A stretch of 64,000 nucleotides of DNA from NCBI GenBank assembly GCA_044225505.1, contig JBGAIN010000018.1, forward strand, positions 5,353 through 69,352, given 5' to 3'. Each line of letters begins with the position of its first letter. The stretch's first letter is position 1. The notes beneath the pieces were generated by a model, which did no database searches, had not been told where the DNA came from, and saw only the letters and a program-made list of their open reading frames with translations. The stretch comes from Limisphaerales bacterium. GTDB taxonomy: Bacteria > Verrucomicrobiota > Verrucomicrobiia > Limisphaerales > SIBE01. The translations under genes were made by a program, and so were the position numbers. Of this stretch, positions 1 to 64,000 are shown one piece after another.

Positions 1-1
1 T

Positions 2-391
2 CTCACCGCCGCTCGAGTCGAGACGCGGAAAGCGCTCGCTGATCATATCGTAGACGGTAACCACCAGTGGCACCTTTCTCTTCGCAACGGCCTTCCCCGA
101 AAGCAGCGAATAGTAGGTGGGATGAATCAGATCCCAGCTTCCGAGGGTTTGAGTCAAATTCCAGTGACACTGAGCCCACGCCCTTCCCGCCTTTTCCGAT
201 CCCAGGATCCGCTTCGGCAAAATCCGACAACGCAGTTTCTTGTTCGAAGGAAAGTTGTTCTCCTGCCTTCCGAACGCAGTTAGCGAAGGAGAAAAATCTT
301 GGGGCAGTCGATCGATAAGGTTGCTAAAATATCGATTCACGCCTCCGGCGCGTTGGATGGAAAAAATAAACCCTTCGTAAAGAACCTTCAT
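2..391 (-). CDS. Glycosyltransferase, GT-B fold (family 4-like), N-terminal part; runs off the window edge
   Basis: Not in the ORF track because it has no stop in the window. Manual translation from ATG at 391 gives MKVLYEGFIFSIQRAGGVNRYFSNLI...DLIHPTYY...PLVVTVYDMISERFP, open to the edge, typical of GT4 N-domains. Confidence 0.85.
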   Translation of the reverse strand, partial: MKVLYEGFIFSIQRAGGVNRYFSNLIDRLPQDFSPSLTAFGRQENNFPSNKKLRCRILPKRILGSEKAGRAWAQCHWNLTQTLGSWDLIHPTYYSLLSGKAVAKRKVPLVVTVYDMISERFPRLDSSGGE

Positions 392-417
392 GGGGGTCGC
401 GAAGTCGAAACTACTCG

Positions 418-1509
418 TCAGCAGGGAACAATGGTCGGGCCAAGCTGCGCCTCGTGGAACCACTGGGTCACCAACTCCGGTATCTTTTGCCCTAGCGTCA
501 GACTTTTCCCCCTCCCGAGTCTTGCGAAAACATGATCACGAGCCGCTTTGGAACCGCCCAATATCTCGCGGATCAAGAAAGCCCTCCGCGCGCCCGCGTT
601 GCTTAAACGTTCCACCTCCCAGCAGACATTACGCAAATCAGCGGCAATGCTACACCACTTTTTGAGCGACTCTAAGGGCAGTTTATCTTTCAGAACCGGT
701 TGCGAAACATGCATAGCGTCCTCGATCATTTCTGTGATCTTGCGGTTGTAATCGCGGGGGTCCTTCGTATTGTTGGCACCATCCTGCCGCGAATGGATAC
801 GCCAGCCACCCCACGTGTCAGGGACATGGATTGTATTCGTAACCAGGGCCACTCTCATACTCCAATGAAAATCTCCCACGCCTCCCCAGCGGTTATTATA
901 AAAGCCGACGTCATCAAACACAGTGCGGCGAACCAAAAGCTGAGTTAAGGTGACGTAAACGCTTTCCCCACACAAATACAACAGACCGTCGAAGGGTGCT
1001 CTCCGTAAATGGCGTTGATTGACCAGTCCATCGCTACTGCGCGCGAAAATCGATGTGGTCTGCCAGTTATTCGTCCGTTCGTTGCCATTTTCGTCAATCA
1101 GCCGAAGAGGACAGTGCGCCAGACCGCACTCCGGGTGGGCTTCCATGGCATTCACCAACGTCTCTAAGAAGTTCGCCGGCATCACGTCGTCGGCACCGAG
1201 CCCGGAAACATACTTGCCTCGAGTTTGTCGGAAGCAATTATTCCAGTTATCGCTCAACGACAAAAATTTGTCATTGTTTGATATTTTGATGCGAGGATCC
1301 AACTTTGCGTACTTTTGCGCAATGGCGAGCGTCCCGTCCGTGCTACAATTGTTGCCGATCAGATAGGTCCAGTTTTGGTAGGACTGCGCGCACACGCTTT
1401 CTATACACTCCGCCAAAAAAGCTTCGCCATTATAGACTGGCGTCATGATCGTGACTGGGGGCTGTTCTTTCATCGAAATAGTGTTGAAGCTACACGTCAT
1501 CCTGTCCAA
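418..1509 (-). CDS. Glycosyltransferase family 2
   Basis: VTIMTPVYNGEAFLAECIESV...NNCSTDGT...LGADD (GT-A DxD-type motifs). Confidence 0.9.
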   Translation of the reverse strand: MDRMTCSFNTISMKEQPPVTIMTPVYNGEAFLAECIESVCAQSYQNWTYLIGNNCSTDGTLAIAQKYAKLDPRIKISNNDKFLSLSDNWNNCFRQTRGKYVSGLGADDVMPANFLETLVNAMEAHPECGLAHCPLRLIDENGNERTNNWQTTSIFARSSDGLVNQRHLRRAPFDGLLYLCGESVYVTLTQLLVRRTVFDDVGFYNNRWGGVGDFHWSMRVALVTNTIHVPDTWGGWRIHSRQDGANNTKDPRDYNRKITEMIEDAMHVSQPVLKDKLPLESLKKWCSIAADLRNVCWEVERLSNAGARRAFLIREILGGSKAARDHVFARLGRGKSLTLGQKIPELVTQWFHEAQLGPTIVPC

Positions 1510-2389
1510 CCCGCCTCGGGCCAGGTCTCGCAGTGCTGTCGCGCTTTGAAGAAAATCCTAGAGAGACCCGGGTCGCTTTCGCCCATCTTCCAGACGCGAG
1601 TCTCTGCAAACCAAGCGGAGTTCCAATGTCCAGATACTCCGCTGATGGGAAAATCACGCTCTGCACCCGCAACCCGCTCTGAAGAGCCGCTTCCACCACA
1701 TGGCCCGCCGTCAGTTCGGGGGGCAGTCCCCGCCCGACTCGCTGAGCTGAGGTTCGCGGACTCTTCAAATAAGTGTGTAAGAATTCGGTAAACCGCGGCG
1801 TCCAAACTGCGAGGAGCCACGTCAGCCTCAGATCAGTCGCCTGCGGCTTAAGCAGGATACGATGCACTTGCCCTTGCTCATCGATCTCGACCATATCCAT
1901 CATTTGAGGGTCATGGGCCTTAAAAAGACCGAGAACAAGTTCAGCCTTGGTTTTCCGCAACCGTTGCAGAGCCTTGCCGAAGGCGTCCATGGCGGTAAAG
2001 AGGATGTCGGGAAATCCTATGGCAATGGTCGCCCCGCGCACGAAAGGGTACGCTTGATCCAGGGTGTAGGGTGGGCCATACGGCGCTCCGACCATCAAAT
2101 AGCCCAAATCCAAACCCACCAGCTTGCCGTCTCCGTAATACTCCGGAATGTCCCACTTGCCTTTTCGAAGAATTAAGAACGCCTTGCTTACCCCGCCTGT
2201 TCGCATCTTCTCCAAAAGGTGTTCGGAGACGAGCTGTAACCTGGCTTTCCCATTTCCAAACTGACCGACTCCCACGGGCAGCAACTCTTTGCTGCAAGGC
2301 AGCGGCGAAATTCGAGTCGCGTAGCCTCCGCATGGGATCAAACCGATTACATCCTTATTTCGCATGAAAGACGGCCTAGACAGAGTCAA
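1490..2389 (-). CDS. Sugar-1-phosphate nucleotidyltransferase (dTDP-glucose pyrophosphorylase-like)
   Basis: GLIPCGGYATRISPLPCSKELLPVG N-terminal motif, GFPDILF, YLDIGTP. Confidence 0.8.
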   Translation of the reverse strand: MTLSRPSFMRNKDVIGLIPCGGYATRISPLPCSKELLPVGVGQFGNGKARLQLVSEHLLEKMRTGGVSKAFLILRKGKWDIPEYYGDGKLVGLDLGYLMVGAPYGPPYTLDQAYPFVRGATIAIGFPDILFTAMDAFGKALQRLRKTKAELVLGLFKAHDPQMMDMVEIDEQGQVHRILLKPQATDLRLTWLLAVWTPRFTEFLHTYLKSPRTSAQRVGRGLPPELTAGHVVEAALQSGLRVQSVIFPSAEYLDIGTPLGLQRLASGRWAKATRVSLGFSSKRDSTARPGPRRVGQDDV

Positions 2390-3378
2390 TCGGCTTCGTT
2401 CGTCATCCAGGCAGGAGTCGCGCTCGGATTAAAGTCTCTTTCACTCACGACCTCGGGCTCAATGAATATCCGCCGTTTCCCATCCATGAAATACAACGAG
2501 GGCTGATGGAGAGCTGCCTTGGCAGTGAAAAGTTCTAGAAACTCGCGGCCGGTCAACTCCTCGTTCAGATCAAGGCGGGCTGGTTCCGCACCCACCGAGC
2601 TTAAGCTCCTATCCGCAGGTCGATCGGTGTCATCGTAGAGCCGAACCCGCATATGGACTCGGTTGGAGCCATCAACAAAATAGGCACATGGATACGGCGG
2701 ATAGGTCCGCGCCCGAAGCAGATTGACGATTTCGCTGCCCCGGTATTTTTTCTCCACGGAAATCGCATCTACCTTCGACAGCTCGGCCTTGCGATGGAGG
2801 GTTGCCTTGGAATGATCTTGCGTGCGCCGTTGTTGTGTATCTTCCCTAAGCAAGGGCCATGTTTCTTTAAATAGCTGGACCAGACCGCGGGTAGTTTTTT
2901 CATGAAGCGAGCCGGCGGTGTCTGTCGGCCCCACCATAATCTCCCGTTGGGCAATGACGTCTCCCGTATCCACGCCTTCATCGATATAGTGGATCGTGTA
3001 GCCTGCCGGGGTGCCGTCCAAGAGCGGCCAAACGTTGGTGTGCCATCCCCGGTTCCACGGCAAGAGCGCTGTGTGGAGGTTGATGCAGCCTTTGGGAAAG
3101 ATTTCGAGGAGCTCCGGCTTGAGGATATACCCAAACCAGCCGGAAACACCCATCTCGGGCTTTAACTCACGAATCTGGCGCAGCGTTTCCGGCACGCGCA
3201 ACGCAGGCGCCCGCCAAACTCGATCAGGAGGCAGGTTTAACTCCGACAGGATCTGAGGGGCGAAGCGCTGATCCGACTCAGGCTGAACTATCAGGCCTAC
3301 GATCTCCTCGCCCGATTGGTGGAGCCACTTGGCGATTTGCCATCCACCCCAATTATTCAAGAACAAAAACGTGCGCAT
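2386..3378 (-). CDS. N10-formyl-THF-dependent formyltransferase, likely sugar N-formyltransferase
   Basis: INLHTALLPWNRG and HYIDEGVDTGD retain catalytic Asn/His/Asp; glycan-cluster context. Confidence 0.85.
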   Translation of the reverse strand: MRTFLFLNNWGGWQIAKWLHQSGEEIVGLIVQPESDQRFAPQILSELNLPPDRVWRAPALRVPETLRQIRELKPEMGVSGWFGYILKPELLEIFPKGCINLHTALLPWNRGWHTNVWPLLDGTPAGYTIHYIDEGVDTGDVIAQREIMVGPTDTAGSLHEKTTRGLVQLFKETWPLLREDTQQRRTQDHSKATLHRKAELSKVDAISVEKKYRGSEIVNLLRARTYPPYPCAYFVDGSNRVHMRVRLYDDTDRPADRSLSSVGAEPARLDLNEELTGREFLELFTAKAALHQPSLYFMDGKRRIFIEPEVVSERDFNPSATPAWMTNEAD

Positions 3379-3423
3379 TTTCTAAGTCATCCAAGAATTT
3401 TTCGATCTCGCGCCTGTGCGGAT

Positions 3424-4347
3424 TTACGCCGCCTTCATAGCCGCTGGGCAACAGATCAACCGTTCCACCATCGGATGTGGCATGATTCCGCGCACAGCTT
3501 GAAAATATCGTGTCTGCAGAGCCTTCAATACGGAGCTTTCCGACGACAGCGGAAAACCTTCGATCGACTTGACGGGTAACACTTCAGCCAGGGTACCGCA
3601 CAACGCCAGCTCATCGGCGATCAGCAACTCCGTCCGATCGATCGGCCTTCGGACAAAAGGGATGTTCAGTGAGGCAGCCAGCGCTTCGATGACATCGACG
3701 GTGATACTTTCAAGCGCTCCTTCGCTGGCCGGAGGTGTATACACCGTTCCTTCGCGAACCATCAATATGCAACTGCCGGTGGATTCGGCCACACGCCCCC
3801 ACTGGTTCAGCAAAACCATATCTTGACACCCGACGCGCCGCCCCTCGATCCGAGCCAACCGTCCCACCTGGTAGTTCGTGCCGGTTTTAATGCGTGCGGG
3901 AAGAGAAACGTCTGGGCTTCGGCGCCAGGTGCTAACCCCTAAATCAATCGCCTGCGGCAGTGCCGGGTCCGCTTGATAAGCCGTAACGATGAATTCGGCA
4001 ACTTGATCCTCCCCCCAGTGACCTTGCGTGACAAATAGGGTTGGGCGGAACCACATCTCCTTTCCAGGCTGAAGAAGAGCGCCAGCCAAGTCGGATGCGG
4101 CTTTCGCAAATTCTTCGAAGGAGAGGTCGAATGGAACGTGCAACAACCGGGCAGACCGTTTCAGGCGATTGTAGTGACTCCGAAGCATGACGATGGCAAG
4201 CGAGCCATCGGGTTGCCGGTACCCCTTGAGGCCCTCAAATACGTTTAACCCTCGTATTGCGGCTTCGCATCCCACGTGCAACGTGGCCTTGTCCCAGTCG
4301 CACAGCTGACCACCCATGTACGCGAATTCAGGTTTTTGCAGTTTCAT
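3424..4347 (-). CDS. PLP-dependent aminotransferase class IV (branched-chain amino acid aminotransferase-like)
   Basis: VFEGLKGY, PARIKTGTNY (catalytic Lys), ESTGSCIL, LEGI-like 'ALESIT', CGTLAEVLPV. Confidence 0.85.
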   Translation of the reverse strand: MKLQKPEFAYMGGQLCDWDKATLHVGCEAAIRGLNVFEGLKGYRQPDGSLAIVMLRSHYNRLKRSARLLHVPFDLSFEEFAKAASDLAGALLQPGKEMWFRPTLFVTQGHWGEDQVAEFIVTAYQADPALPQAIDLGVSTWRRSPDVSLPARIKTGTNYQVGRLARIEGRRVGCQDMVLLNQWGRVAESTGSCILMVREGTVYTPPASEGALESITVDVIEALAASLNIPFVRRPIDRTELLIADELALCGTLAEVLPVKSIEGFPLSSESSVLKALQTRYFQAVRGIMPHPMVERLICCPAAMKAA

Positions 4348-4374
4348 TTTGAATTGACAATACTCTTCTCTCGA

Positions 4375-5712
4375 TCACTGAGCTTTTCTTAGTAGTTGAT
4401 GGCTAACCAGACTATCTGCCGCCTGCCTTATAATGTCGAACTTCACACCCGCTCGTTCTGCAATCTCAAGCAGCGTGTTTTCACCATCGGATAGATTTAG
4501 AACCCAAAGCAATGCCATTTCGAAAGCCTTGCCTTGGTTCTGCCCACCCATCGTTGCATACAGACCACGCCTCCCTAATTGCGGTTCGCATTTTGGATTC
4601 TTATTGATAAATCGCTCGTTACCCTCCAAGATCGAAATGACTTGTAGAAGTTTGCCCAACGAGTCTCGCAGGGCATCTGGCCGCACTAACTCCAAATTGT
4701 CCGCAGAGGTGTGATACTCTGGATAGCGCCCATTGGGAGTCCGAAGAAAACATCCCACTGGCAAGTTAAACCCTGGCGAACAGTACTGTCGCTCGTCATA
4801 ACCATACGGCGTGAACTCGAGAACCTCATGGGGTTCCCCAGAATGCTTTAGAACATGAACCGCTGCCCGGTCGATCTCCGCCGTCCCCTGCCGGCTCCTC
4901 TTGTAGGTGCAGTGCCCCGGATCTCCGACACAGCTGAGCACCAGCCCGTGCCTGACTTTTGCCGCTTGCGCTTCATTCTGAGCCAACCAGGTGATCGATC
5001 CAATCGTCCCCGGAATGAAGAGAAACCGATAAGTGAATCGTCGATGTGCTCTTGCCTGGAGCAAGCGCGCCAGGTAGACCGCTACGGCGATTCCCGAAAG
5101 ATTGTCGTTTGCAAGTGACGGATGGCAAACATGACAAGACAATAAAACCTCGGCGCTCTCTTCGCCCGGGAGAATGAACTCGCCATACGTTAGCGAACCA
5201 GGCGCTAAAGTGGAGTCAATGCAAACGTCGTAATCAGCCTCGGCCAAGCGGTTCAGTTGCCTATCGCTCAAGCAAAAGCCCCATCGATCCGCGTAGTAGG
5301 ACGTTCGATAGGGAACCCAGTCCGGGTGGTCCGGGAGCGAATACAAGTGTTTTCTTAGCTCCGAAAGTCCCATTCGCTGACTGACTGGAATGCTATAATT
5401 AAGCACATGAAGATTGCATTTCTTAAAGTCCACCACGCGTTCACCCTGGGGATTTTTAATATACGCATCGCGAATGTTCCACTCCTTCGGGACCGTCCAG
5501 TCGAATACGGGAGTTCCACTCGGGACCTCAACTACGGATAGGGGCAACCGCGACGCCACTCGTCGCAGTGTCTCTCGCACCCCTTCGCCAGTGATACTAC
5601 GGCAGATCGGAAACAGCTCGGCAACGAGCTCGAACATCTCTTGTCCCAACGCTTTCGATGGAAGTTCACTCCACGAAGGGTGCCCGACCGGCGAACCTGG
5701 ATTTGGATTCAT
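4375..5712 (-). CDS. DUF4910/DUF2172 aminopeptidase-like protein with C-terminal winged helix
   Basis: LFPICRSITGEGVRETL, FDWTVPKEWNI, HPSLANDNLSG, GYDERQYCSPGFNLPVG, YHTSADNL; C-terminal LLEIAERAG. Confidence 0.9.
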   Translation of the reverse strand: MNPNPGSPVGHPSWSELPSKALGQEMFELVAELFPICRSITGEGVRETLRRVASRLPLSVVEVPSGTPVFDWTVPKEWNIRDAYIKNPQGERVVDFKKCNLHVLNYSIPVSQRMGLSELRKHLYSLPDHPDWVPYRTSYYADRWGFCLSDRQLNRLAEADYDVCIDSTLAPGSLTYGEFILPGEESAEVLLSCHVCHPSLANDNLSGIAVAVYLARLLQARAHRRFTYRFLFIPGTIGSITWLAQNEAQAAKVRHGLVLSCVGDPGHCTYKRSRQGTAEIDRAAVHVLKHSGEPHEVLEFTPYGYDERQYCSPGFNLPVGCFLRTPNGRYPEYHTSADNLELVRPDALRDSLGKLLQVISILEGNERFINKNPKCEPQLGRRGLYATMGGQNQGKAFEMALLWVLNLSDGENTLLEIAERAGVKFDIIRQAADSLVSHQLLRKAQ

Positions 5713-5727
5713 GGGGGGCGCAGAACC

Positions 5728-6963
5728 TCAACCCACAACTCGCACTTGGGGAATCGGCACAACAAATTGTCCTCCCCATTCTCTTATCGATTTCATTTGA
5801 GTCCGAATCTCCTCCTGCAGGTTCCACGGTAGAATGAGAAGGTAATCGGGCTTCGTTTGCATAATTCTTTCCGGGCCGTGGATCGGAATGCGAGTTCCGG
5901 GCAAGTAGAGACCTTGTTTGTGCGGGCTGCGGTCCACCACATAGTCGATAAAATCCGTTCGCACGCCGCAGTAATTCAAGAGGGTGTTCCCTTTGGCAGC
6001 CGCCCCATACGCCACAACCGTCTTTCCAGCATCCTTCGCCTGAATTAAGAACTGCAACAGTTTTCTCTTTGTCGCTTGGACCTTCTTTGTAAACGCCGCA
6101 TAGGTTTCTGCCGAGGCCAATCCCGCAGCCTTCTCGGCGCTAATTACCTCGTCCACATTCGTCGACCGCTCGCGCGTCCCCGCGTGGCAGGCGAAAATCC
6201 TTAGTGAACCGCCGTGCGTCGGTAATTCCTGCACGTCAAAAATGTCCAAACCGTGCGCAGCAAATACTTTCTCCACGGTCATCAAGGATAAATACGAAAA
6301 GTGCTCGTGGTAGATCGTATCAAACTGATTGTGTTCCACCAACCGTAGCAAGTGAGGAAACTCAATCGTTAACGCCCCGCTAGGCTTGAGGACCAGTTTC
6401 AACCCTTTGACGAAGTCATTCAGATTAGGCACATGGGCCAAAACGTTATTTCCGAGAAGCAAGTCGGCCTGCGTTGCCTGGCCCAGCAACTCACGCGCGG
6501 TCGCTTCGCCGAAGAAACGCACCAGTGTTGGCACTCCCTTCTTTTCCGCAGCCGCTGCGACATTCGCGGCCGGGTCAATTCCCAAAACTGGAATGCCCTG
6601 ATTTACGAAATACTGCAGTAAATAGCCGTCATTTGAGGCGATCTCAATCACCTTGCTCTTGGCATTAAGCCCGAACCTTTGAACGGCCATTGCCACGTAG
6701 TTTTGCGCGTGCTTCAGCCAGGAATCCGAAAACGATGAAAAGTAGGCGTAATGATCGCTGAAGATGTGCTCTGGGCTCTGGCACTCCTGCAACTGGACAA
6801 GCCAACAACTATCACAAACAAGCACATGGAGTGGATAGAATGGCTCCATTTGTGTGAGTTGCTCCGATTTAAGATAATCGTTCGCAACTGGAGACAGCCC
6901 TAGATCAACAAATGTGGTGTTCAGTTTGGAGTTGCAAAACCGGCAGTTCTGAGAGTGCTTCAT
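5728..6963 (-). CDS. NDP-hexose C-methyltransferase (Zn-binding N-domain, SAM domain, C-methyltransferase C-domain)
   Basis: CRFC...CDSC Zn ligands, EIASNDGYLL, FDTIYHEHFSY, YGAAAKGNTLLNYCG. Confidence 0.92.
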   Translation of the reverse strand: MKHSQNCRFCNSKLNTTFVDLGLSPVANDYLKSEQLTQMEPFYPLHVLVCDSCWLVQLQECQSPEHIFSDHYAYFSSFSDSWLKHAQNYVAMAVQRFGLNAKSKVIEIASNDGYLLQYFVNQGIPVLGIDPAANVAAAAEKKGVPTLVRFFGEATARELLGQATQADLLLGNNVLAHVPNLNDFVKGLKLVLKPSGALTIEFPHLLRLVEHNQFDTIYHEHFSYLSLMTVEKVFAAHGLDIFDVQELPTHGGSLRIFACHAGTRERSTNVDEVISAEKAAGLASAETYAAFTKKVQATKRKLLQFLIQAKDAGKTVVAYGAAAKGNTLLNYCGVRTDFIDYVVDRSPHKQGLYLPGTRIPIHGPERIMQTKPDYLLILPWNLQEEIRTQMKSIREWGGQFVVPIPQVRVVG

Positions 6964-7086
6964 GTCTAATTAACTTAGTTTTTATTATGAGCGAGTCTTA
7001 ACTGAGGAACGTCGCCCCTCTGGTCATTTTCCAACTTTCGAGCCACATAGCGACACGACGAAAGCGGGCTAATCATCCGCCGTTTT

Positions 7087-7626
7087 TCAATCCCTAGCGT
7101 CCTGAAGCAATGGCCAGGTGGCGTCCTTTTCACTGACGACAGTCACCGGCAGCGGCCACGGAATGCCAAGAACAGGGTCATTGTAACGAAGTCCACGCTC
7201 CTGGCCCGCCGCGTAGAACTCCCCCATCAGGTAGAGCAGTTCGGACCCGTCCACTAGCGTCTGGTTTCCGTGGGCAAACATGTCGGGGATATAGATTGCC
7301 AATCGATTCTCGGCGCTTAGTTCGAACGCGACGTGTTGCAGATAGGTTGGTGAACCAGGGCGAAGGTCGACGATCACGTCCCAGATAGCTCCGCGAACGC
7401 AGCGAACGAACTTTGGTTCACTCGCGGGTGCCATCGCATAGTGCATGCCACGAACTGTTCCTCTTTTTTCGTTGAAGGACAAATTCGCCTGCACCATCGT
7501 GCTACTCAGTCCACGTTCGGAAAACTCTCTAGCGCAGTAAGCTCGGGCAAAAAAACCTCGCTGGTCGATTTTCTTGTCGAGATCGACTAGAAACGCTCCC
7601 TTCAACTTGGTCTCTTGAAATAGCAT
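7087..7626 (-). CDS. rfbC: NDP-4-keto-6-deoxyhexose 3,5-epimerase (RmlC/RfbC family)
   Basis: DQRGFF, RGMHY, FAHGNQTL, VSEKD; start moved to ATG 7626 (MLFQETKL). Confidence 0.85.
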   Translation of the reverse strand: MLFQETKLKGAFLVDLDKKIDQRGFFARAYCAREFSERGLSSTMVQANLSFNEKRGTVRGMHYAMAPASEPKFVRCVRGAIWDVIVDLRPGSPTYLQHVAFELSAENRLAIYIPDMFAHGNQTLVDGSELLYLMGEFYAAGQERGLRYNDPVLGIPWPLPVTVVSEKDATWPLLQDARD

Positions 7627-7641
7627 GGAAACCAGAATCAA

Positions 7642-8676
7642 TTAATCACTGAGCTTTGTCCAAAAGAAGTCCTTGTCAATCTGTTGCGTCCGAATCAAGT
7701 ACTCCAGTTCTTTGAGCCGCGTAAACGCTCGATGAGTGAATACATCGCGGTTAAGATCGATTCGCTTGAAAAGTTTGTAGAGTTGCTGGACGCCCTTTTC
7801 CACGTTCCACGTACATTCAAACCCAGGCAATCGTGTCGCTGCCTTTTCGAATGATACCCGATAACTTCGATTATCCGCTCCGCTCGTTCCGAATTTCAAA
7901 TCACAGCCTACAAAAGTCCGCGCGATGATTTCGGCAATCTCCCGCACTTTGTAGTTTTGGCGTGTGTCACCAACGTTGAATATCTCGTTATGAATCGCAT
8001 CGATAGGTGCCGCCAAAGCGCAAACGACGGCTCGGCAGATATCAAGGCCGTGAACTAAAGGACGCCAAGGAGAGCCGTCGCTGGTCATCTTAATCTCATT
8101 TGTGGTCCATGCCAGACCACAGAGATTGTTCACCACGAGATCAAATCGTTGCCGGGGGGAAGCCCCAAATGCGGTTGCGTTTCGAAGGAACACCGGGCTG
8201 AACTTGCTATCGGCCAGCTTTTTGACATCTCGTTCCACCAAAGTTTTGCAGACCGCGTATGCAGTTTGAGGATTTGTCGGTGACTCCTCAGTGACAAAAT
8301 CTTCACTCGCCACCCCGTAGACACTGCATGACGAGGTGTATATGAAACGCCTCACGCCAGCACTCTTGGCCAACTGGGCGAGACGAACTGAGCCCTGATG
8401 ATTGATTTGATACGTAATGTTTGGAGAGAGTTCTCCGGTCGGGTCGTTCGAAAGTTCCGCGAGATGGACAACCGCATCAAATCCGCGTAGATCGTCGATC
8501 TCGAGATGTCGGATGTCTTTTGAGAGCGTCTTTGGAGTCGGCAGGGCGGGAGTAAAAAGCCAGCCATCCCTATAGAACCCGGTATCGACACCTGTAACTT
8601 CGTCACCTCTCTGAATTAGCGTGGGAGCGAGCAACGCCCCTAAGTATCCTTCCGTGCCTGTAACTAGAATTTTCAT
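7642..8676 (-). CDS. NAD-dependent epimerase/dehydratase (extended SDR)
   Basis: MKILVTGTEGYLG (GxxGxxG variant), SSCSVYG, YAVCK (YxxxK); start at ATG 8676 rather than ORF-track 8757. Confidence 0.9.
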   Translation of the reverse strand: MKILVTGTEGYLGALLAPTLIQRGDEVTGVDTGFYRDGWLFTPALPTPKTLSKDIRHLEIDDLRGFDAVVHLAELSNDPTGELSPNITYQINHQGSVRLAQLAKSAGVRRFIYTSSCSVYGVASEDFVTEESPTNPQTAYAVCKTLVERDVKKLADSKFSPVFLRNATAFGASPRQRFDLVVNNLCGLAWTTNEIKMTSDGSPWRPLVHGLDICRAVVCALAAPIDAIHNEIFNVGDTRQNYKVREIAEIIARTFVGCDLKFGTSGADNRSYRVSFEKAATRLPGFECTWNVEKGVQQLYKLFKRIDLNRDVFTHRAFTRLKELEYLIRTQQIDKDFFWTKLSD

Positions 8677-8817
8677 TGCATTTGACCTGTCATGCGCCAT
8701 CCCAATAGGCATAAGCGCCCAATAAGTTTTTCGGACTTTATCCAGTGAGCCTACCAAATAACTTAACAGCTTCTGCGCGACTCCGGCTATTCGCGCCCAT
8801 GCCAGCCTCGTCTGGCT

Positions 8818-9591
8818 TTACCAGACTTTCCAAGGGGCTTGGCCCGAGTTCCAGATTTCCTCGAGCATTTGTTTCTCCTTAAGTGTGTCCATGCACGACC
8901 AAAACCCAACATGGCGGTAACCAGCTAGCTGGCCATCATGCGCAAGTTTCTCAACGGGTTCACGCTCCCACGCGATATCATCGCCAGCGATGTATTTCAA
9001 CGCTTCGCGCTGAAGGGCAAAATATCCTCCGTTAATCCACCCTTCTCCCGCCTCGGGCTTTTCACGAAACTCGCGCACCAAAGGCCCGTCGAAGCCGATG
9101 CGTCCAAAGCGCGCCGGAGGCCGAACGGTGGTGATGGTGGCAAGTTTTCCGTGCTCATGGTGATATTTGAGCAGAGCCTGCAGATCGACGTCGGCAACCC
9201 CGTCCCCGTACGCGAACATGAAGGTCTCATCGTCTCCAAGCCAGCGCTCCAGTCGTTTCAGGCGCCCCCCCGTGTTGGTCCTAAGCCCAGTGTCCACCAA
9301 GTGAACCTTCCATTTCGGCTCGTTTCCATGGTGGATGATGGTCTGGCCTGAGGCAAGGTCGATAGAAACATCGTTATTCAGGGCGTAGAGATTCAAGAAA
9401 TACTCTTTAACAATTTCTCCTTTATAGCCTAAAGCAATAATGAACTCCGTGAAGCCATTGGCAGAAAAAATGTTCATGATGTGCCATAACATCGGACGCC
9501 CTCCAATTTCCACCATGGGTTTTGGGCGCAACCCAGTTTCTTCAGACAGTCTTGAACCCAATCCTCCCGCAAGAATGATAGTCTTCATCAC
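8818..9591 (-). CDS. rfbF: Glucose-1-phosphate cytidylyltransferase
   Basis: ILAGGLGSRLSEETGLRPKPMVEIG, TNTGGRLKR, GFWSCMDTLKEK. Confidence 0.93.
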   Translation of the reverse strand: MMKTIILAGGLGSRLSEETGLRPKPMVEIGGRPMLWHIMNIFSANGFTEFIIALGYKGEIVKEYFLNLYALNNDVSIDLASGQTIIHHGNEPKWKVHLVDTGLRTNTGGRLKRLERWLGDDETFMFAYGDGVADVDLQALLKYHHEHGKLATITTVRPPARFGRIGFDGPLVREFREKPEAGEGWINGGYFALQREALKYIAGDDIAWEREPVEKLAHDGQLAGYRHVGFWSCMDTLKEKQMLEEIWNSGQAPWKVW

Positions 9592-9608
9592 TATTTAGTG
9601 TTTCTGCT

Positions 9609-10364
9609 CTATGTGTTTGTAGAAGTCCTTTGATCAAAGCCGGCGCTTTTTGCTCGGTCCCCTACCGGTGCGCCCGTTCCATCACGGTATTTAACAACTC
9701 TAGCTGCGTTGCCGATCGCGATCGCCCCTGCGGGCACGTCCCGAGTGACGACCGCACCAGCTCCGACCACTGCGCCCTTCCCAATGGTAACTCCACAGAG
9801 GACCGTCGCCCCCACTCCCAGCCACGCATCTTCTTCAATGACAATAGGGCCCTTGGAACAAAGCGGCTGTTCATAAATCGCGCGGCCGGCCACGGCCTGG
9901 TGATCGTAGGAAAAAAAAGTGCAGTAAGGTGCGATCTGCACGCGCCGCCCGATACGTATTGGCTGCACCGCCGCCACGAAAAGGCAGCGGGCTTGAACCT
10001 TAGCGTCATCCCCAATCTCAATTTGCCCGCCAGTGAAGAGCTCCAAACTACACTCGCGATTAATATGGACCCTAGCCCCCAGCTTGACGTTGCCAGTGCC
10101 TTCCCACTTTGCAAACAGAGCGCCTTCCCCAATGTAAACATTGGCTCCAAGCTGAAGATTAAGACCGATGATCTCTGCATCCGGCGCGACGTAGCCTTTG
10201 GGCGTGAGATCCGCGAGTAAATAACGGCCCCGGAAAGGAAGAACGCCGACCGACCCCAAGCGGGTGGCGATGCGCTGCAGCGAACCCACGCCGCCCCGTT
10301 GAAGCCAAAAAATTTGCCATCGCCGATAGAATTTTTGCGACCAGCTCGACATGCTCAGGCACAC
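9609..10364 (-). CDS. Hexapeptide-repeat acyltransferase
   Basis: Left-handed beta-helix repeats: IVIEEDAWLGVGATVLCGVTIGKGAVVGAGAVVTRDVP. Confidence 0.88.
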   Translation of the reverse strand: MCLSMSSWSQKFYRRWQIFWLQRGGVGSLQRIATRLGSVGVLPFRGRYLLADLTPKGYVAPDAEIIGLNLQLGANVYIGEGALFAKWEGTGNVKLGARVHINRECSLELFTGGQIEIGDDAKVQARCLFVAAVQPIRIGRRVQIAPYCTFFSYDHQAVAGRAIYEQPLCSKGPIVIEEDAWLGVGATVLCGVTIGKGAVVGAGAVVTRDVPAGAIAIGNAARVVKYRDGTGAPVGDRAKSAGFDQRTSTNT

Positions 10365-11746
10365 GCGCGAACTAACCCGTCCGAACCAGGTTCTTCACCC
10401 ACAGCTGACGAACAACTCGACGGCAGCGACATACGGCTGGAATTCGCTGGCCCTTTTTCACCTTTAGGCACAAAGGTCGTCGTCCATTGCAGCATGGGAC
10501 GTAAAATTCCGGGCAGTGGCCGATCGTAATCTCCACGCGAAGTGTCCTGGGCGGTTAAGCAATCGATGACCCGGAACGCGACAGCATCTTCTACCAGCGC
10601 TCGCACTGTCTCCGGCCGCAAGGTCATGACCACTGCCAAAACGGAAACAAGTCCTTCGGCCAGGAGATTACCTGGAATCCAGCCCGTGCTAATGTACCGA
10701 CCCGGGGGACGCTTTCGGCCTCGCCATTCCGGATCAACATCGACACCGACAAAGAGGAGGGTCCCATCTTCGTTTCTTAAGCCGAAGTGAGGGAAAAAGA
10801 GATGTCCAGGCTCCAAGACTTCAAATTCCAACTCAATTCCCACCTCGTGACGCACATCGATCGAATCCACCAGCGCTCCCGACCTGGACCTCACCCGCAC
10901 AGCGCAGAGGCGGCCTGCGCTATCACCGGGAGCTTCCTTCAGGGTAGGCCACTCGCGGGACGCAGACGTGGTGGCGTCCGTTTTTAGATAGGCGTTCGCC
11001 ACTTGTTTCGAAGGTCCATCCATTTTGACTTCGCCGCGGTGCAACAGCACACACCGAGAGCAAAGCCGAGTGACTGCTTGCATATTGTGCGACACGAACA
11101 AGACCGTGCGACCCGCTTGGGCCACGTCGCCCATCCGGTTTAAGCACTTTTTCTGAAACTCTGAGTCACCCACCGCCAGCACCTCATCCACGACCAGTAT
11201 TTCGGGTTCCAGATGCGCCGCGACGGCAAAGGCAAGTCGCACATACATGCCAGAGGAATACCGCTTTACAGGCGTGTCGAGGAATTTCTCAATGTCCGCA
11301 AAAGCGACAATTTCATCAAATTTGCGCCGGATCTCCGATCGCGCCATACCCAGGATCGCACCATTTAGGTAGACATTCTCTCGTCCGGACAACTCCGGGT
11401 GAAATCCGGTGCCAACTTCAAGCAAGCTTGCCACTCGGCCGCGAATACGAACGCGTCCCGATGTGGGTTCGGTAATCCTGCTCAGCAGTTTCAGCAAAGT
11501 CGACTTACCCGCACCATTTCGCCCGATGATTCCAATCACCTCGCCCCGCTTGACTTCGATGGAGATATCGCGCAAAGCCCAGAAATCCTCAGGCGGCGCT
11601 TGGACGCGACGGACGCCCCTTAACCACTGCCACGGCGACCTTATCGCGTCCTCTAAACGGTGGCGGAGGCCATGATCTTGTTCAACCCTAGCTCCTAGAG
11701 TGTATCTCTTAGAGAGCTGCTCAACCTGGATAACGATGTCGCTCAT
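10355..11746 (-). CDS. wzt: Polysaccharide ABC transporter ATP-binding subunit with C-terminal Wzt_C-like domain
   Basis: Walker A GRNGAGKST, signature YSSGMYVRLAF, Walker B ILVVDE, plus ~180-aa beta-rich C-terminal extension. Confidence 0.93.
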   Translation of the reverse strand: MSDIVIQVEQLSKRYTLGARVEQDHGLRHRLEDAIRSPWQWLRGVRRVQAPPEDFWALRDISIEVKRGEVIGIIGRNGAGKSTLLKLLSRITEPTSGRVRIRGRVASLLEVGTGFHPELSGRENVYLNGAILGMARSEIRRKFDEIVAFADIEKFLDTPVKRYSSGMYVRLAFAVAAHLEPEILVVDEVLAVGDSEFQKKCLNRMGDVAQAGRTVLFVSHNMQAVTRLCSRCVLLHRGEVKMDGPSKQVANAYLKTDATTSASREWPTLKEAPGDSAGRLCAVRVRSRSGALVDSIDVRHEVGIELEFEVLEPGHLFFPHFGLRNEDGTLLFVGVDVDPEWRGRKRPPGRYISTGWIPGNLLAEGLVSVLAVVMTLRPETVRALVEDAVAFRVIDCLTAQDTSRGDYDRPLPGILRPMLQWTTTFVPKGEKGPANSSRMSLPSSCSSAVGEEPGSDGLVRACA

Positions 11747-11753
11747 CTCGAAC

Positions 11754-12596
11754 TCAAATTACATCAGCAAAACCACGTTCGGTCTTTCGGAAATAATAAA
11801 TGCCGGTCGTCAACAAAAACACAATGATTGCGCAGGACATGAGGAAGCTCATCCAATTTAGGCTATGGTCACCGCCAAGGACTGCCCAGCGGAACCCGTC
11901 GATTACCCCTACCATTGGATTTAACGAATATAGGAATCGCCACTGCTCCGGAACAACGTTACTCGTAAACCCCACGGGCGAGACGTAAAGTCCGAACTGT
12001 GTCACGAATGGAAGGATGTGGCGGAAATCTCGATATTTTACCATAAGAGCTGAAACCCACAGTCCAGCACCTAGTGCCGCGCCAAAAGCCAGCAAGACGA
12101 ATGCCGGTAAGAGGATAATCCTCGGACCTGGTACAAACTGAAACCAAATCATCAAAACCGCCATAAACAGCGCCGATATCGCGAAATCCACAAGGCTCGT
12201 GATTATACTGCTGGCTGGCACGACTAGTCGTGGGAAATAGACCTTCGAGATGAGGTTCGAATTGTTCACAAGGCTAGCGCCGCTTTCAGATATTCCTGTC
12301 GCAAAGAACTGCCAAGGCAACATGCCGCAAAAGACAAGCAGTGAGTAGGGCGCTCCGCCTGAAGGCAGCTTGGCGAACCGTCCGAAGACCACGGTCAAGA
12401 CGACCATCGTCAAGACTGGCCTAATAAGTGACCACGCTATACCAACCGCAGTCTGTTTATAGCGCACCAGGAGGTCTCGCCACGCCAGGAAATAAAAGAG
12501 CTCACGGAATCGCCAAAGATCCTGCCAGTACTGACGTTCTTTGCGTCCGGCTTCAATTACTAGTTCTTGCACAAGTTTCTCTCGAGTTAACAGCAA
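11754..12596 (-). CDS. wzm: Polysaccharide ABC transporter permease
   Basis: RYKQTAVGIAW, NLISKVYFPR, LNPMVGVIDGFR; hydrophobic helices; adjacent to wzt. Confidence 0.93.
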   Translation of the reverse strand: MLLTREKLVQELVIEAGRKERQYWQDLWRFRELFYFLAWRDLLVRYKQTAVGIAWSLIRPVLTMVVLTVVFGRFAKLPSGGAPYSLLVFCGMLPWQFFATGISESGASLVNNSNLISKVYFPRLVVPASSIITSLVDFAISALFMAVLMIWFQFVPGPRIILLPAFVLLAFGAALGAGLWVSALMVKYRDFRHILPFVTQFGLYVSPVGFTSNVVPEQWRFLYSLNPMVGVIDGFRWAVLGGDHSLNWMSFLMSCAIIVFLLTTGIYYFRKTERGFADVI

Positions 12597-13035
12597 TGGA
12601 TTGTAGCAACTTTGGTGCCTTCGTAAACCTGTCTGGCGCTAAGAGTGCGCGCTGAGCATTTGCGTCGTCTCACCTCCGCCGCTTTTCAATCTTCGGAGTG
12701 GAGGTCGCGACGCATCCCTTGGTCGCCATGGTTGGATCGTTGACCAGCGCAGTCAGACCGAATCGACGAACTTGGCCGACGGAATGAAGCAGGGCATGAG
12801 GACCTTATGCGCACATCAGCAGCTAGCGGAGAGAAGCAAAAGCAATCTATTCATCAGATTTTAAGACTTGAGGGTCACTGGATCGCCTCGCTACCAAATG
12901 TAGCAATCTAAGCCCGAATGGCAAGGTCGAACATTCGGGTGTTCCGGAAAAGTCACTCCCCCCGAAACGCGCCACGATCCATTAAATGCGAAGCTAGCGC
13001 CCCGGTTAAATCTACCGCCCTCCGACCGCTCCCCG

Positions 13036-14277
13036 TCACGGGATCGATGCAGAATGGACCTTCGGCGTAACCCGTGTTTCCACAAGCGCGCGATTCGATA
13101 AATTGTCTGACTCTCGAACTCGCGTAACTTCTTCGCGAACGACATTCAAATATTGGTGGCCAAATCGCAAATCGGGTTCCAGGTAGTTTCCTTCCGCCCA
13201 TTCGTTCCAAGACTTGACGAATACAATTTTTTGTCCCGATGGGAGCGCTCGAGTACGGGCTAGCACCTCGCGTAGGTGTGTGCGGAACAACTCGGGGGTC
13301 GACTGATGGAGAATCGTCGCTCGGGTTCCCGAACGTGGCGAATTGTCCCACTGTGGGACGGCACAAGGGTAAATGGGCTGACCTGGCTGAATGTCCAATC
13401 CCTCAAGAAAAAACGCAACCGCATCGGCATAGTCGAAGACTAATCGTGGCTGACCCGCACATCTTCGGAACAGCGTCCGAGCGCGTTCCCTCAGCGCTAT
13501 GCTTCGAGCCTGAAGTTGGGCCGCAAAGTCCGGCCGTCCACTCCCACCGCGTAGAGTCCGAGCTAAACCGATTTCCGTTTTCGAATGTTTACCAATGCGA
13601 GCTGGGTTAGACATCGTGCCGGCGTCAAATCCTTCTTCTCGAGGATCATACCCCAAGTCGGGCCCAAACATATGAGCGACGAAGTGGATCCCTGGAAGAC
13701 CGTTCTTTTGCGCTAAAGCCTGCCACTGATCTATAAACTCGCGAGGATTTGGCAATTTTCGAGGTTGATAGACTAGAAATAGCGGCTTGCCATTCACCCG
13801 AATGTACCTGCGGTCTTGAAATGCCGGCAGCACCGAGTAGAAGTGCTTCTCATGGTCATCCACTCCTGGATAAAGCTGCTCGATCAGAATCCGCTTCGGA
13901 GCCCCATGCCATATTCCAGTCCATGTCTCATTCGCCCATCCTAAGCAGAAAGGGAAGTCCGGCTCGCCTGACGCTAGAACTTCGTCGAATGGCCTCTCCA
14001 ACAGGCGCTTCCCTGCGAACCAATAATGCCAATAGCAAAAACCCTCAATTCCCGCGTTCCTTGCCAAGGCCGCTTGAGCGGCTCTCGTTTCCGGAACCCG
14101 GAGGTCGTAAAACCCAAGGTCCGCAGGAACGCGCGGCTGATCGTGCCCAGGAAACAATGGCTTGGCTTTAGCCACATTGGTCCATTCAGTAAAACCCTTT
14201 CCCCACCAAGAATCGTTTTCAGGTATTGGGTGAAATTGAGGGAGATAAAAGGCAATCAACCGAGGAGATTGTTTCAT
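13036..14277 (-). CDS. WbsX / GH99-like domain protein
   Basis: LIAFYLPQFHPIPENDSWWGKGFTEWTNV, LGWANETW, WNEWAEGNYLEPD. Confidence 0.9.
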   Translation of the reverse strand: MKQSPRLIAFYLPQFHPIPENDSWWGKGFTEWTNVAKAKPLFPGHDQPRVPADLGFYDLRVPETRAAQAALARNAGIEGFCYWHYWFAGKRLLERPFDEVLASGEPDFPFCLGWANETWTGIWHGAPKRILIEQLYPGVDDHEKHFYSVLPAFQDRRYIRVNGKPLFLVYQPRKLPNPREFIDQWQALAQKNGLPGIHFVAHMFGPDLGYDPREEGFDAGTMSNPARIGKHSKTEIGLARTLRGGSGRPDFAAQLQARSIALRERARTLFRRCAGQPRLVFDYADAVAFFLEGLDIQPGQPIYPCAVPQWDNSPRSGTRATILHQSTPELFRTHLREVLARTRALPSGQKIVFVKSWNEWAEGNYLEPDLRFGHQYLNVVREEVTRVRESDNLSNRALVETRVTPKVHSASIP

Positions 14278-14342
14278 AATACAACGGCTCGAGCCGAATA
14301 TAAACCAGAGTCAAAACCGCTACACCGGCTTGCAGCAAAGCG

Positions 14343-15551
14343 TCAGCCGGAAATCCGCCGCGGACAGTCGCGCATCACTTTCTCAATTGCGCCCGCCACA
14401 CAAGGCTCGATAGCATCCCAAGTCCAGCAGCGGCGGTACTTTTCGAAGGCACGCTCCGCAATTTCGGATCCCAACCGAGGTTCGCGGACAAGTCTTGTGC
14501 AAGCTTGAGTGAACTGATTCGGTGTCTCCGCGAAGAGAATCTCAGCCTCTGTTTGGACCTCATAACCAAATGCACCAAGTGGAGTTGAGACAACAGGGCA
14601 TTTTCGCGCAAATCCTTCGGCTACCTTAATCCTTGTGCCCCCTCCAGCCTGCACTGGCACTACCATCAAACACCAACTCGCAATCTCCGTCGCAGGATCT
14701 TCAACCCAACCCAGCCCGTCGATATCAGCGCCGGACGCTGAAATCCCAGTATCGGTTTCTGCACCGATGAGCCGCAGACGAACGGCCGGGACTTCCGCTT
14801 TGAGGCGAGGCCAGACTTTTCGAATAAACCATTCAAGCCCATCTCGATTCGGCGGGTGCCGAAGAGTACCAATGAACCCAATCCGTGGAGGTTGCGACAG
14901 CATCCGCGTGGTCTGGACCTCGGGCAAGTTGAACCCATTCGGGATAATGTGGATTCGATCATCGTCGCCCATGTATTGGCGGTCGGCTTTGCTACAAACA
15001 CCCAGAACACCGAAGCGCCCAAGCAGCGTTCGCTCGCGTCGTTTCGAAAACCAGCAGCGGCGAAGGGCAAGCGCCTTTTTTTTCAGTGAGTGCGCCGATC
15101 TCGCTTCGCTCCAATGGTACTGGCTCGGGATATCATCGATGTCCAGAACCGAGCGAGGCCAATGAGAAATCCCGCTGCCATTCGGAATCGCAGTGCCTCT
15201 GAACCAAACCACATCATGAGACTCGGCAAGAGCTTTAAGGCGCCGCGAATCTTGAGGGGAGAGCCGTTTCCCGTCTGTGTTTAAGAACCACGGATCGAAC
15301 TCATGCCGCAATCGGGCCTCGAATCCCCTGACCGGCCAAGGTTCAAAGTTCATCAGGGCCTCTAAACCAAACTCGGCCTCTGTTTTGGAAACTGCCGGTT
15401 CCTCAATTCTTCCTTCGAGCGGAACGACGACCAGCGACAACCGACTGCACCGTTTGAGCAGTCGCGCCATTTGAAGAGTCCTCAACTGTCCGCCGAACGT
15501 TCGGTCGTGCGGGAATTGATGAGTCGCGTAGAGGATCGTAGGCTTATCCAT
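14343..15551 (-). CDS. Glycosyltransferase family 4
   Basis: IHIIPNGF, GFIGTLRHPPNRDG, GGTRIKVAEGFARKCPVVST. Confidence 0.88.
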   Translation of the reverse strand: MDKPTILYATHQFPHDRTFGGQLRTLQMARLLKRCSRLSLVVVPLEGRIEEPAVSKTEAEFGLEALMNFEPWPVRGFEARLRHEFDPWFLNTDGKRLSPQDSRRLKALAESHDVVWFRGTAIPNGSGISHWPRSVLDIDDIPSQYHWSEARSAHSLKKKALALRRCWFSKRRERTLLGRFGVLGVCSKADRQYMGDDDRIHIIPNGFNLPEVQTTRMLSQPPRIGFIGTLRHPPNRDGLEWFIRKVWPRLKAEVPAVRLRLIGAETDTGISASGADIDGLGWVEDPATEIASWCLMVVPVQAGGGTRIKVAEGFARKCPVVSTPLGAFGYEVQTEAEILFAETPNQFTQACTRLVREPRLGSEIAERAFEKYRRCWTWDAIEPCVAGAIEKVMRDCPRRISG

Positions 15552-17163
15552 GAACAGGCTGCCGTGGCGAAAGAGAGCAAGTCTCCGGAATCACACTTCG
15601 GGCCATGAACCGCGCCCGCAACGTCCAATTCTCGGCGAAAAACCGGCCTAGACCAGGGCGGCCGCGAATTCTGCCGCACGAATGGGATTGTCGGCGCCAG
15701 AGTTTCGCATCAAGCAACATCCCCGAACGAACCAACGATTTCCAAGCCATTCCGATCCACTGTCGAGGTCCTCGTGACACGTGCACCGAACCACTCAGCG
15801 TAACACCATGCTGGGCAGCTCTCCAGATAATGGCCTCCGGGTCAAAACCCGCCTCCGCCAACAGCCGGACAACGCTTCCCATACCAAGAGCATTGACACC
15901 ACAATGCACGTAGTTGCCGATCTTCCGCATTTCCCCTGCACCAGCGATTCGCTTTACCTGCAATGGCAAATACTCAAAATTAGGCCCGGACATCACAATG
16001 TATCCTCCTGGCCTCAGAACTCGTCGGTATTCGTCTAAGAACTGTGCGGGGTATTCAAACAAGTGAAGCAGATTTGTGATCACAATGCAGTCGAACTCCG
16101 CAGTCGCGAATTTTGTGGCACCTTCTGCTAAAGTGGCGTCCACAACCTTGATCCCACGTTGAGCCGCACAGGCGCCGATCACCGAGTCAAGAGGCAAGCC
16201 GCTTACGAGCACACCTCGTCTCACTAAGGCAGCCTCGGTCTGCCCGAAGCCGCAGCCAATAGACAAGACCTTTTTTACCGCTTGAGGAACGAGACTAAGA
16301 ACGTCCTCAGCAGGAGGCTCGTAGAATCGCTTGGACCAACGCGCTCCACTTACTTTCGTCTCGGTTTCGCAGAGTCGTATTGGGCGGCGCTCGCCCTTTC
16401 CAATCTCAAGGAGGGCTTCAATTTGCTCTTGCACTACTGAGAGCGGCACGCCTTGCTTTTCGATATATCGATTTGGTAGGTGCCGAAGTAAGAAACGATC
16501 AAAATTTGAAAGGCACATCACCTTGCGAAAGCCACAACTGGTGTAGGGATCGGTAGCCGCGGTGCAGAGCATGTCGTAACGTCCGGCTGAGGGCTCTTTA
16601 AGGTACCCTCCCGATGCAATGCACCTTTTGAGTTGCTCCTGCGTGAGAATGTAAAAGCCCGCGTGCTCATTGGAGAATTCCGCGATGGTAAACTCCCCAC
16701 ATCGTCGAACAGATTCGGGCTTCCACCGAAAGTGGCCATGAAACCCTGGTAGCCACCACTCCTTTGAGTCCTCGGTTTCATAAAGATCGAACCCGGCAAT
16801 CTCATCAGCCTCGAGGACGTCGGAGAGTTTGATGAAATCAACAATGTGCTCTTCCCGGACTTCGATGTCGTCTTCCGAGTAAATGAACAGATCATATTGG
16901 GCACAGCGCTCGGCGAACAGCGCCTTGTGCGCAAAAGGTAGTGACCACGGGTCTGCGCTCGGCAATCCCACCCGAACCTCGACATTTTCTTCTATCTCCT
17001 TTGGGCTCTCAGAAAAAACCACGATGTCCATATTCATGGACATCGCCTTGTACCCCTGAATGATTCGCCTCAAAAAGCCCAAGTTCTTTTTGCCATAGCT
17101 GGCAATTCCTACTAACACACGAGGTCGCGTGTCACTCTTATCAGCAATGCCTCTCACATTCAT
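15544..17163 (-). CDS. Two-domain protein: N-terminal GT-A-like domain + C-terminal class I SAM methyltransferase
   Basis: N-part VLVGIASYG...YDLFIYSEDD (DxD-like); C-part VLSIGCGFG, FDCIVITNLLH, RVLRPGGY. Start taken at ATG 17163 (ORF track 17211). Confidence 0.7.
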   Translation of the reverse strand: MNVRGIADKSDTRPRVLVGIASYGKKNLGFLRRIIQGYKAMSMNMDIVVFSESPKEIEENVEVRVGLPSADPWSLPFAHKALFAERCAQYDLFIYSEDDIEVREEHIVDFIKLSDVLEADEIAGFDLYETEDSKEWWLPGFHGHFRWKPESVRRCGEFTIAEFSNEHAGFYILTQEQLKRCIASGGYLKEPSAGRYDMLCTAATDPYTSCGFRKVMCLSNFDRFLLRHLPNRYIEKQGVPLSVVQEQIEALLEIGKGERRPIRLCETETKVSGARWSKRFYEPPAEDVLSLVPQAVKKVLSIGCGFGQTEAALVRRGVLVSGLPLDSVIGACAAQRGIKVVDATLAEGATKFATAEFDCIVITNLLHLFEYPAQFLDEYRRVLRPGGYIVMSGPNFEYLPLQVKRIAGAGEMRKIGNYVHCGVNALGMGSVVRLLAEAGFDPEAIIWRAAQHGVTLSGSVHVSRGPRQWIGMAWKSLVRSGMLLDAKLWRRQSHSCGRIRGRPGLGRFFAENWTLRARFMARSVIPETCSLSPRQPVHG

Positions 17164-17170
17164 TACCGAG

Positions 17171-18277
17171 TTATTGAGCGGCGCGAGCCGTTCTGTTGTC
17201 AACGCCCCCACGACGTCTACTCTCCGAGACCGCGTCCGATTGCAGAATTTGGGACTTCAGTCGCTCGCCGCACAAGCGACTGAAAGCCTCGGCTCCCGTG
17301 ATATTCATGTGCTGCGAGTTATAAAAGTTGGCGCGATCTTGGCACATCGGGTCATTCGAGAAATCCCAGAAACGGATGCCCGAATCCTCCGCAACACGCT
17401 TAAACAATCCGAGTGTTTCTTCTCGATTGACGAAAAACTCGCGGGCCGGAGCGTAATCCGGCGAGTAAACCAAGATTAGCTCAACTCCATTCGCCCGGCA
17501 CAGTTCAATCATGCCCTTCAGCAATTGCAGAGCTCCCGCATCGTTTTCCCATCTTAAACCATGCTTATTTTGCTTTTGAATTCGTTCAAAAGAGAAATCC
17601 CAGGTCAAATTCTGGGCGCAAAACCCCTTTGCGTCACCAGCCGTCGGATTCTCCACCTGAAACAGCCCCGCCAGAGCCGCATCCATAGCTCCTTCGCGAA
17701 CCATCCCGACCATTGGAAACAGCCGATAAGCCAAGTAATACCGCTTTCTCTTAACCAGTGAATTGAACACCATTTCATCCATCAACCATGGCAAATACTG
17801 CTTGGCGTCCGTGATATCTTCACTTCGTTGTAAACTCGTGAAATCCAGGTTCTGAATCACGCATTTTGGCGCAGGGTTTCGAGCGAAGAACACCCTCAAC
17901 AGTTCGACCTGCTCGTGCAGCTTAGTCCCATTTCGACCAACATTGTATGCCATTAACCCTGTCCGCTCTGAGATCACTTTTGGATCATAATGGTAAGCGG
18001 CTCGCGACGACCCTGAAATGACCAAATCCGCCTTCACCTGGCCTCGGATTACTCTTCCAAGAACACCCAAGTTTCCCTCTCGATTCGCCCGCAACCCCAA
18101 TAATAGCCCGTGTTGTAGTATTAACAGAAGCACGAGTCCCATTCCTACAAAAGCCCCGACCTGTAACCATTCGCTGCGAGAGCCAGAACTCCTCTGCGAA
18201 GAGTTCCCCCGCTCCGGAGCATTTGCGCCCCTGGGCGCGGTCCGCTCACCTGTTGTGAATTCTCCTGGCGCGCCCAC
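17171..18277 (-). CDS. Membrane-anchored SGNH-hydrolase-like protein, partner of adjacent MBOAT
   Basis: One N-terminal TM, ISGSSRA (block I-like), FYNSQHMN (block V-like); directly downstream of MBOAT. Confidence 0.6.
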   Translation of the reverse strand: MGAPGEFTTGERTAPRGANAPERGNSSQRSSGSRSEWLQVGAFVGMGLVLLLILQHGLLLGLRANREGNLGVLGRVIRGQVKADLVISGSSRAAYHYDPKVISERTGLMAYNVGRNGTKLHEQVELLRVFFARNPAPKCVIQNLDFTSLQRSEDITDAKQYLPWLMDEMVFNSLVKRKRYYLAYRLFPMVGMVREGAMDAALAGLFQVENPTAGDAKGFCAQNLTWDFSFERIQKQNKHGLRWENDAGALQLLKGMIELCRANGVELILVYSPDYAPAREFFVNREETLGLFKRVAEDSGIRFWDFSNDPMCQDRANFYNSQHMNITGAEAFSRLCGERLKSQILQSDAVSESRRRGGVDNRTARAAQ

Positions 18278-18284
18278 GATTTAA

Positions 18285-19730
18285 TCAGAATTGAAAGTAA
18301 ACAAACTTACTGCCTTGAAAAACACCAAACACCAAAGCGATCGCAATCATCCCATAGTAAACCGCCCACCGCGCGTAGACTGGCCATGACCATTTCTGGC
18401 CGACGTCATGCAACCGGGCGCTATACCATTGTACGCCCTCAAGTATTGTTATCGCTAACAGCGCTACCAACGCATCGAAGCGAGAGAATTCTGCGAGACC
18501 CTGGCTGACGCTCCAGTCCCACCAACCGTGACTTAAATGGCCCATAACGTAGAGCGCACTTCGGACACTGTCCGCTCGAAAAAACACCCAGGAAACGCAA
18601 ACCAACAACAGCGTAGATGCTACGGAAAGGCCATTCAGCAAACGCTTCTTCTCCGAGAGCCCTAGCACCTCCGCAATTTGTCTCCTGACAGGTTGTAACA
18701 CTTTTCCCAACACTAAGTACGCGCCATTCAACCCACCCCATATCACAAATGTCCAATTGGCGCCATGCCACAAGCCGCTAATCAAGAATGTAATCATCAA
18801 ATTCCGATAATGACACCAAGTCGAGACCCGGCTTCCGCCGAGCGGAACGTAGACGTAGTCGCGAAACCAGGTTGACAGGGAAATGTGCCAACGCTGCCAG
18901 AATTCGGCGATAGATCGCGCTGCGTAGGGGCGATTGAAATTGGTCATGAGCTTGAAGCCCATGACACGTGCTGCGCCGATCGCGATGTCCGAGTAGCCAG
19001 AGAAGTCGCAGTATATTTGGTAGGCAAACGCTAACGTCGCTGTCACCAAGATGGGACCACTATGAGATCTTGGCTCATCATAGACGGCGTTGACCAAAAT
19101 AGCCAAGCGATCTGCGATTACGACCTTCTTAAACAAGCCCCAAAGGATCAAACGCAGCCCTGAAGTAAAATCGTCAAAGTTGAAGGATTTTTCCGAATGA
19201 AACTGATGCAGCAGATTCTGAGGTCGTTCAATCGGCCCGGCCACCAGCTGCGGATAAAACATCACGTAGAGCGAGTAGATCCCGAAATGTCGCTCCGCGC
19301 GTTGATGACCTCGGTAAACTTCGATGACATAGCTTAGGCTCTGGAAAGTATGAAATGATAATCCGATAGGGAGGATAATGTTAAGAATATTAGTTGGATA
19401 GTTCCAGCCAATGAAGCTTGCCAGAGCCGATAAATTGCTGTTGAAGAATCCAAAGTATTTGAAAACAAACAGAACCAGACAGGTACTCACGATACTTGCT
19501 AACAGCAACCTGCTTTTGGTTCGGCCTTCGGTTTTTTCAATGTAGATCGCCGCGAAATAGTCGATCAAGATGGTGACAAACAGTATTGTTATATAGATCG
19601 GAATAAACGCCATGTAGAATAAACAGCTGGCGAATAACAAAACGCTCCACCTTCTCCGATGCGGGATTAGCCAATACAAAGCCGTCACCACGGGGAAGAA
19701 AATCGCGAACTGAGCAGAATTAAATAGCAT
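18285..19730 (-). CDS. MBOAT family O-acyltransferase (AlgI/DltB-like)
   Basis: LPIGLSFHTFQ, DFSGYSDIAIG, FWQRWHISLSTWFRDYVY, SGLWHGA. Confidence 0.93.
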   Translation of the reverse strand: MLFNSAQFAIFFPVVTALYWLIPHRRRWSVLLFASCLFYMAFIPIYITILFVTILIDYFAAIYIEKTEGRTKSRLLLASIVSTCLVLFVFKYFGFFNSNLSALASFIGWNYPTNILNIILPIGLSFHTFQSLSYVIEVYRGHQRAERHFGIYSLYVMFYPQLVAGPIERPQNLLHQFHSEKSFNFDDFTSGLRLILWGLFKKVVIADRLAILVNAVYDEPRSHSGPILVTATLAFAYQIYCDFSGYSDIAIGAARVMGFKLMTNFNRPYAARSIAEFWQRWHISLSTWFRDYVYVPLGGSRVSTWCHYRNLMITFLISGLWHGANWTFVIWGGLNGAYLVLGKVLQPVRRQIAEVLGLSEKKRLLNGLSVASTLLLVCVSWVFFRADSVRSALYVMGHLSHGWWDWSVSQGLAEFSRFDALVALLAITILEGVQWYSARLHDVGQKWSWPVYARWAVYYGMIAIALVFGVFQGSKFVYFQF

Positions 19731-19786
19731 CGTCGGAAGCGCGCGTGTCGAGCGTTAGCAATGGACAAGTCCTTAAGGCATGCGAA

Positions 19787-21139
19787 TCAGAGTCCACCGG
19801 CCACCCGGCCCACCTGCACCAGCGGTGAAACAACCGAAGTCCCGCATGATCCGGCAGGATCAGCACCTTTTTTGATTATTGACGATCGAAGCACTGCGCT
19901 ACACACCCCAGGAACAAGCCCCAGGGGAAAGGCGAACAGAACAAAGCTCTGATCATAATAGTACACTGAGAAAAACGTGATCACGTGCGCAAACAAGGCG
20001 GAACCAAGGCACCACAGCAGCCAATGGTCTTCACCACCACTAACACGCGGTGTTTTCATTGTCCGGCCGAGTGTGCGAAAGGCGCTAACCAGCATCGCGA
20101 TGAAACTGAGCATCAGAGCCAGGCCGCCAATAACGCCCATTTTGAGATAATAATTTGTAATGTCGGTGTGGTCGTCGCTCCACCACACACCTGTCGGCAT
20201 CCAGTGCCTCGTATGGTCAGTTCCGATCAACCACCACTCTCCGAAGTGCTCCAGGGCCTGCGTTATAAGTTCAGCGCGATGCCACCCTGTGCTTCCTCCG
20301 GTCAAGTCTATACGTGCCAATAGATACCAGACAGGCGATTTCATCACGAAGTGTAAACCCAAGATCGCGAGAATAGCGGCGATTTGGAAACGTCGAAGAT
20401 ACCCGCGCCACCTCCAGAGAAACAAGGCTGCCGCCCCTGTCATCAGAGTCATGATCGGCCCACTTGAGCCCGAAGCGTAGACGACGACCGCGCACCCCAG
20501 CGCCCCAATAGCAGTCCGGCGTGGAGAGGCTCGCCTCAGGGCGAAGATCAGGGGAATCGCAACCGCTCCTGCCGTTCCCAAAAGGATCGGGTGAGCAAAT
20601 GGGCCAGAGGCTCGGACTTTGCCGCCCCGAATTGCGGCTTGAGGTGAACCGGCACCGACACCGGCGTAGAAGTTCCGCGCAGTCACCTTCTCGGCTAATA
20701 GTGGAGCGGCTGCCGCCACCACAACGATTGCGCTCACTTTGGCGACTCGCAGGAAATCGCCTTTGGATCTCACATACGACCGAGCATAGAGATAAACCCC
20801 AGCGAGGTCGTAAATCAGAGAAAGCCTTTCCGTTAATGGGTTTCCCTTCCGGGGGTGGTGTCCCACAGTACTGACAAGAGCAATTGCCGCCCAAACCGCC
20901 AGGAGCCGGTCCAAAGGCACGGTCGCGGACCAGGAGAGAATTCCTCGCGAGACAGCTCGCAACAATCCCGCGAAAATCAGTAGCCGAACAACCGTAAAAC
21001 CTGCTCCTCCGAAATTCACAGCTTCGATGTTAGGCAGGTGATATACCGCGATCAACAGCGGTACGAAGCCCAACCGAAGCGGTAACAGCATCTGCGCTGC
21101 AACTAGGACAACTGCGAAGAGGATGTAAAGAACTGTCAC
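19787..21139 (-). CDS. O-antigen ligase / Wzy polymerase-like integral membrane protein
   Basis: ~10 hydrophobic segments; RASGPFAHPILLG and TGWHR...DITNYY periplasmic-loop motifs. Confidence 0.75.
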   Translation of the reverse strand: MTVLYILFAVVLVAAQMLLPLRLGFVPLLIAVYHLPNIEAVNFGGAGFTVVRLLIFAGLLRAVSRGILSWSATVPLDRLLAVWAAIALVSTVGHHPRKGNPLTERLSLIYDLAGVYLYARSYVRSKGDFLRVAKVSAIVVVAAAAPLLAEKVTARNFYAGVGAGSPQAAIRGGKVRASGPFAHPILLGTAGAVAIPLIFALRRASPRRTAIGALGCAVVVYASGSSGPIMTLMTGAAALFLWRWRGYLRRFQIAAILAILGLHFVMKSPVWYLLARIDLTGGSTGWHRAELITQALEHFGEWWLIGTDHTRHWMPTGVWWSDDHTDITNYYLKMGVIGGLALMLSFIAMLVSAFRTLGRTMKTPRVSGGEDHWLLWCLGSALFAHVITFFSVYYYDQSFVLFAFPLGLVPGVCSAVLRSSIIKKGADPAGSCGTSVVSPLVQVGRVAGGL

Positions 21140-21343
21140 TTATCTAGGCCCCAGCCAGTCGGAGCCCTCCGTTTCGAACTATTCTAATCTACTCTGCGAA
21201 CGGCAGGTATCCTAAGCCGTGCGATGGATCTCAGAGCAAGGTCGCTTGGAGGCGTGAGGTTCGAGGGGTGTCCTCCCCGAACCACCATCTCGAGCGAAGG
21301 GACGACTACATCCCAAACACCCGTAGCGAAATCTCCCCTGGAA

Positions 21344-23599
21344 CTACTTTTGGACCACTCGAAGGTTCGACGGCGGCTGTGGCGGTGCCGATCGAGCTAA
21401 GGCCAGAACTTCTGATGCAGACAACGCACGACTGTAGACCTTGAGCTCATCCATGGAACCCTTAAACACGTCGCCGCCTATTCCATTGCGGCCAACGAGA
21501 AGTGGTTGATCTGTGCGAGCGATACTCCCCGAAAACGGGGTCGTCCCGGCCAAAACTCCGTTCACGTAGACGCTTATACTGGAACCGTCGTAGACACCAG
21601 CCAAGTGATACCACGCACCGTAGGTGATCGGACTCGAACTATAGCACACTTCGCGAACTCCGTCTGGGCGGCTTACGGCCATTCTTACTCGCGGAGATCC
21701 TGTGGTATCTTCAATGATTAGGTCATAAGCGGAGTAGGGATATGAGTGCACGCCCTCCTGCAAGACCTTACGTGCGATAGCCTGCCATGAACCATTCGCC
21801 TGCGATTTTACCCAAGCCGCGATGGTCACTTGGTCGGAGGTGAGCTCCAAAGTAGGAGAAGTCGGAATCCGCAAATAGTCATCAACGCCATCAAAACTCG
21901 CGCACGCGGAGAGTTTTCCAGCAGTCCAACCGAGTCCGTTTAAGCAAGCTGCCGCATTGCCCGCTCCTGAAGAATCGTTGGCCACCAACCCCCCCGTCTC
22001 ATCCAGCTTCAGATATGCGAGCATTTCGGGAGCGACGTTAACTGAGTTCTGAACAGAGAACTGAATCGTGACCGGCACAGACTGATTCCCTTTACGGTCT
22101 AGGGCTATCGCCTTCAGAGTATGGTTACCGCTAGCCACCGCACCGCTGTTCCATGATAGGGAGTAAGGCGACGAAGCGGCGTCAACGGCTCCAATTGAAG
22201 CGTCGTCGACGTAAAAACTCACGCGAGCCAATCCATACCCGCTCGAGCCATCCACAGCATTAGCCGTAATGACCGTCGTCCCGTTAACAGAAGCCCCGAT
22301 GCTGGGAGCCACGATTACCACTGATGGCGGATTGGTGACAGTCGGTGGATCAACTAGTGGCGGAGTGACGTTTCCTCCGCTCACATACTGGAAAGCCCCA
22401 ATACTCCAAGCTCCGGAACTTCGAACGTTCCCAGCGGCGTCCACATTGTAGGGTGTGCCAAGGTCCTCCCCAGCACGAGTGTTAGCAGTCAAGCGGAAGT
22501 CACCATTCTTAGGATCAACAAAGCTCACCTCGCCTGTGTTTTTGATGTTACTAGATTCCGAACAAAGAGTGAAGTTTGGAAGGCACTTGTTCCCCTGCCA
22601 GATGTTATTCCTCACATAAACCGAGGAACCGGCGACGTTCCCGCCCCAGACTCCTGGCTGCTGACTATTCAAACCGTAGATAGTGTTGTTGAAGATGAAA
22701 ACATTCTTGCAGGTATCACTACTCGTGATGGCCAGAATCCCTTGGCTGCAACCTTCCCAGGCCTGAGTTCCTCGAAAGACGTTTCCGTAGATGTAAACAC
22801 CGTCCCCCACAATTTGCGGTTCTATATATGTCGTGCTTCCGTTTTGATACATGTCTTGTAAGACCGAGTTGCGGATCGTCACATTTTTGTTACCGGCAAA
22901 TACAATTCCAGCCGAATGATAAGCCGAGTTTCCCGACCCGCACGACTTGAAGTAGCAATGATCAACCAGTAACCCTGACCCAGTACTTTCCGTCAGCCAC
23001 GTCTGACCACCATCGCGAAGAAAGCAGTACTCAAAAACATGATCGGTGTAGCTGTTAGCTGAATTGTAGAACACTTTTGATTGAGATCCAATTCCAGCAC
23101 CAGCGCCGCTCATTTCGACGTGCCGAAATCGCAAATGATCAGCGGTATAGCCATTGTATATCCGAACAGTGCCCGCGTCCGCCGTTGTCGAGGAGGAAAT
23201 TCGTATGCCATGGCCGCTGGTACCTTCCCCCGTGACGCCATCGATATCCAGGTAGCTCATGCGAACATCCATCGTCACTCCAGCTCCAGAGAAGACGGCT
23301 TGCCCGTTACCATAGGCGGCGTCCCAACCGGCGTCGGTCCCGTGGTTGTCTCCAGTCGCCTTCCGAATGTAGACGAAATCAGTGCCAGCCAGTGGGCGGA
23401 ATATGTAAGAACCGTAATTTCCCGAGGCAATGTAATAGGTGTCGCCACGAACTAGAGTTGCCGGGAGATAGGGCCATGCCGTGCTCCAATCGGCGCCGGT
23501 GCCTGGTGCGGCCGCATCGGGACGAATGTAGTGATTGGCGGCCATCACTGCCACGTGTCCTACCAGCAGGAGAAGGCTAGTAAATACTGTCTTTTTCAT
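21344..23599 (-). CDS. Secreted multidomain protein: right-handed beta-helix + bacterial Ig-like + LamG domain
   Basis: Signal peptide MKKTVFTSLLLLVGHVAVMA; beta-helix repeats ending DAAGNVRSSGAWSIGAFQY; Ig-like VSFYVDD...YSLSWNS; LamG FDGVDDY...WYHLAGVYDG...KGSMDELKVYSRALS. Confidence 0.8.
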   Translation of the reverse strand: MKKTVFTSLLLLVGHVAVMAANHYIRPDAAAPGTGADWSTAWPYLPATLVRGDTYYIASGNYGSYIFRPLAGTDFVYIRKATGDNHGTDAGWDAAYGNGQAVFSGAGVTMDVRMSYLDIDGVTGEGTSGHGIRISSSTTADAGTVRIYNGYTADHLRFRHVEMSGAGAGIGSQSKVFYNSANSYTDHVFEYCFLRDGGQTWLTESTGSGLLVDHCYFKSCGSGNSAYHSAGIVFAGNKNVTIRNSVLQDMYQNGSTTYIEPQIVGDGVYIYGNVFRGTQAWEGCSQGILAITSSDTCKNVFIFNNTIYGLNSQQPGVWGGNVAGSSVYVRNNIWQGNKCLPNFTLCSESSNIKNTGEVSFVDPKNGDFRLTANTRAGEDLGTPYNVDAAGNVRSSGAWSIGAFQYVSGGNVTPPLVDPPTVTNPPSVVIVAPSIGASVNGTTVITANAVDGSSGYGLARVSFYVDDASIGAVDAASSPYSLSWNSGAVASGNHTLKAIALDRKGNQSVPVTIQFSVQNSVNVAPEMLAYLKLDETGGLVANDSSGAGNAAACLNGLGWTAGKLSACASFDGVDDYLRIPTSPTLELTSDQVTIAAWVKSQANGSWQAIARKVLQEGVHSYPYSAYDLIIEDTTGSPRVRMAVSRPDGVREVCYSSSPITYGAWYHLAGVYDGSSISVYVNGVLAGTTPFSGSIARTDQPLLVGRNGIGGDVFKGSMDELKVYSRALSASEVLALARSAPPQPPSNLRVVQK

Positions 23600-23859
23600 C
23601 TTTTGCTAATTGTTACTACTCAAGCTCGCATCGTAAACTAGCGCTGCATTCCAGCACTGCCAAAACGGAGGCGAAACTCATCGTTACGGTTTCCCGAAAT
23701 TGCTCATTCGGGATAAGCAAGCCGCGCACCAAAAGGTCGCCAGAGAGTAAACTTTTCAACACAGTGAGTCTGGTCAATAAAATCCATCACTAGTTCCAAG
23801 CCTCAAGAAATGCCTCTTGTTACTCATGTCCTGTTCTTAGACATTGCCTGTCTCGCGTG

Positions 23860-24816
23860 TCACAATCGCTTAGCCCAAACTTCCAATCCTAAGGTCCATC
23901 TCAGCCGAGGGTACCATTTCCCTATGATCTGCTTCCATCGCGCAAATCGATTAAAGATCAATCCCAATGGGGAGCTTAAGACGGCAAGCATAATCCTTGA
24001 GAAACAAACCAAGGTCATCTCGATGCGGTAGAGCCACGCATACATCTCCGAACGGGTTCGTCGAAAGAAGCGCCATCTGGATTCCAACATGAGCACACTA
24101 GAAAAACTCGATGTAGTTGTTTGTGCGCTTGAAGCGCCTCCGTGATGGACGACGACCGATTTTGGAACAAAATAGTTCTTGTGGCCTGCCGCTTTGCTTT
24201 TGAAGCACAAATCGACGTCCTCCGAATACATGAAATAGGCCTCAGTAAACATTCCAAGCTGTTTAAAAATATCGCGGCGCAGCAACATGCAAGCTCCAGA
24301 AATGACGTCAACCTCGGCAACGCTTTCACCCGCATCATGTAAGGCCGCCATGCCCCAAAGCTTCGCCCGCGGAAAGAGTTTCTGAAGAAACTCCGTGTCG
24401 AGCATTTGGTTCAAGAGACTTGGGAAGGCCTTAATACAGCTGCTTTGAATCGTTCCATCTGTGTTTAGCAGCTTGCAGCCAACGACACCAGCTTGGGGCA
24501 GACGCTGAATTGCAGAAAACATTGAATCAAGGGCACCTTTGGCCATTTCCGTATCAGGATTTAGGAAAAGCACAAATTCACCCTTCGCCTGAGCAAAAGC
24601 CAGATTATTTGAGCGTGCGAAGCCGATGTTCTCGGCTTGAAAAAAACGCACCGAAGGAAACTCTTCTTTGAGCATCAAGTCGCAGCCATCGCGAGATCCC
24701 GAATCGACGACCAGCACCTCCCATTCAAATGGGTGAGGTTCTGTGGCAATAGAATCCAAGCATCGTCGAAGGAAGTCCTTGGAATTCCAATTGACGATTA
24801 TGATCGACAGATCCAC
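23860..24816 (-). CDS. Glycosyltransferase family 2 (rhamnosyltransferase-like)
   Basis: MDLSIIIVNWNS, LFLNPDTE, ISGACML, YFMYSEDVDLC. Confidence 0.9.
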   Translation of the reverse strand: MDLSIIIVNWNSKDFLRRCLDSIATEPHPFEWEVLVVDSGSRDGCDLMLKEEFPSVRFFQAENIGFARSNNLAFAQAKGEFVLFLNPDTEMAKGALDSMFSAIQRLPQAGVVGCKLLNTDGTIQSSCIKAFPSLLNQMLDTEFLQKLFPRAKLWGMAALHDAGESVAEVDVISGACMLLRRDIFKQLGMFTEAYFMYSEDVDLCFKSKAAGHKNYFVPKSVVVHHGGASSAQTTTSSFSSVLMLESRWRFFRRTRSEMYAWLYRIEMTLVCFSRIMLAVLSSPLGLIFNRFARWKQIIGKWYPRLRWTLGLEVWAKRL

Positions 24817-24854
24817 GGTGTCAGCGAAGGCAGTCTACCCGAGAGAGAAGCAAA

Positions 24855-26732
24855 CTACTTCCGAAGGAATGCGCGGTGCCAGAGTTCTAGCGAGACAAGC
24901 AAATAGATGTTACGCATGTAGTTCTCCGAACCACTGCGATCGCGTTCAAGCATCTGTCGAATGTAAGACTGATCGAAGTACTGCCCCATGGACGAATCCG
25001 AACTGAGCAAACAATCATCCACAATGTAACGCAGCGACTGCCGCAGCCAAGTGGCGATTGGGTGCGCAAATCCCTTCTTCTTGCGGCGAATCACCTCACG
25101 AGGAAGCCATTTCTGTAATGCCTTTTTGTGCAGGTATTTTCCCGTCAAGCCGCGCAGTTTTAAATGCGGCGGTAAGCTCTCAATAAACTCCACCAAGCGG
25201 TAGTCCAAGAACGGAACTCGAACTTCGAGTGAATTTGCCATGGAGGTCTTGTCGGCCACCATCAAGAGATCATCAGGCAGACTCGCGCGTGCATCAATGT
25301 AAAGCATTTGAGTCAACGGATCAAGGTCACGGACGTCGCTTTGAAGCCGGCGCAGGGCTTCCTTTGCCCCGTAGGGATCACGAGCGAATCGCTCCTGAAT
25401 TGGGCCTTTGAACAGCTGCCGCTTCATGTCCGCGCTGAAAAACGAATAGATGCGAGCAAACCGAGTTAAAACGTCCGGTTCGCCCAGTGAGGCAAGACCG
25501 CGTTTGAATCGCTCCATGCGCCCTGGGATTCGTCCAAGCAAAGGCATCATGCCTTCGGTTACCATTTTTGGCATGCGACTGTACCACTCCGAAATCTTCA
25601 CTCCCACATAGCGATCGTAACCTGCCCATGGTTCATCCGCACCTTGACCAGTCAGCGCGACCTTGACTCTTTGACGAGTAATTTTTGAGACAAAGTAAAA
25701 CGCCGCGGCTGGCTCGTGGGCAACCGGCTCTTCCAGATCGCCCATATAGCGCTCATAGTAGTTGACGTAGTCGTCTGGCGTCACGATCATGGACTGGTGG
25801 TTTGCACCGAAAGTCTGTGCTATTCGTTTGGCATCTTCCACCTCACTAGTTTCCTCTCCTCCCAAGAAGCCGATGGTGAAGGACTCAATGGGCTTTGAGG
25901 AGTACTGGCTCATGATTGCCAATAGCACTCCTGAATCGACCCCAGAGCTTAGAAAGAGCCCGAGCGGGACGTCACTACGCAGTTGCAAGCGCACAGCATC
26001 CTCGAGCAGCGATTGATATTCGGCGACCAGATCATCCTCGTTCCACACCTTCCGCAATTGCGGTACCCAATTCCAAAATCGATTGATTTCGACGCCTCGG
26101 GCGCTTAGCCGCATTGAATGGCCAGGTTCGAGTTTTCGGATGCCTTTGAACAACGTCTTCGGAGAAGGAACGGCTCTAAAGGAAAGCAACTCGACCAACG
26201 CGTCGAGATCAACCTCTCTGGGACATCCAGGAGATTGAAGCAGGGCTTTTATTTCGGACGCGAACAACACGCAGTCACCGACCGTGACAAAGTAGAGCGG
26301 TTTAATTCCCAGATGATCTCGCGCCAGGAAGACTTCCCGTTTTCGCTTGTCCCAAATGGCAAAGGCGAACATGCCGTTAAATCGCTTAACGCAGTCCGCC
26401 CCCCATTGTTCGAACGCATGGACTATGACCTCCGTATCCGAGCGTGTTCGAAATACGTGACCAAATGGTTCCAGCTCTTTTCTGAGTTCGACGAAGTTAT
26501 AGATCTCCCCATTGAAAACAATCTGAAGCGAGCCATCCTCGTTACCGATCGGCTGACCGCCCCCCTCGAGATCAATAATGCTTAACCGCCTGTGGCCAAG
26601 CCCCACTTCGCGGTCAACGTAATGGCCACTTCCATCCGGCCCGCGGTGCTGGATACTCGATGTCATCTGATCCAATAACCGCGAGCTTATCGGAGCACCG
26701 GACCGATCAAAAATTCCACAAATGCCGCACAT
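24855..26732 (-). CDS. asnB: Asparagine synthase (glutamine-hydrolysing) family amidotransferase, likely glycan amidation
   Basis: MCGICG N-terminal nucleophile, HRGPD, RDHLGIKPLY, LSSGVDSG, VALTGQGADE. Confidence 0.93.
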   Translation of the reverse strand: MCGICGIFDRSGAPISSRLLDQMTSSIQHRGPDGSGHYVDREVGLGHRRLSIIDLEGGGQPIGNEDGSLQIVFNGEIYNFVELRKELEPFGHVFRTRSDTEVIVHAFEQWGADCVKRFNGMFAFAIWDKRKREVFLARDHLGIKPLYFVTVGDCVLFASEIKALLQSPGCPREVDLDALVELLSFRAVPSPKTLFKGIRKLEPGHSMRLSARGVEINRFWNWVPQLRKVWNEDDLVAEYQSLLEDAVRLQLRSDVPLGLFLSSGVDSGVLLAIMSQYSSKPIESFTIGFLGGEETSEVEDAKRIAQTFGANHQSMIVTPDDYVNYYERYMGDLEEPVAHEPAAAFYFVSKITRQRVKVALTGQGADEPWAGYDRYVGVKISEWYSRMPKMVTEGMMPLLGRIPGRMERFKRGLASLGEPDVLTRFARIYSFFSADMKRQLFKGPIQERFARDPYGAKEALRRLQSDVRDLDPLTQMLYIDARASLPDDLLMVADKTSMANSLEVRVPFLDYRLVEFIESLPPHLKLRGLTGKYLHKKALQKWLPREVIRRKKKGFAHPIATWLRQSLRYIVDDCLLSSDSSMGQYFDQSYIRQMLERDRSGSENYMRNIYLLVSLELWHRAFLRK

Positions 26733-27067
26733 AGCTAATCTTTAAGGTTGTCCTGGGACGGCCAATCGAACTATCTGTTCGTTAGCCACGAATCAATGAT
26801 TCAACCATACACCGTGAGATTCATTCCTCGAGTATCTCTGTTAAGTGAAATGAAAGCATTCATGCCCACCAACGCCACGCATCCCAGTCGAGATCTACGA
26901 GGAGTATTAAAGCGTACCAATGGCTGCAGACGCGTATTCGTTGATTCGCATGAGACCTCTTGGCCAGGATCTATCGCTTGAGCCAGTTGCACCAATCGAG
27001 TCGGGCGGCAAAGCAAGGACAGAACGACTCTCGGTGCGGGGGTTAACCAGGCTGCCGTTCCCTGGTA

Positions 27068-27997
27068 TTAAGACACGCGGCTGGGCGCTGCTTTTGAGCA
27101 TTGTCCCGCTTCTGCGCCCACGGTCTTAGGAAGTGGAATACCGAGGGTCCGCATGAGCTTATGGCGTTGCTCAATTCTCAGATAACGTTGCGCATCTTTG
27201 GGAAGAACAATCGGTGCGCGGCATAAGATGCTCTCGAGATATCCATAAAGAGACAACAAACTTCCGATGAGCACGGGTTGATCGGGAAGCCTGTAAATAC
27301 AACGCATCAGGTAAAACAAGCCGCCGTATCCGAGCGAGTGGAACCGCCTGCCCTCCCTAATTTTTGCGGCAAGAGGTCGGGCCTTGGCAGTACCCGTGCG
27401 ACGGTGCTCAAGCACGCGGCACTCCGGGAACTTACGAACACGCCATCCTTTCATTCGAGCCATAATTTCAGCGGCAGCGTCGATTCCACCGAACGGCAGA
27501 CGCATGTATCCTCCGACTTGCTCAAAGCACGCACGACGAAAAAACTGCACAGCGCCAGCCACACTGTCTAACGTGCCATCTTGGGTTACGAAGCCATTTC
27601 CGATTTTGGTGTGAACAATGCCGCCCGTGATGCCCAAGACAGGATCGTCGTCGAACTTCTGCAACAGAGTTTGAAAGTAGTTCGGCTCAAATGATGTGTC
27701 CGCATCGAGATTTCCAATATATTCATATGGGATATCCTTTATCAGCTCAAAGCCACGCATGAAGGCGTCGACTTTCCGTCCAAAGTCACGGTCTCCGCTT
27801 CGCTGGAGATGGAGCGGTTGAATGAATGCGTGCCCCCGCACTTTCTCCTCAATCACCTTTTGCGTTTCATCGGTCGAACCGTCGTTGACAATCACCCAGC
27901 GGCTAGGGCGCACGGTCTGGTTGATCATCGAATCGATGGTCTTGCCGATGAGCGGGGCTTCATTATGAGCCGGAGTAATGATGACGAAACTGGACAT
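27068..27997 (-). CDS. Glycosyltransferase family 2
   Basis: IITPAHNEA, VNDGSTDET, NLDAD. Confidence 0.88.
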   Translation of the reverse strand: MSSFVIITPAHNEAPLIGKTIDSMINQTVRPSRWVIVNDGSTDETQKVIEEKVRGHAFIQPLHLQRSGDRDFGRKVDAFMRGFELIKDIPYEYIGNLDADTSFEPNYFQTLLQKFDDDPVLGITGGIVHTKIGNGFVTQDGTLDSVAGAVQFFRRACFEQVGGYMRLPFGGIDAAAEIMARMKGWRVRKFPECRVLEHRRTGTAKARPLAAKIREGRRFHSLGYGGLFYLMRCIYRLPDQPVLIGSLLSLYGYLESILCRAPIVLPKDAQRYLRIEQRHKLMRTLGIPLPKTVGAEAGQCSKAAPSRVS

Positions 27998-28024
27998 GGA
28001 AAATTCGATTCTAAACTAAGCCGA

Positions 28025-29137
28025 TTATCGTGTCGCCCCTAGGCCATTCCTCGCGCCGTTTTGGCACTGGGGAGTTAATACGGTAGCAAATGTGCCAAAC
28101 TGAAATCGTTGTGGATTTGCCGCCACCGCTTCGAGAAATGGTTTTAGAGACCGCTCATTATACCGGGTGTAGATTTTCGAATGACCAATCAAGACAAAAG
28201 GCACTCGATTACTTGAAGAAGACTTGACTTGGGCATCGGCTCGATTCAGAGCGCGGATCAATTGTCTTCCTGTGCATTGATTAAAGTCCGCCTTCCAAGC
28301 ATGCGACTCTGTCAGCAACGAAAGGCGTTGGAGCCATTTCGATTTGCGAACGGGCTTACACTCGGCGGCAGCGCCCGGACTGACTGGGCGCTGTTCGATC
28401 TTATGCTTAGAACCAGACAGGGCTCGGTGAATTCGGTTCGCCGACAAAAACGCTCCAATCCAACGCCTTTCACAATAGATCGGCGCTTCCCAAAGCGGGC
28501 TGCTTTCGTCTTGAAGACAGATGTCCGACTCTCGAGCACGCCACGGCTGAATCGCGCTGTGCGCGTTGCTATAGTCAAAGTTAACGATTCCGGACCTCTG
28601 ACCGTACTTGAACACAGATGTATCAAGCTCGATATCGTTGGCCACTAAAGCGCGAACAACATTACGTGACGGACTCACAGACCAGTTTGCGGCGCGAAAT
28701 GCCCAACAGCGATAACTCGGCTCGATAGGCTGCAACAAGCGCTCCAGGTAACTCTTTCCTATCCTTATCATCTCCTCCATTCGCGGATAAGGTAGCCCGG
28801 CAAAATTATACTCAGCCCAGTCTTGTTTCCATCGTCCGCCTTCGGCTCGAGCGTTGAAATAAGATGAGTGGAGGTGTAGTTGAACATCGTGTCCTGTTCG
28901 GATCGCGCGCTGCAATTGCTCGGCAATTGCGTTGTAAGAAAAATCATCTCTGCCCGTCTCCTCTTTATACTGCTTGAAACGGAGGATTTCGGCCGCATCT
29001 GCCATGATTGTCAATTTTGCACCAAATCGATCAAAAAACTTCAGCAACCTATCGGTAGGTTCCACCATGAGTTCCCAAGGGGAACCGTCTCCATTGCCAT
29101 GGATTTCATAATCGAGGGTGAAAATCGGAATGAGCAT
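28025..29137 (-). CDS. Polysaccharide deacetylase-like protein
   Basis: FTLDYEIHGNG, HDVQLHLH, AFRAANW (NodB-like motifs); start moved to ATG 29137. Confidence 0.7.
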   Translation of the reverse strand: MLIPIFTLDYEIHGNGDGSPWELMVEPTDRLLKFFDRFGAKLTIMADAAEILRFKQYKEETGRDDFSYNAIAEQLQRAIRTGHDVQLHLHSSYFNARAEGGRWKQDWAEYNFAGLPYPRMEEMIRIGKSYLERLLQPIEPSYRCWAFRAANWSVSPSRNVVRALVANDIELDTSVFKYGQRSGIVNFDYSNAHSAIQPWRARESDICLQDESSPLWEAPIYCERRWIGAFLSANRIHRALSGSKHKIEQRPVSPGAAAECKPVRKSKWLQRLSLLTESHAWKADFNQCTGRQLIRALNRADAQVKSSSSNRVPFVLIGHSKIYTRYNERSLKPFLEAVAANPQRFQFGTFATVLTPQCQNGARNGLGATR

Positions 29138-29154
29138 GTCGACACCTGGATGAA

Positions 29155-30288
29155 CTAACTTGCCGAAGATCTTGCTGTCGCCTCGAACAAGGCATCCACA
29201 ATACGCTCGGCGGTTCTTCCGTCCCAAAACTCGGGAACTTTTCCAATCGGCTCAACCCGCGACAGCACCTGACGCAAATCCTCCGCCAAGCGATCAGGAG
29301 TTGTCAGTCGGTTCGAACCCACAGTTACAGTCACAGGCCGTTCCGTATTCGGACGAAGGGTCAGGCAAGGAGTCCTGAAATAAGTAGATTCTTCCTGGAG
29401 TCCGCCCGAGTCCGTCACGACCACTTTGGCGTTTTCGGTTAGAGCTAATGAATCGTGGTATCCGAGTGGATCCAAAATGACGAATCCAGTTTCGTTTTCA
29501 ATCGGAATGCCCGATGTTGCGACGATTTTTCGCGTCCTTGGATGCATTGGAAAAATGACGGGCATGAGTTGCGCCATCTTCTTCAATTCTTGGAGAATGC
29601 GAATCAGCGTGGCTGGAACGTCTACGTTAGAGGGCCGGTGTAACGTCACATACGCAAAATTCTTAGCGCGGACGCTGAGCCTACTTAAGACATCGGACTG
29701 ACGGGCTTTGGGAAGATTCGCGATTAGAGCATCGATCATGATGTTTCCGACCAGTTTCACTTTCGACGAGGGCACGCCTTCGCGGTGGAGATTTTCGTTG
29801 GCGTCGGCCGACGGAGTTAGAAGGAGATCCGCCAAGGCGTCCGTAACGAGCCGATTCACCTCTTCGGGCATGGACCGATCAAAGCTGCGAAGCCCTGCTT
29901 CAACGTGAGCGACTTTGATCCCCAGTTTGGAAGCGACGACGGTGCATGCCATGGTCGAGTTAACGTCGCCAACCACGACGAGCCAATCGGGCTGGACATC
30001 GACGCAGACAGGCTCAAAGGCCATCATTATTTTGGCTGTCTGAACAGCATGAGAGCCTGACCCAACTTCTAAATTGAAGTCCGGCGCAGGAATTCCCATT
30101 TCATCGAAAAACACCTGCGACATTCTTGCATCGTAATGTTGTCCGGTGTGAATCAGACGAAAATCAAGGCGGCGCTTCGGATCGGCCGACTGATTCTGCC
30201 TTTGCATCGCGCTGATGAGCGGCGCAATCTTTACAAAGTTAGGTCTAGCACCGGCAACCAAGAGCAATTTGAGCGGCTTTGTGGTCAT
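29155..30288 (-). CDS. wecB: UDP-N-acetylglucosamine 2-epimerase (non-hydrolysing)
   Basis: GARPNFVK, HTGQHYD, VAHVEAGLRS, TDSGGLQEE, RPNTERP. Confidence 0.93.
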   Translation of the reverse strand: MTTKPLKLLLVAGARPNFVKIAPLISAMQRQNQSADPKRRLDFRLIHTGQHYDARMSQVFFDEMGIPAPDFNLEVGSGSHAVQTAKIMMAFEPVCVDVQPDWLVVVGDVNSTMACTVVASKLGIKVAHVEAGLRSFDRSMPEEVNRLVTDALADLLLTPSADANENLHREGVPSSKVKLVGNIMIDALIANLPKARQSDVLSRLSVRAKNFAYVTLHRPSNVDVPATLIRILQELKKMAQLMPVIFPMHPRTRKIVATSGIPIENETGFVILDPLGYHDSLALTENAKVVVTDSGGLQEESTYFRTPCLTLRPNTERPVTVTVGSNRLTTPDRLAEDLRQVLSRVEPIGKVPEFWDGRTAERIVDALFEATARSSAS

Positions 30289-30315
30289 TGATCGTTAATC
30301 GGACGGAGGAATCGG

Positions 30316-31374
30316 TTAGGATCCGGAATATTCGTGTTGGAGGATCGTTTGGACGTGGTCCACGATATCGGTTAGCGCCTTTCGGGGGGTTCCTGTTGGA
30401 AGGTTTGACTTTTGCCGTTTGCCGATCACGATTTTTTTGTCGACGTCGTCGACCGACCCAAGGAGCGTCAGCCGACCTTGCGACTGCAAATGCTTATCCA
30501 CGGCCCCAATCGGTCCGCGGAAGATGCTGTAGACTGGTACCCCCAAGGCTGCAGATTCACGGTTCATCGTCCCTCCCCCGCTTATCACTAGATCGGCATG
30601 CCAAATCAGATTCAATCCATTGACCGCCTTTCCAGGAACAACGATACGTCCGGTTGTAAACCACTGCGGCCAAGTCGACCGAACCCACTCCTCCTGGCGA
30701 TGGTTCCGTGGCAGAAGTACGATTCGAACCTTTTTGTTTTCGGTAAGTCGCGTCATTGCGCGCTCGAACAGCAGCTCACTTTCCGGATTATGGTAATGCG
30801 CCTCGGTTGCTGGGGGTCTAACAAGGGCTACAATATCACCATTCTGGATGCTGAGATCCTTGAGCAACGAGTCGTCTGGAATTAGAGTCCAGGCATAAAC
30901 GTCCTCCTTAATACCCGAGTACTTCTTAATCCGACCGTTCTGGCAATGGAGCACGTCGTCGGGAATTGCTTCCGGAGCCAGTTCCCATTTGGGCCGCATG
31001 AGCGGGGGCGTTTGTGCGTGCTCGTAGTCCGCGATCAAAATGGTTGGAATTCGCAGGAGATTGCAGGCGATCATTTGAGCTCGCGAGCCGTGTGAGAGCC
31101 CAAGGGCAGGCTTCTCGCCCAGCGCGAACGGGATCAACTGGGTAGCGCGGTAAAACAAGCCTGCGACTTTTGCGATCTTGTTTTTCCCATAATGGCGTCC
31201 GATTCGGCGATAGGGAAGGCGATGAAAATCCGCCAACTCACAGACTTGAAATGCATCGCGAGCGGTAACGACGACGTCGTAGCGTCGCCTTCGGAGTTCC
31301 TCGATGATCGGAATAAAGAAAGGAACATGGGGTGTGTTATCGAGATCCACCCAAATTTTTTGTTGCTGAGCCAT
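30316..31374 (-). CDS. DUF354 family protein (GT-B-like)
   Basis: IWVDLDNTPHVPFF, DLVISGGGTMNRESAALGVP. Confidence 0.8.
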   Translation of the reverse strand: MAQQQKIWVDLDNTPHVPFFIPIIEELRRRRYDVVVTARDAFQVCELADFHRLPYRRIGRHYGKNKIAKVAGLFYRATQLIPFALGEKPALGLSHGSRAQMIACNLLRIPTILIADYEHAQTPPLMRPKWELAPEAIPDDVLHCQNGRIKKYSGIKEDVYAWTLIPDDSLLKDLSIQNGDIVALVRPPATEAHYHNPESELLFERAMTRLTENKKVRIVLLPRNHRQEEWVRSTWPQWFTTGRIVVPGKAVNGLNLIWHADLVISGGGTMNRESAALGVPVYSIFRGPIGAVDKHLQSQGRLTLLGSVDDVDKKIVIGKRQKSNLPTGTPRKALTDIVDHVQTILQHEYSGS

Positions 31375-31379
31375 TGATT

Positions 31380-32336
31380 TTAAAGATTACTTGCAACCCC
31401 GCGCCTGCTCTGCTCGCCAGATCCGTATCCGTTTTGCGCGTTGATGTAGGCAGCGACCTCGCGGGGAAGCGGCTGCCAGTACCGACCGCTGAATTTGGAG
31501 GACGCATACTCCAAGAACTCGCGATAATAATCGACCGGGTAACATCCTCGATCCAGCGCGCCTGGTTGAAAACTCATATAATCGGGATGAGTGTCTAACA
31601 GCGCCATGCCACCATGCTGGGCAATCCAATCGAGCTTCTGTTTCCAGATGGCGGGACTGGATTGTTCAAGAACGATGAACAGAGAAAAGTCTTGAACCAA
31701 GGTGTATGGCAGCTCCACATACCCTGCACCATTCTCATCTGAAACTTTAAACGGGAAGATCGTATCGACGCCATCTGGCTGCGGTTCGAAAGGGTCAGTG
31801 TCAAAGGTCGAACTGTCGTAAAGGATATTCAAATCGTGGAGCCATTGGATTTCATGCAGCATGAAGGCCGATCGGAAACCGACCGCCTGCCACTCAGCCA
31901 AATAGCTGTTGATTCGCTTGGCACACGCTCGAAAAGCGCGCCGAGAGCGGTAGAGCTTCCCGTCATGCGCTAGGTCATGGACACCGATCTCAAATCCTTC
32001 GCTTGCCAAATCTCCGCGAAGTTCTGGAGATACCCGATAGTCACCTTCGGGAACGAAGTTGAAGCAAGATCGAAATCCCAGTTCTTTTTCCAACGCCAGC
32101 AAAGGCCGGCAGCGGTTCAAGCCGGCTTCGCCTTCGACATCGTGGGTGAGAACAAGGGCAAACTGTTTTTCTTGAGGCCACCCGGTCCAACCCACCGGCG
32201 GCAAACCGGCTCGAGGGTTAATCGGCCAGGTATCAGAATACCGCGCCCAGCGTCGCATTGCTCGTCGCCTGCGGAATGCCAAACGCAGCGACCATGGAAT
32301 GATCGGCTTGAGATCGTAGTAGAAATTTCTGAGCAC
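31380..32336 (-). CDS. Polysaccharide deacetylase family protein
   Basis: LVLTHDVE, EIGVHDLAHDG, GFRS, YDSS, LDTHPDY. Confidence 0.75.
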   Translation of the reverse strand: MLRNFYYDLKPIIPWSLRLAFRRRRAMRRWARYSDTWPINPRAGLPPVGWTGWPQEKQFALVLTHDVEGEAGLNRCRPLLALEKELGFRSCFNFVPEGDYRVSPELRGDLASEGFEIGVHDLAHDGKLYRSRRAFRACAKRINSYLAEWQAVGFRSAFMLHEIQWLHDLNILYDSSTFDTDPFEPQPDGVDTIFPFKVSDENGAGYVELPYTLVQDFSLFIVLEQSSPAIWKQKLDWIAQHGGMALLDTHPDYMSFQPGALDRGCYPVDYYREFLEYASSKFSGRYWQPLPREVAAYINAQNGYGSGEQSRRGVASNL

Positions 32337-32720
32337 GCCGTAACTCGCGATTCACTGGATCTAGCTCAATCCACTGTTGACTCGCCGTTTCGGACTTTGT
32401 CCAGAGAGACTTCGTCCCGGTCGCTTCGCAGAGGCGAGCGACCTGGTGACCGACAACGGCGCTGATCTGCCAACAGGACTTGGCTAGCAACCACCGTACC
32501 AGCGATCGTTTCGACTGAACTGCCTGCATTAGGCCTATCCTGCAACGGCCGCAAAATGCAGTCGCTGCGCCGTTTGCGAAGCTTTCGCTAAACGGGCTAC
32601 GGCTACCTTCGCAGTCGTATTCACAATCAATCTCGAGATTTCAATTTACGTCAGGCACAAGGCACAATCGGTCCGACCTTCGCCCGCAAAGCGGGCCTTC
32701 CGAAATTCCATTCCACCGCT

Positions 32721-34907
32721 TCAGATTCGTTCCTGAAGCCACTTTGGCACGCTCGCTGGAGCGTCCTTGAAAACAATCGCCACTTGGGACGTAAACTCCA
32801 AAAGCAAATTCCCAGCAAGCTTGACGGACTTTTTCGGCACTGTCTCGCCTTCAACCACCAAGAGCGTTAAGTCCATGTATTTGGCAAGCCCTGGAGTAAT
32901 GCTCATTTGGTCAACCACAGGCAAATCGAATACAATATAATCGTAATCGCTGGCATTCAGCCGAGGAACCACCTTGGTAAACTTGCTGGGAGAGGTCATA
33001 ATCTGTTGCTCGTCTCCAACATTTCCCGTCGCCAAGTATAGGTTCGGCGCGATCAACGCTTCCTGTCGTTTGTCCCCTTCCAAGGCTTCAAGAAGCGTGC
33101 AGGACTTCCGAGAACTCGCGAGGCCCACATCCTTCTTTCGGTCCGCTTTCTTTAAATCGACCAAGAGGACTTTCAAGTCACCAGACTCGGATAGAGCGGC
33201 TGCCAAGCCCGTCGCCGTGACCGTAGAACCAGAGTTTTCACCACACCCACAAACGCCCACCAATTTCGGTTTCCGAGCTAGTGTCTCAAAGCGGTTCAGG
33301 ATTCGATCGCGGAGCGCAGCGAAGTAAGGCTGCAGGATATCGTCGACCGTATGACCTGCAGCGTTGGTAATCTGCAAACGCCCGCCACCACCAGCAGGCG
33401 ACAATTGGTCCCGGTTCTTGGAAGCGCCGAGGAATCTGCGACTTCGCCTCGTGGTTGGAATCGAGAGATAAACGGGAATCGGCAGAAGCCGGTCCAATTC
33501 TGAAACCCGTTTGACGGTCTGGTTGACGAACAACTCCAACAGCAGCGCCAGCCCGATTCCGAATCCCAAGCCGGCGGCAACAGCCATTCCCATTTTCTTT
33601 GCTATGGGAACGACTACCCTCACAGGCGGTGTGGGATCTTGCACACGACTGATATTTGAAATGCGAGTCGCGCTTAGACCCGCGTCTAACTGCGCCTTGT
33701 CTAATTCCGTGGCAAAGTAGCGATAGTTTTTCTCTAAAAGCTCCTTTTTCCGGCGCAACTCCACAATAGGCTGCTCGATGGTGTAAAGCCTTGCCTCCTC
33801 GGCTTTCGCTTTGACCAATTCGTTCGTCCGGAGTCCGATCTTCATTCGTAGAAGCGCAATCTTAAGTTTCTCGGAAATTGGGTCGAAAGGCTGGTCGCCA
33901 TTGGTTTGGGCTTTGCCGAGCAAAAGGGTCGGATTCTTTTTTTCCATGTCTTTCTTTTGAGCCTCAAGCTTCTCCATGCGTTCGCGCAGGGGTTGGACCA
34001 AGCCGCTGTCCTCCGTGTATTGGCTAGTGAGATCAGCAACCTGCCGGCGGATTTGCTGCAGATTCCCAGTCAATCGCTCATATTTTTCACGTTCGGCTTC
34101 TCGTTGCTCTAGGTTCTGGACGGGCGCGTCCGCGGGTAATTGCTGCTGCATGTACTGGACGGCCGTTTCACGTTCAGCGACATCGGTCTCGGCGGTTCTA
34201 AGTTCCTCTTCTATCTTGAGCACACGAGCTCCCGCCGCTTTCTTCGACTCTTCGAGAGCATATGCGCCATTGGTCTCGAGGTAGTTTCGAAGTTTCAGTT
34301 CGGTATCGCGGAGCTGATCCGCGTAGGTATCGCGCTGTTGTTTGAACTCATCCAAACTGGCTAGAGCGCGATGGATTTCCCAATGTCGCTTAACATACTC
34401 ATTGAGTAATTCAGTCAAGACGGGCTGAACAATTAAGGGATCTGGGTGGTCAAAGCTGACATCTATAACGCCACCGCCAGGCGTGGTGGGAATTGTTCCT
34501 TTATGAATCAGCAAAGCCGCCTGGTTAGTGTCGTTTCCGCCTCCCGCTTTAGCGAGAATCCGTTCTGGCCCAATCTTCGCAGCGACCTTTTGAGCCAAGT
34601 CCATGCTCCAAATGATCTGAGCCTCAGAAGTGACGGCCGCATCGCCGCGGATGATCGAGGATTTTTCTTGTTCATCTTTGTCGCCTGGGCCAACCGTCTG
34701 CCGCTCAGGCACGTACTTAACCATGACCTGCGCTCGCGACTGAAATAGCTTCGGCAATGATACATAGATGAAGGCGGCACCCGCTACGCCAAGGAGCGTA
34801 CAGAACAGGATCATCCACTTGTGGCGAACCAGTGCCAAGATGATGTCCGCGGGTGTGATACCGCCCGACCTCGACTCCGAATTAAGATTTTCCCCGTCTG
34901 TGTCCAT
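32721..34907 (-). CDS. Wzc/GumC-like polysaccharide co-polymerase with degenerate kinase domain
   Basis: Two TM segments flanking a long coiled-coil periplasmic region; C-terminal P-loop-like domain (LLVDLK, DYIVFDLP). Confidence 0.85.
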   Translation of the reverse strand: MDTDGENLNSESRSGGITPADIILALVRHKWMILFCTLLGVAGAAFIYVSLPKLFQSRAQVMVKYVPERQTVGPGDKDEQEKSSIIRGDAAVTSEAQIIWSMDLAQKVAAKIGPERILAKAGGGNDTNQAALLIHKGTIPTTPGGGVIDVSFDHPDPLIVQPVLTELLNEYVKRHWEIHRALASLDEFKQQRDTYADQLRDTELKLRNYLETNGAYALEESKKAAGARVLKIEEELRTAETDVAERETAVQYMQQQLPADAPVQNLEQREAEREKYERLTGNLQQIRRQVADLTSQYTEDSGLVQPLRERMEKLEAQKKDMEKKNPTLLLGKAQTNGDQPFDPISEKLKIALLRMKIGLRTNELVKAKAEEARLYTIEQPIVELRRKKELLEKNYRYFATELDKAQLDAGLSATRISNISRVQDPTPPVRVVVPIAKKMGMAVAAGLGFGIGLALLLELFVNQTVKRVSELDRLLPIPVYLSIPTTRRSRRFLGASKNRDQLSPAGGGGRLQITNAAGHTVDDILQPYFAALRDRILNRFETLARKPKLVGVCGCGENSGSTVTATGLAAALSESGDLKVLLVDLKKADRKKDVGLASSRKSCTLLEALEGDKRQEALIAPNLYLATGNVGDEQQIMTSPSKFTKVVPRLNASDYDYIVFDLPVVDQMSITPGLAKYMDLTLLVVEGETVPKKSVKLAGNLLLEFTSQVAIVFKDAPASVPKWLQERI

Positions 34908-34965
34908 AGTAGGAGTTCAGCTCGGTTTCAACGGCGACTTCGCCCCACTCTTTCTCATAGGCTTG

Positions 34966-36060
34966 TCAACGTTGCACAAACCGCCCGTAGAGAAGAGAGC
35001 CAGCCACGCGACTCAACCACAACGGAGCCCATCGGAATAGCTGAGCAGGCCACCCCAGAGCTCGATCGTGGTCTTTCAAAAAACTCATTTTACCGAGACT
35101 AAATCGAAAATATTCTATCACTTCTTCGGTCGCACCCCAACTAAGCTTAAATCTCCTTAGACCTTCATTGGCCAAGGAGGTTCGACCTAAATGCAAACGA
35201 GAGCATTCGCCGTGCGCAAGGAATTTGATGGCCTCCCACATTACCAAGTGGTTCGGACGAAGGTCTCGGTGTTCCCATGCGGATGCCCCGAACTTGAACA
35301 CTGCCTTGTCTCCGAACCGAAAAAAAACGGCCCCACCCACCGGGACGCTGTCTTTTACTGCGATCACCACAAAACCAAGTCCCGCCCGGATCACATATTC
35401 ATATATGTTTCGGAACAGAGAAATAGGCTGAGGCGGCACCCCGTGCCGTCTGCGGGTGGCGCAGTGAAGCTTATAATAGCTTAAAACCGCGTCAAATCCA
35501 ACGGAAACGACAGCGCTAACCCCTTCTCTTTCAGCTTTCCGAATGCCTCGCCGCACCGAGGGGTCGAAGCTCTGGAAAGTTTCCTCAATCTTTGGATTAA
35601 TGTTCAGACGGTGGCCGTAAAACGTGAGCGAGGGCGACGCCTGAGGGTTTAGAGTTCTACCCCCGCGCCATTCCAACGTCTGCCAACTCCGTTCTCGAGC
35701 CATTTGAGTCAAGCGTTGCCAAGTGCTGGACGCTTCCGCTTCGTCCCAGAACAACGGCTCGCACAAGTCTGTGAACGGTAGGCAGGTGCCGTGTTTTTTC
35801 CCCAAGACAGAAGTCGTTTCCAGAAAGGGAATCAACGCGCCAGTCTGATTCTTCCCGCCGGAAATAAATCCCAGCGGGCGAAACCCGTAAGTGTGACTCA
35901 ATAGCCGCAGCCAGTGCGTCGTATGAAAAAAGGTACTTTCCGGGTGCCCAGCACAGACGTCATTCCAATCCGCCCGAGCGTTTGGGTCAAAGAAATCCAA
36001 CTCGCTTTTGCTAGCGTCGACTTCCCCATGCGCGACCGGCTTGTCACACGCCAGCACCAT
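34966..36060 (-). CDS. FemAB-like GNAT family protein
   Basis: HPESTFFHTTHW, VRRGIRKAEREGV, RPNHLVMWEAIK, GLRRFKLSWGA. Confidence 0.8.
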   Translation of the reverse strand: MVLACDKPVAHGEVDASKSELDFFDPNARADWNDVCAGHPESTFFHTTHWLRLLSHTYGFRPLGFISGGKNQTGALIPFLETTSVLGKKHGTCLPFTDLCEPLFWDEAEASSTWQRLTQMARERSWQTLEWRGGRTLNPQASPSLTFYGHRLNINPKIEETFQSFDPSVRRGIRKAEREGVSAVVSVGFDAVLSYYKLHCATRRRHGVPPQPISLFRNIYEYVIRAGLGFVVIAVKDSVPVGGAVFFRFGDKAVFKFGASAWEHRDLRPNHLVMWEAIKFLAHGECSRLHLGRTSLANEGLRRFKLSWGATEEVIEYFRFSLGKMSFLKDHDRALGWPAQLFRWAPLWLSRVAGSLLYGRFVQR

Positions 36061-36067
36061 AGTGGGA

Positions 36068-37180
36068 TTACGTACGCTGACCGCAGAAACTGCGCACTTC
36101 CCGAGCGACAGTCTCCACGTCTGGACGACTCAATCCGGGAAACATAGGGAGTGACAGGATCTCTTCCGTTGCGCGCTCGACACAAGGAAACGAACCTTGC
36201 CCGAGGCCCAAAAACGCATAAGCCGGCGTCAAATGGATCGGGACAGGATAATGGATCAACGAGCCAATCCCTTTGGCCGAGAGGTGGCGCATGAGTTCCG
36301 CTCTGTCACCTCGAATGCGAATCACATAAAGGTGATAAACATGCCGGCTGTAGTCGGCTTCAACCGGTGTGGAGACGCAGGATAGCCCTTGCAGCGCCTG
36401 ATTGTAGACAGCCGCGCATTCTCGCCGCAGGTCATTCGCCGGGGTCAACTCTTTCAGTTTGGCCCGTAAAACCGCACCTTGGATACCGTCCATACGTCCA
36501 TTCCAGCCCACCAACTTGTGCTGGTAACGAGCGACCTGGCCATGGTCTCTCAGACAGTCAACGTGTTCCTTGACCTTCCGGTTATTTGTGACCACTGCTC
36601 CGGCTTCGCCAAATGCTCCCAGGTTCTTGGTAGGATAAAAACTAAAGCAGCCAGCATCCCCTAAACTCCCAACCCGGCGACCTTTGTAGGTCGCTCCGTG
36701 GGCTTGGCAGGCATCTTCGACAACCGCGAGCTTGTGGCGCTTGGCAATCTCGAGGATTGGATCCATGTCCGCCGGCTGCCCGTACAGATGGACCGGGATG
36801 ATCGCCTTGGTCCGCGGCGAGATCGCTCGCTCTATCTTGTTTGGGTCCATCGTGAATGTCTTTTCATCGACATCCACAAACTTCGGAATCGCTCCGCACC
36901 AGCTGATCGCTTCGGCCGTGGCGATAAAACTATTGGGGACTGTGATCACTTCGTCGCCGGGCTGCACACCGAGCGCGAGGAGCGCCAGCCACAAAGCATC
37001 GGTGCCATTTCCGACTCCGGAAGCAAATTGTGTCTGGCAATAAGCTGCAAAATCCGTCTCAAACGCCGTTACAAAAGAACCGCCCGCAAAGGCGCTGCTT
37101 TTGATCACCTGTTGGATAGACTCGTTGATCTCTTGAAGCAATGAGTCGTGAACTTTTAGACTGACAAATGGAATTTGCAT
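36068..37180 (-). CDS. DegT/DnrJ/EryC1/StrS sugar aminotransferase
   Basis: GNGTDAL, EDACQAHG, FSFYPTKNLGAFGEAG (PLP Lys). Confidence 0.93.
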   Translation of the reverse strand: MQIPFVSLKVHDSLLQEINESIQQVIKSSAFAGGSFVTAFETDFAAYCQTQFASGVGNGTDALWLALLALGVQPGDEVITVPNSFIATAEAISWCGAIPKFVDVDEKTFTMDPNKIERAISPRTKAIIPVHLYGQPADMDPILEIAKRHKLAVVEDACQAHGATYKGRRVGSLGDAGCFSFYPTKNLGAFGEAGAVVTNNRKVKEHVDCLRDHGQVARYQHKLVGWNGRMDGIQGAVLRAKLKELTPANDLRRECAAVYNQALQGLSCVSTPVEADYSRHVYHLYVIRIRGDRAELMRHLSAKGIGSLIHYPVPIHLTPAYAFLGLGQGSFPCVERATEEILSLPMFPGLSRPDVETVAREVRSFCGQRT

Positions 37181-37675
37181 CTACTTACCTTGTGGAACTT
37201 TTCGGACGGTTCGAGCCGGGTTTCCGGCAACTATGACGTTGGCTGGGACATCTTTGGTCACGACGCTGCCAGCCCCGACGATGGCGTTCTCCCCAATGGT
37301 GACACCGCACAGAATGGTCGCACCCGATCCGACAGACGCGCCGCGGTGGATGCGAGTTGCCTCGCATTTCCAATCCGCTTCGCTCTGCAGTTGGCCCGTC
37401 TGATTTGTGGAGCGGGGAAAGCGGTCATTAATGAAGGTAACTCCGTGCCCGATAAAGACGTCGTCGTCGATGGTGACACCTTCGCAAATAAAAGTATGGC
37501 TGGAGATCTTGCAGCGATTTCCGATCGTCACGCCTTTCTGGATTTCAACAAAGGTTCCGACCTTAACGTCATCACCTATCTTGCAGCCATAAAGGTTCGT
37601 GAAATCACGAATTTGGACGCGCTCTCCCAATCGCACGTCGGGTGCGATCTTCTGTAACCCGGAAGATTGGCTCAT
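37181..37675 (-). CDS. Hexapeptide sugar N-acetyltransferase
   Basis: GTFVEIQKGVTIGNRCKISSHTFICEGVTI, FINDRFPR, VAGNPAR. Confidence 0.9.
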   Translation of the reverse strand: MSQSSGLQKIAPDVRLGERVQIRDFTNLYGCKIGDDVKVGTFVEIQKGVTIGNRCKISSHTFICEGVTIDDDVFIGHGVTFINDRFPRSTNQTGQLQSEADWKCEATRIHRGASVGSGATILCGVTIGENAIVGAGSVVTKDVPANVIVAGNPARTVRKVPQGK

Positions 37676-38763
37676 TGGGCGATTACCTCAGTGCGCCCGG
37701 GCTTGCCGTTCGCTGGAGTCTTTACGCGCTTTTCCTTGGGAGCCCCGATAGCGACGGCCGAACCGCCACGACGGAGAGATGCTGACGCCGCTTCTAAGAG
37801 AGTCACCAAGTCACGTCCCTGTTCGCCGTCGCTCAAGGGCCGGGAACCGTTGCGAATGCAGTCGATGAAATGCTGACATTCAATCTTCAACGGTTCTTCT
37901 TGGCGTACGAACGGCGCATACATATCTCCGTAATGATACGCGTATTGAAATTCGGCGAAGGTGTCGTAGTGAGGAGGGACCTCGACCCGGGAGTCGTAAA
38001 TCTTGATCTTCTCCAGAGGCGCGACGTCGTCGTAAACCACCATTCGCCGGGTACCAACGATGGTCATTTCACGTACTTTTCTGGGGTCCAACCAACTATT
38101 GTGGACGGTCGCTAAGCGGTCCTTTCGGAATACCAGCGACATGTTGGTCACGTCTTCCACGCCGCGACTGACATGGGCTTTACCCGAGCAATTCACCATC
38201 AAAGGCATTTCTCCAATTATATAAAGGATGATGGACAGATCATGCGGAGCCAGATCCCAGGTAACGTTGATATCCTTCTGAAACAATCCGAGATTCAGGC
38301 GGCGGCTGCTAATGTATTGGATGTCGCCAATGTCACCTTTATCGACAATCTCTTTAATTTTTCTGACATGAGCGGAGTAGAGAAACGTGTGGCCGACCAT
38401 CAAGACGAGATTCCGTTCGGCAGCGAGATCAATCAGCTGATCGCACTCCTGGGAGGACGAAGCCATCGGCTTTTCCACCAAGGTATGCAAGCCCGCGGAC
38501 AGGCTTTGCTTTGTTAGGCTGTAGTGCGATTTAACAGCCGTGGCAATCACCACAGCGTCGAGCTTGGAGCGCTCGATCATCTCATCAAAAGTCTTAAAAC
38601 ACTCGATTTGCGGGTAAAGGGACTTGAGATGTGCCAGCCGTTGCGGATCCTTGTCGCACACCGCCCGCAAGGAACAGTCCGATAGACTGTTTAGATTTCT
38701 TGCATGGTTCGGTCCCCAATAGCCACAACCCACCACCCCAACATTGACCTGCTCTTTTCCCAT
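37672..38763 (-). CDS. Gfo/Idh/MocA family oxidoreductase
   Basis: VGVVGCGYWG, LVEKPMA, WDLAPHD. Confidence 0.92.
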   Translation of the reverse strand: MGKEQVNVGVVGCGYWGPNHARNLNSLSDCSLRAVCDKDPQRLAHLKSLYPQIECFKTFDEMIERSKLDAVVIATAVKSHYSLTKQSLSAGLHTLVEKPMASSSQECDQLIDLAAERNLVLMVGHTFLYSAHVRKIKEIVDKGDIGDIQYISSRRLNLGLFQKDINVTWDLAPHDLSIILYIIGEMPLMVNCSGKAHVSRGVEDVTNMSLVFRKDRLATVHNSWLDPRKVREMTIVGTRRMVVYDDVAPLEKIKIYDSRVEVPPHYDTFAEFQYAYHYGDMYAPFVRQEEPLKIECQHFIDCIRNGSRPLSDGEQGRDLVTLLEAASASLRRGGSAVAIGAPKEKRVKTPANGKPGRTEVIAQ

Positions 38764-38767
38764 GAAT

Positions 38768-39685
38768 CTAATTCTTTCTGCTTTCCTGAGTTCGAAGGCG
38801 CTTGGCTAAACGGGACTCTCGCACTTGCGCACAGACGGCTGGGAGCGTCTGGAGAATGATCGACAAATCCAACCAGAAACTTCGGTTTGCCACATAATGC
38901 AAATCCAGCTGCATCATTTCGGAGAAACTAGTGCCCGACCGCCGCTTGATCTGCCACAACCCGGTCATTCCGGGAGGACTATTAAAGCGCTGCCTGTGCC
39001 AAGGTAGGAGTTGATTGTATTCATACTCCATACACGGGCGCGGACCGACAATACTCATCTCTCCAAGCATGACATTGATCAACTGTGGAATCTCGTCCAC
39101 GCACGACGTGCGAAGGAACCTTCCAAGCGGAATTACCCGCTTGTCCCCTCGCAAATCCAGCTTCACCAACGGCAAATCATTAGCAATTAACTTGCCTACG
39201 TATTCCCGGTGCAAACCAGGATCCGCGTTGACGTGCATTGTCCGAAATTTCCAACAGGTAAACGGCTTTCCACGGTATCCAATGCGCTCTTGCCGGAAGA
39301 ATACAGGTCCCTTTGAAACCAATTTAATTAACAAAGCGACCACCAGCATCACCGGCAGAATGACTGGCAGACCGAGCAGAAGCAGGAATAGGTCCAAGCA
39401 GCGTTTCCAAACTGGCGCCCCCGAACCCGACTCATTGGTTGTCGCCGGCGACACCAAACTCAGTTTCCCAGGATCCCCTTCGACGCACTCCTTATGCACA
39501 GCACCTCCGTTGGTAGAATTAACACAGCTGCCTTTCGATCTACTCGCCGAACTTTCTAGAGTAGGACCGCTGACGTCGTCAAGGTTGGGGTAGGCTGTCG
39601 AGAATCTGAAAGATGGTTGGGGGAACACCTTACAGAAGTTTTCGGCACGCTTAAAACGAAATAAAAAAGGGATCCGGCTTTTCAT
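38768..39685 (-). CDS. Priming sugar transferase (phosphoglycosyl transferase C-domain)
   Basis: KRCLD, GPVFFRQERIG, KFRTM, DEIPQLINV..GEMSIVGPRP, PGMTGLWQ. Confidence 0.92.
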   Translation of the reverse strand: MKSRIPFLFRFKRAENFCKVFPQPSFRFSTAYPNLDDVSGPTLESSASRSKGSCVNSTNGGAVHKECVEGDPGKLSLVSPATTNESGSGAPVWKRCLDLFLLLLGLPVILPVMLVVALLIKLVSKGPVFFRQERIGYRGKPFTCWKFRTMHVNADPGLHREYVGKLIANDLPLVKLDLRGDKRVIPLGRFLRTSCVDEIPQLINVMLGEMSIVGPRPCMEYEYNQLLPWHRQRFNSPPGMTGLWQIKRRSGTSFSEMMQLDLHYVANRSFWLDLSIILQTLPAVCAQVRESRLAKRLRTQESRKN

Positions 39686-39854
39686 AACAGTCTATGCCAA
39701 CAGACTAGATTGCTGTGAATCGGACGTAAGCCGGGGTCGCAACGGAACACGATGGGTTGCGATGCAACAGCAGCGAGCCGCCCTTTACGAGAAGCCCCCT
39801 GGGCGCTTCGATACCCACTCGCGCCCGAGCACTACCATGTCCCAGATGACTCAT

Positions 39855-39871
39855 GGCCAATCCCTTGCCAA
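39855..39871 (-). promoter_or_regulatory. Candidate sigma54 (-24/-12) promoter for the glycan operon
   Basis: Minus strand TTGGCAAGGGATTGGCC: GG-N10-GC spacing correct, 10/13 defined consensus positions. Confidence 0.35.
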
Positions 39872-39914
39872 TTTCCAAGCTCGAATCGGCACAGTCGCCC
39901 GCCATGTTTGAAAA

Positions 39915-39935
39915 GATTCCGATACTATCGGATTC
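39915..39935. promoter_or_regulatory. Palindromic operator/enhancer candidate
   Basis: GATTCCGATACTATCGGATTC, perfect core TCCGATA-C-TATCGGA (39918-39932), non-coding, upstream of the operon. Confidence 0.4.
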
Positions 39936-40381
39936 TATTCCTAGATTCCCGCTCGGTGTCAAGTTGATTGTCATCTGTGTCTAATTATCACCCACGCCTA
40001 CAGACTGATAACCACTCAGGAACTCCAAATGGTAACCGGTCCACCATTGCGCTTCCCAAACTGGCAAACCGGCATATTATCCGCCGTTGAAATACTCCCT
40101 ATCGGGAACTATGAAGCTCCCAACCACTTCGGACTAAAACTCAACCTCTACAATCGAAACTGCGAGACGGTCTCGCTCCAGCCCCCATTAATGCAACGCC
40201 AACTGACCACCAGTCCGTGGCCCAGGGGGTGGAAGTCAGAGGAAACAAGCTCGTCGCGCGAACGACCGCCATCACAGTATTGTCGCCGAAAAAGTCCATA
40301 CATGTCGTTCAAAATGGACGTGTTGGTTGTCTGAATTAACCAACGGCAACGAAAAATCTAACGTAGATCCCAGAGGTTCGC

Positions 40382-41863
40382 TTACTTTAGGCGATAAAAA
40401 ACACAACGCTCCTCAATTGGCAAAGGACCGTCTACAAAGGTCGCTCCCTCCCCGTCCGCAGCGTTTACAGTCACAGAACCGACACTCATCCAACTCTGAC
40501 CGTCAGTTGACCGAAGCACGTGATAACTGCCGGGAGTGGCATAAACTCGTAACTCGAACGGCCCAGCGGCAGCACCAGAAGCGATTTTCAATCTTGGTAA
40601 AATCTGCACTGCAACCCCTGCATTTTGAAGCACAGCGGCAGCAACGTTAACCGCGAGATTTCCAGCAGGAGCGGTCAACAGGCGCAGCGGATTGCCAACC
40701 AAGTCCAAATTGGAGAGGTTGGGCGCGTCCAACCACAAATTCGTCAGCTGATTGAATGAAAGATTTAATGTTTTTAACGCGACTGAGCCTGGTGGAATCC
40801 GAAGATCCTTTAACTGGTTAGCGCTCAAGTCTAAAGACTCCAATAAGGGCAAGTCTGCCAAAAAGCTCGCGTCTGACAGCCGATTGACTCCCAGCGATAA
40901 TGTCGAGAGGTTCAGCCCCACCGGGAGCTTCAACTGGGCAAGGTCATTCGCCCGCAGGTTCAACTCTTTCAAACTTGGCAAGGAGGTAAGAAAGGCGAAA
41001 GCGCGAAGCACATTGCCGCCAAGGTCCAAACTCTCCAATCGGTCCAAAGAGGCATCGACATTAAATTCGGACAGCCGGTTGTTGGCAAGATTCAAACGGA
41101 CTAATCCTGGGCACGCTTTGATAAACCCAAGGTCGCCAATGCGATTCGCTCCTAAATTTAGGTCCTGGAGGCTTACTAGACCGGCCGGAAGCCCCAAACT
41201 GGTCAGACCACACCCGTAGAGGTTTAACGACTGAAGGCTGCCCCAACCTTCCAAAAATCGAAAATCGGAAATCGTATTTCCTGCCAAATTGAGCGATCGC
41301 AATCCCGTTGCTCCCTTCAACGATTCGCCGCTCACTAAAGGATTGAATGGCAACTCAAGCTTCCGAAGTGCCGGAAGCGTAGCGGCGAAAGAAACCTCCG
41401 TGAAATCATTATTCCCCAAATAAAGCTCCGTTAATCGAGATAAACCGGCCGGTAACACTAAACTGGACAAGTTGTTATATCCTAAATCCAGAACTGACAG
41501 GTTAGCCAAGTCATCGGGAAGACTTACTGACCGCAACTCATTGATAGTCAGCCGAAGAACAGTCAAACGGGTTAATCCGCGCGGCAATACCAAATCCTTT
41601 AAGCCCGTCCCCTGCAACTCCAGTGACGTTAGGTTGACCGCATTCTCCAAACCCACAAGGCTCTGAATAGGAACAGACCGAACGCTCAGACTCTGCAATT
41701 GTTCGATCTCAGACTTACCAATTTCCCCCGATGGCAGTCCTAAAGTATTGAGAATTGCCTGTTTTAGGTTGGGATCAGCAATCGAGACGGTCTGTGCAGA
41801 ATTAGATAGGCTGCTGCCGAACAACCACGCGAATAAGGGCAGCCAGTAACGAACGGTTTTCAT
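40382..41863 (-). CDS. Secreted leucine-rich-repeat protein (internalin-like) with C-terminal FYR-type domain
   Basis: Signal peptide from ATG 41863 (MKTVRYWLPLFAWLFGSS); many LxxLxLxxNxL repeats; tail ...RSTDGQSW...FVD...FYRLK. Confidence 0.88.
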   Translation of the reverse strand: MKTVRYWLPLFAWLFGSSLSNSAQTVSIADPNLKQAILNTLGLPSGEIGKSEIEQLQSLSVRSVPIQSLVGLENAVNLTSLELQGTGLKDLVLPRGLTRLTVLRLTINELRSVSLPDDLANLSVLDLGYNNLSSLVLPAGLSRLTELYLGNNDFTEVSFAATLPALRKLELPFNPLVSGESLKGATGLRSLNLAGNTISDFRFLEGWGSLQSLNLYGCGLTSLGLPAGLVSLQDLNLGANRIGDLGFIKACPGLVRLNLANNRLSEFNVDASLDRLESLDLGGNVLRAFAFLTSLPSLKELNLRANDLAQLKLPVGLNLSTLSLGVNRLSDASFLADLPLLESLDLSANQLKDLRIPPGSVALKTLNLSFNQLTNLWLDAPNLSNLDLVGNPLRLLTAPAGNLAVNVAAAVLQNAGVAVQILPRLKIASGAAAGPFELRVYATPGSYHVLRSTDGQSWMSVGSVTVNAADGEGATFVDGPLPIEERCVFYRLK

Positions 41864-42091
41864 ACGAATTCTACACCCGATAAGCCACAACCCATGATGT
41901 GTCAAGGCCACCTCCCCAAGCGTATCTTCTGAATCCTATCAGAACCGCCACACCAAGAACAGTTAACACAAGTTCTCGGAAACCTTTGAACTCGTGTGAG
42001 TAAATGTGCGAATGGTGCGCGCCGTCGTAGCAGCTTCCCTTTTATGGTGATCTCGGGCGATCGCTCAAACCCGGTATCGCGAAGGCACCGA

Positions 42092-42617
42092 ACCGGGTAA
42101 ATCTGAGCGGTCGCCCGGCCAGCCCCCCTAAGGCCCTCATACGGTTCGAGCCTCTGCAAAGACCGCCCTCAGAGGAGGTAATCCGGCAATCAGGATCAGA
42201 GAGGAGACGATCAAGAGACTGACCGATACTGCTTCGGCCGAAAGGTCCGAGTGGAGCTGATGGGATAGGCGCGCCAAGCAAAGCATCGCCGTTTCTCGAA
42301 GTACTACCTGTATAAAGAGGGTCGTAAGGGTTGGCGGCTCTTCGGACCTTGATATGGTGTTCAATCGTGGTCTGGGCCGTGCGGTAGACTTTCAGCACGC
42401 CCTCCAGACCTTGAGGGTTCTTAGTTGGAGCCGAAAAGGCACCGGTGGGATCGGCGGAGAAGTAGCGCTTGCGAATCCAGGTAGAGGATTTGTTGGGATG
42501 TTCCCGGCGCGCCCAGCGCCGGAGCACTGCGTGCACGTAGAAGTCTGCTTCCCCAACGACGCGTTCGGAGACGGCGTGCCGATGATGATTGGCCCACCTT
42601 CGTAGAAGCGGATTGCG
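42092..42617 (-). mobile_element. Decayed, 5'-truncated group II intron (maturase domain X remnant, broken DV, DVI)
   Basis: NPLLRRWANHHRH...RWARREHPNK..WIRKRYF...HIKVRRAANPYDP, then frameshift to YFEKRR; downstream GAACCGTATGAGGG|CCTTAGGGGGG (DV halves with centre missing) and CTGGCCGG-GCGA-CCGCTCAG-ATTTACCCGGT (DVI-like end). Confidence 0.85.
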
Positions 42618-42711
42618 AGATCGCAACGGGACCTTTGAGCCCAAGATCGTGCCCAAAGGGCAACGGCGCTTCGAAGGTTTCGATCAGGCCATTCTCAGCC
42701 TCTATGCGCGA
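42616..42711 (+). mobile_element. IS256-family transposase fragment (32 codons)
   Basis: Manual translation RDRNGTFEPKIVPKGQRRFEGFDQAILSLYAR matches the conserved IS256/mutator segment; no start or end of gene around it. Confidence 0.8.
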
Positions 42712-43043
42712 GAACTGTCGATGCTTGCGAGTGTGAGACTTCTTTGACCCTACCGTCCGATTCAAGCGCCGGGACCCGGAGTGAGGCTTCCAGGCCGGCT
42801 ACATTGTCTGGGGGGCTTTGGACCTTTGGCAGTGACACTGGTCGCCCGCCAAACGCCCGCTCCCATAGAATACCCGCTGCGAAAAGCAGGACCGGATCAC
42901 GAAAAATCGTGTCCGGCAGCGATTTATGTAGTTCATAGTTCATTTCTTACTGACCGACGCGTCGCGAGACAATTTGTCACCAGCACTGCCATTTGCCGAT
43001 TTCGTGGAGAAAAGGCGAGTAAGGTCACCATCCAAACGGTCTT

Positions 43044-43153
43044 AACAGCGTGCAAACAGCCTGATGACAGCGTGCAAACAGCTTCGTGATGCGGTTCACA
43101 TCGAGTTCTCATCGGGTTCTCATCCTGCTTAGATCGGGTTCTCAGTGCGATCA
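43044..43153. repeat. Degenerate 11-bp-period tandem array (10 units)
   Basis: aacagcgtgca/aacagcctgat/gacagcgtgca/aacagcttcgt/gatgcggttca/catcgagttct/catcgggttct/catcctgctta/gatcgggttct/cagtgcgatca. Confidence 0.75.
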
Positions 43154-43747
43154 ACGGGAAGAACTGGAGTGTAACAATCCGCGAAATCGGAATTGTCACG
43201 GCTGCAATTCGGCTGAAATGGATGACACGAAAATCTGACCGAAGCGTCGCCTACAGCTTCACCCCGAGAGCGCTTCTTTTCGTGGGAGAGCGGCAGTGCA
43301 TTCGTACACTCCCGCTCACTTCCCGAGATGCCTAATCGACCAGATCTGCCATGACCCTAAGGCGCAACTCGCCTGTCACGACCGGCAGCAGTTTGGGACT
43401 ACGGCCCGACCGTAAACAGAAAAAAGGATTTACACCCCCGCCTCGTAACCAGCTTAAATTGAGCCACATTTCGTAGGGCCCGACGCTGGTTCGCGGACCG
43501 AACATTGGTTAAAGGAAAGCCGATGGTCTGGTGTTGGGGTCGGCCCACCTGGGGTCTCCCTGAGGAAAACGCCAGGGTAGACCTCTTTAGAATCTGCTTG
43601 ACGGCCTATATCGGGATGGCTAGAACCGATAGATTATAAGGACTTCCTGTCCACACAGGGCGAATCTCTGTAGGCGGAGTGGCGGGAGCAATCGACAGTA
43701 GCATCGATGACTTGACTTGGTCGGTTTAATAAACAACCTAACGGCCT

Positions 43748-44644
43748 ATGCGTATTCAAACTTCGTGCCTGAGGGCTTTGAGCCTGGCACTTCTTACGAC
43801 AGCGGTGGTCCCCATCTGTAACGCTCAGATCACGCTGGGAGATCTTCCCAACAGCGCGAATGTCACACTCTGGCTTAAGGCCGATACCGGAGTTTCCACA
43901 GACGTTAACGGCGTAACGCAATGGCAGGATGGCTCCAATAGTGGCTTTCACTTGAGCGCTTCTGGAGGTCCTCAACCGCAGCTCATCGCCAACGGGCAAA
44001 CTGTCGGGCTGCCTGTAAACCTTCCGGTGGTTCAGTTTGACGGAGTGCAAGACGTGCTCTCGCGGACTGGAGTGGACGGGACTTCGTTAGTTTCGGCGAA
44101 CTCCGGCGCATTTTTCGTCGTCCTGAAGGCAAACTCACAGGACGTCAAGAGTATCCTCGGATGGGTGGACGACAATGCCCCTGGCAATGGATACAATAAT
44201 TTGGTCCAAGTGGCGGAGAACGGCAGCTTGATTTATCTCCACGGTGACGCAGGCCAGGATTTAATATCTGCTCCGAAACCCGGGGATTGGGCGACAGCGT
44301 GGCACGTCTTATCGGTGACGCGCACTGGCTCCTCCGGAGATATCAGAGTGGATGGCCAGAGCTTGAGTCCGTCGGGAAGCTTCAACGGCAGTGGGATTTT
44401 CAGTGCGAATGGGACCTTAGCCGTCGGCAGTTTGAATGCCGGTGAGAATTGGGGCGGAAATATTGCTGAAATCCTCGCTTACAATTCTGGTAGTATCGAC
44501 GTTGCTGGAGTGGAGAACTACCTCGGGACAAAATATGGATTGACCCCAGTACCTGAGCCGAGTGAGTACGCAATGATTTTCGGTGTTATTTGCGTGCTGG
44601 GAGCGTTGGTAGTCCGGAGCCGCCGGGTGGCTGTCGTTAGCTAA
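43748..44644 (+). CDS. PEP-CTERM sorting domain protein with LamG/concanavalin-like domain
   Basis: Signal peptide; LWLKADTGV...WQD...VVQFDGVQD..GNIAEILAY; C-terminal VPEPSEYAMIFGVICVLGALVVRSRR. Confidence 0.92.
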   Translation: MRIQTSCLRALSLALLTTAVVPICNAQITLGDLPNSANVTLWLKADTGVSTDVNGVTQWQDGSNSGFHLSASGGPQPQLIANGQTVGLPVNLPVVQFDGVQDVLSRTGVDGTSLVSANSGAFFVVLKANSQDVKSILGWVDDNAPGNGYNNLVQVAENGSLIYLHGDAGQDLISAPKPGDWATAWHVLSVTRTGSSGDIRVDGQSLSPSGSFNGSGIFSANGTLAVGSLNAGENWGGNIAEILAYNSGSIDVAGVENYLGTKYGLTPVPEPSEYAMIFGVICVLGALVVRSRRVAVVS

Positions 44645-44666
44645 TAAAACGACGGTACGTTTACTC

Positions 44667-44704
44667 TTCCAGGCTTCTGGCGTTAACGAACGCCGAAGCC
44701 GGAA
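44667..44704 (+). terminator. Hairpin after PEP-CTERM gene (terminator or processing stem)
   Basis: ttcc-a-ggctt-ct-ggcgtt-aacg-aacgcc-g-aagcc-ggaa; no clear U tract. Confidence 0.4.
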
Positions 44705-44720
44705 TCAGCAAACCAATGTT

Positions 44721-45953
44721 GTGGACAAAAATGCAGGATCCCTTGCGGGTAGTCATTGCCCGCTAAGATCTTTGTTTCGGAGATTTTGTTGTTTCGTTTT
44801 GCTGTTGAGTTTGAGTAAGGCAGGCAGCCGCGCGCAAACGGCTGCCTTTTCCAGGGAGGGGTTACCCTCGGGAGTTATCAATCCCAACCCCGGAATTCAT
44901 TTGGGCCGTTTCGATCTTCATGGGGGATTCGACACTAGCGTCGCGTACGACGACATGGTTGAGAATACCATCGATGGAACTGAGAGCGACGTAACGCTCA
45001 CGTTTTCTCCACGTGCGTCGATCGAGACCGATGGCCCGAACGCGCGAAATCTGAAGGTGACTTACCGCCCGAGTTACTTAGCCTTCATAGATCATTCTCG
45101 CCTTAACAATCTCAATCACTTCGGCACGGTGGATATCAAATGGCCATTGAATCGGCTCACACTCAGTCTCCAGGAGAATGTTTCTGTAGCGTCAGTGGTC
45201 GTTCGGGACATTAGCGATCGAGCTGAGCAGGCTCGGTATCTGACCGAAGCGACTGCGGATTACGAGATTAGTCATCGGAGCTCCTTAAATGGCGTTTTTG
45301 ACTACGAACGGTCGGACTACGGCGGAAACTTCATTAACTACCAACAGTTTACGGAACAACTGAGGCTAGATTATCATTTCGGAGACCGGCTAACGGTGGG
45401 AGGAGGATTTTCAGCGACGCAAGTCGTCGTAGATCAAGGGCCTGGGCAATCATCAGAAGGGCCGCTAGTCCGTGCCACACTTACCTTGAACCCTGAATTT
45501 AGCGTCACAGCGCAAGTTGGCATCCAATGGTTGCACTTTGATAGCGGGGCTCCAGTGTCGCTGGCGGAAACTTTTAACGTGACGGGACTTTACCAAGTCC
45601 GTCCCGGAACATCGATTTCACTGAACGCCCGTCGTGCGGAACAGCCGTCGGCATTGCTCCTTGGACAGAATTATACCGACACTGGTTTTTCTCTTGATCT
45701 GAACCAAGTGCTTTCCAGACGCTTGGGACTGACCTTCATTGGAGGCTACACCCAAGCCGATTATTATGCGACAGATGTCGGCGTTGTAACCCAACGTTCA
45801 GATAGCTATTACTTTGTGCGGCTGACACTTAACTGGGCAGTAACAGACAAGTGGACCACGGGCGTTTTCGTCGATCGAAGCTCCAATCAATCCAGCGGAA
45901 GTTTCAGCTACGACCACAATGTCGCGGGAGTGCAGGCCTCTTGGACATTTTAA
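44721..45953 (+). CDS. Outer-membrane beta-barrel protein (EPS/PEP-CTERM-associated type)
   Basis: Signal peptide, alternating amphipathic strands with aromatic girdle, C-terminal GVQASWTF. Confidence 0.78.
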   Translation: MDKNAGSLAGSHCPLRSLFRRFCCFVLLLSLSKAGSRAQTAAFSREGLPSGVINPNPGIHLGRFDLHGGFDTSVAYDDMVENTIDGTESDVTLTFSPRASIETDGPNARNLKVTYRPSYLAFIDHSRLNNLNHFGTVDIKWPLNRLTLSLQENVSVASVVVRDISDRAEQARYLTEATADYEISHRSSLNGVFDYERSDYGGNFINYQQFTEQLRLDYHFGDRLTVGGGFSATQVVVDQGPGQSSEGPLVRATLTLNPEFSVTAQVGIQWLHFDSGAPVSLAETFNVTGLYQVRPGTSISLNARRAEQPSALLLGQNYTDTGFSLDLNQVLSRRLGLTFIGGYTQADYYATDVGVVTQRSDSYYFVRLTLNWAVTDKWTTGVFVDRSSNQSSGSFSYDHNVAGVQASWTF

Positions 45954-46008
45954 GCTGACCAGAAGCAATCCTTGAATTTCCCTCACGGATCTGTATACTC
46001 CCGCCCCA

Positions 46009-46887
46009 GTGAAGGGCATCATCTTGGCCGGCGGGGCAGGTTCTCGTTTGTATCCACTTACCCGAGTGGCAAGCAAGCAACTTCAGCCAGTTTACGATAA
46101 ACCAATGGTTTATTATCCCCTCTCGACACTGATCGAGAATGGGGTTCGAGAGTTCTGTCTGATATCGACTCCACACGACCTGCCTCGATTCTCCCAGCTT
46201 CTCGGGGATGGAAGCGCCTGGGGAATCTCGATAGAGTATCGCGAGCAAGCCAAGCCTGACGGGATCGCGCAGGCTTTTCTCATCGCCGAATCGTTCATCA
46301 AGAACGAGTCTGTGGTGCTGATCCTGGGGGATAACGTATTCTACGGCGGTGACACATTTCCCCGGGCTTTTTCGGAGTTTCGGGATGGGGCGACGATTTT
46401 CGGATACCCCGTCAAGGATCCTGAACGCTATGGTGTGGTGGAGTTCGACGGCCAAGGCAGGGCGATCTCGATCGAGGAGAAGCCCAAAGCGCCGAAGAGC
46501 GATTATGCCGTGCCGGGACTCTACATATTTGACAATCAGGTTGTTAACATTACTAAGAGCCTGAAGCCGTCGGCGCGTGGAGAGCTTGAAATAACGGATC
46601 TAAATCTTGCTTACCTCAAGCGAGGCCAGTTGAAGGTCTACCGACTCAATCGCGGGTTTGCTTGGCTGGACGCTGGCACGAGCAGCAGCCTTCACGAAGC
46701 TTCCGCCTACGTGCAGACCATAGAAAAGCGGCAAGGCATCAAAGTCGGATGTCCTGAAGAAGCCGCTTTTCTGCGGGGCTTTCTCACCGTTGATCAGCTA
46801 GAAAGTCTTTTGACAAAGATTCCCAATTGCGAATACCGCGAGTATCTTGCGGGCGTTGTTGCCGAAGCGCGACGACCCCACCGTTAA
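46009..46887 (+). CDS. rmlA: Glucose-1-phosphate thymidylyltransferase
   Basis: MKGIILAGGAGSRLYPLT, VYDKPMVYYPL, PSARGELEITD, WLDAGT. Confidence 0.96.
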   Translation: MKGIILAGGAGSRLYPLTRVASKQLQPVYDKPMVYYPLSTLIENGVREFCLISTPHDLPRFSQLLGDGSAWGISIEYREQAKPDGIAQAFLIAESFIKNESVVLILGDNVFYGGDTFPRAFSEFRDGATIFGYPVKDPERYGVVEFDGQGRAISIEEKPKAPKSDYAVPGLYIFDNQVVNITKSLKPSARGELEITDLNLAYLKRGQLKVYRLNRGFAWLDAGTSSSLHEASAYVQTIEKRQGIKVGCPEEAAFLRGFLTVDQLESLLTKIPNCEYREYLAGVVAEARRPHR

Positions 46888-46893
46888 CTCTGT

Positions 46894-47847
46894 TTGACCT
46901 CTATGATTGTTCTTCTCGGTGCCAGCGGCTACGTTGGCGAAGCCTTTGCCAGACAACTCCGTGAGCGCCAATGGGCCTTTACTGCTCTGAGTCGCAAAGA
47001 GCTCGATTACACGCGCATGGAGACCCTGTTGGATTTCCTGCGGAAAGTGAAGCCCGCGTTTTTGATTAACGCTGCTGGATACACCGGCAAGCCGAATGTC
47101 GACGCGTGCGAAACAGCTCGAGCGGATACCCTTTGGGGAAATACGCTTTTCCCTCAGGCCGTCGCAAACGCCTGTTTGGTCGCTGGCGTGCCTTGGGGGC
47201 ATATCTCCTCGGGATGTATCTACACAGGCGCCAAGGTCGAGCAAGGGGGCAAGCTTCATGTCGAGCCGGATTTGATGAAGCCGGAGCTGGCCAGACTGGT
47301 AGACGAGCACCCGGAACGAATTCACGGTTTTACGGAAAACGACCCGCCAAATTTCTCGTTTCGATCGCCGCCATGCAGTTTCTACAGCGGCACGAAGGCG
47401 TTGGGAGAGGAGGTAGTGGCTGGGGTTGGCCAGTCCTATCTTTGGCGGTTGCGTATACCTTTCGACGAGTTTGACAACCCGCGGAATTACCTCACTAAGG
47501 TGCAGCGCTATGCAAAGGTTTACGTCAACGTAAACTCACTATCGCATCGCACCGACTACGCTCGGGCTTGCTTAGACCTGTGGGAACGACGCGCGCCATT
47601 CGGGATCTACAATGTCACCAACCCCGGTTACGTGACGACCCGCCAGGTAATCGATCGTATCCAGCGAACCCTCAAGTTGAACCGCTCGTTCGAGTTCTGG
47701 ACGGATGACAGCGAGTTCTATCGTTTGGGCGCCAAAACGCCGCGTTCGAATTGTGTTCTGGATGTCTCAAAACTGTTGGCCACAGGGGTTAAAATGCGAT
47801 CCGTCGAAGCGGCCGTTGATGATGCTCTGAAGAATTGGCAAAAATAA
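46894..47847 (+). CDS. rmlD: dTDP-4-dehydrorhamnose reductase family protein
   Basis: [38 protein letters not shown]. Confidence 0.85.
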
Positions 47848-48863
47848 TGAATCTCCTCGTTACTGGCGGTGCTGGCTTTATCGGCTCCAATTTAATTCAT
47901 CATATCATCTCCAAGCCGGAGATCCAACGTCTGGTGAATCTGGATGCCTTGACCTACGCTGGACATCTCGCGAACTTGCGATCGGTCGAAAAGCATCCCG
48001 CGTATGTCTTCGAGAAGGTTGATCTGCGCGACAAGGCATCCGTTTTGCGAGTGGTCGAGCAGCACGGGATCACGCACGTTCTCCACTTGGCGGCCGAATC
48101 TCACGTCGACCGCTCGATTAGCGGCCCCGGCGATTTCATTCATACGAATGTCACTGGCACCTTTCATCTCCTGGAAGCATGTCGCGCGTGCTGGGCCAAA
48201 TCGCCGCAAAACAAACGTTTCCACCATGTCTCGACCGATGAAGTTTACGGCAGCCTCGGTCCGACAGGTTACTTCACGGAATCGAGCTCCTACGCCCCTA
48301 ACTCGCCATACTCCGCGAGCAAGGCCGCAAGTGATATGCTCGTCCGGGCATATCATCATACCTACGGCCTGCCCGCGGTAATTACCAATTGTTCGAACAA
48401 TTACGGTCCCTACCAGTTTCCTGAGAAGCTCATCCCTGTTGTCATTCAAAGCGTCATCGCCCGGAAGTCGATCCCGGTGTATGGAGACGGGATGAACGTT
48501 CGCGATTGGCTGTACGTCCTGGACCATGCGGAGGCCCTCTGGCAGGTCCTCACGCGAGGACGCGATGGCGAAACATATAACATCGGCGGTCACAACGAAT
48601 GGCCCAATCTGCGCACAGTGGAGTTGATTTGTGATTTCGTGGACGAGCTCTCTCCGAAGATTGGAGGTCAATCTCGGAAGCTGATCACTTTCGTTAAAGA
48701 CCGTCCTGGCCACGATCGGCGCTACGCGATTGACGCCGGCAAGATCAAGAGTGAATTGGGGTGGCGCCCTGCCTTTACATTTGAAAGTGGCCTCAAGCAG
48801 ACCGTCCAGTGGTATTTGGACAATCAGACTTGGGTCCAGGAAGTTAAAGGCAGCCAGTCGTAA
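47847..48863 (+). CDS. rmlB: dTDP-glucose 4,6-dehydratase
   Basis: [52 protein letters not shown]; ATG overlaps rmlD stop (TAATG). Confidence 0.96.
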
Positions 48864-49117
48864 GTCTCCAGACCCTTCTGGCTCAGTGCCGCTGAGCTCC
48901 GCACTGGAAAATGTTGGAGCGAGTGGAGTGCGCGGAAACCCCTTGGCGTTGGGACGGCCCGATGAGTGCTTGGGCAACTTCTGGCTTAGTTGCCGCCCGC
49001 TTAATGCAAGCCTTTGGACCAGCTCGCGAGGTGCACTGGTTCACCAGCAGGTATCAGCTCCTCCTGCCGGGTCTGCACAGGATCTCAACCCGTTAGGAAT
49101 TGCTCACTCTCACCGCC

Positions 49118-49146
49118 AAAAAAAACCCTCGCTGTTCAGGCGAGGG
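49118..49146 (-). terminator. Intrinsic terminator of the cadherin-like gene
   Basis: Minus strand CCCTCGC-ctgaaca-GCGAGGG followed by eight Ts, 16 nt after the stop codon. Confidence 0.75.
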
Positions 49147-49162
49147 CTCGAGAGAGTTCGTG

Positions 49163-51211
49163 TTAGTCCAACTTTGCGGGCGCAGATCCACTGCTGACGT
49201 TCGCCGCCTCACTGCGGACCCGATAGAACTTCATCGAGGCACTAGAGGCACTTTCATCTTTGAGCTCGTCGACATTCGAAAAACTTCCAACTTCCACCCA
49301 GTTTCTCAGATCTTGCGACGCTTCCAGGTGATGAATCCAGAGCCCGCCTTGCATATTGTTCGGCAGAAGATGAGCGAATTGAACGGATTGTGCGGTGCCA
49401 GTTTCGGCGGACCAACGCAGCGTGTGAAGTCCAGTCACTCTCACATTTGCTCCCGCCGTCTTCGAGCCTTTACCCGCAACGATGAGGCTGAACGATTTTG
49501 CATCGGACATAGACGGAACTCCATTGTCCGAAACGCTCACCGTAATCAAGTTCGTCGACGAAGGATCCGCCTTGCTCAACCGCCAAGTAAGAACGCCAGT
49601 GGTCGAGTCCAGCGACATACCAGAGGGGGCCGACACCAGCCGATAGGTAAGTTTGTTCGCGGGCAAGTCCGAATCGGTTGCGGTTAGAGCAAACATGAAG
49701 ACTTGTCCGGCGCTAATCCGCTGTTCCCCGATAGGCGTCAACACTGGCGCACGGTTGGCCTCGCCCACGACCACCGTGAAAGTCGCTGTCGCCGAGAGCG
49801 CTGGAGTGCCGTTGTCGCTGACTCGCACCGTAACCACGTTCGTACTGAGCCCTTGGAGTTCCGTCGGCACCCAGGTCAACGTCCCGCGGATCGTGTCTAC
49901 GGTCATACCGGCCGGACCGGAGACAAGCGAGTAAGCCAGCACATTCGCGGGGAGATCTGCGTCGGTTGCCGTGAGATTGACCAACAGCGTGCTTCCTTCG
50001 GTTACAAATTGGTTGCTGACGGCCGCCAGCACGGGTGCCGAGTTCACATCTTTGACCGTGACAACAAATGTCTTGGTGGCAGTCAGTGCTGGACTTCCGG
50101 TGTCAGAGACCTGCACGGTGACAAGCGCTGAGCTCGGGCCCTGGGCTTCGGTCGGAGTCCAGCTGAACACCCCGGTCGCAGAGTTCACACTCGAACCTTG
50201 AGGCCCGCTCACCAGCGAGTAGATCAGCCCAGTCGCTGATTCTGCGTCAGTTGCGGTCAATTGGACGGTAAGCGCGGTTCCTTCCGAAATCTGCTGGTCA
50301 GCAATCGTTGCGAGGACAGGAGCGGTATTCAATTTCCTCACCCCTATGTTGAAACTGGTTTGCGCGGTCAAGGGCGGTTGTTGATTGTCGCTGACTTGCA
50401 CCGTTGCAGTCGTAACTGCGATGTTCATGCTACCAACAGCCGGTTTCCAGGAAAACATACCCGTCGCGGCATCCACTGCGGCACCCGCGGGTCCACTCAC
50501 CAAGGTGTAGGTCAAATTGTTTGCAGGGAGATCAAGATCATTGCCGATCAACTTGACGGACAAAGTGTTCCCTTCAGCCACAGTCTGGTCCGCGACTGCG
50601 GCCAGTGTCGGCGGGGTGTTCGCCTCCGTGACCGAAACGACAAACGTGGTGATTGCCACCGATGAAGCTATCGAACTGTCGTTCACCTGTACTGAAATCG
50701 TGTAGCTGCCTGGACCTTGCGCTTCCGTTGGAGTCCAGGAAAAGACGCCGGATGCAGGATTCAAGGCCGCCCCCGCAGGACCGCTCACTAGAGCGAAGGT
50801 CAGTGTCTTGGTCGGATCCGGGCTCGCGACCATCAATCCGAAGGAGAGCGGATTGCCTTCTTGGACTGTTTGAGTCGAAACGGGAACAAACGAGATTCCG
50901 GTCGAAGGAACTGTGTAGGTTAAAAGGTTAGAGGGCTGACTTTCAGTCCCGGACGTAGAAACGGTCGTGGCGAATGCGAAGTAGCTCTTTCCGGCGACGA
51001 GGTCGAGGGTGCTAGTCGTGCCCGCGGAGGCGACTCGATTTGTAGCTCCGCGACCCACTTCGCCGTAATACAGAGCATAGTAACTAATATCAGAATCCGA
51101 ACTCTGATCCCAAGCAACTGCTACACTCTGCCCGGCCCGAACAGCAGAGAGGCCCACGCATAAACACAACAATACCAGCAGTAACGACAGATTCGTGGAA
51201 ACGCTCTTCAT
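49163..51211 (-). CDS. Secreted adhesin-like protein: FN3-like domain + five cadherin-like/Ig repeats + C-terminal FYR-type domain
   Basis: Signal peptide; five ~95-aa repeats N.APVL...Q.V.EG..L...ATD...L.YSLVSGP.G.....TG..SW.P; tail LEASQDLRNW...KD...KFYRVR. Confidence 0.85.
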   Translation of the reverse strand: MKSVSTNLSLLLVLLCLCVGLSAVRAGQSVAVAWDQSSDSDISYYALYYGEVGRGATNRVASAGTTSTLDLVAGKSYFAFATTVSTSGTESQPSNLLTYTVPSTGISFVPVSTQTVQEGNPLSFGLMVASPDPTKTLTFALVSGPAGAALNPASGVFSWTPTEAQGPGSYTISVQVNDSSIASSVAITTFVVSVTEANTPPTLAAVADQTVAEGNTLSVKLIGNDLDLPANNLTYTLVSGPAGAAVDAATGMFSWKPAVGSMNIAVTTATVQVSDNQQPPLTAQTSFNIGVRKLNTAPVLATIADQQISEGTALTVQLTATDAESATGLIYSLVSGPQGSSVNSATGVFSWTPTEAQGPSSALVTVQVSDTGSPALTATKTFVVTVKDVNSAPVLAAVSNQFVTEGSTLLVNLTATDADLPANVLAYSLVSGPAGMTVDTIRGTLTWVPTELQGLSTNVVTVRVSDNGTPALSATATFTVVVGEANRAPVLTPIGEQRISAGQVFMFALTATDSDLPANKLTYRLVSAPSGMSLDSTTGVLTWRLSKADPSSTNLITVSVSDNGVPSMSDAKSFSLIVAGKGSKTAGANVRVTGLHTLRWSAETGTAQSVQFAHLLPNNMQGGLWIHHLEASQDLRNWVEVGSFSNVDELKDESASSASMKFYRVRSEAANVSSGSAPAKLD

Positions 51212-51485
51212 GCTGGACTAGGTAGCACCGCATGTACCACGGGTCGCAAGGTTGATAATCCTCGCCCATGTTCAACCACTCGCAGCATGCAGCTGGGTAA
51301 TGCTGTCCCACTCCATCCCTGTCTCTACCCTAAGTGTCCTGCCGGTATACACACCGCAGCAGTGGCGTCTAGCTCCGGTGCGTACCACCGACTCCAAACT
51401 CGGCCAAAAATCTGTCATTAGTCGCGGACACTGGATAAATTCCTATCAGCAGCAATTGCAAACAGACTTCCATGTCTACGAACCC

Positions 51486-52388
51486 ATGCGAAAACTTCGC
51501 TTCCTAGCTCTTGCATTCGCCGGATTGTGGGTGACCGCCACCTTACTGTGTTGCGGCTGTGGCCGATTCATTCCCAGTCAAACAGCGAACGCAAACGGGC
51601 CGACGAAGCAGTCTGTGGATGTCGCGGGAAGAAGTTTCTCGAGGGCGATCCTCCTCAAACCGGAGCGAATCGGCGGTGACATGACCGATGAATTGGCGCC
51701 CCTTTTTATCGTCGAGCAACCCACAAATGCCGTTCCAATTCCACGACCGCAGTTCCGAAAAGATCCAATCACTAATGCCGCGCGCGAGCCGTTCACGCCG
51801 CACGTCCTTCAGTTCGTAAGAACCGTGGACATCAATGGCCGTCAGTATTTCCAATGTAGTTACCTCTGGTCTGGAATCGAGTCAGAAAGCTCAAGGCACG
51901 CGCCGCTCCAATGCGTCCGAATGACACTAAACAAGGCAGGATTCCCCGTCGTATGGGAAGTCTTGTCGGAATCCGTCCGACAAAAAGTTTTCTTTGTCGC
52001 CGAGTCACTGGAACAGGCCGCGAATCGAGAGTACGGAGCGCCGCTCTCCGGTCGCCAATTCTCGATCGAGAGAAGTATTCAGGAATCACCCGACACGATT
52101 GTTGTTAAAACCTTGTCTGATGGTCCAATCCCGATGGGCCCATTCGTGTATCTGGAAGCCCAGTCAAAAATGGTAACCACAATTTTGTGTCGCTGCATGC
52201 CCGCACAAGTGGAAGAGATTTCAGAAACTCGGACCTATCCAATGCAAAGTCTTAGCGGTGAAAACTCACGCGAATTAGCAACCGTATTGGCAGTGATGGG
52301 CTACGACGGGCGCTGGGCACGATTCGTCAAACGACTGGTGCAGGCAGATTCCTTTCTTGGTTGTTTGCGATTCCCACATGACTTTTAG
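51486..52388 (+). CDS. Hypothetical exported protein / putative lipoprotein
   Basis: From ATG 51486: MRKLRFLALAFAGLWVTATLLCCGC (lipobox-like); no family recognised. Confidence 0.6.
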   Translation: MRKLRFLALAFAGLWVTATLLCCGCGRFIPSQTANANGPTKQSVDVAGRSFSRAILLKPERIGGDMTDELAPLFIVEQPTNAVPIPRPQFRKDPITNAAREPFTPHVLQFVRTVDINGRQYFQCSYLWSGIESESSRHAPLQCVRMTLNKAGFPVVWEVLSESVRQKVFFVAESLEQAANREYGAPLSGRQFSIERSIQESPDTIVVKTLSDGPIPMGPFVYLEAQSKMVTTILCRCMPAQVEEISETRTYPMQSLSGENSRELATVLAVMGYDGRWARFVKRLVQADSFLGCLRFPHDF

Positions 52389-52592
52389 GAATCACGAAGC
52401 TGATCTTATCGACACCCGACGTCGCATCAATGTCGAGAAGTTGCTTAATCGCGGCCTTAAGCCATTGGTTTCCCACGGTCTACTTTTCAGAGGGATCCCC
52501 TATAGAACTCGGGGCCGAGGCAGCTTAGCCTGGGATTAGTTACGAGAACGCTCCACGGCTGAGAAAAAGGAGAACGCGGGGGGCGTAAGGGT

Positions 52593-52624
52593 GACAACAG
52601 CTCCGAGTTTTCGGAGCTGTTGTC
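52593..52624. promoter_or_regulatory. Perfect 14-bp inverted repeat (terminator or protein-binding site)
   Basis: GACAACAGCTCCGA-gttt-TCGGAGCTGTTGTC. Confidence 0.55.
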
Positions 52625-52672
52625 GTTATTGTCGCCTGCTCTCCCCCAACCGACCATCACGGCTGCCATCGC

Positions 52673-52689
52673 TTGGCACGGAAGCCGCT
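52673..52689 (+). promoter_or_regulatory. Candidate sigma54 promoter
   Basis: TTGGCACGGAAGCCGCT: perfect -24 box TTGGCACG, GC at -12 with correct spacing, TT replaced by CC. Confidence 0.45.
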
Positions 52690-52701
52690 CCCGACTCGCC
52701 T

Positions 52702-52878
52702 ATGGCATATAATTTGAGCAAACCCGATCTCATGAAGCTCAAAAACCGGCTTCGACGTGTACGAATCGCCTCCTGGTCCGCCATTGAGCAAGGCGATTGT
52801 CACGCCGTTGCACGGTTGACGTGTGAAGCTGTTCGTCTGCAAGAAGCTATTCACACGGTAGAGCTGCGCGCGGCTTAA
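52702..52878 (+). CDS. Small helical hypothetical protein (58 aa from ATG 52702, or 48 aa from ATG 52732)
   Basis: MKLKNRLRRVRIASWSAIEQGDCHAVARLTCEAVRLQEAI reads as an amphipathic helical hairpin and sits right after the promoter candidate. Confidence 0.55.
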   Translation: MAYNLSKPDLMKLKNRLRRVRIASWSAIEQGDCHAVARLTCEAVRLQEAIHTVELRAA

Positions 52879-52905
52879 GCCAGGTGGAACGACGGGCTTT
52901 GTGCC

Positions 52906-53102
52906 CTAAACCGTTGACCACTAGCTCCGCGTCGGGACCATCAACGGTTTAGCCGGGTGTTCGCGGCGAAGTTGACTACGTCAGTGTCGAACCGACTTTC
53001 TGTCCCGCGGGTTCGTTTAGCTTCCCTGGGGACAGGGTGCTTCTTACGGCTCCTGAGAAGCACGCGCCCTCAGCTTGCGAGACGTGATCCAAGCTGGGGG
53101 CG
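52906..53102. ncRNA. Candidate structured RNA element (four consecutive stem-loops)
   Basis: Stems 52906-17/52941-52 (12 bp), 53000-06/53029-35 (7 bp), 53037-44/53056-63 (8 bp), 53065-77/53090-102 (13 bp with one G-U). No family recognised. Confidence 0.35.
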
Positions 53103-53215
53103 TTCTAGTTTCAGCTAACGGTCTGTCCCGCCTTGGGGCAAGATTTTCCATGGTTGCCGGGCAAGCCAACAAGCTAAATCCCACGATGGAACATAGTTGC
53201 GGTCCGGAATTCGTC

Positions 53216-53713
53216 CTATCTCAGCAGCCGGCGATAGACCGGTTGCGGAACATATTTCCTGACCACTTCCTGCCAGCCTTGAGGTCCCACCAGATTCTTT
53301 ACCATGCTTGAGCTCACCTCAGCGATATCGCGCGGGGGCATGAGGAAGACCGTGCAGATCTTACCGTCGAGATCGCCATTGATGTAGCGCATGGTCCGCT
53401 CATATTCGGAATCGCTTTCCGAACGAATTCCACGGAGCACATGCGTCGCCCCAAGCGACTGTGCAAAATCAATCAGGTAACGGTTAGAGAACGAAACGAC
53501 CGAGACATTGTGAAATTTCTTCAACGACTCGCGGAGCATCGCTAAACGCTCCTCCAGGCTGAATGTGTAGCGCTTCTCAAGGTTTGTCCCGATCGCGACG
53601 ACCAAGCGATCAAACAATAAAACTCCTTGGTCGATCATCCAAAGATGACCCACAGTCAGCGGGTCGAAACTCCCCGCATAAACTCCCATTCTTTGCGGCC
53701 GGTTTGGGCGCAT
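53216..53713 (-). CDS. coaD: Phosphopantetheine adenylyltransferase
   Basis: GVYAGSFDPLTVGH, LRGIRSESD, VSSSMVK; start may be ATG 53692. Confidence 0.95.
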   Translation of the reverse strand: MRPNRPQRMGVYAGSFDPLTVGHLWMIDQGVLLFDRLVVAIGTNLEKRYTFSLEERLAMLRESLKKFHNVSVVSFSNRYLIDFAQSLGATHVLRGIRSESDSEYERTMRYINGDLDGKICTVFLMPPRDIAEVSSSMVKNLVGPQGWQEVVRKYVPQPVYRRLLR

Positions 53714-54007
53714 CTCTTGACGGTAGCAACCCTGCGCGTTTTGTCAGCAGCGAAGCCGCTTAAGCGAATCTGCCAAACGCCAGTGTTCTGATTCCCCGCT
53801 CGCTTGACTTGAATCCGCCGGTGGAGTGAGCGATGGTAAGTCGCACAAGGTACGAATGGGAGTCCGCGGATCCCCGTCGTCTGAGTACGGGGGGCTAGGA
53901 TTCATCTTTCAAGGGAACGCCGGTCCAGTAAAACTGTGCGTGTGGGTATGAGTTCGGGCGACTCAGACGTGACTCGGCTCAAACGTCCGCAGTGCGACGC
54001 AGGAAAT

Positions 54008-54316
54008 ATGAAAAAGCTATTCTCTTCCCCGGACAGTGCGGAGGTGGACCTTCTAAAGAATATTCTGGCGGATGCCGGAGTGGTCTGCGAAGTCCGAAAC
54101 GGCGCCCTGGCGCAAATCGTCCCGGCGCCACCCTTTTATGAGGAGCTTTGGGTTTCCGAAGAGAGCTTTGCGAAAGCTGCCGAAATCGTGGCTGGTTGGG
54201 AACGCCCTGCTGCGGCCCCCGCGTCGGGTTGGACATGCGCGCAATGCAGCGAAATCGTAGGCGGCGAGTTTACTTCTTGCTGGAAGTGCGGGACACAACG
54301 TCCCCAGATGGTATGA
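54008..54316 (+). CDS. DUF2007-like protein with C-terminal zinc ribbon
   Basis: AGGAAA RBS then MKKLFSSPDSAEVDLLKNILADAGV; C-terminal WTCAQC...CWKCG. Confidence 0.8.
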   Translation: MKKLFSSPDSAEVDLLKNILADAGVVCEVRNGALAQIVPAPPFYEELWVSEESFAKAAEIVAGWERPAAAPASGWTCAQCSEIVGGEFTSCWKCGTQRPQMV

Positions 54317-54345
54317 TGCGATGTCCTGAGGCCGGGAAGAGCCGA

Positions 54346-54831
54346 TCAGTCCCGAAAATTCTGAAAGCTTAGCGTGACAGGAAAATCCTGGCCTCGGACT
54401 GTGCCCATGACCGCTTGGAGATCGTCTTTGCTCTTGCCCGTGACCCGAATCTGATCGCCCAGGATTTGTGTGGTCACCTTGAGCTTCGTGTCGCGAATAA
54501 ATGCCGTCACCTGTTTTGCCACCGGCCCCTCGATGCCCTGTTTGATCTTAATAATCTGTCTCGCATGTCCTAGAGGCGAGATGTCCGGATCTCCCTTATC
54601 GACGTTCTTGAGGCTGACCTGACGTTTGGCGAGTTTTCCGATGACGATCTCCTCGAGAGCCTTGATCTTGAACTGATCTTCGGCCGACAGCGTGATCTGA
54701 TCCTTCTCGAGCGTAATCTCTGCTTTCGACCCTTTGAAGTCGAAGCGGTTCGCCAATTCCTTCTTGGCTTGATTCACGGCATTCTCAATTTCCATGGAAT
54801 TGACCTGAGAAACAATATCGAACGACGGCAT
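54346..54831 (-). CDS. yajQ: YajQ family nucleotide/c-di-GMP-binding protein
   Basis: MPSFDIVS, ELANRFDFKGS, IQG-like QILGDQIRVTGKSKDDLQ, FQNFRD. Confidence 0.95.
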   Translation of the reverse strand: MPSFDIVSQVNSMEIENAVNQAKKELANRFDFKGSKAEITLEKDQITLSAEDQFKIKALEEIVIGKLAKRQVSLKNVDKGDPDISPLGHARQIIKIKQGIEGPVAKQVTAFIRDTKLKVTTQILGDQIRVTGKSKDDLQAVMGTVRGQDFPVTLSFQNFRD

Positions 54832-54947
54832 GCGCAGAGCCTATCGAGACTCGGCTGAAATGGAAATAGCCAAAATGCCCTCGCTTGCGAATCGACACCC
54901 GCTGCAAAATCGCTAAGCTCCTTGCCACTCGTCGGTTCCAAGAAGCG

Positions 54948-57308
54948 ATGCGCAGGCAGATTCTCAGCCGATTGGTCCTGGTTCTTACCGCTGGTGCCGC
55001 GGTAATGTTATGGCTACTTCACGGAACCCAGCAGACTCAGCTTCGGCCCCCAGCCGAGCCGCCTCTCTCCCCCACCCTCGTCCGCGCGGAACCGGAGGAA
55101 GCCCCACTCCAACAAGCGCGCGAGCTCGAAAAAAAGGCTAGAGACTTGGACCAATCCATCTGGGCCAAGGAGGTCCTGGCCATACAGCACGAAGCCGTCT
55201 TTGCCAAGCTTTGGGATGATCTCAGGACCAATACGAATCACCTCGAAGTGCTAAGCCAATTCTCGTTTGGCGAACTGGTTCTGACTGACGGTTGGGAACC
55301 GACGCTGACAGAACCTTTCTTTGCCGTGGCGCAAGCCGTTGGCGCGCCCCGCCGATTCACGGCTCAGGAGTGGCGCATGTGGATCAAGAACTGGCTTGAC
55401 GAAGGATTTCGGCTCGACCAATTCGAGATTCGCCACGTCGCTTTTGACGCGAACGTCGACGGAACCGTCCGATCAAAGTTCACCATGCGCGCGGATGTGG
55501 TTCACGTCCAGAACCCCGAGCGCTATGTCTTTCGCGGCGAACTCACCGTCGATTGGAAAGAATCGGCGACGCCGACTATTCCTCCGTTGCCTGAACTCAT
55601 TCGATTCACCCGGTTGGAGCGTATGACAACACAGAAGGCTCCAACTTTTGAACCAAGCTTCACCTATGAAATCCCTAGCCTGTCATCTGCGACGCTCCTC
55701 GGACCGCTAATTGTGTATGACCTCAATGGGGACGGCTTATCAGACATCGTGCTGGTCGACCAGAACCTTGCTCTCCGCAACCAAGGAAATGGTGATTTTC
55801 AGCCGACGCCGCTCTGCACGGAACCCTCTCCGGCGCTAAAGACAGGTGTCCTCGCGGATTTCACAGGCGACGGGGCGGTAGACCTCCTGGGGGCGGATGT
55901 GGACGGATTGCTCCTTTGGACAGGCGACTCGGCGGGGCGCTTTACGACCCCAAGTCAACGGATTCATTTCACCGTTGCTGGTGTTGCCAATCCGTCCGTC
56001 TTGACGGTCGGTGACGTCGATGGAGATGGCGATCTGGATGTCTGGCTAGGCCAAGACAAGCCCCCTTACCAATCTGGGCAGATGCCGACGCCTTATTACG
56101 ACGCTAACGATGGGTTTCCCTCGTTTCTCCTGCTTAACGACGGCCACGGTGATTTCACAGATGGGACAGCCGAGGCAAACCTGGCCGCCAAGCGATTCAG
56201 GCGTGCCCATAGTGGATCACTTGTTGACGTGGATAACGACGGCGATTTAGACCTACTGGTCGTCAGCGACTTTGCCGGGGTTGATCTCTATTACAACGAT
56301 GGACGCGGACACTTCGCCGACGGAGCTCGCACGCTTGGCGAAACTCATCTGTTTGGGATGTCTCATACGTTCGGCGACTACGATGGGGATGGCACGCTCG
56401 ATTTTCTCGTTCTAGGAAAACACTTTTACGCCGCCGAGAGGTTGGACCGCCTAGGCTTGGGTCGCGAAGAGTTTTCCGAGCACCAAGCTATGCGATCGCG
56501 CATGGGCGCGGGCAATCGCCTCTACGGGAAGCTGGATGAGAATTGGCAATCGTTACGCCTTGGGGAAACCATTGTGAACTCGGGTTGGTCTTGGGGGGCG
56601 ACCAGCTTTGACTTTGATAACGACGGGGATCTGGATGTCTACGTTGCTAACGGAAACCAAAGCCGAGCGCTCAGCCTGGATTACGAAAGTCAATTTTGGC
56701 GTCATGACATTTATCTTGGAACTTCCAGCCCGAACCGAGGCTTGGACGAGTACTTCCGGACTTCATTGAGCCAAGTTGAACGAGAAGGTCTATCGTTCGG
56801 CGGATATCAAAAAAATTGCCTCTTTCTTAACCTGGGATGGCAATCATTTCGGGAGATTGGCTTTCTGGCAGGCGTTGCGCTGGAACGAGACTGCCGCAAC
56901 GTCGTCAGTGAAGACGTGGACCATGACGGACGCATGGATCTGATCGTCATCGATACCGTCCTCGGACCACAGAATCGTCAAACGTTGCATGTCCTTTTGA
57001 ATCGATGGCCTTCGTCCAACCGCTGGATCGGCTTTAATTTTCGGGAAACCCGCCCGGGCTATGCCCCAGTGGGAACCAGAGTCACTCTCCAAACCGTCAG
57101 CGGTCGACAAATTCGACACATCGTCACCGGTGATTCGTATCGCTCTCAACATGCGAACACGGCTCATTTTGGTCTTGGAGATGCGGAAAAAATCCTCAAC
57201 GTCCAGATTCGCTGGCCGAACGGGCAGGTCGAAGAGCTGAGCCATCCAGGCCTTAACCGTTACCTAACCGTGCTACCGAGCACGCCGACCGCGCCTCCGA
57301 ATCCCTAA
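54948..57308 (+). CDS. CRTAC1-family protein: FG-GAP repeats + ASPIC/UnbV domain
   Basis: N-terminal TM; repeated DxDGDGDLD motifs; GWSWGATSFDFDNDGDLD; C-terminal GDSYRSQ..AHFGLG...IRWPNG. Start at ATG 54948. Confidence 0.88.
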   Translation: MRRQILSRLVLVLTAGAAVMLWLLHGTQQTQLRPPAEPPLSPTLVRAEPEEAPLQQARELEKKARDLDQSIWAKEVLAIQHEAVFAKLWDDLRTNTNHLEVLSQFSFGELVLTDGWEPTLTEPFFAVAQAVGAPRRFTAQEWRMWIKNWLDEGFRLDQFEIRHVAFDANVDGTVRSKFTMRADVVHVQNPERYVFRGELTVDWKESATPTIPPLPELIRFTRLERMTTQKAPTFEPSFTYEIPSLSSATLLGPLIVYDLNGDGLSDIVLVDQNLALRNQGNGDFQPTPLCTEPSPALKTGVLADFTGDGAVDLLGADVDGLLLWTGDSAGRFTTPSQRIHFTVAGVANPSVLTVGDVDGDGDLDVWLGQDKPPYQSGQMPTPYYDANDGFPSFLLLNDGHGDFTDGTAEANLAAKRFRRAHSGSLVDVDNDGDLDLLVVSDFAGVDLYYNDGRGHFADGARTLGETHLFGMSHTFGDYDGDGTLDFLVLGKHFYAAERLDRLGLGREEFSEHQAMRSRMGAGNRLYGKLDENWQSLRLGETIVNSGWSWGATSFDFDNDGDLDVYVANGNQSRALSLDYESQFWRHDIYLGTSSPNRGLDEYFRTSLSQVEREGLSFGGYQKNCLFLNLGWQSFREIGFLAGVALERDCRNVVSEDVDHDGRMDLIVIDTVLGPQNRQTLHVLLNRWPSSNRWIGFNFRETRPGYAPVGTRVTLQTVSGRQIRHIVTGDSYRSQHANTAHFGLGDAEKILNVQIRWPNGQVEELSHPGLNRYLTVLPSTPTAPPNP

Positions 57309-58220
57309 TTACTTGCGGGTACAACGCTCTTGCATCCAGAGAACATCGGGATTGCTGGGCGACGGCACATTGAGCGGTAAATCTGTCTTTCCTAACTTCG
57401 GCATCGTCCGATTGTCTCGCCACTTCTTGATTTCAGAATGACCGTCAGCAAAAGAGAAGCCGCCGGCCTTGTTGTGATAACTGGCCGGATAGTCGACGAT
57501 CCTAAAGGCGTTCGGCTTGTCAGCATACCCGGCCATATCGGTCACGAAATAGCCGTCATTGATGCTGTCTTCCCGTTCGTCCAGAAAGACCCATGTCGAT
57601 CCTGGCCCGGGATCGTTCATCGCGCCTTGTTTTAGGTAAACCATCCATCCACTGCCGCTTTTAGGCCGCCAGGATCCTGACGCATCCCAGCCAGGCCCTC
57701 CTACCCAGCAGCTCATGGACATACTGCGAATGCGCGGCACCGTCTGCTTTTGTCGAGTGACCGCAGTACTCTTGTCTGCGGGACAGTGCCAGATCCCCAT
57801 ACTCCCCCCGCCATACGGCCAGAGCGGGCTCGTTTTATTATACTTCTCTGCATTCCAGTTGTTTTCGTCGGACTTGTTGTTGAGGGTAAGCCAATTTCCT
57901 CCGGTCCAGTTCGGCAGAGCATTGCCAAAGAATGGGCCGGCGCCTGGACCCGCCGGATAACCTGGCGGCGTCCAATTGGCTGCCCCCACCAAATTATCGT
58001 TGTTGTCATCCGAATATAACCTCCAAGCCAGAGTCAGCTGCTTGTGATTGTTCATACACATGATGCCTTGGGCCTTCGTTTTCGACTTGGCCAAAGCCGG
58101 CAGAAGCATTCCCGCGAGAATGGCGATGATGGCGATCACCACAAGCAACTCGATCAAAGTGAAACCCGCGCCAGAATATGACTCGGAAGGAGCGCGGCCT
58201 CTAGGTACGAAGTAACGCAT
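57309..58220 (-). CDS. Prepilin-type N-terminal cleavage/methylation protein with H-X9-DG C-terminal motif
   Basis: [25 protein letters not shown]; [12 protein letters not shown]. Confidence 0.92.
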
Positions 58221-58489
58221 AAGAGTCCTTTGTTAGGTCTACGGGTTGAGAATGCTCGTTCTTAGCAGGACACAACGCTAATTTCAACTGTGCGTCTGCG
58301 TGCACACTTGCCCTCTTGCACCGTGAGACTCCAGTTCACATAATCGCCCGAGGACGCGCGGTTTCCTCCCCGTTCTCCCAATCACGCTCCTTCTGGACTG
58401 GGATACTCCTTATCGCCGTGTCGCATCCCCTCGAAAAAAGAAGCGTTCAACGTCTAAGGCCCTTTGCGGAGCCGTCGCCGTGACGCTGA

Positions 58490-61400
58490 TCAAGGGAATG
58501 GCGTCTCCAACCGGACGCGATAATAATAAGGCCCTGGCGAACGCGCATTCGTGTCGACCACCCGACTGATCTCACCAACCGCGGCAATTCTTGGCACGAC
58601 AGTAACAAACGCTCCATTGTCCGGAGTCGTGGCTCGTTCGAGGGCGTAGAACTTGCCCGGCACGGTGGACCATTGAATTTCCATTTGGCCATTAGCCTGC
58701 GGCAGCGCCGAAGTGATGCGGAGCAGCGACGTGGCATCCTTTGGATCGGTTCCAGCCTTAGCCTCCATCAAGTCAAGAAAGCCATCGCCATCGAAGTCCG
58801 TGGATTTTGATGCACCCGATAAGTCACCAAACTGCGCAAGCTCCCAGAAGTCGGAGATACCATCGTTGTCGGCGTCGTCTGTCTCCAAGTTAAAACGAAC
58901 CACTTGGTAGCGGCGGCCTTGAGGATTGAAGTGGTGCAAAAGGAGGAGCTCCACCGGTCTGTCCAGGGCGGCCGAGGCCACTCGATCGATTCGCACCGCG
59001 ATTGTATCCCCATCGTCTCGAGTTGGATAACCCTCCAGTCCAAACAGGGCTGTATCAACCGCCGGCTTGGCGACATCGTAAGGAACCCACGCCGTCTGGT
59101 CCACAACGGTCAGACCGTCCGGCCCTCTCGCAACGACTCGGTAACTGAATTTGGGATTAGAGTCCGTCAACCCTAAGTCGCCGGCGTTAACCGATAACAC
59201 CAAGACGCTATTGTTAAACGGCGCGGTCTCACGCTCATTCGCTGCGTATATATTCACGAATCCTCCGGCAAACAGCTCATCGGTGAGAGTGTCTCGCACC
59301 ACTGTCAAAAAGACGTCGTTCGCCACTTCCGGATTGCCTAAATCAAAGTCAGCCAACTCGCCGTCACTCCCATTTGCCAAGACGTAATCGATCACCCCGT
59401 CATGATCGACATCGATGACCACCTCCAGATCTACCAGGAAACTTTGCGGCGTCGTCCAGGATCCGGCTGTCACAAGCCCAAAGAACAACGTGCTGTTTTG
59501 CACGCGGTGTTGAGTTCCAAAGTCGCTCGCGGCGCCCACCGCCAAAACGTCTGCCGCTGAATAGATGGGGTCACCCAAGTGCTGATTCGAGCTAACGGCA
59601 CCCAGCTGAAAAACGGACAAAAGCGGCTTCGCCAATGCAGCGGTTCCGCGAACCGGAAGGATCGCGTCCACCAGGTTAGTTCCTAGCGGCAGGCCCACTT
59701 CGCTCGCCGTGACTGAATAGTCCGCTCCTGCCTGAAGGATGGCGTGGTAAGGCAGATGTATCGCTACATTCGTCCCTTCAAAGTGAATCTGCCCACTGAC
59801 CTCAAGGAGCGTATGTCGTGGCAGGCCATTCAGGCGAGTTGGGGTGGTGGGATCACCGCTCGCGCCGAAGCTTGAGGGATCCGCTCTTAACTGAAATGGA
59901 AGAGACACCGAGCCTAGCGGCGGGACGATGGCGGAGGGACTGATCGGAACTAATTCCGCCTCTGCGCCGTTCAACGTCGATTGCACGGAAACGCGTAATG
60001 CAACCGCATTGGTTCCGTGGTTGGTTAAGTGAACGAACCGTGTCTCGTTTATCGCATTCGTTACGGTCAGCGCACCAAAAGAGAGAGAGACCAATCCCTT
60101 CCCGTTCTCCGCCGACGCGGTCAGCACCGTCCGTGCCGCCCGATCGACCTGCAACCGTCCAGCTCCAACCCGTGATTCCGGGTAGGGAGTCGCATCCTCG
60201 TCCTGCGTCGGCGCGGCCGTATTCATGAGAGCCGCTTTGATCTCTTCGACACTCCAGCGCGGATGCAATTTCTTGAGCAACGCCGCAGCGCCCGCCACAT
60301 GCGGTGTGGACATCGACGTGCTGCTCGCACTCACTCCGTTGGTTCCGGTGCCCATGGACGCGGAGATAATGGCTTCACCAGGGGCCGTCAGTTCGGGCTT
60401 AAGGAGACTCCCTGGCGAGCCAGTCCCCGCGAGCGAGTTGAAGTCCGATAGTTGATCGGTCAGCCCGGAGCCAGGCAATGTCAACGAGGCGTCCAATCGA
60501 ACCGGTAAATTCGAGCGGAACAGAGCCCAGAAGATTCCATCCGCCTGTGAAACCATGACCGCTGGGATTCGCGCGGCCGCGCTCTCTCCAGCCATCGGAA
60601 ACGGGGCTTCCCCGGTATTGTTGACCATAATCACAGCTATGGCTCCGGCTTCCTCGGCACGCGCAATCTTTTCGGAGAACAAGCACGTTCCTCGATCGAT
60701 CAAAGCGATTTTCCCTTTCAAGTCGGCGGCATTGGTCAACGCGTCGCACGCTTTGCTGGGCGCTGCCAAAACCACGAAGTTCGTCAGCGGCCCAATCTCG
60801 GCCAGCGGCGGCGTAAAGCTCGCTTCGACCGCTTCGTAGAGCCCCGCCACTCGCTTGGGGGAGAGAATTTCCAGCGCCGGACTGGTAAATCGAGCATCCA
60901 AGGAATTAGCGACACTCACTGCACGCTCGGCCACTCCCGGCGCCGCGATCGTATAATAAATATTGCCGCTATTCCCAGCAGCCACTACCACCACGCACCC
61001 CAGTTCCGCGAGTTGATTCGCGGCATTTAACACCACGTCATCCGGAGAAACCTGGCCAAAGGAGCTGCCCAACGACAGATTCACAACGTCAAGGTGATCC
61101 TCAAAACTACCATCGCCGTTGGGATCCGCAGCCCACTCCAGAGCATCGAGGATCAAATCGGTCGGACCATCGCAGCCAAAAATCTTCAGAGCGTAAATCT
61201 GCGCTTTCGGGGCAATGCCCGGGCCAACCAAGAATTGACTCATCTCTAACGAGGGGGAGTACAAGCCGCCATACGTGCTTCCATTCGTTAGCACGCCATA
61301 CCCCGCGGCTATGCCTGCGACGTGCGTTCCATGACCATTGCAGTCGAGCGGGTCCGGATCGGGAAATGGGGTGTAGCGCGCCGAGTCAGAGGACGATGGA

Positions 61401-62092
61401 TCGTAGCTGTTACCAGCAAAGTCAAAGCCCCCAACCACCTTCGCGGTCGGAAACGATCCCGGCTCGATCCGTGTCGGATCGTTATTTTCATAGTCGATAG
61501 GGTCGCCCGACCCACCAAAATCGGCGTGGGTATAGTCGACGCCGGTATCGATAAATCCGATGCGCACCCCGGTTCCATCCGCATTTTCAAGCTGAGCCCC
61601 CCACACTTGGGAAGCGCCGACAAATGGAATACTCTTTGAAGTCTGTCGGGAATAATATCGAACGGGTTGCACCGTCGCTACGCCAGGGAAAGATCGCACT
61701 CGCGCCAACTTGCTGACTGGAACCCTCGCCTTGATCACGTTGGCCAGACGCTGGTACTTTCCTATGACATCGATTCCCTCTCCGGCCAGGCGCGCGGAGA
61801 CCAACGATTGTCGCGCTTGAACTTGGCTCACCCGCATTTGAGCAGTCCCAGCGAGTGCGACACTTCTGCCCGAATAAAAGGTATCCAGCTCCATTTTGGC
61901 GGCCGAGCCCCCGTCCAGGACGATATAAACCAAGGAAGTTCCAGGCCCGCTTGGAATAGTCGCATCAGCGGCAGGAGCCGCTCGGTCGGTCCACGATTGG
62001 AGCCTGGCAACAAGGAGCGCCGTTAGAAGGAAAGTGCGAGACGAGATTTTCACCGGAAATGAAAGCACCCGAGTTAATTGGATGACCGACAT
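58490..62092 (-). CDS. Secreted S8 subtilisin-like serine peptidase with PA domain, DxDGDG Ca-binding repeats and FYR-type C-terminal domain
   Basis: FIDTGVDYTH (Asp), GHGTHVAG (His), AAGNSG, STSMSTPHVAG (Ser); PA domain GKIALIDRGTCLFSEK; DADNDGISDFWE...DFDGDG...AGTDP. Confidence 0.92.
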   Translation of the reverse strand: MSVIQLTRVLSFPVKISSRTFLLTALLVARLQSWTDRAAPAADATIPSGPGTSLVYIVLDGGSAAKMELDTFYSGRSVALAGTAQMRVSQVQARQSLVSARLAGEGIDVIGKYQRLANVIKARVPVSKLARVRSFPGVATVQPVRYYSRQTSKSIPFVGASQVWGAQLENADGTGVRIGFIDTGVDYTHADFGGSGDPIDYENNDPTRIEPGSFPTAKVVGGFDFAGNSYDPSSSDSARYTPFPDPDPLDCNGHGTHVAGIAAGYGVLTNGSTYGGLYSPSLEMSQFLVGPGIAPKAQIYALKIFGCDGPTDLILDALEWAADPNGDGSFEDHLDVVNLSLGSSFGQVSPDDVVLNAANQLAELGCVVVVAAGNSGNIYYTIAAPGVAERAVSVANSLDARFTSPALEILSPKRVAGLYEAVEASFTPPLAEIGPLTNFVVLAAPSKACDALTNAADLKGKIALIDRGTCLFSEKIARAEEAGAIAVIMVNNTGEAPFPMAGESAAARIPAVMVSQADGIFWALFRSNLPVRLDASLTLPGSGLTDQLSDFNSLAGTGSPGSLLKPELTAPGEAIISASMGTGTNGVSASSTSMSTPHVAGAAALLKKLHPRWSVEEIKAALMNTAAPTQDEDATPYPESRVGAGRLQVDRAARTVLTASAENGKGLVSLSFGALTVTNAINETRFVHLTNHGTNAVALRVSVQSTLNGAEAELVPISPSAIVPPLGSVSLPFQLRADPSSFGASGDPTTPTRLNGLPRHTLLEVSGQIHFEGTNVAIHLPYHAILQAGADYSVTASEVGLPLGTNLVDAILPVRGTAALAKPLLSVFQLGAVSSNQHLGDPIYSAADVLAVGAASDFGTQHRVQNSTLFFGLVTAGSWTTPQSFLVDLEVVIDVDHDGVIDYVLANGSDGELADFDLGNPEVANDVFLTVVRDTLTDELFAGGFVNIYAANERETAPFNNSVLVLSVNAGDLGLTDSNPKFSYRVVARGPDGLTVVDQTAWVPYDVAKPAVDTALFGLEGYPTRDDGDTIAVRIDRVASAALDRPVELLLLHHFNPQGRRYQVVRFNLETDDADNDGISDFWELAQFGDLSGASKSTDFDGDGFLDLMEAKAGTDPKDATSLLRITSALPQANGQMEIQWSTVPGKFYALERATTPDNGAFVTVVPRIAAVGEISRVVDTNARSPGPYYYRVRLETPFP

Positions 62093-62136
62093 TAGGCAGA
62101 CCCCGTCTCAGATAGCAAGTGGAAGCCGCCGGCGAG

Positions 62137-63477
62137 CTAATCTTCGACTCGCAAATAGATTGTCTTCAAGTACTCCGCTTCACGAAAAGCCGCAGGATGA
62201 TCCACCGGATGGCGCGTGGTGGCGAGTTCGATCACGCGAGGCCAAGTCGTGCGCGTGCTCTGACGAACCACCTCAAAGAATTCACTCACGCTAACATGAG
62301 CTGAACACGACGCCGCGACCAACAGGCCGGTCGACCGGAGCCTAGCTGCACCTTGAAGCGCGAGCCGACGGTAAGCAGCCAAGGCACGCGCCCGTTCCGA
62401 TTCCTTTTTCGCCAGGGAGGGCGGGTCGAGAATGACGAGGTCAAAACGAGTGGATTGTTGGTCCAACCACTCAAACGCGTCCGCTTGCACCCGCCGTTGC
62501 AAGCACGCTGCGACCGTGGGAATGCTTTGATTCAGAGCGAAGTTACGGCGGGACGAGTCCAACGCATGTGAACTGATATCCACGTCCATGACCGAGCGAG
62601 CTCCTCCTCGCGCCGCATACAGCGAAAATCCCCCCGAAAAGCTGAACACGTTCAGAACCTCTCGCCCCGAGCTTAAGCTCTCAATGCGTTGTCGATTCTC
62701 CCGTTGGTCGAGAAAGAACCCGGTTTTCTGGCCACGCAACACCTCCGCCTCGAAGCGCAGGCCATTCTCCAGGAAAGTGACGGGACCTTGGATGGGAGGG
62801 CCGAAGACAATGTCCCCGTCGCGGCGCTGAAATTTCTGTTCCGCTTGCGCCTGAATGTTGCGACTAAGCCGGAGCACCAACCGCTCGGGAGAAAACGCCT
62901 TCTGGAATAGGTCGATTAGCAATGGCCAGTGGGGCAGCCAGGCTGCCGTGTAAAGCTTAACCACAAGGGTGGAGTCGTAACGGTCCAAGACGAGCCCGGG
63001 CCAGCCGTCGCTCTCTCCATGAATCCATCGATACCCAGTGGTTTGCGTATCGAATCCCGCGGCCTGGCGTCGCCCGATCGCCTGCTGCAGGTGGCTCTGC
63101 CACCAGACTGAATCGATCTGAACTGGCTTGCCGACATGCAATACCCGCATGCGTAGCGGAGAGTCCGGATCGAACAAACCAATCGCCAGAAACCGGTTGT
63201 TCCGATCGTAAACGACGGCGAGTTCTCCCAGGATACCTTCGCGGTTCTGTTCACGAATGCTGTCGGCGTAAAGCCACGGATGGCCACTCCGCAGAATAGA
63301 TTCCGCGGTCGACGTGATCCGAAGTCGCAGCTTGGCCGTCACAGTAAGGATTGGCCATCGGGGGCGCCGGACCTCGCGGGGACCCCCCTTGGAGCCTGTT
63401 GAAGAATTAGCATAGGCGATGTTTCCAAGGAAAAGGCTGAGTGGCGAGGCGCGAGCAAGGGCGCATTTGCCGGTCAA
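62137..63477 (-). CDS. Class I SAM-dependent rRNA methyltransferase (RlmI/RlmK-like)
   Basis: [46 protein letters not shown]. True start probably near GTG 63342. Confidence 0.88.
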
Positions 63478-64000
63478 ACCGACCGCTCGTGGCTCCCGGG
63501 TTCAGACTGGGAAAGCCCGTTCGGAAACAGGCGATCGATCTTTGCCCGAACCTCGCCACTCATTCGAATCAAAGGCGGCCAGGGTCGCTTGAACCCTTCG
63601 CCAGGCAGTTTTCGGGTTGCGTCGATGCCGAGTTTTGAACCCACCGCGATGTCGGTGGTGGCGTGATCTAACACGTCCGCTGGGCCTTTGGTGAAAATCG
63701 TATCCCGCTGGGGATCGGTGTTGGAACATTTCTCAAAGCCAGAAAGGTAATAGCTTGTATTCTGGACATCGACATCGTCATCACCACCTCAGGTGGCTTT
63801 CGTGAACATCATCTGCCCCATACCCATAGCCCGTGCATAATCTTATAAGCCTGCATCAGGATGGTCTGCCCGATGCTAACAAACGCACTAGATTTGGCAA
63901 CACTCTTACCGCGGGCAATGCCAGGTCCACAATCTCCGGAAAATTCATACGGAAGATCGGCAGGAAGAGCCGTAACGAGGCACTTCCCATGTAAAAATCC
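63474..64000 (-). pseudogene. 3' end of a UbiD-family decarboxylase (menaquinone-pathway type), frameshifted as sequenced
   Basis: DFYMGSAS..LFLPIFRMNFPEIVDLALP / FVSI..MQAYKIMHGLW / MGQMMFTK / DDDVDV..NTDPQRD..KGPADVLDHA..GIDATRKLPGEGFKRPWP, spread over several frames; may be sequence error. Confidence 0.8.

Follow-up and report, generated by a model that had tools for sequence, protein, structure and literature searches.

The question raised by this locus is which enzyme could provide the amino group for a sugar N-formyltransferase (FT) when the aminotransferase encoded beside it (AT) is a pyridoxal phosphate enzyme of fold type IV. To our knowledge all characterised NDP-sugar aminotransferases are of fold type I, we know of no demonstration of sugar amination by the branched-chain amino-acid aminotransferase fold, and no published function for the AT family was found in the literature. 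In this study we considered a window of 64,000 nucleotides from a Limisphaerales bacterium, together with related loci in other genomes. On balance it is suggested here that the block containing AT directs synthesis of a C-methyl-branched 4-formamido-4-deoxy-hexose in nucleotide-activated form, and that AT would act as the C4 "sink" aminotransferase, with FT then formylating the amine. A sequence-only reading had offered two roles for the class IV enzyme, and it is the direct amination of the sugar that the context evidence favours. If this is correct, the amino group on the sugar comes from a fold-type IV instead of a fold type I enzyme.

Profile searches confirmed the seven co-oriented neighbours previously recognised at 2386-9591, all on the minus strand. 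They are contiguous, in the order RfbF, SDR, RmlC, C-methyltransferase, DUF4910, AT and FT from the RfbF side, with gaps or overlaps of no more than about 140 bp between neighbours. The operon is however bigger than seven genes: the block is part of a Wzm/Wzt operon whose ends are Wzm (12596) and a GT2 (418), and a second nucleotidyltransferase gene (NTP2, 1490-2365) overlaps the FT stop codon. A terminator scan gave sites not above chance level. The genes of the operon are as follows.

11754-12596, minus strand: Wzm, ABC-2 permease, with which the operon begins (PF01061)
10355-11746, minus strand: Wzt, ABC ATPase extended by about 200 aa at its C terminus (PF00005)
9609-10364, minus strand: hexapeptide-repeat acyltransferase, WbbJ/NeuD-like (PF00132)
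8818-9591, minus strand: RfbF, glucose-1-phosphate cytidylyltransferase (TIGR02623, 356.5 bits, cut-off 300.25)
7642-8676, minus strand: extended SDR, putative NDP-sugar C4 dehydrogenase of the Cj1427 type
7087-7641, minus strand: RmlC-like NDP-4-keto-sugar 3,5-epimerase (PF00908, 1e-59; TIGR01221, 158.6 bits, cut-off 155.75)
5728-6963, minus strand: TylC3/TcaB9-type NDP-4-keto-sugar C-methyltransferase (Methyltransf_13, the Zn domain, with _23 and _14)
4375-5712, minus strand: DUF4910/DUF2172/HTH_47 M28-like protein (PF16254, 2e-115; PDB 3k9t, 4e-146)
3424-4347, minus strand: AT, fold-type IV (IlvE-like) PLP enzyme (PF01063, Aminotran_4)
2386-3378, minus strand: FT, sugar N-formyltransferase (PF00551, Formyl_trans_N, and PF18216, N_formyltrans_C)
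1490-2365, minus strand: NTP2, second sugar-1-phosphate nucleotidyltransferase-like enzyme (PF00483, 4e-6)
418-1509, minus strand: GT2 glycosyltransferase, overlapping the end of NTP2 (PF00535)

The equivalog score of RfbF suggests that the pathway would begin with CDP-glucose. It had been supposed that RfbF and a dehydratase would then lead to a 6-deoxy sugar, a view that does not hold. The SDR was rejected as a CDP-glucose 4,6-dehydratase (RfbG) because it has no TIGR02622 match and its SSCSVYG motif is without the dehydratase Asp-Glu pair. A profile search found no RfbG above cut-off across the window's genome, which leaves the in-cluster SDR as the sole candidate for activating CDP-glucose. 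Its open reading frame spans 7642-8757, with Met28 at 8676 (MKILVTG) the more likely start, and a YAVCK motif is also present. The top PDB match, at 3e-25 but only about 30% identity, is 6vo6, a 313-aa SDR of C. jejuni that we take to be Cj1427, since organism and length agree. As the SDR is not RfbG the 6-OH is probably kept, and this single enzyme may oxidise C4 in the manner of Cj1427. The latter re-oxidises its bound NADH with 2-oxoglutarate, forming L-2-hydroxyglutarate (PMC10680097), and it is consistent with this chemistry that an L-2-hydroxyglutarate oxidase (LhgO; 580 bits, cut-off 299) lies beside the SDR in 12 of 32 Cj1427-type loci and in 1 of the 17 other loci. The window's genome has one such oxidase, on a different contig. 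On the other side, LhgO also occurs in one RfbG-type locus, and SDRs of the window's type also adjoin RfbG in AT-free clusters, where they would serve as the reductase.

From family-level knowledge, epimerisation at C3 and/or C5 would fall to the RmlC-like enzyme, and methylation of a carbon adjoining the keto group, most likely C3, to the TylC3/TcaB9-type enzyme. The substrate of AT is, somewhat more likely than not, the resulting CDP-4-keto-C-methyl-hexose. Transamination of the C4 keto group, the novel step, would probably use L-glutamate as donor and would thereby give back the 2-oxoglutarate used by the SDR, after which FT, judging from its family and gene adjacency, would turn the amine into a formamide. 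FT has Asn100, His102 and Asp137, its top PDB matches are PseJ, WbtJ, Rv3404c, VioF and WbkC, and it is closest to formyltransferases of C4 amines on NDP-sugars. It is optional, being found in 8 of 80 loci. An N-acyltransferase nevertheless always comes directly after AT, either FT (in those eight loci, Starkeya and Rhizobium) or an Eis-like GNAT, and this implies an amine product.

The neighbourhood survey showed strong conservation, in other genomes, of the linkage of AT to DUF4910 and the C-methyltransferase, and the block can be regarded, as first proposed, as a real and conserved nucleotide-sugar module. Of 80 species loci, 55 have DUF4910 no more than 10 kb from AT. Among 21 further AT-bearing genomes, 18 have DUF4910 elsewhere, and in the 11 of these 18 with AT and DUF4910 on one contig a C-methyltransferase lies within about 5 kb. 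Overall DUF4910 is present in 73 of 76 testable AT-bearing species genomes compared with a background of 22/401 in the window's phylum, almost always with a C-methyltransferase alongside. The front ends of the relatives comprise a Cj1427-like SDR (32 loci), RfbG (506 bits; 6 loci), UGDH with a UXS/ArnA-like SDR (11 loci) and, in some, a GmhA/HddA/HddC heptose route, each of which should lead to an NDP-4-keto sugar. RmlC occurs in none of 11 pentose-route loci but in 32 of the 38 remaining loci (p = 4e-7), which matches the prediction of the sugar chemistry. AT clusters have one SDR and no DegT. Extra SDRs occur in only 3 of 40 of them, as against 5 of 8 AT-free clusters of C-methyltransferase and DUF4910 (p = 0.0015), whose genomes have no AT anywhere; in Chroococcidiopsis, DUF4910 is followed by a second SDR. 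Three AT-free clusters (L122, L131 and L136) also have a single detectable SDR, so the exchange of a reductase for AT is a tendency and no rule. No SDR lies within 10 kb of AT in L019, L021, L032, Rhizobium BK313 and the cyanobacteria, and this speaks against our preferred reading.

That AT is an ordinary branched-chain aminotransferase present in the operon by chance is effectively refuted. IlvE models are its top NCBIfam matches, but it falls under every IlvE cut-off, and a genuine IlvE is encoded in the genome (464 bits, cut-off 363; 31% identity to AT), along with a separate PabC beside PabB. The separation from housekeeping IlvE, which had been posed as a test, is borne out by the tree: AT falls in a tight clade (100/100 support) that spans phyla, is discordant with the species phylogeny and is set off by a long, fully supported stem, and its relatives, 54-76% identical over at least 10 phyla, are all in glycan loci. 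The catalytic Lys154, Arg61, Glu188 and Tyr159 are conserved. In the substrate pocket Tyr31 is replaced by Arg32 and Tyr95 by Trp99, both invariant in the clade, while Arg101 (the carboxylate-binding Arg97 of E. coli) and Lys41 (E. coli Arg40) are kept. Its nearest solved relatives are 6h65 (E 2e-48) and 6gkr (1.5e-37), presumably non-canonical class IV transaminases that take amines without a carboxylate. Enzymes of this type and (R)-selective amine transaminases accept amines and ketones without an alpha-carboxylate, and the fold is thus capable of such chemistry. The 6h65/6gkr-type enzymes are however free-standing and without a known sugar-nucleotide substrate, whereas AT is operon-borne and separated from them by the long stem and its own invariant residues.

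With Arg101 retained AT may act on keto acids, and it could be argued from this IlvE-like character that its product is an amine other than a sugar, or an unusual amino acid. N-formylation would be followed by attachment of this product to the sugar or glycan, perhaps through the peptidase-like DUF4910 or after activation by NTP2, to which a phosphorylated amine might be amenable. Transacylation has been proposed for the DUF4910 family (PMC4000134) and its member Cj1295 is required for N-acyl-modified pseudaminic acid (PMC3068675). We consider this improbable, and attachment of an odd amino acid through DUF4910, the other role first offered for AT, is not supported: FT, besides being optional, has the C-terminal domain of a sugar N-formyltransferase and best matches among NDP-sugar enzymes, the AT pocket is altered at both tyrosines, and a domain search of the operon genes revealed no ligase, ATP-grasp or carrier protein. 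DUF4910 moreover occurs in AT-less genomes, and a search of the 10 kb around C-methyltransferase-linked DUF4910 in AT-free clusters revealed no DegT, so that its role in the cassette needs no amine; it may act somewhere on the C-methyl/4-keto branch. It is similarly improbable that AT, instead of being a transaminase, acts on the sugar as a PLP-dependent lyase, dehydratase or epimerase in the ColD/E1 or HS:5 C3-dehydratase manner. AT retains the catalytic lysine, which ColD replaces, the acyltransferase that follows points to an amine, and a deoxygenated 4-keto product would require a reductase, of which there is none in the cluster. On the other side, PabC, a lyase, belongs to fold type IV, and PLP-dependent C3-dehydratases of C. 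jejuni use GDP-4-keto-heptose (PMC10680097).

It is also conceivable, if unlikely, that two sugars are made. AT, FT and NTP2 would then aminate and formylate a common NDP-4-keto-6-deoxyhexose, such as dTDP-4-keto-6-deoxyglucose from RmlA/RmlB or an NTP2-made precursor, giving a dTDP-Qui4NFo-like product by VioA/VioF logic, while RfbF, SDR, RmlC, C-methyltransferase and DUF4910 would make a separate non-aminated C-methyl sugar, the branches travelling together since one glycan needs both. The presence of rmlA and rmlB in the window puts a second 4-keto sugar on hand as substrate, and dTDP-Qui4N is the substrate of the closest characterised relatives of FT. NTP2, with invariant G-x-x-x-R, SKE, GFPDI and DIGT motifs, adjoins AT in 12 of 20 loci and co-occurs statistically with AT, not with DUF4910; in our preferred pathway it would be an accessory nucleotidyltransferase. 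In Starkeya sp. ORNL1 a compact NTP2-AT-FT trio lies 22 kb from RfbF-SDR-RmlC-CMT-DUF4910, and in Rhizobium BK313 AT-FT stands alone. Against this, many loci interleave AT with the core (RfbF-RfbG-AT-CMT-RmlC-DUF4910) and have no other enzyme for the 4-keto group, the same AT is found in pentose- and heptose-route clusters, and AT is nearly never without DUF4910 and the C-methyltransferase in the genome. The suggestion that FT might act on the product of the DegT at 36068-37180 finds no support, as that gene lies 27 kb away in another locus, grouped with its own 3-dehydrogenase-like enzyme and a NeuD-type acetyltransferase, and belongs to a separate pathway.

The CDP-cereose/CDP-cillose operon of Bacillus cereus, reportedly described by Li et al. 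in 2017 in J Biol Chem, likewise combines CDP-glucose from an RfbF-type enzyme with C3 methylation of a 4-keto sugar by a TylC3-type methyltransferase. It has RfbG and a final C4 reductase and yields 6-deoxy non-aminated sugars, whereas the present operon has neither enzyme but has the additional RmlC, DUF4910, class IV AT, FT and NTP2. The B. cereus pathway is mentioned in PMC7725333. In the C. jejuni heptose pathway the Cj1427 C4 dehydrogenase, Cj1430 C3/C5 epimerase and Cj1428 C4 reductase (PMC10680097) similarly include C4 oxidation without dehydration followed by an RmlC-type epimerase, and its GmhA/HddA/HddC front end is shared with some cassette relatives. The window differs in starting from CDP-glucose rather than GDP-heptose, in its added C-methyltransferase and in a keto group that is proposed to be aminated where C. 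jejuni reduces it; LhgO, linked in cassette relatives, is not reported for C. jejuni. Progression from an NDP-4-keto sugar to a C4 amine and its N-formyl derivative would resemble ArnA/ArnB (UDP-L-Ara4N, Ara4FN), VioA/VioF, WbtJ, WbkC and PseJ, to whose formyltransferases FT is homologous, and the UGDH and UXS/ArnA-like variant of the cassette mirrors the oxidative decarboxylation of ArnA. ArnB, VioA, PseC and Per, however, are fold type I enzymes of the DegT family.

The window's DUF4910 has the same three-domain architecture as CA_C2195 and Cj1295, for which we know of no biochemical function. The family has been tied to sugar-modification operons, including ones with C-methyltransferases (PMC4000134), but association with a class IV aminotransferase gave 0 matches in the text and supplements of that paper. 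The sugar may be destined for a surface polysaccharide that the neighbouring Wzm/Wzt ABC transporter exports; 25 of 80 loci have a relative of Wzm adjoining the cassette, and Wzt is 55% identical to relatives with Wzt_C. The hexapeptide acyltransferase, whose top NCBIfam match is WbbJ at a score under its cut-off, often immediately precedes AT in verrucomicrobial relatives.

The sequence-only reading named seven contiguous genes, running from a sugar C-methylation module through a DUF4910 protein to a class IV aminotransferase (AT) and an N-formyltransferase (FT), and coordinates and Pfam/NCBIfam searches confirmed these genes, with the domains attributed to them, at window positions 2386-9591 on the minus strand. 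The unit extends past them to a second nucleotidyltransferase-like gene (NTP2) and a GT2 gene on one side, and to hexapeptide acyltransferase, Wzt and Wzm genes on the other.

Genes of the unit, in window coordinates
418-1509, minus strand: GT2, overlapping NTP2
1490-2365, minus strand: NTP2, nucleotidyltransferase-like, overlapping the stop codon of FT
2386-3378, minus strand: FT, Formyl_trans_N (PF00551, 83 bits) and N_formyltrans_C (PF18216, 54.6 bits)
3424-4347, minus strand: AT, Aminotran_4 (PF01063, 125.8 bits)
4375-5712, minus strand: DUF4910/DUF2172/HTH_47 protein (PF16254, PF09940 and PF16221 over their cut-offs; PDB 3k9t, E 4e-146)
5728-6963, minus strand: sugar C-methyltransferase with three domains (PF08421, 86.6 bits; PF13489; PF08484, 230 bits)
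7087-7641, minus strand: RmlC (TIGR01221, slightly over cut-off)
7642-8757, minus strand: extended SDR, start probably Met28 at position 8676 (MKILVTG)
8818-9591, minus strand: RfbF (TIGR02623, 356 bits, cut-off 300)
9609-12596, minus strand: hexapeptide acyltransferase, Wzt and Wzm, upstream of RfbF

The C-methyltransferase has the layout of the TylC3/TcaB9 type, with an N-terminal Zn domain, a SAM domain and a C-terminal Methyltransf_14 domain, and the DUF4910 protein has that of the DUF4910/CA_C2195 family, in which DUF4910 is accompanied by a DUF2172 insert and HTH_47. A promoter and terminator scan of the operon was uninformative, terminator-like sites being no more numerous than expected by chance. 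Wzt (10355-11746, minus strand) is extended by about 200 aa at its C-terminus, Wzt_C being called by Pfam only in 55%-identical relatives, and the rare sugar could be a chain-end cap that is read by Wzt.

Whether AT groups with the housekeeping IlvE could be answered clearly. A profile search found three Aminotran_4 genes in the genome; one paralogue, located on C74, is a genuine IlvE (NF006185, 464 bits, cut-off 363) with 31% identity to AT, and the other, on contig C295, is a PabC adjoining PabB. AT itself scores under every IlvE, Dat and PabC cut-off (NF005146, 200.6 bits against 279; TIGR01122, 177.3 against 245.6) and has no match to PF01041, the fold-type I DegT/DnrJ/EryC1/StrS family. 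It keeps the fold-type IV PLP residues, with Lys154, Arg61, Glu188 and Tyr159 corresponding to K159, R59, E193 and Y164 of 1i1k. In the same alignment the substrate-pocket residues of E. coli IlvE, Tyr31, Arg40, Tyr95 and Arg97, correspond to Arg32, Lys41, Trp99 and Arg101, of which Arg32 and Trp99, in place of the two tyrosines, are invariant across the AT family. Relatives with 54-76% identity occur in Nitrospirota, Verrucomicrobiota, Planctomycetota (Scalindua), Bacteroidota, Acidobacteriota, Thermodesulfobacteriota, Chloroflexota, Kiritimatiellota, Cyanobacteriota and Pseudomonadota, and each of the best 120 cluster representatives is more than 64% identical to AT. In a maximum-likelihood tree they form a single clade (100/100) on a long stem, whose branching does not track species phylogeny and whose nearest neighbours are the non-canonical transaminases 6h65 and 6gkr. 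The separate IlvE and PabC, the sub-cut-off scores and the distinct clade rule out a housekeeping role, and we attach practically no credence to AT being a passenger IlvE. Our literature search found no assigned function for AT or for the cassette, and no report of a fold-type IV aminotransferase in such a sugar pathway.

Conservation of the linkage, on which the sequence-only reading also depended, was borne out by a survey of 80 species loci around AT homologues, whose neighbours were scored by tblastn and by unbiased clustering; the counts that mattered are tblastn matches, as the ORF caller was crude and, in high-GC loci, made some false calls on the antisense strand. DUF4910 was found within 10 kb of AT in 55 of the 80 loci, RfbF in 54, the C-methyltransferase in 51, RmlC in 43, NTP2 in 31 and FT in 8, and nearly all neighbours lie on the same strand as AT. 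In 25 loci no DUF4910 is nearby; a search of the entire genome was possible for 21 of them, and 18 of these have the gene elsewhere; in 11 of the 18, where both genes are on one contig, a C-methyltransferase lies within about 5 kb. Altogether 73 of 76 AT genomes possess DUF4910, against a background of 22/401 genomes in the phylum of the window and a published background of 229/4789 genomes (PMC4000134). The converse fails, eight clusters of C-methyltransferase and DUF4910 in the phylum belonging to genomes without any AT, and AT therefore behaves like an add-on that depends on the C-methyl cassette. A few lineages have AT at a distance from any sugar-nucleotide genes, as in the surveyed loci L086 (Defluviicoccus) and L092 (Leptolyngbya). 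The Defluviicoccus AT adjoins a divergent NTP2 and split transketolase genes, and the cyanobacterial AT a 242-aa ORF with no Pfam match; all cyanobacterial and Defluviicoccus genomes tested have a C-methyltransferase elsewhere and, except for the Leptolyngbya genome holding L092 (G401), DUF4910.

The front end of the core is interchangeable among relatives. RfbF is combined with an SDR of the window type in 32 loci, with a genuine RfbG (TIGR02622, 457-506 bits) in six, and with a nucleotide-sugar 6-dehydrogenase and a UXS/ArnA-like decarboxylase in 11, while three loci have a GmhA/HddA/HddC-GmhB heptose route with an SDR. A TylC3/TcaB9-type C-methyltransferase needs an NDP-4-keto sugar, and by established chemistry each of these front ends should deliver one. 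RmlC, a 3,5-epimerase, is present in none of the 11 pentose-route loci as against 32 of the 38 others (p 4e-7), and its absence from the pentose route indicates that the sugar logic holds in detail.

A 4-keto intermediate must be finished by reduction or by amination. In AT clusters the core is as a rule accompanied by one SDR, and DegT is absent; additional SDRs are present in only 3 of 40, compared with 5 of 8 AT-free clusters (p 0.0015). In the Scalindua-type order RfbF-RfbG-AT-CMT-RmlC-DUF4910, AT occupies the slot that a second SDR fills in RfbF-RfbG-SDR-CMT-RmlC-DUF4910 (CMT, the C-methyltransferase). A second SDR following DUF4910 has also been recorded in Chroococcidiopsis (supplement of PMC4000134).

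Downstream of AT there is always an N-acyltransferase, which is FT in the window, Udaeobacter, Syntrophales, Starkeya and Rhizobium, and an Eis-like GNAT (Acetyltransf_9) elsewhere. FT invariably follows AT directly (8/80 loci); where FT is lacking, the position after AT or AT-NTP2 is taken by the GNAT, which has about 445-460 aa (for example 10988-12325 in locus L091 and 11810-13192 in L004) and may be an alternative N-acylase of the same amine. With the triad N100, H102 and D137 and an N_formyltrans_C domain, FT has the features of a sugar N-formyltransferase. Its best PDB matches are PseJ (7e-27), WbtJ, Rv3404c, VioF and WbkC, enzymes that formylate the C4 amine of an NDP-sugar. The possibility that FT instead serves the product of the DegT at 36068-37180, which had been raised as a case that would count against the sequence-only reading, is unlikely: this DegT belongs to a separate Wzz-linked locus with its own dehydrogenase and acetyltransferase, and AT and NTP2 overlap or abut FT in every FT locus. 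It is the only DegT of the window, and its locus (34966-39685, minus strand) comprises in addition a polyprenyl glycosylphosphotransferase-like gene, a PEP-CTERM-type FemAB-family protein, a UDP-GlcNAc 3-dehydrogenase-like oxidoreductase and a NeuD-type acetyltransferase, in a logic that resembles WbpB/WbpD/WbpE, for a 3-acetamido sugar.

The sequence-only reading had assumed that RfbF is paired with a dehydratase, and this premise did not hold. Dehydratases carry an Asp-Glu pair after the catalytic Ser/Thr; the SDR of the window has the motif SSCSVYG without that pair and no TIGR02622 match, which rules it out as a CDP-glucose 4,6-dehydratase (RfbG), and no RfbG over cut-off was found in the genome, which is 95% complete (best 220 bits against 278). 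Its best PDB match, at about 30% identity (E 3e-25), is 6vo6, a 313-aa Campylobacter jejuni SDR that is probably Cj1427, a 2-oxoglutarate-dependent C4 dehydrogenase. In Cj1427 the tightly bound NADH is re-oxidised by 2-oxoglutarate, which becomes L-2-hydroxyglutarate (PMC10680097). The FAD oxidase found near AT in relatives is an L-2-hydroxyglutarate oxidase (LhgO; NF008726, 580 bits, cut-off 299). It is present in 14 of 45 loci with full context and in 16 of 80 overall, usually directly before the SDR. Loci with the Cj1427-like SDR type are enriched in it: 12 of 32 have it, compared with 1 of 17 among the others (p 0.02). No LhgO was found inside the window by tblastn; that of the genome (597 bits) lies on contig C48, where no cassette gene family was found near it. 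If transamination drains the 4-keto sugar, so that it is not reduced again, the SDR requires an external oxidant. A Cj1427-like SDR would oxidise C4 at the expense of 2-oxoglutarate, a glutamate-dependent AT would give the 2-oxoglutarate back, and LhgO would recycle the L-2-hydroxyglutarate by-product, so that the three enzymes would form a closed 2-oxoglutarate loop.

NTP2 tracks AT: besides the 31 of 80 loci that contain it, 11 of 24 further AT genomes have it elsewhere, whereas the 8 AT-free genomes all lack it, as does the AT-bearing pentose-route genome G386. Its nucleotidyltransferase motifs are all kept and invariant, and the idea of a degenerate, inactive fold was rejected on that ground. 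The DUF4910 protein matches Peptidase_M28 weakly (27 bits), and inspection by eye shows IPGT at the position of the Glu-Glu. His102, Glu188, Cys196-His197, Asp306-Glu307 and His334 are nearly invariant in the family, which suggests a metal site of non-peptidase type, consistent with the published view that the family has no peptidase site (PMC4000134). An association of DUF4910 with sugar genes is described in the same paper, where the class IV enzyme is unmentioned. AT-free clusters contain DUF4910 just as AT clusters do, and in these no DegT was found close to C-methyltransferase-linked DUF4910; it would therefore act independently of the amine, and in the cassette it is unlikely to be the enzyme that acylates or deacylates the new amine. 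In AT-free clusters of the phylum DUF4910 is followed by a protein of about 700 aa (5307-7430 in locus L131, 6344-8461 in L135, 11428-13515 in L137 and 6405-8492 in L138), with no Pfam match in the three members scanned (L131, L135 and L137). A PhyH-like Fe(II)/2-oxoglutarate dioxygenase, absent from the window, lies between DUF4910 and NTP2/AT in 13 of 45 full-context loci, as in Nitrospira locus L049 (8976-9908; PF05721, E 1e-6; no NCBIfam match), and may hydroxylate the sugar.

The route that we favour, with modest confidence, is one in which C4 of CDP-glucose would be oxidised while the 6-OH is retained, the 4-keto sugar would be epimerised and C-methylated, AT would transaminate C4 and FT would N-formylate the resulting amine. 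In this scheme the assignments of RfbF, RmlC, the C-methyltransferase and FT are family-level ones, and the SDR and AT steps are inferred from context. The earlier interpretation as a whole is in this way supported in part: its genes and their linkage stand, its dehydratase does not, and of its two proposals for AT the direct amination of a sugar is preferred to an unusual amino acid that is formylated, which appears improbable with FT resembling sugar N-formyltransferases. Slighter still is the chance that AT has a non-transaminase PLP role, its PLP residues being those of the fold and an N-acyltransferase always lying downstream.

It is also conceivable, if unlikely, that AT, FT and NTP2 constitute a VioA/VioF-like branch of their own, with dTDP-4-keto-6-deoxyglucose as the substrate. 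The window contains rmlA (TIGR01207, 419 bits) and rmlB (TIGR01181, 483 bits) at 46009-48863 on the plus strand, so the organism also makes this compound, an alternative substrate for AT and FT; and in Starkeya the NTP2-AT-FT trio is set apart from the core. On the other side stands the dependence of AT on the C-methyl cassette across the survey. The rmlA and rmlB genes flank a 317-aa ORF with no strong NCBIfam match.

Among the closest characterised systems are the Cj1427/Cj1430/Cj1428 heptose pathway of C. jejuni, the amination and formylation pairs ArnA/ArnB and VioA/VioF, and the CDP-cereose/cillose operon of B. cereus, which reportedly consists of RfbF, RfbG, a C-methyltransferase and a reductase. 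Of these four, the window cassette has RfbF and the C-methyltransferase but lacks RfbG and a C4 reductase. The cereose/cillose pathway is mentioned in PMC7725333. The cassette joins the logic of these systems, with a fold-type IV aminotransferase instead. More broadly, we propose tentatively, and with less confidence than in the route itself, that this BCAT-like fold-type IV family is a dedicated NDP-4-keto-sugar C4 aminotransferase, a non-homologous replacement of DegT, working in a 2-oxoglutarate loop with a Cj1427-like SDR and LhgO. It would make previously undescribed N-formylated or N-acetylated 4-amino-4-deoxy-C-methyl hexoses, pentoses and heptoses, with the terminal hydroxyl kept, for ABC-exported glycans of at least 10 phyla including Nitrospira and anammox bacteria.

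Textbook routes to amino sugar nucleotides all rely, to our knowledge, on fold-type I aminotransferases of the DegT family, and the BCAT-like family would, if the proposal is true, represent a second, independent enzymatic solution to sugar nucleotide amination. The label "branched-chain amino acid aminotransferase" of hundreds of genes would be corrected, new branched amino sugars would be expected on Nitrospira nitrite oxidisers, Scalindua anammox bacteria, soil Verrucomicrobiota and Bacteroidales, the coupling of 2-oxoglutarate C4 dehydrogenase, glutamate transaminase and LhgO would explain LhgO genes in glycan operons, and the range of possible roles for the orphan DUF4910 family would be narrowed. 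The idea is directly testable in Starkeya sp. ORNL1, a cultured organism with a complete genome and a ready experimental model, since it carries all eight genes, in two stretches of CP048834 at about 3.1358-3.1387 Mb and 3.1610-3.1662 Mb (about 3.136-3.166 Mb overall; loci L094 and L143/L144). There NTP2-AT-FT is followed 22 kb downstream by RfbF-SDR-RmlC-CMT-DUF4910, in the same order as in the window.

Follow-up and report, generated by a model that had tools for sequence, protein, structure and literature searches.

The window, that is, the whole stretch of 64,000 nucleotides of a Limisphaerales contig that was analysed, encodes three proteins with related C-terminal tails, referred to here as FYRV tails. 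The features concerned are:

40382..41911, minus strand: LRR protein P0001, carrier 1, read from translation (LRR_4 E=4e-43, LRR_8 E=4e-24)
40385..40600, minus strand: LRR tail, truncated FN3-like FYRV domain, P0001 residues 438-509, ending CVFYRLK-COOH
43748..44644, plus strand: LamG-like protein with a PEP-CTERM signal (VPEPSEYAMIFGVICVLGALVVRSRR), context, found by regular expression and direct reading (Laminin_G_3 E=8e-5)
49163..51211, minus strand: cadherin-like protein P0002, carrier 2, with a signal peptide, an N-terminal FN3, five He_PIG/Big_9/cadherin-like repeats and the tail
49166..49453, minus strand: cadherin-like tail, degenerate FYRV unit, P0002 residues 587-682
58490..62092, minus strand: S8 subtilase P0003 with PA domain, 1200 aa, carrier 3 (Peptidase_S8 E=2e-46, PA E=4e-20)
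58493..58729, minus strand: S8 tail, truncated FN3-like FYRV domain, P0003 residues 1122-1200, ending YYYRVRLETPFP-COOH
58730..58876, minus strand: two bacterial TSP3-type calcium-loop repeats (DADNDG...DFDGDG...AGTDPKD), directly upstream of the S8 tail (Pfam TSP3_bac, residues 1099-1120)

The C-terminal ...[FY]YR[LV][KR] motif is common to the LRR, cadherin-like and S8 tails, and the translations match the strings quoted in the original prediction, at the positions given there. P0001 ends in ...LKIASGAAAGPFELRVYATPGSYHVLRSTDGQSW...TFVDGPLPIEERCVFYRLK, with the stop one residue past FYRL, and P0003 ends in ...LLRITSALPQANGQMEIQWSTVPGKFYALERATTPDNGAFV...RVVDTNARSPGPYYYRVRLETPFP, the only canonical ...P-COOH end among the three. 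Degenerate and carrying either an insertion or part of an additional unit, the cadherin-like tail (P0002 C-terminus ...HHLEASQDLRNWVEVGSFSNVDELKDESASSASMKFYRVRSEAANVSSGSAPAKLD) is the weakest family member; its core, PNNMQGGLWIHHLEASQDLRNW...MKFYRVRSEA at about 49205-49363, has a partial B-C strand segment before it and a 17-residue extension past FYRV.

The tail had been predicted to sit on exported proteins with unrelated passengers, and this holds for the window, where all three N-termini read as signal-peptide-like and the Pfam passengers differ (LRR_4/LRR_8 versus He_PIG/Big_9/Cadherin versus Peptidase_S8 with PA and TSP3_bac). The true start of the LRR ORF is likely an internal ATG at 41863, which would give a canonical signal peptide (MKTVRYWLPLFAWLFGSSLSNSA, followed by QT). 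P0002 carries the signal-peptide-like segment MKSVSTNLSLLLVLLCLCVGLSAVRA, followed by GQ, and the N-terminus of P0003 (...SRTFLLTALLVARLQS) is similar in kind but less canonical. Pfam assigns He_PIG (E=1e-38), Big_9 (E=2e-26) and Cadherin (E=1e-14) to P0002, with a weak fn3 match at residues 27-94, and its layout of signal peptide, FN3 and terminal FYRV recurs in the family members P0014 and P0018, in both of which the N-terminal fn3 was confirmed. The N-termini of P0081 and P0087 also resemble that of P0002, as judged by reading alone. The cassette of TSP3 repeats and tail found in the S8 protease is also present in P0005, L001/L002, P0047 and P0166. The S8 gene is followed directly by a prepilin-type N_methyl gene.

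The similarity of the tails, which are 20-28% identical to one another, is not demonstrable from the three sequences alone. BLASTP between pairs of tails either aligned nothing or returned E=8, and within the window neither phmmer nor leave-one-out tests with two-sequence HMMs linked them (E=3-45). The similarity becomes significant against an independent alignment of 199 family units, built without the LRR and cadherin-like tails, to which hhalign aligned the S8 tail with P=99.6% (E=5e-24), the LRR tail with P=93% (E=3e-7, 61 aligned columns, score 34.3) and the cadherin-like tail with P=83% (E=9e-6, score 29.0). The best of 40 shuffles each scored 12.3 for the LRR tail and 11.3 for the cadherin-like tail, the other controls (shuffles and beta-rich segments of the same proteins) scored at most 14.0, and P was at most 2.3% for all controls and shuffles. 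The three tails thus form one homologous domain, as had been proposed. In hmmsearch the S8 tail reached E=1e-14 to 1e-19, and the LRR tail ranked second among the window ORFs for independent tail HMMs (E=0.006-0.02). A chance resemblance, with a beta-rich composition and a short FYR motif as all that the tails have in common, would fit the non-significant pairwise BLAST, phmmer and two-sequence HMM results as well as the E=0.4 or worse of the cadherin-like tail in hmmsearch alone. Such a coincidence is hardly credible in view of hhalign scores that reach 2.4-2.8 times the highest score among 40 shuffles of each tail and exceed those of other beta-rich segments by a wide margin, the consistent AlphaFold2 (AF2) fold of the tails, and significant pairwise matches to bona fide family members: BLASTP aligned the LRR tail with P0169 (E=5e-7; not fully independent, as P0169 was recruited by the LRR-tail-containing profile A4) and the cadherin-like tail with unit 1 of P0018 (E=1e-4). 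For the S8 and LRR tails, chance is largely refuted.

What the tails represent is a truncated form of the fibronectin type III domain, so far uncatalogued, and not a fold of their own. The unit spans ~65 residues with six strands (A, B, C, C', E and F), has no G strand and ends a few residues past the F strand ...R[FY]YR[VLI]. The AF2 model of the S8 tail (pLDDT 85.8, pTM 0.77) has six strands, the last being YYYRVRL, and its best-ranked Foldseek matches in the PDB are FN3 domains (TMq 0.57-0.66); the low-confidence model of the cadherin-like tail (pLDDT 64) contains strands B, C, C', E and F plus a disordered insertion. A search of PDB sequences with the family profile retrieved the 'Fn3-like protein' 3mpc of Clostridium thermocellum (E=6e-5) and FN3con (E=3e-3), and hhalign aligned the family with classical FN3 units (P=98%, E=3e-13), the classical profile running ~20 columns further, which corresponds to the G strand. 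Classical FN3 (PF00041) and the FYRV tail share the beta-sandwich topology of strands A to F, the B-strand W, the C-strand Y-x-V/L and the F-strand tyrosine corner YYR-V. The motif from which the domain was first recognized (W, Y-x-L, [FY]YR[LV]) is largely the inherited signature of FN3 strands B, C and F. Both kinds of unit form tandem arrays, with a period of 75-80 aa for FYRV and about 90 for FN3, and the G strand is missing in every FYRV unit. Pfam fn3 gave no match to the three window tails at E<=0.1.

The claim that the domain is uncharacterised was borne out: no Pfam-A or NCBIfam model covers the unit, the window tails gave zero matches to either library at E<=0.1, and a literature search found no description of it. 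A four-tail profile, from which the LRR and cadherin-like tails were left out, matched 5,028 proteins at E<=1e-3 among 1.84 billion representatives, and classical FN3 proteins make up roughly a third or more of the top matches. The top 150 of these were ranked by summed score, which favours multi-copy proteins, and the position statistics given below, drawn from some 80 cluster representatives plus a dozen proteins with a single copy, do not sample the 5,028 without bias. All three named genome loci, and the only match with an organism name, belong to Verrucomicrobiota. A clear hydrophobic N-terminal segment was seen in only 16 of the 42 family matches starting with Met, by a crude test, and many gene starts are probably miscalled or truncated.

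The passengers of the wider family are unrelated as well, comprising proteases and LRR, cadherin/Big-like, LamG/NHL, MBG and CotH-LTD proteins. Several carriers are S8 or proprotein-convertase-type proteases, and bacterial PPC domains (PF04151) are C-terminal beta-sandwiches of secreted proteases that sometimes occur in two copies; the tail might by analogy be a pro-domain that assists folding or secretion and is cleaved after export, with no anchoring role. This is very improbable, as most carriers are not proteases (LRR, cadherin-like, LamG, NHL, MBG, CotH-LTD), arrays reach 12 units, and a Pfam scan of the window proteins gave no match to PPC.

Some proteins have one FYRV domain, often preceded by TSP3 calcium loops, and others have 2-12 units joined head to tail. 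Among short-period arrays (<=83 aa), 45/49 end within 8 residues of the protein C-terminus; of the remaining four, two have a last unit at the end that escaped detection, and in the other two the protein stops 10 residues past the anchor. The single-copy examples are C-terminal without exception (12/12; P0005, L001/L002, L005, P0164-P0169 and two adjacent genes in L009). The tail is thus nearly always C-terminal across the sampled family, as predicted. Internal FN3-like copies had been named as evidence against a C-terminal signal; such copies do occur in the arrays of 2-12, but the objection holds only in part, as these always run to the C-terminus, unlike long-period classical FN3 arrays in the same match list, only 4/49 of which end within 8 residues of it. 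The free end is also distinctive. Proline is the last residue in 52 of 80 carriers, a bias that classical FN3 lacks, compared with 6.7% Pro overall, and 69/80 have 3-5 residues past FYRV, whereas internal linkers have Pro at +4 in only 16/160 cases. In 51 of 75 arrays the last unit resembles the last unit of another protein more than the internal units of its own protein, which may stem from orthologous proteins in the sample. The units lacking a G strand, the 3-5 residue ending and the terminal proline together point to selection on the terminus itself. These features bear on the view that the tail has no address function and is an ordinary FN3-type spacer or ligand-binding (e.g. glycan-binding) module, spread at the 3' ends of genes by duplication and domain shuffling and terminal by happenstance. 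Clear homology to classical FN3, which many bacterial enzymes use as a linker or for binding, speaks for such a module, as do tandem multiplication like that of other structural repeats and the strong divergence of the window tails. We nevertheless regard it as rather unlikely, because the classical arrays show no C-terminal restriction and the FYRV units have uniformly lost the G strand, besides the fixed 3-5 residue ending and the terminal proline.

We tentatively favour a role as a C-terminal docking or retention module, a reading that falls somewhat short of an even chance. After Sec export, the open F-strand edge of the folded terminal unit and its conserved free end, for which FYR-phi-x-phi-x-Pro-COOH is typical, would tether the passenger to the cell envelope, and extra upstream copies would form a stalk that sets the passenger at the N-terminus off from the surface. 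The docking role, its partner and the stalk are inferred, whereas the analysis shows the homology, the fold and its truncation, the C-terminal position, the proline bias and the export signals of the window proteins. Such an arrangement would be comparable to the stalk and anchor of surface proteins that are anchored C-terminally. The functional analogy that we favour is with the GW modules, SLH domains and choline-binding repeats of Gram-positive bacteria and with dockerins, which are likewise C-terminal modules with unrelated passengers and variable copy number and which serve in docking rather than catalysis, although their folds are unrelated to FYRV and the FYRV hosts have a diderm envelope. 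A pure address tag would not normally come in tandem arrays, and two of the three window tails lack the ...P-COOH end, the LRR tail being short and the cadherin-like tail extended and degenerate; both points count against docking.

The strict position at the extreme C-terminus, the conserved free end and the unrelated passengers, enzymes included, would also suit a cargo tag for outer-membrane translocation, for instance through a T2SS-type system or an undescribed PVC translocon, possibly removed afterwards like the CTD of the type 9 secretion system (T9SS). Verrucomicrobiota are not known to have a T9SS, yet their large folded enzymes must cross the outer membrane. The prepilin-type gene next to the S8 gene fits such a tag, but genes of this kind are very abundant in the lineage. 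In Vibrio, a PDZ domain of the T2SS protein GspC is reported to be implicated in substrate secretion (PMC12369372), which provides a lead only. Similarity to T9SS CTDs (type A, TIGR04183/PF18962 Por_Secre_tail; type B, TIGR04131/PF13585) extends to size and fold, both being beta-sandwiches of 70-90 aa, and to placement at the very end of proteins that are exported by Sec and carry unrelated passengers, among which enzymes and adhesins are frequent. The T9SS is, however, a Bacteroidota system with PorU/PorV-type machinery and cleavage, while the three named loci and the one named match of the FYRV family are verrucomicrobial. Membership of the T9SS CTD family was rejected, as T9SS CTD models do not match the tail, and T9SS CTD structures are absent from the top 50 Foldseek matches. 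FYRV tandem copies are common, whereas single-copy signals such as the T9SS CTD do not form arrays, and no cleaved translocation signal is known to form arrays of 2-12 copies. A translocation tag is accordingly improbable, though less so than a PPC-like pro-domain.

The docking module would operate alongside a second, classical C-terminal sorting system in the same genome, indicated by the LamG-like PEP-CTERM protein at 43748-44644, and the coexistence with PEP-CTERM sorting put forward in the original prediction is thereby upheld. Both marks lie at the C-terminus of exported proteins, but the PEP-CTERM/exosortase signal consists of a short motif, a transmembrane helix and a basic tail, whereas FYRV is a folded domain without a hydrophobic helix. 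A PEP-CTERM signal followed the FYRV tail in 0 of about 80 carriers. The PEP-CTERM protein of the window sits in the same polysaccharide gene region.

Three genes of the window encode exported proteins that end in a C-terminal domain of ~65 residues, referred to here as the FYRV tail:

40382-41911, minus strand: P0001, the LRR protein, 509 aa, with LRR_4 at E=4e-43 (Pfam)
49163-51211, minus strand: P0002, the cadherin-like protein, 682 aa, with a signal peptide, a weak N-terminal fn3 and five He_PIG/Big_9/cadherin-like repeats
58490-62092, minus strand: P0003, the S8 protease, 1200 aa, a Peptidase_S8 with a PA insert and a TSP3_bac repeat

The original prediction held these C-termini to be alike and proposed that they form a secretion or anchoring signal operating beside PEP-CTERM. 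The tail strings quoted for the three ORFs were reproduced by translation, and a signal-peptide-like N-terminus is found in each protein on direct reading. The C-terminal stretches (70-95 residues) gave no match at E<=0.1 in Pfam-A or NCBIfam, including the models for fn3, Por_Secre_tail, PPC and T9SS CTDs, and a description of the domain was not found in full-text literature searches.

Homology of the tails is not provable from the three window sequences by themselves. BLASTP of tail against tail gave E=8 or no alignment, and phmmer and two-sequence HMMs, used in a leave-one-out manner on the complete set of 916 stop-to-stop ORFs in the window, failed in every case to return the third tail at significance (E=3-45). 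An independent family was therefore built. A region homology search with the LRR tail recovered nothing, the word index being too coarse for so divergent a domain, while the S8 tail together with the TSP3 calcium-loop repeats directly upstream of it returned only P0003 itself and P0005, a 1333-aa NHL/LamG/Ig protein that carries the same TSP3+tail cassette at its end. Scanning genomes for related loci yielded two Verrucomicrobiota MAG loci with the tail, one encoding an 807-aa lamin-tail-domain/CotH-like ORF that ends in ...ARYYRLVIPAAP and the other a 1380-aa LamG/TSP3 protein that ends in ...EGYYRVRREQ. Two of the five loci from the TSP3+tail scan (Thiohalocapsa and Desulfobacteraceae) were set aside as TSP3-only, the scan having picked up TSP3 words.

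A profile (A3) of four tails, those of the S8 protease, P0005 and the two MAG loci, from which the LRR and cadherin-like tails were left out, matched 5,028 of 1.84 billion representative proteins at E<=1e-3, 292 of them at E<=1e-10 (HMMER). When the HMM was iterated unsupervised on all top matches, it was pulled towards the consensus of classical FN3, ...TTYYYRVRAVNAAG, and the matches were therefore divided by unit period and by the sequence past the F strand. Tail-type units drawn from the best 150 of the 5,028 matches make up a 199-unit family alignment. The LRR and cadherin-like tails were lost by hmmsearch with subfamily profiles (E=0.4-0.8 or worse) because the array subfamily ItWnSvaGqtYrLqYK dominates, and profile-profile comparison by hhalign was thus needed. 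Against the 199-unit alignment, hhalign placed the S8 tail at P=99.6% (E=5e-24, score 107.3), the LRR tail at P=93% (E=3e-7, score 34.3) and the cadherin-like tail at P=83% (E=9e-6, score 29.0). The controls, seven other beta-rich segments of the same three proteins plus shuffles, reached at most P=2.3% and a score of 14.0, and a second set of 40 shuffles each did not exceed 12.3. The three tails are thus similar beyond chance, as originally claimed, with the caveat that the cadherin-like tail is degenerate; a chance resemblance is barely credible. The cadherin-like tail also has a direct pairwise match to unit 1 of the family member P0018 (E=1e-4), and the LRR tail matches the family member P0169 at E=5e-7, a partly circular result given that P0169 was recruited by the tail profile A4, in which the LRR tail is a row. 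Defined as a match to the unit profile with [FY][FY]R[VLIA] near the stop codon of an exported protein, the FYRV tail is present in all three carriers, marginally so in P0002. The S8 tail has seven residues beyond YYRV, the last being Pro, and the LRR tail has one beyond FYRL. The cadherin-like tail is a marginal, degenerate family member: it seems to carry part of an additional B-C segment, and 17 residues extend it past FYRV.

The fold identifies the tail as a relative of fibronectin type III. AlphaFold2 modelled the S8 tail (12-row alignment) with six strands (pLDDT 85.8, pTM 0.77), the last of them, YYYRVRL, being followed by four residues to the chain end. The best-ranked Foldseek matches of this model in the PDB were FN3 domains (DSCAML1, integrin beta4, neogenin and Dscam; query-normalised TM-scores 0.57-0.66, probability 1.0), and no T9SS CTD occurred among the top 50. 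The relationship is also seen in sequence, though Pfam fn3 itself scored none of the three tails at E<=0.1: compared with PDB sequences, the family profile found 3mpc, an 'Fn3-like protein' (E=6e-5), FN3con (3e-3) and gp130. The cadherin-like tail was modelled with low confidence (pLDDT 64), with strands B, C, C', E and F along with an insertion that is disordered, and a Foldseek search with this model was uninformative.

The matches of the representative search form two populations. Classical FN3 arrays have a period of ~90 aa and continue from the F strand as ...YYYRV-A-x-N-x-x-G-x-S into a G strand. Tail-type arrays have a period of 75-80 aa, in which a unit of ~65 aa with the consensus NG-v-ltWnSvpG-tYrvqYk-nL---W--l-p-vtAtg-tts-td-----qRFYRV is followed by a Pro-rich linker of ~10 residues. 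The two kinds of unit are homologous (hhalign P=98%, E=3e-13), with the classical profile running ~20 columns past the end of the tail family. Given these extra columns, the short period and the presence of six strands ending after F, rather than the seven of the FN3 sandwich (A-B-E / C'-C-F-G), the tail is a truncated FN3 variant and not a canonical member; it is an FN3 derivative from which the G strand has been lost in every copy. Much of the motif on which the original prediction relied (the W, Y-x-L and [FY]YR[LV]) is the inherited signature of the FN3 B, C and F strands.

Position separates the two populations sharply. Arrays were sorted by unit period only, independently of the protein end and hence without circularity; this replaced a regex for the 'classical G strand', which had overlooked many YYYKV-type FN3 proteins. 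Among the 150 best-scoring cluster representatives of the 5,028 matches, a sample biased to multi-copy proteins, the last anchor lies within 8 residues of the C-terminus in 45/49 short-period arrays (<=83 aa), as against 4/49 long-period classical arrays. Two of the four short-period exceptions have one further undetected unit closing the protein (...VYRVVHVAPN and ...FFRICIKP), and the other two end 10 residues past the anchor. About a dozen single-copy tails that came by other routes are likewise all C-terminal, namely those of the three window proteins, P0005, the loci L001/L002 and L005, six short ORFs with a single tail (P0164-P0169) and the pair of genes at locus L009.

Some of these single-copy cases deserve comment in their own right. 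Three called genes at locus L008 (2072-10267) appear to be parts of one large gene of the S8 / P-domain / LamG type, the breaks probably being frameshifts of a long-read assembly; the last part, the 88-aa P0165, is the FYRV tail of that gene. At least one of the six short ORFs, and probably a second, is the C-terminal end of a longer gene broken by a frameshift, and some public 'small proteins' with the FYRV domain are gene fragments. L009 (1-1624; the same as L010), a soil metagenome contig, carries two consecutive co-oriented genes whose FYRV tails end in ...RKFYRARQ and ...KFYRVRSP.

The free end of the tail is itself conserved. In 69/80 carriers, 3-5 residues follow FYRV, and the final residue is Pro in 52/80, against 6.7% proline overall; of 160 internal linkers, just 16 have Pro at the corresponding position, +4. 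A typical tail thus ends in FYR-phi-x-phi-x-P-COOH, and none of ~80 carriers has a PEP-CTERM or other hydrophobic segment past it. Array proteins contain 2-12 units, and in 51/75 arrays the terminal unit is nearer to the terminal unit of another protein than to its own internal units, which suggests specialisation, although possible orthologues in the sample confound the comparison. The passengers are diverse (cadherin-like/Big_9/He_PIG, MBG, Ig, DUF11, subtilisin/proprotein-convertase, 'internalin A'-like LRR, LamG and NHL), and the organism names attached to the matches are Verrucomicrobiota or Verrucomicrobiia only.

Because the tail is restricted to the very C-terminus and the exported proteins that carry it have unrelated passengers, a docking or sorting element fits its behaviour better than a generic spacer. 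That the tail has no address function, being a spacer or a ligand-binding FN3, is not very likely; classical FN3 domains in the same match list are free of the C-terminal restriction. The tail shares with T9SS CTDs the position at the extreme C-terminus, but has no match at E<=0.1 to the type A (TIGR04183/PF18962) or type B (TIGR04131/PF13585) models, and its arrays of 2-12 units are common whereas T9SS CTDs are single-copy; on these grounds, and given the different lineage, membership was rejected. A function as a tag for export across the outer membrane is distinctly improbable, tandem arrays being hard to reconcile with a T9SS-CTD-like translocation signal that is simply cleaved off. The PEP motif, hydrophobic helix and basic cluster of PEP-CTERM are absent from the three tails (direct reading and regex scan), which excludes that assignment. 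The pre-peptidase C-terminal domain is likewise excluded, PF04151 having no match in a Pfam scan, and a PPC-like pro-domain is highly improbable.

Since tandem arrays are at odds with a cleaved signal, a docking or retention role is favoured, and we tentatively propose that the tail is such a module at the C-terminus of exported proteins. The terminal unit, whose F-strand edge is open and whose free end is conserved, would attach to a partner in the cell envelope, and the upstream copies would form a stalk. The resulting layout, with the passenger distal, the repeats proximal and the anchor last, would resemble that of C-terminally anchored surface proteins. A bolder reading, which we consider unlikely, sees in the truncated FN3 tail a tag, for cargo or address, that serves a surface-sorting or outer-membrane export route yet to be described in Verrucomicrobiota and related PVC bacteria; the tail would then be recognised by a dedicated receptor, such as an outer-membrane component of the PDZ or strand-complementing type.

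In soil, water and guts, Verrucomicrobiota and their relatives have a major part in breaking down complex polysaccharides. The display and release of their very large exported enzymes and adhesins are poorly understood, and no recognisable cargo signal apart from PEP-CTERM is known in these bacteria. A tail with a conserved free end that closes every secreted protein sampled offers a concrete, testable handle, and an HMM of the tail would provide annotation for a large uncharacterised share of these proteomes. On the modest reading, a well-defined six-strand FN3 subfamily without a G strand is missing from Pfam and NCBIfam and merits a model. If the tail were an address tag, it would do in phyla without a T9SS what the T9SS CTD does elsewhere, and the surface and secreted proteome of largely uncultured polysaccharide degraders would become definable by sequence.

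Two of the window carriers have further features. Residues 27-94 of P0002 form an FN3 straight after the signal peptide, of the type SV-(V/L)AWD-S-----(I/V)-(Y/G)Y-(L/V)YYG, and the same type opens the family members P0014, P0018, P0081 and P0087 (the last two by direct reading only), which are of unrelated lengths and have FYRV arrays at their ends; SP-FN3-...-FYRV is thus a recurrent architecture. Another assembly contains P0004, a copy of P0003 at 99% identity; the two differ in a pair of short patches in which small changes of length offset each other (P0003 residues ~513-600: ADGDILRSAVRSNLQV -> ADGIFWALFRSNLPV; FSSRGPSS -> FNSLAGTGS; also SGTSMS -> SSTSMS). The conserved SSRGP motif of subtilases is altered in the S8 protease of the window and the catalytic Ser is retained; the patches may reflect assembly noise or a degenerate allele.

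The genes around the carriers are mostly for polysaccharide synthesis (Bac_transf and RmlA/B/D-like), and an FG-GAP/ASPIC protein lies nearby together with these features:

57309-58220, minus strand: prepilin-type N-terminal methylation protein, matched only by PF07963 (N_methyl)
42042-42656, minus strand: GIIM-only ORF, with the group II intron maturase-specific domain at E=1e-11
43748-44644, plus strand: LamG-like exported protein with a clear PEP-CTERM signal, VPEPSEYAMIFGVICVLGALVVRSRR (regex scan)
44721-45953, plus strand: 410-aa ORF with a signal-peptide-like N-terminus, ending in ...AGVQASWTF, without a Pfam match

The prepilin-type gene is immediately downstream of the S8 protease gene and co-oriented with it, and direct reading alone points to a possible H-X9-DG-type motif in its product. 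PVC bacteria have very many genes of this kind, so the adjacency may be meaningless. The GIIM-only ORF probably represents what is left of an intron; it lies between the LRR gene and the PEP-CTERM gene. By direct reading of the three tails and the regex scan, the LamG-like protein alone has a PEP-CTERM signal; its gene lies within the polysaccharide gene region, with tail-bearing genes to either side. The 410-aa ORF directly downstream of it ends in an aromatic residue, as is typical of outer-membrane beta-barrels, and its product is possibly an outer-membrane protein associated with the PEP-CTERM protein.
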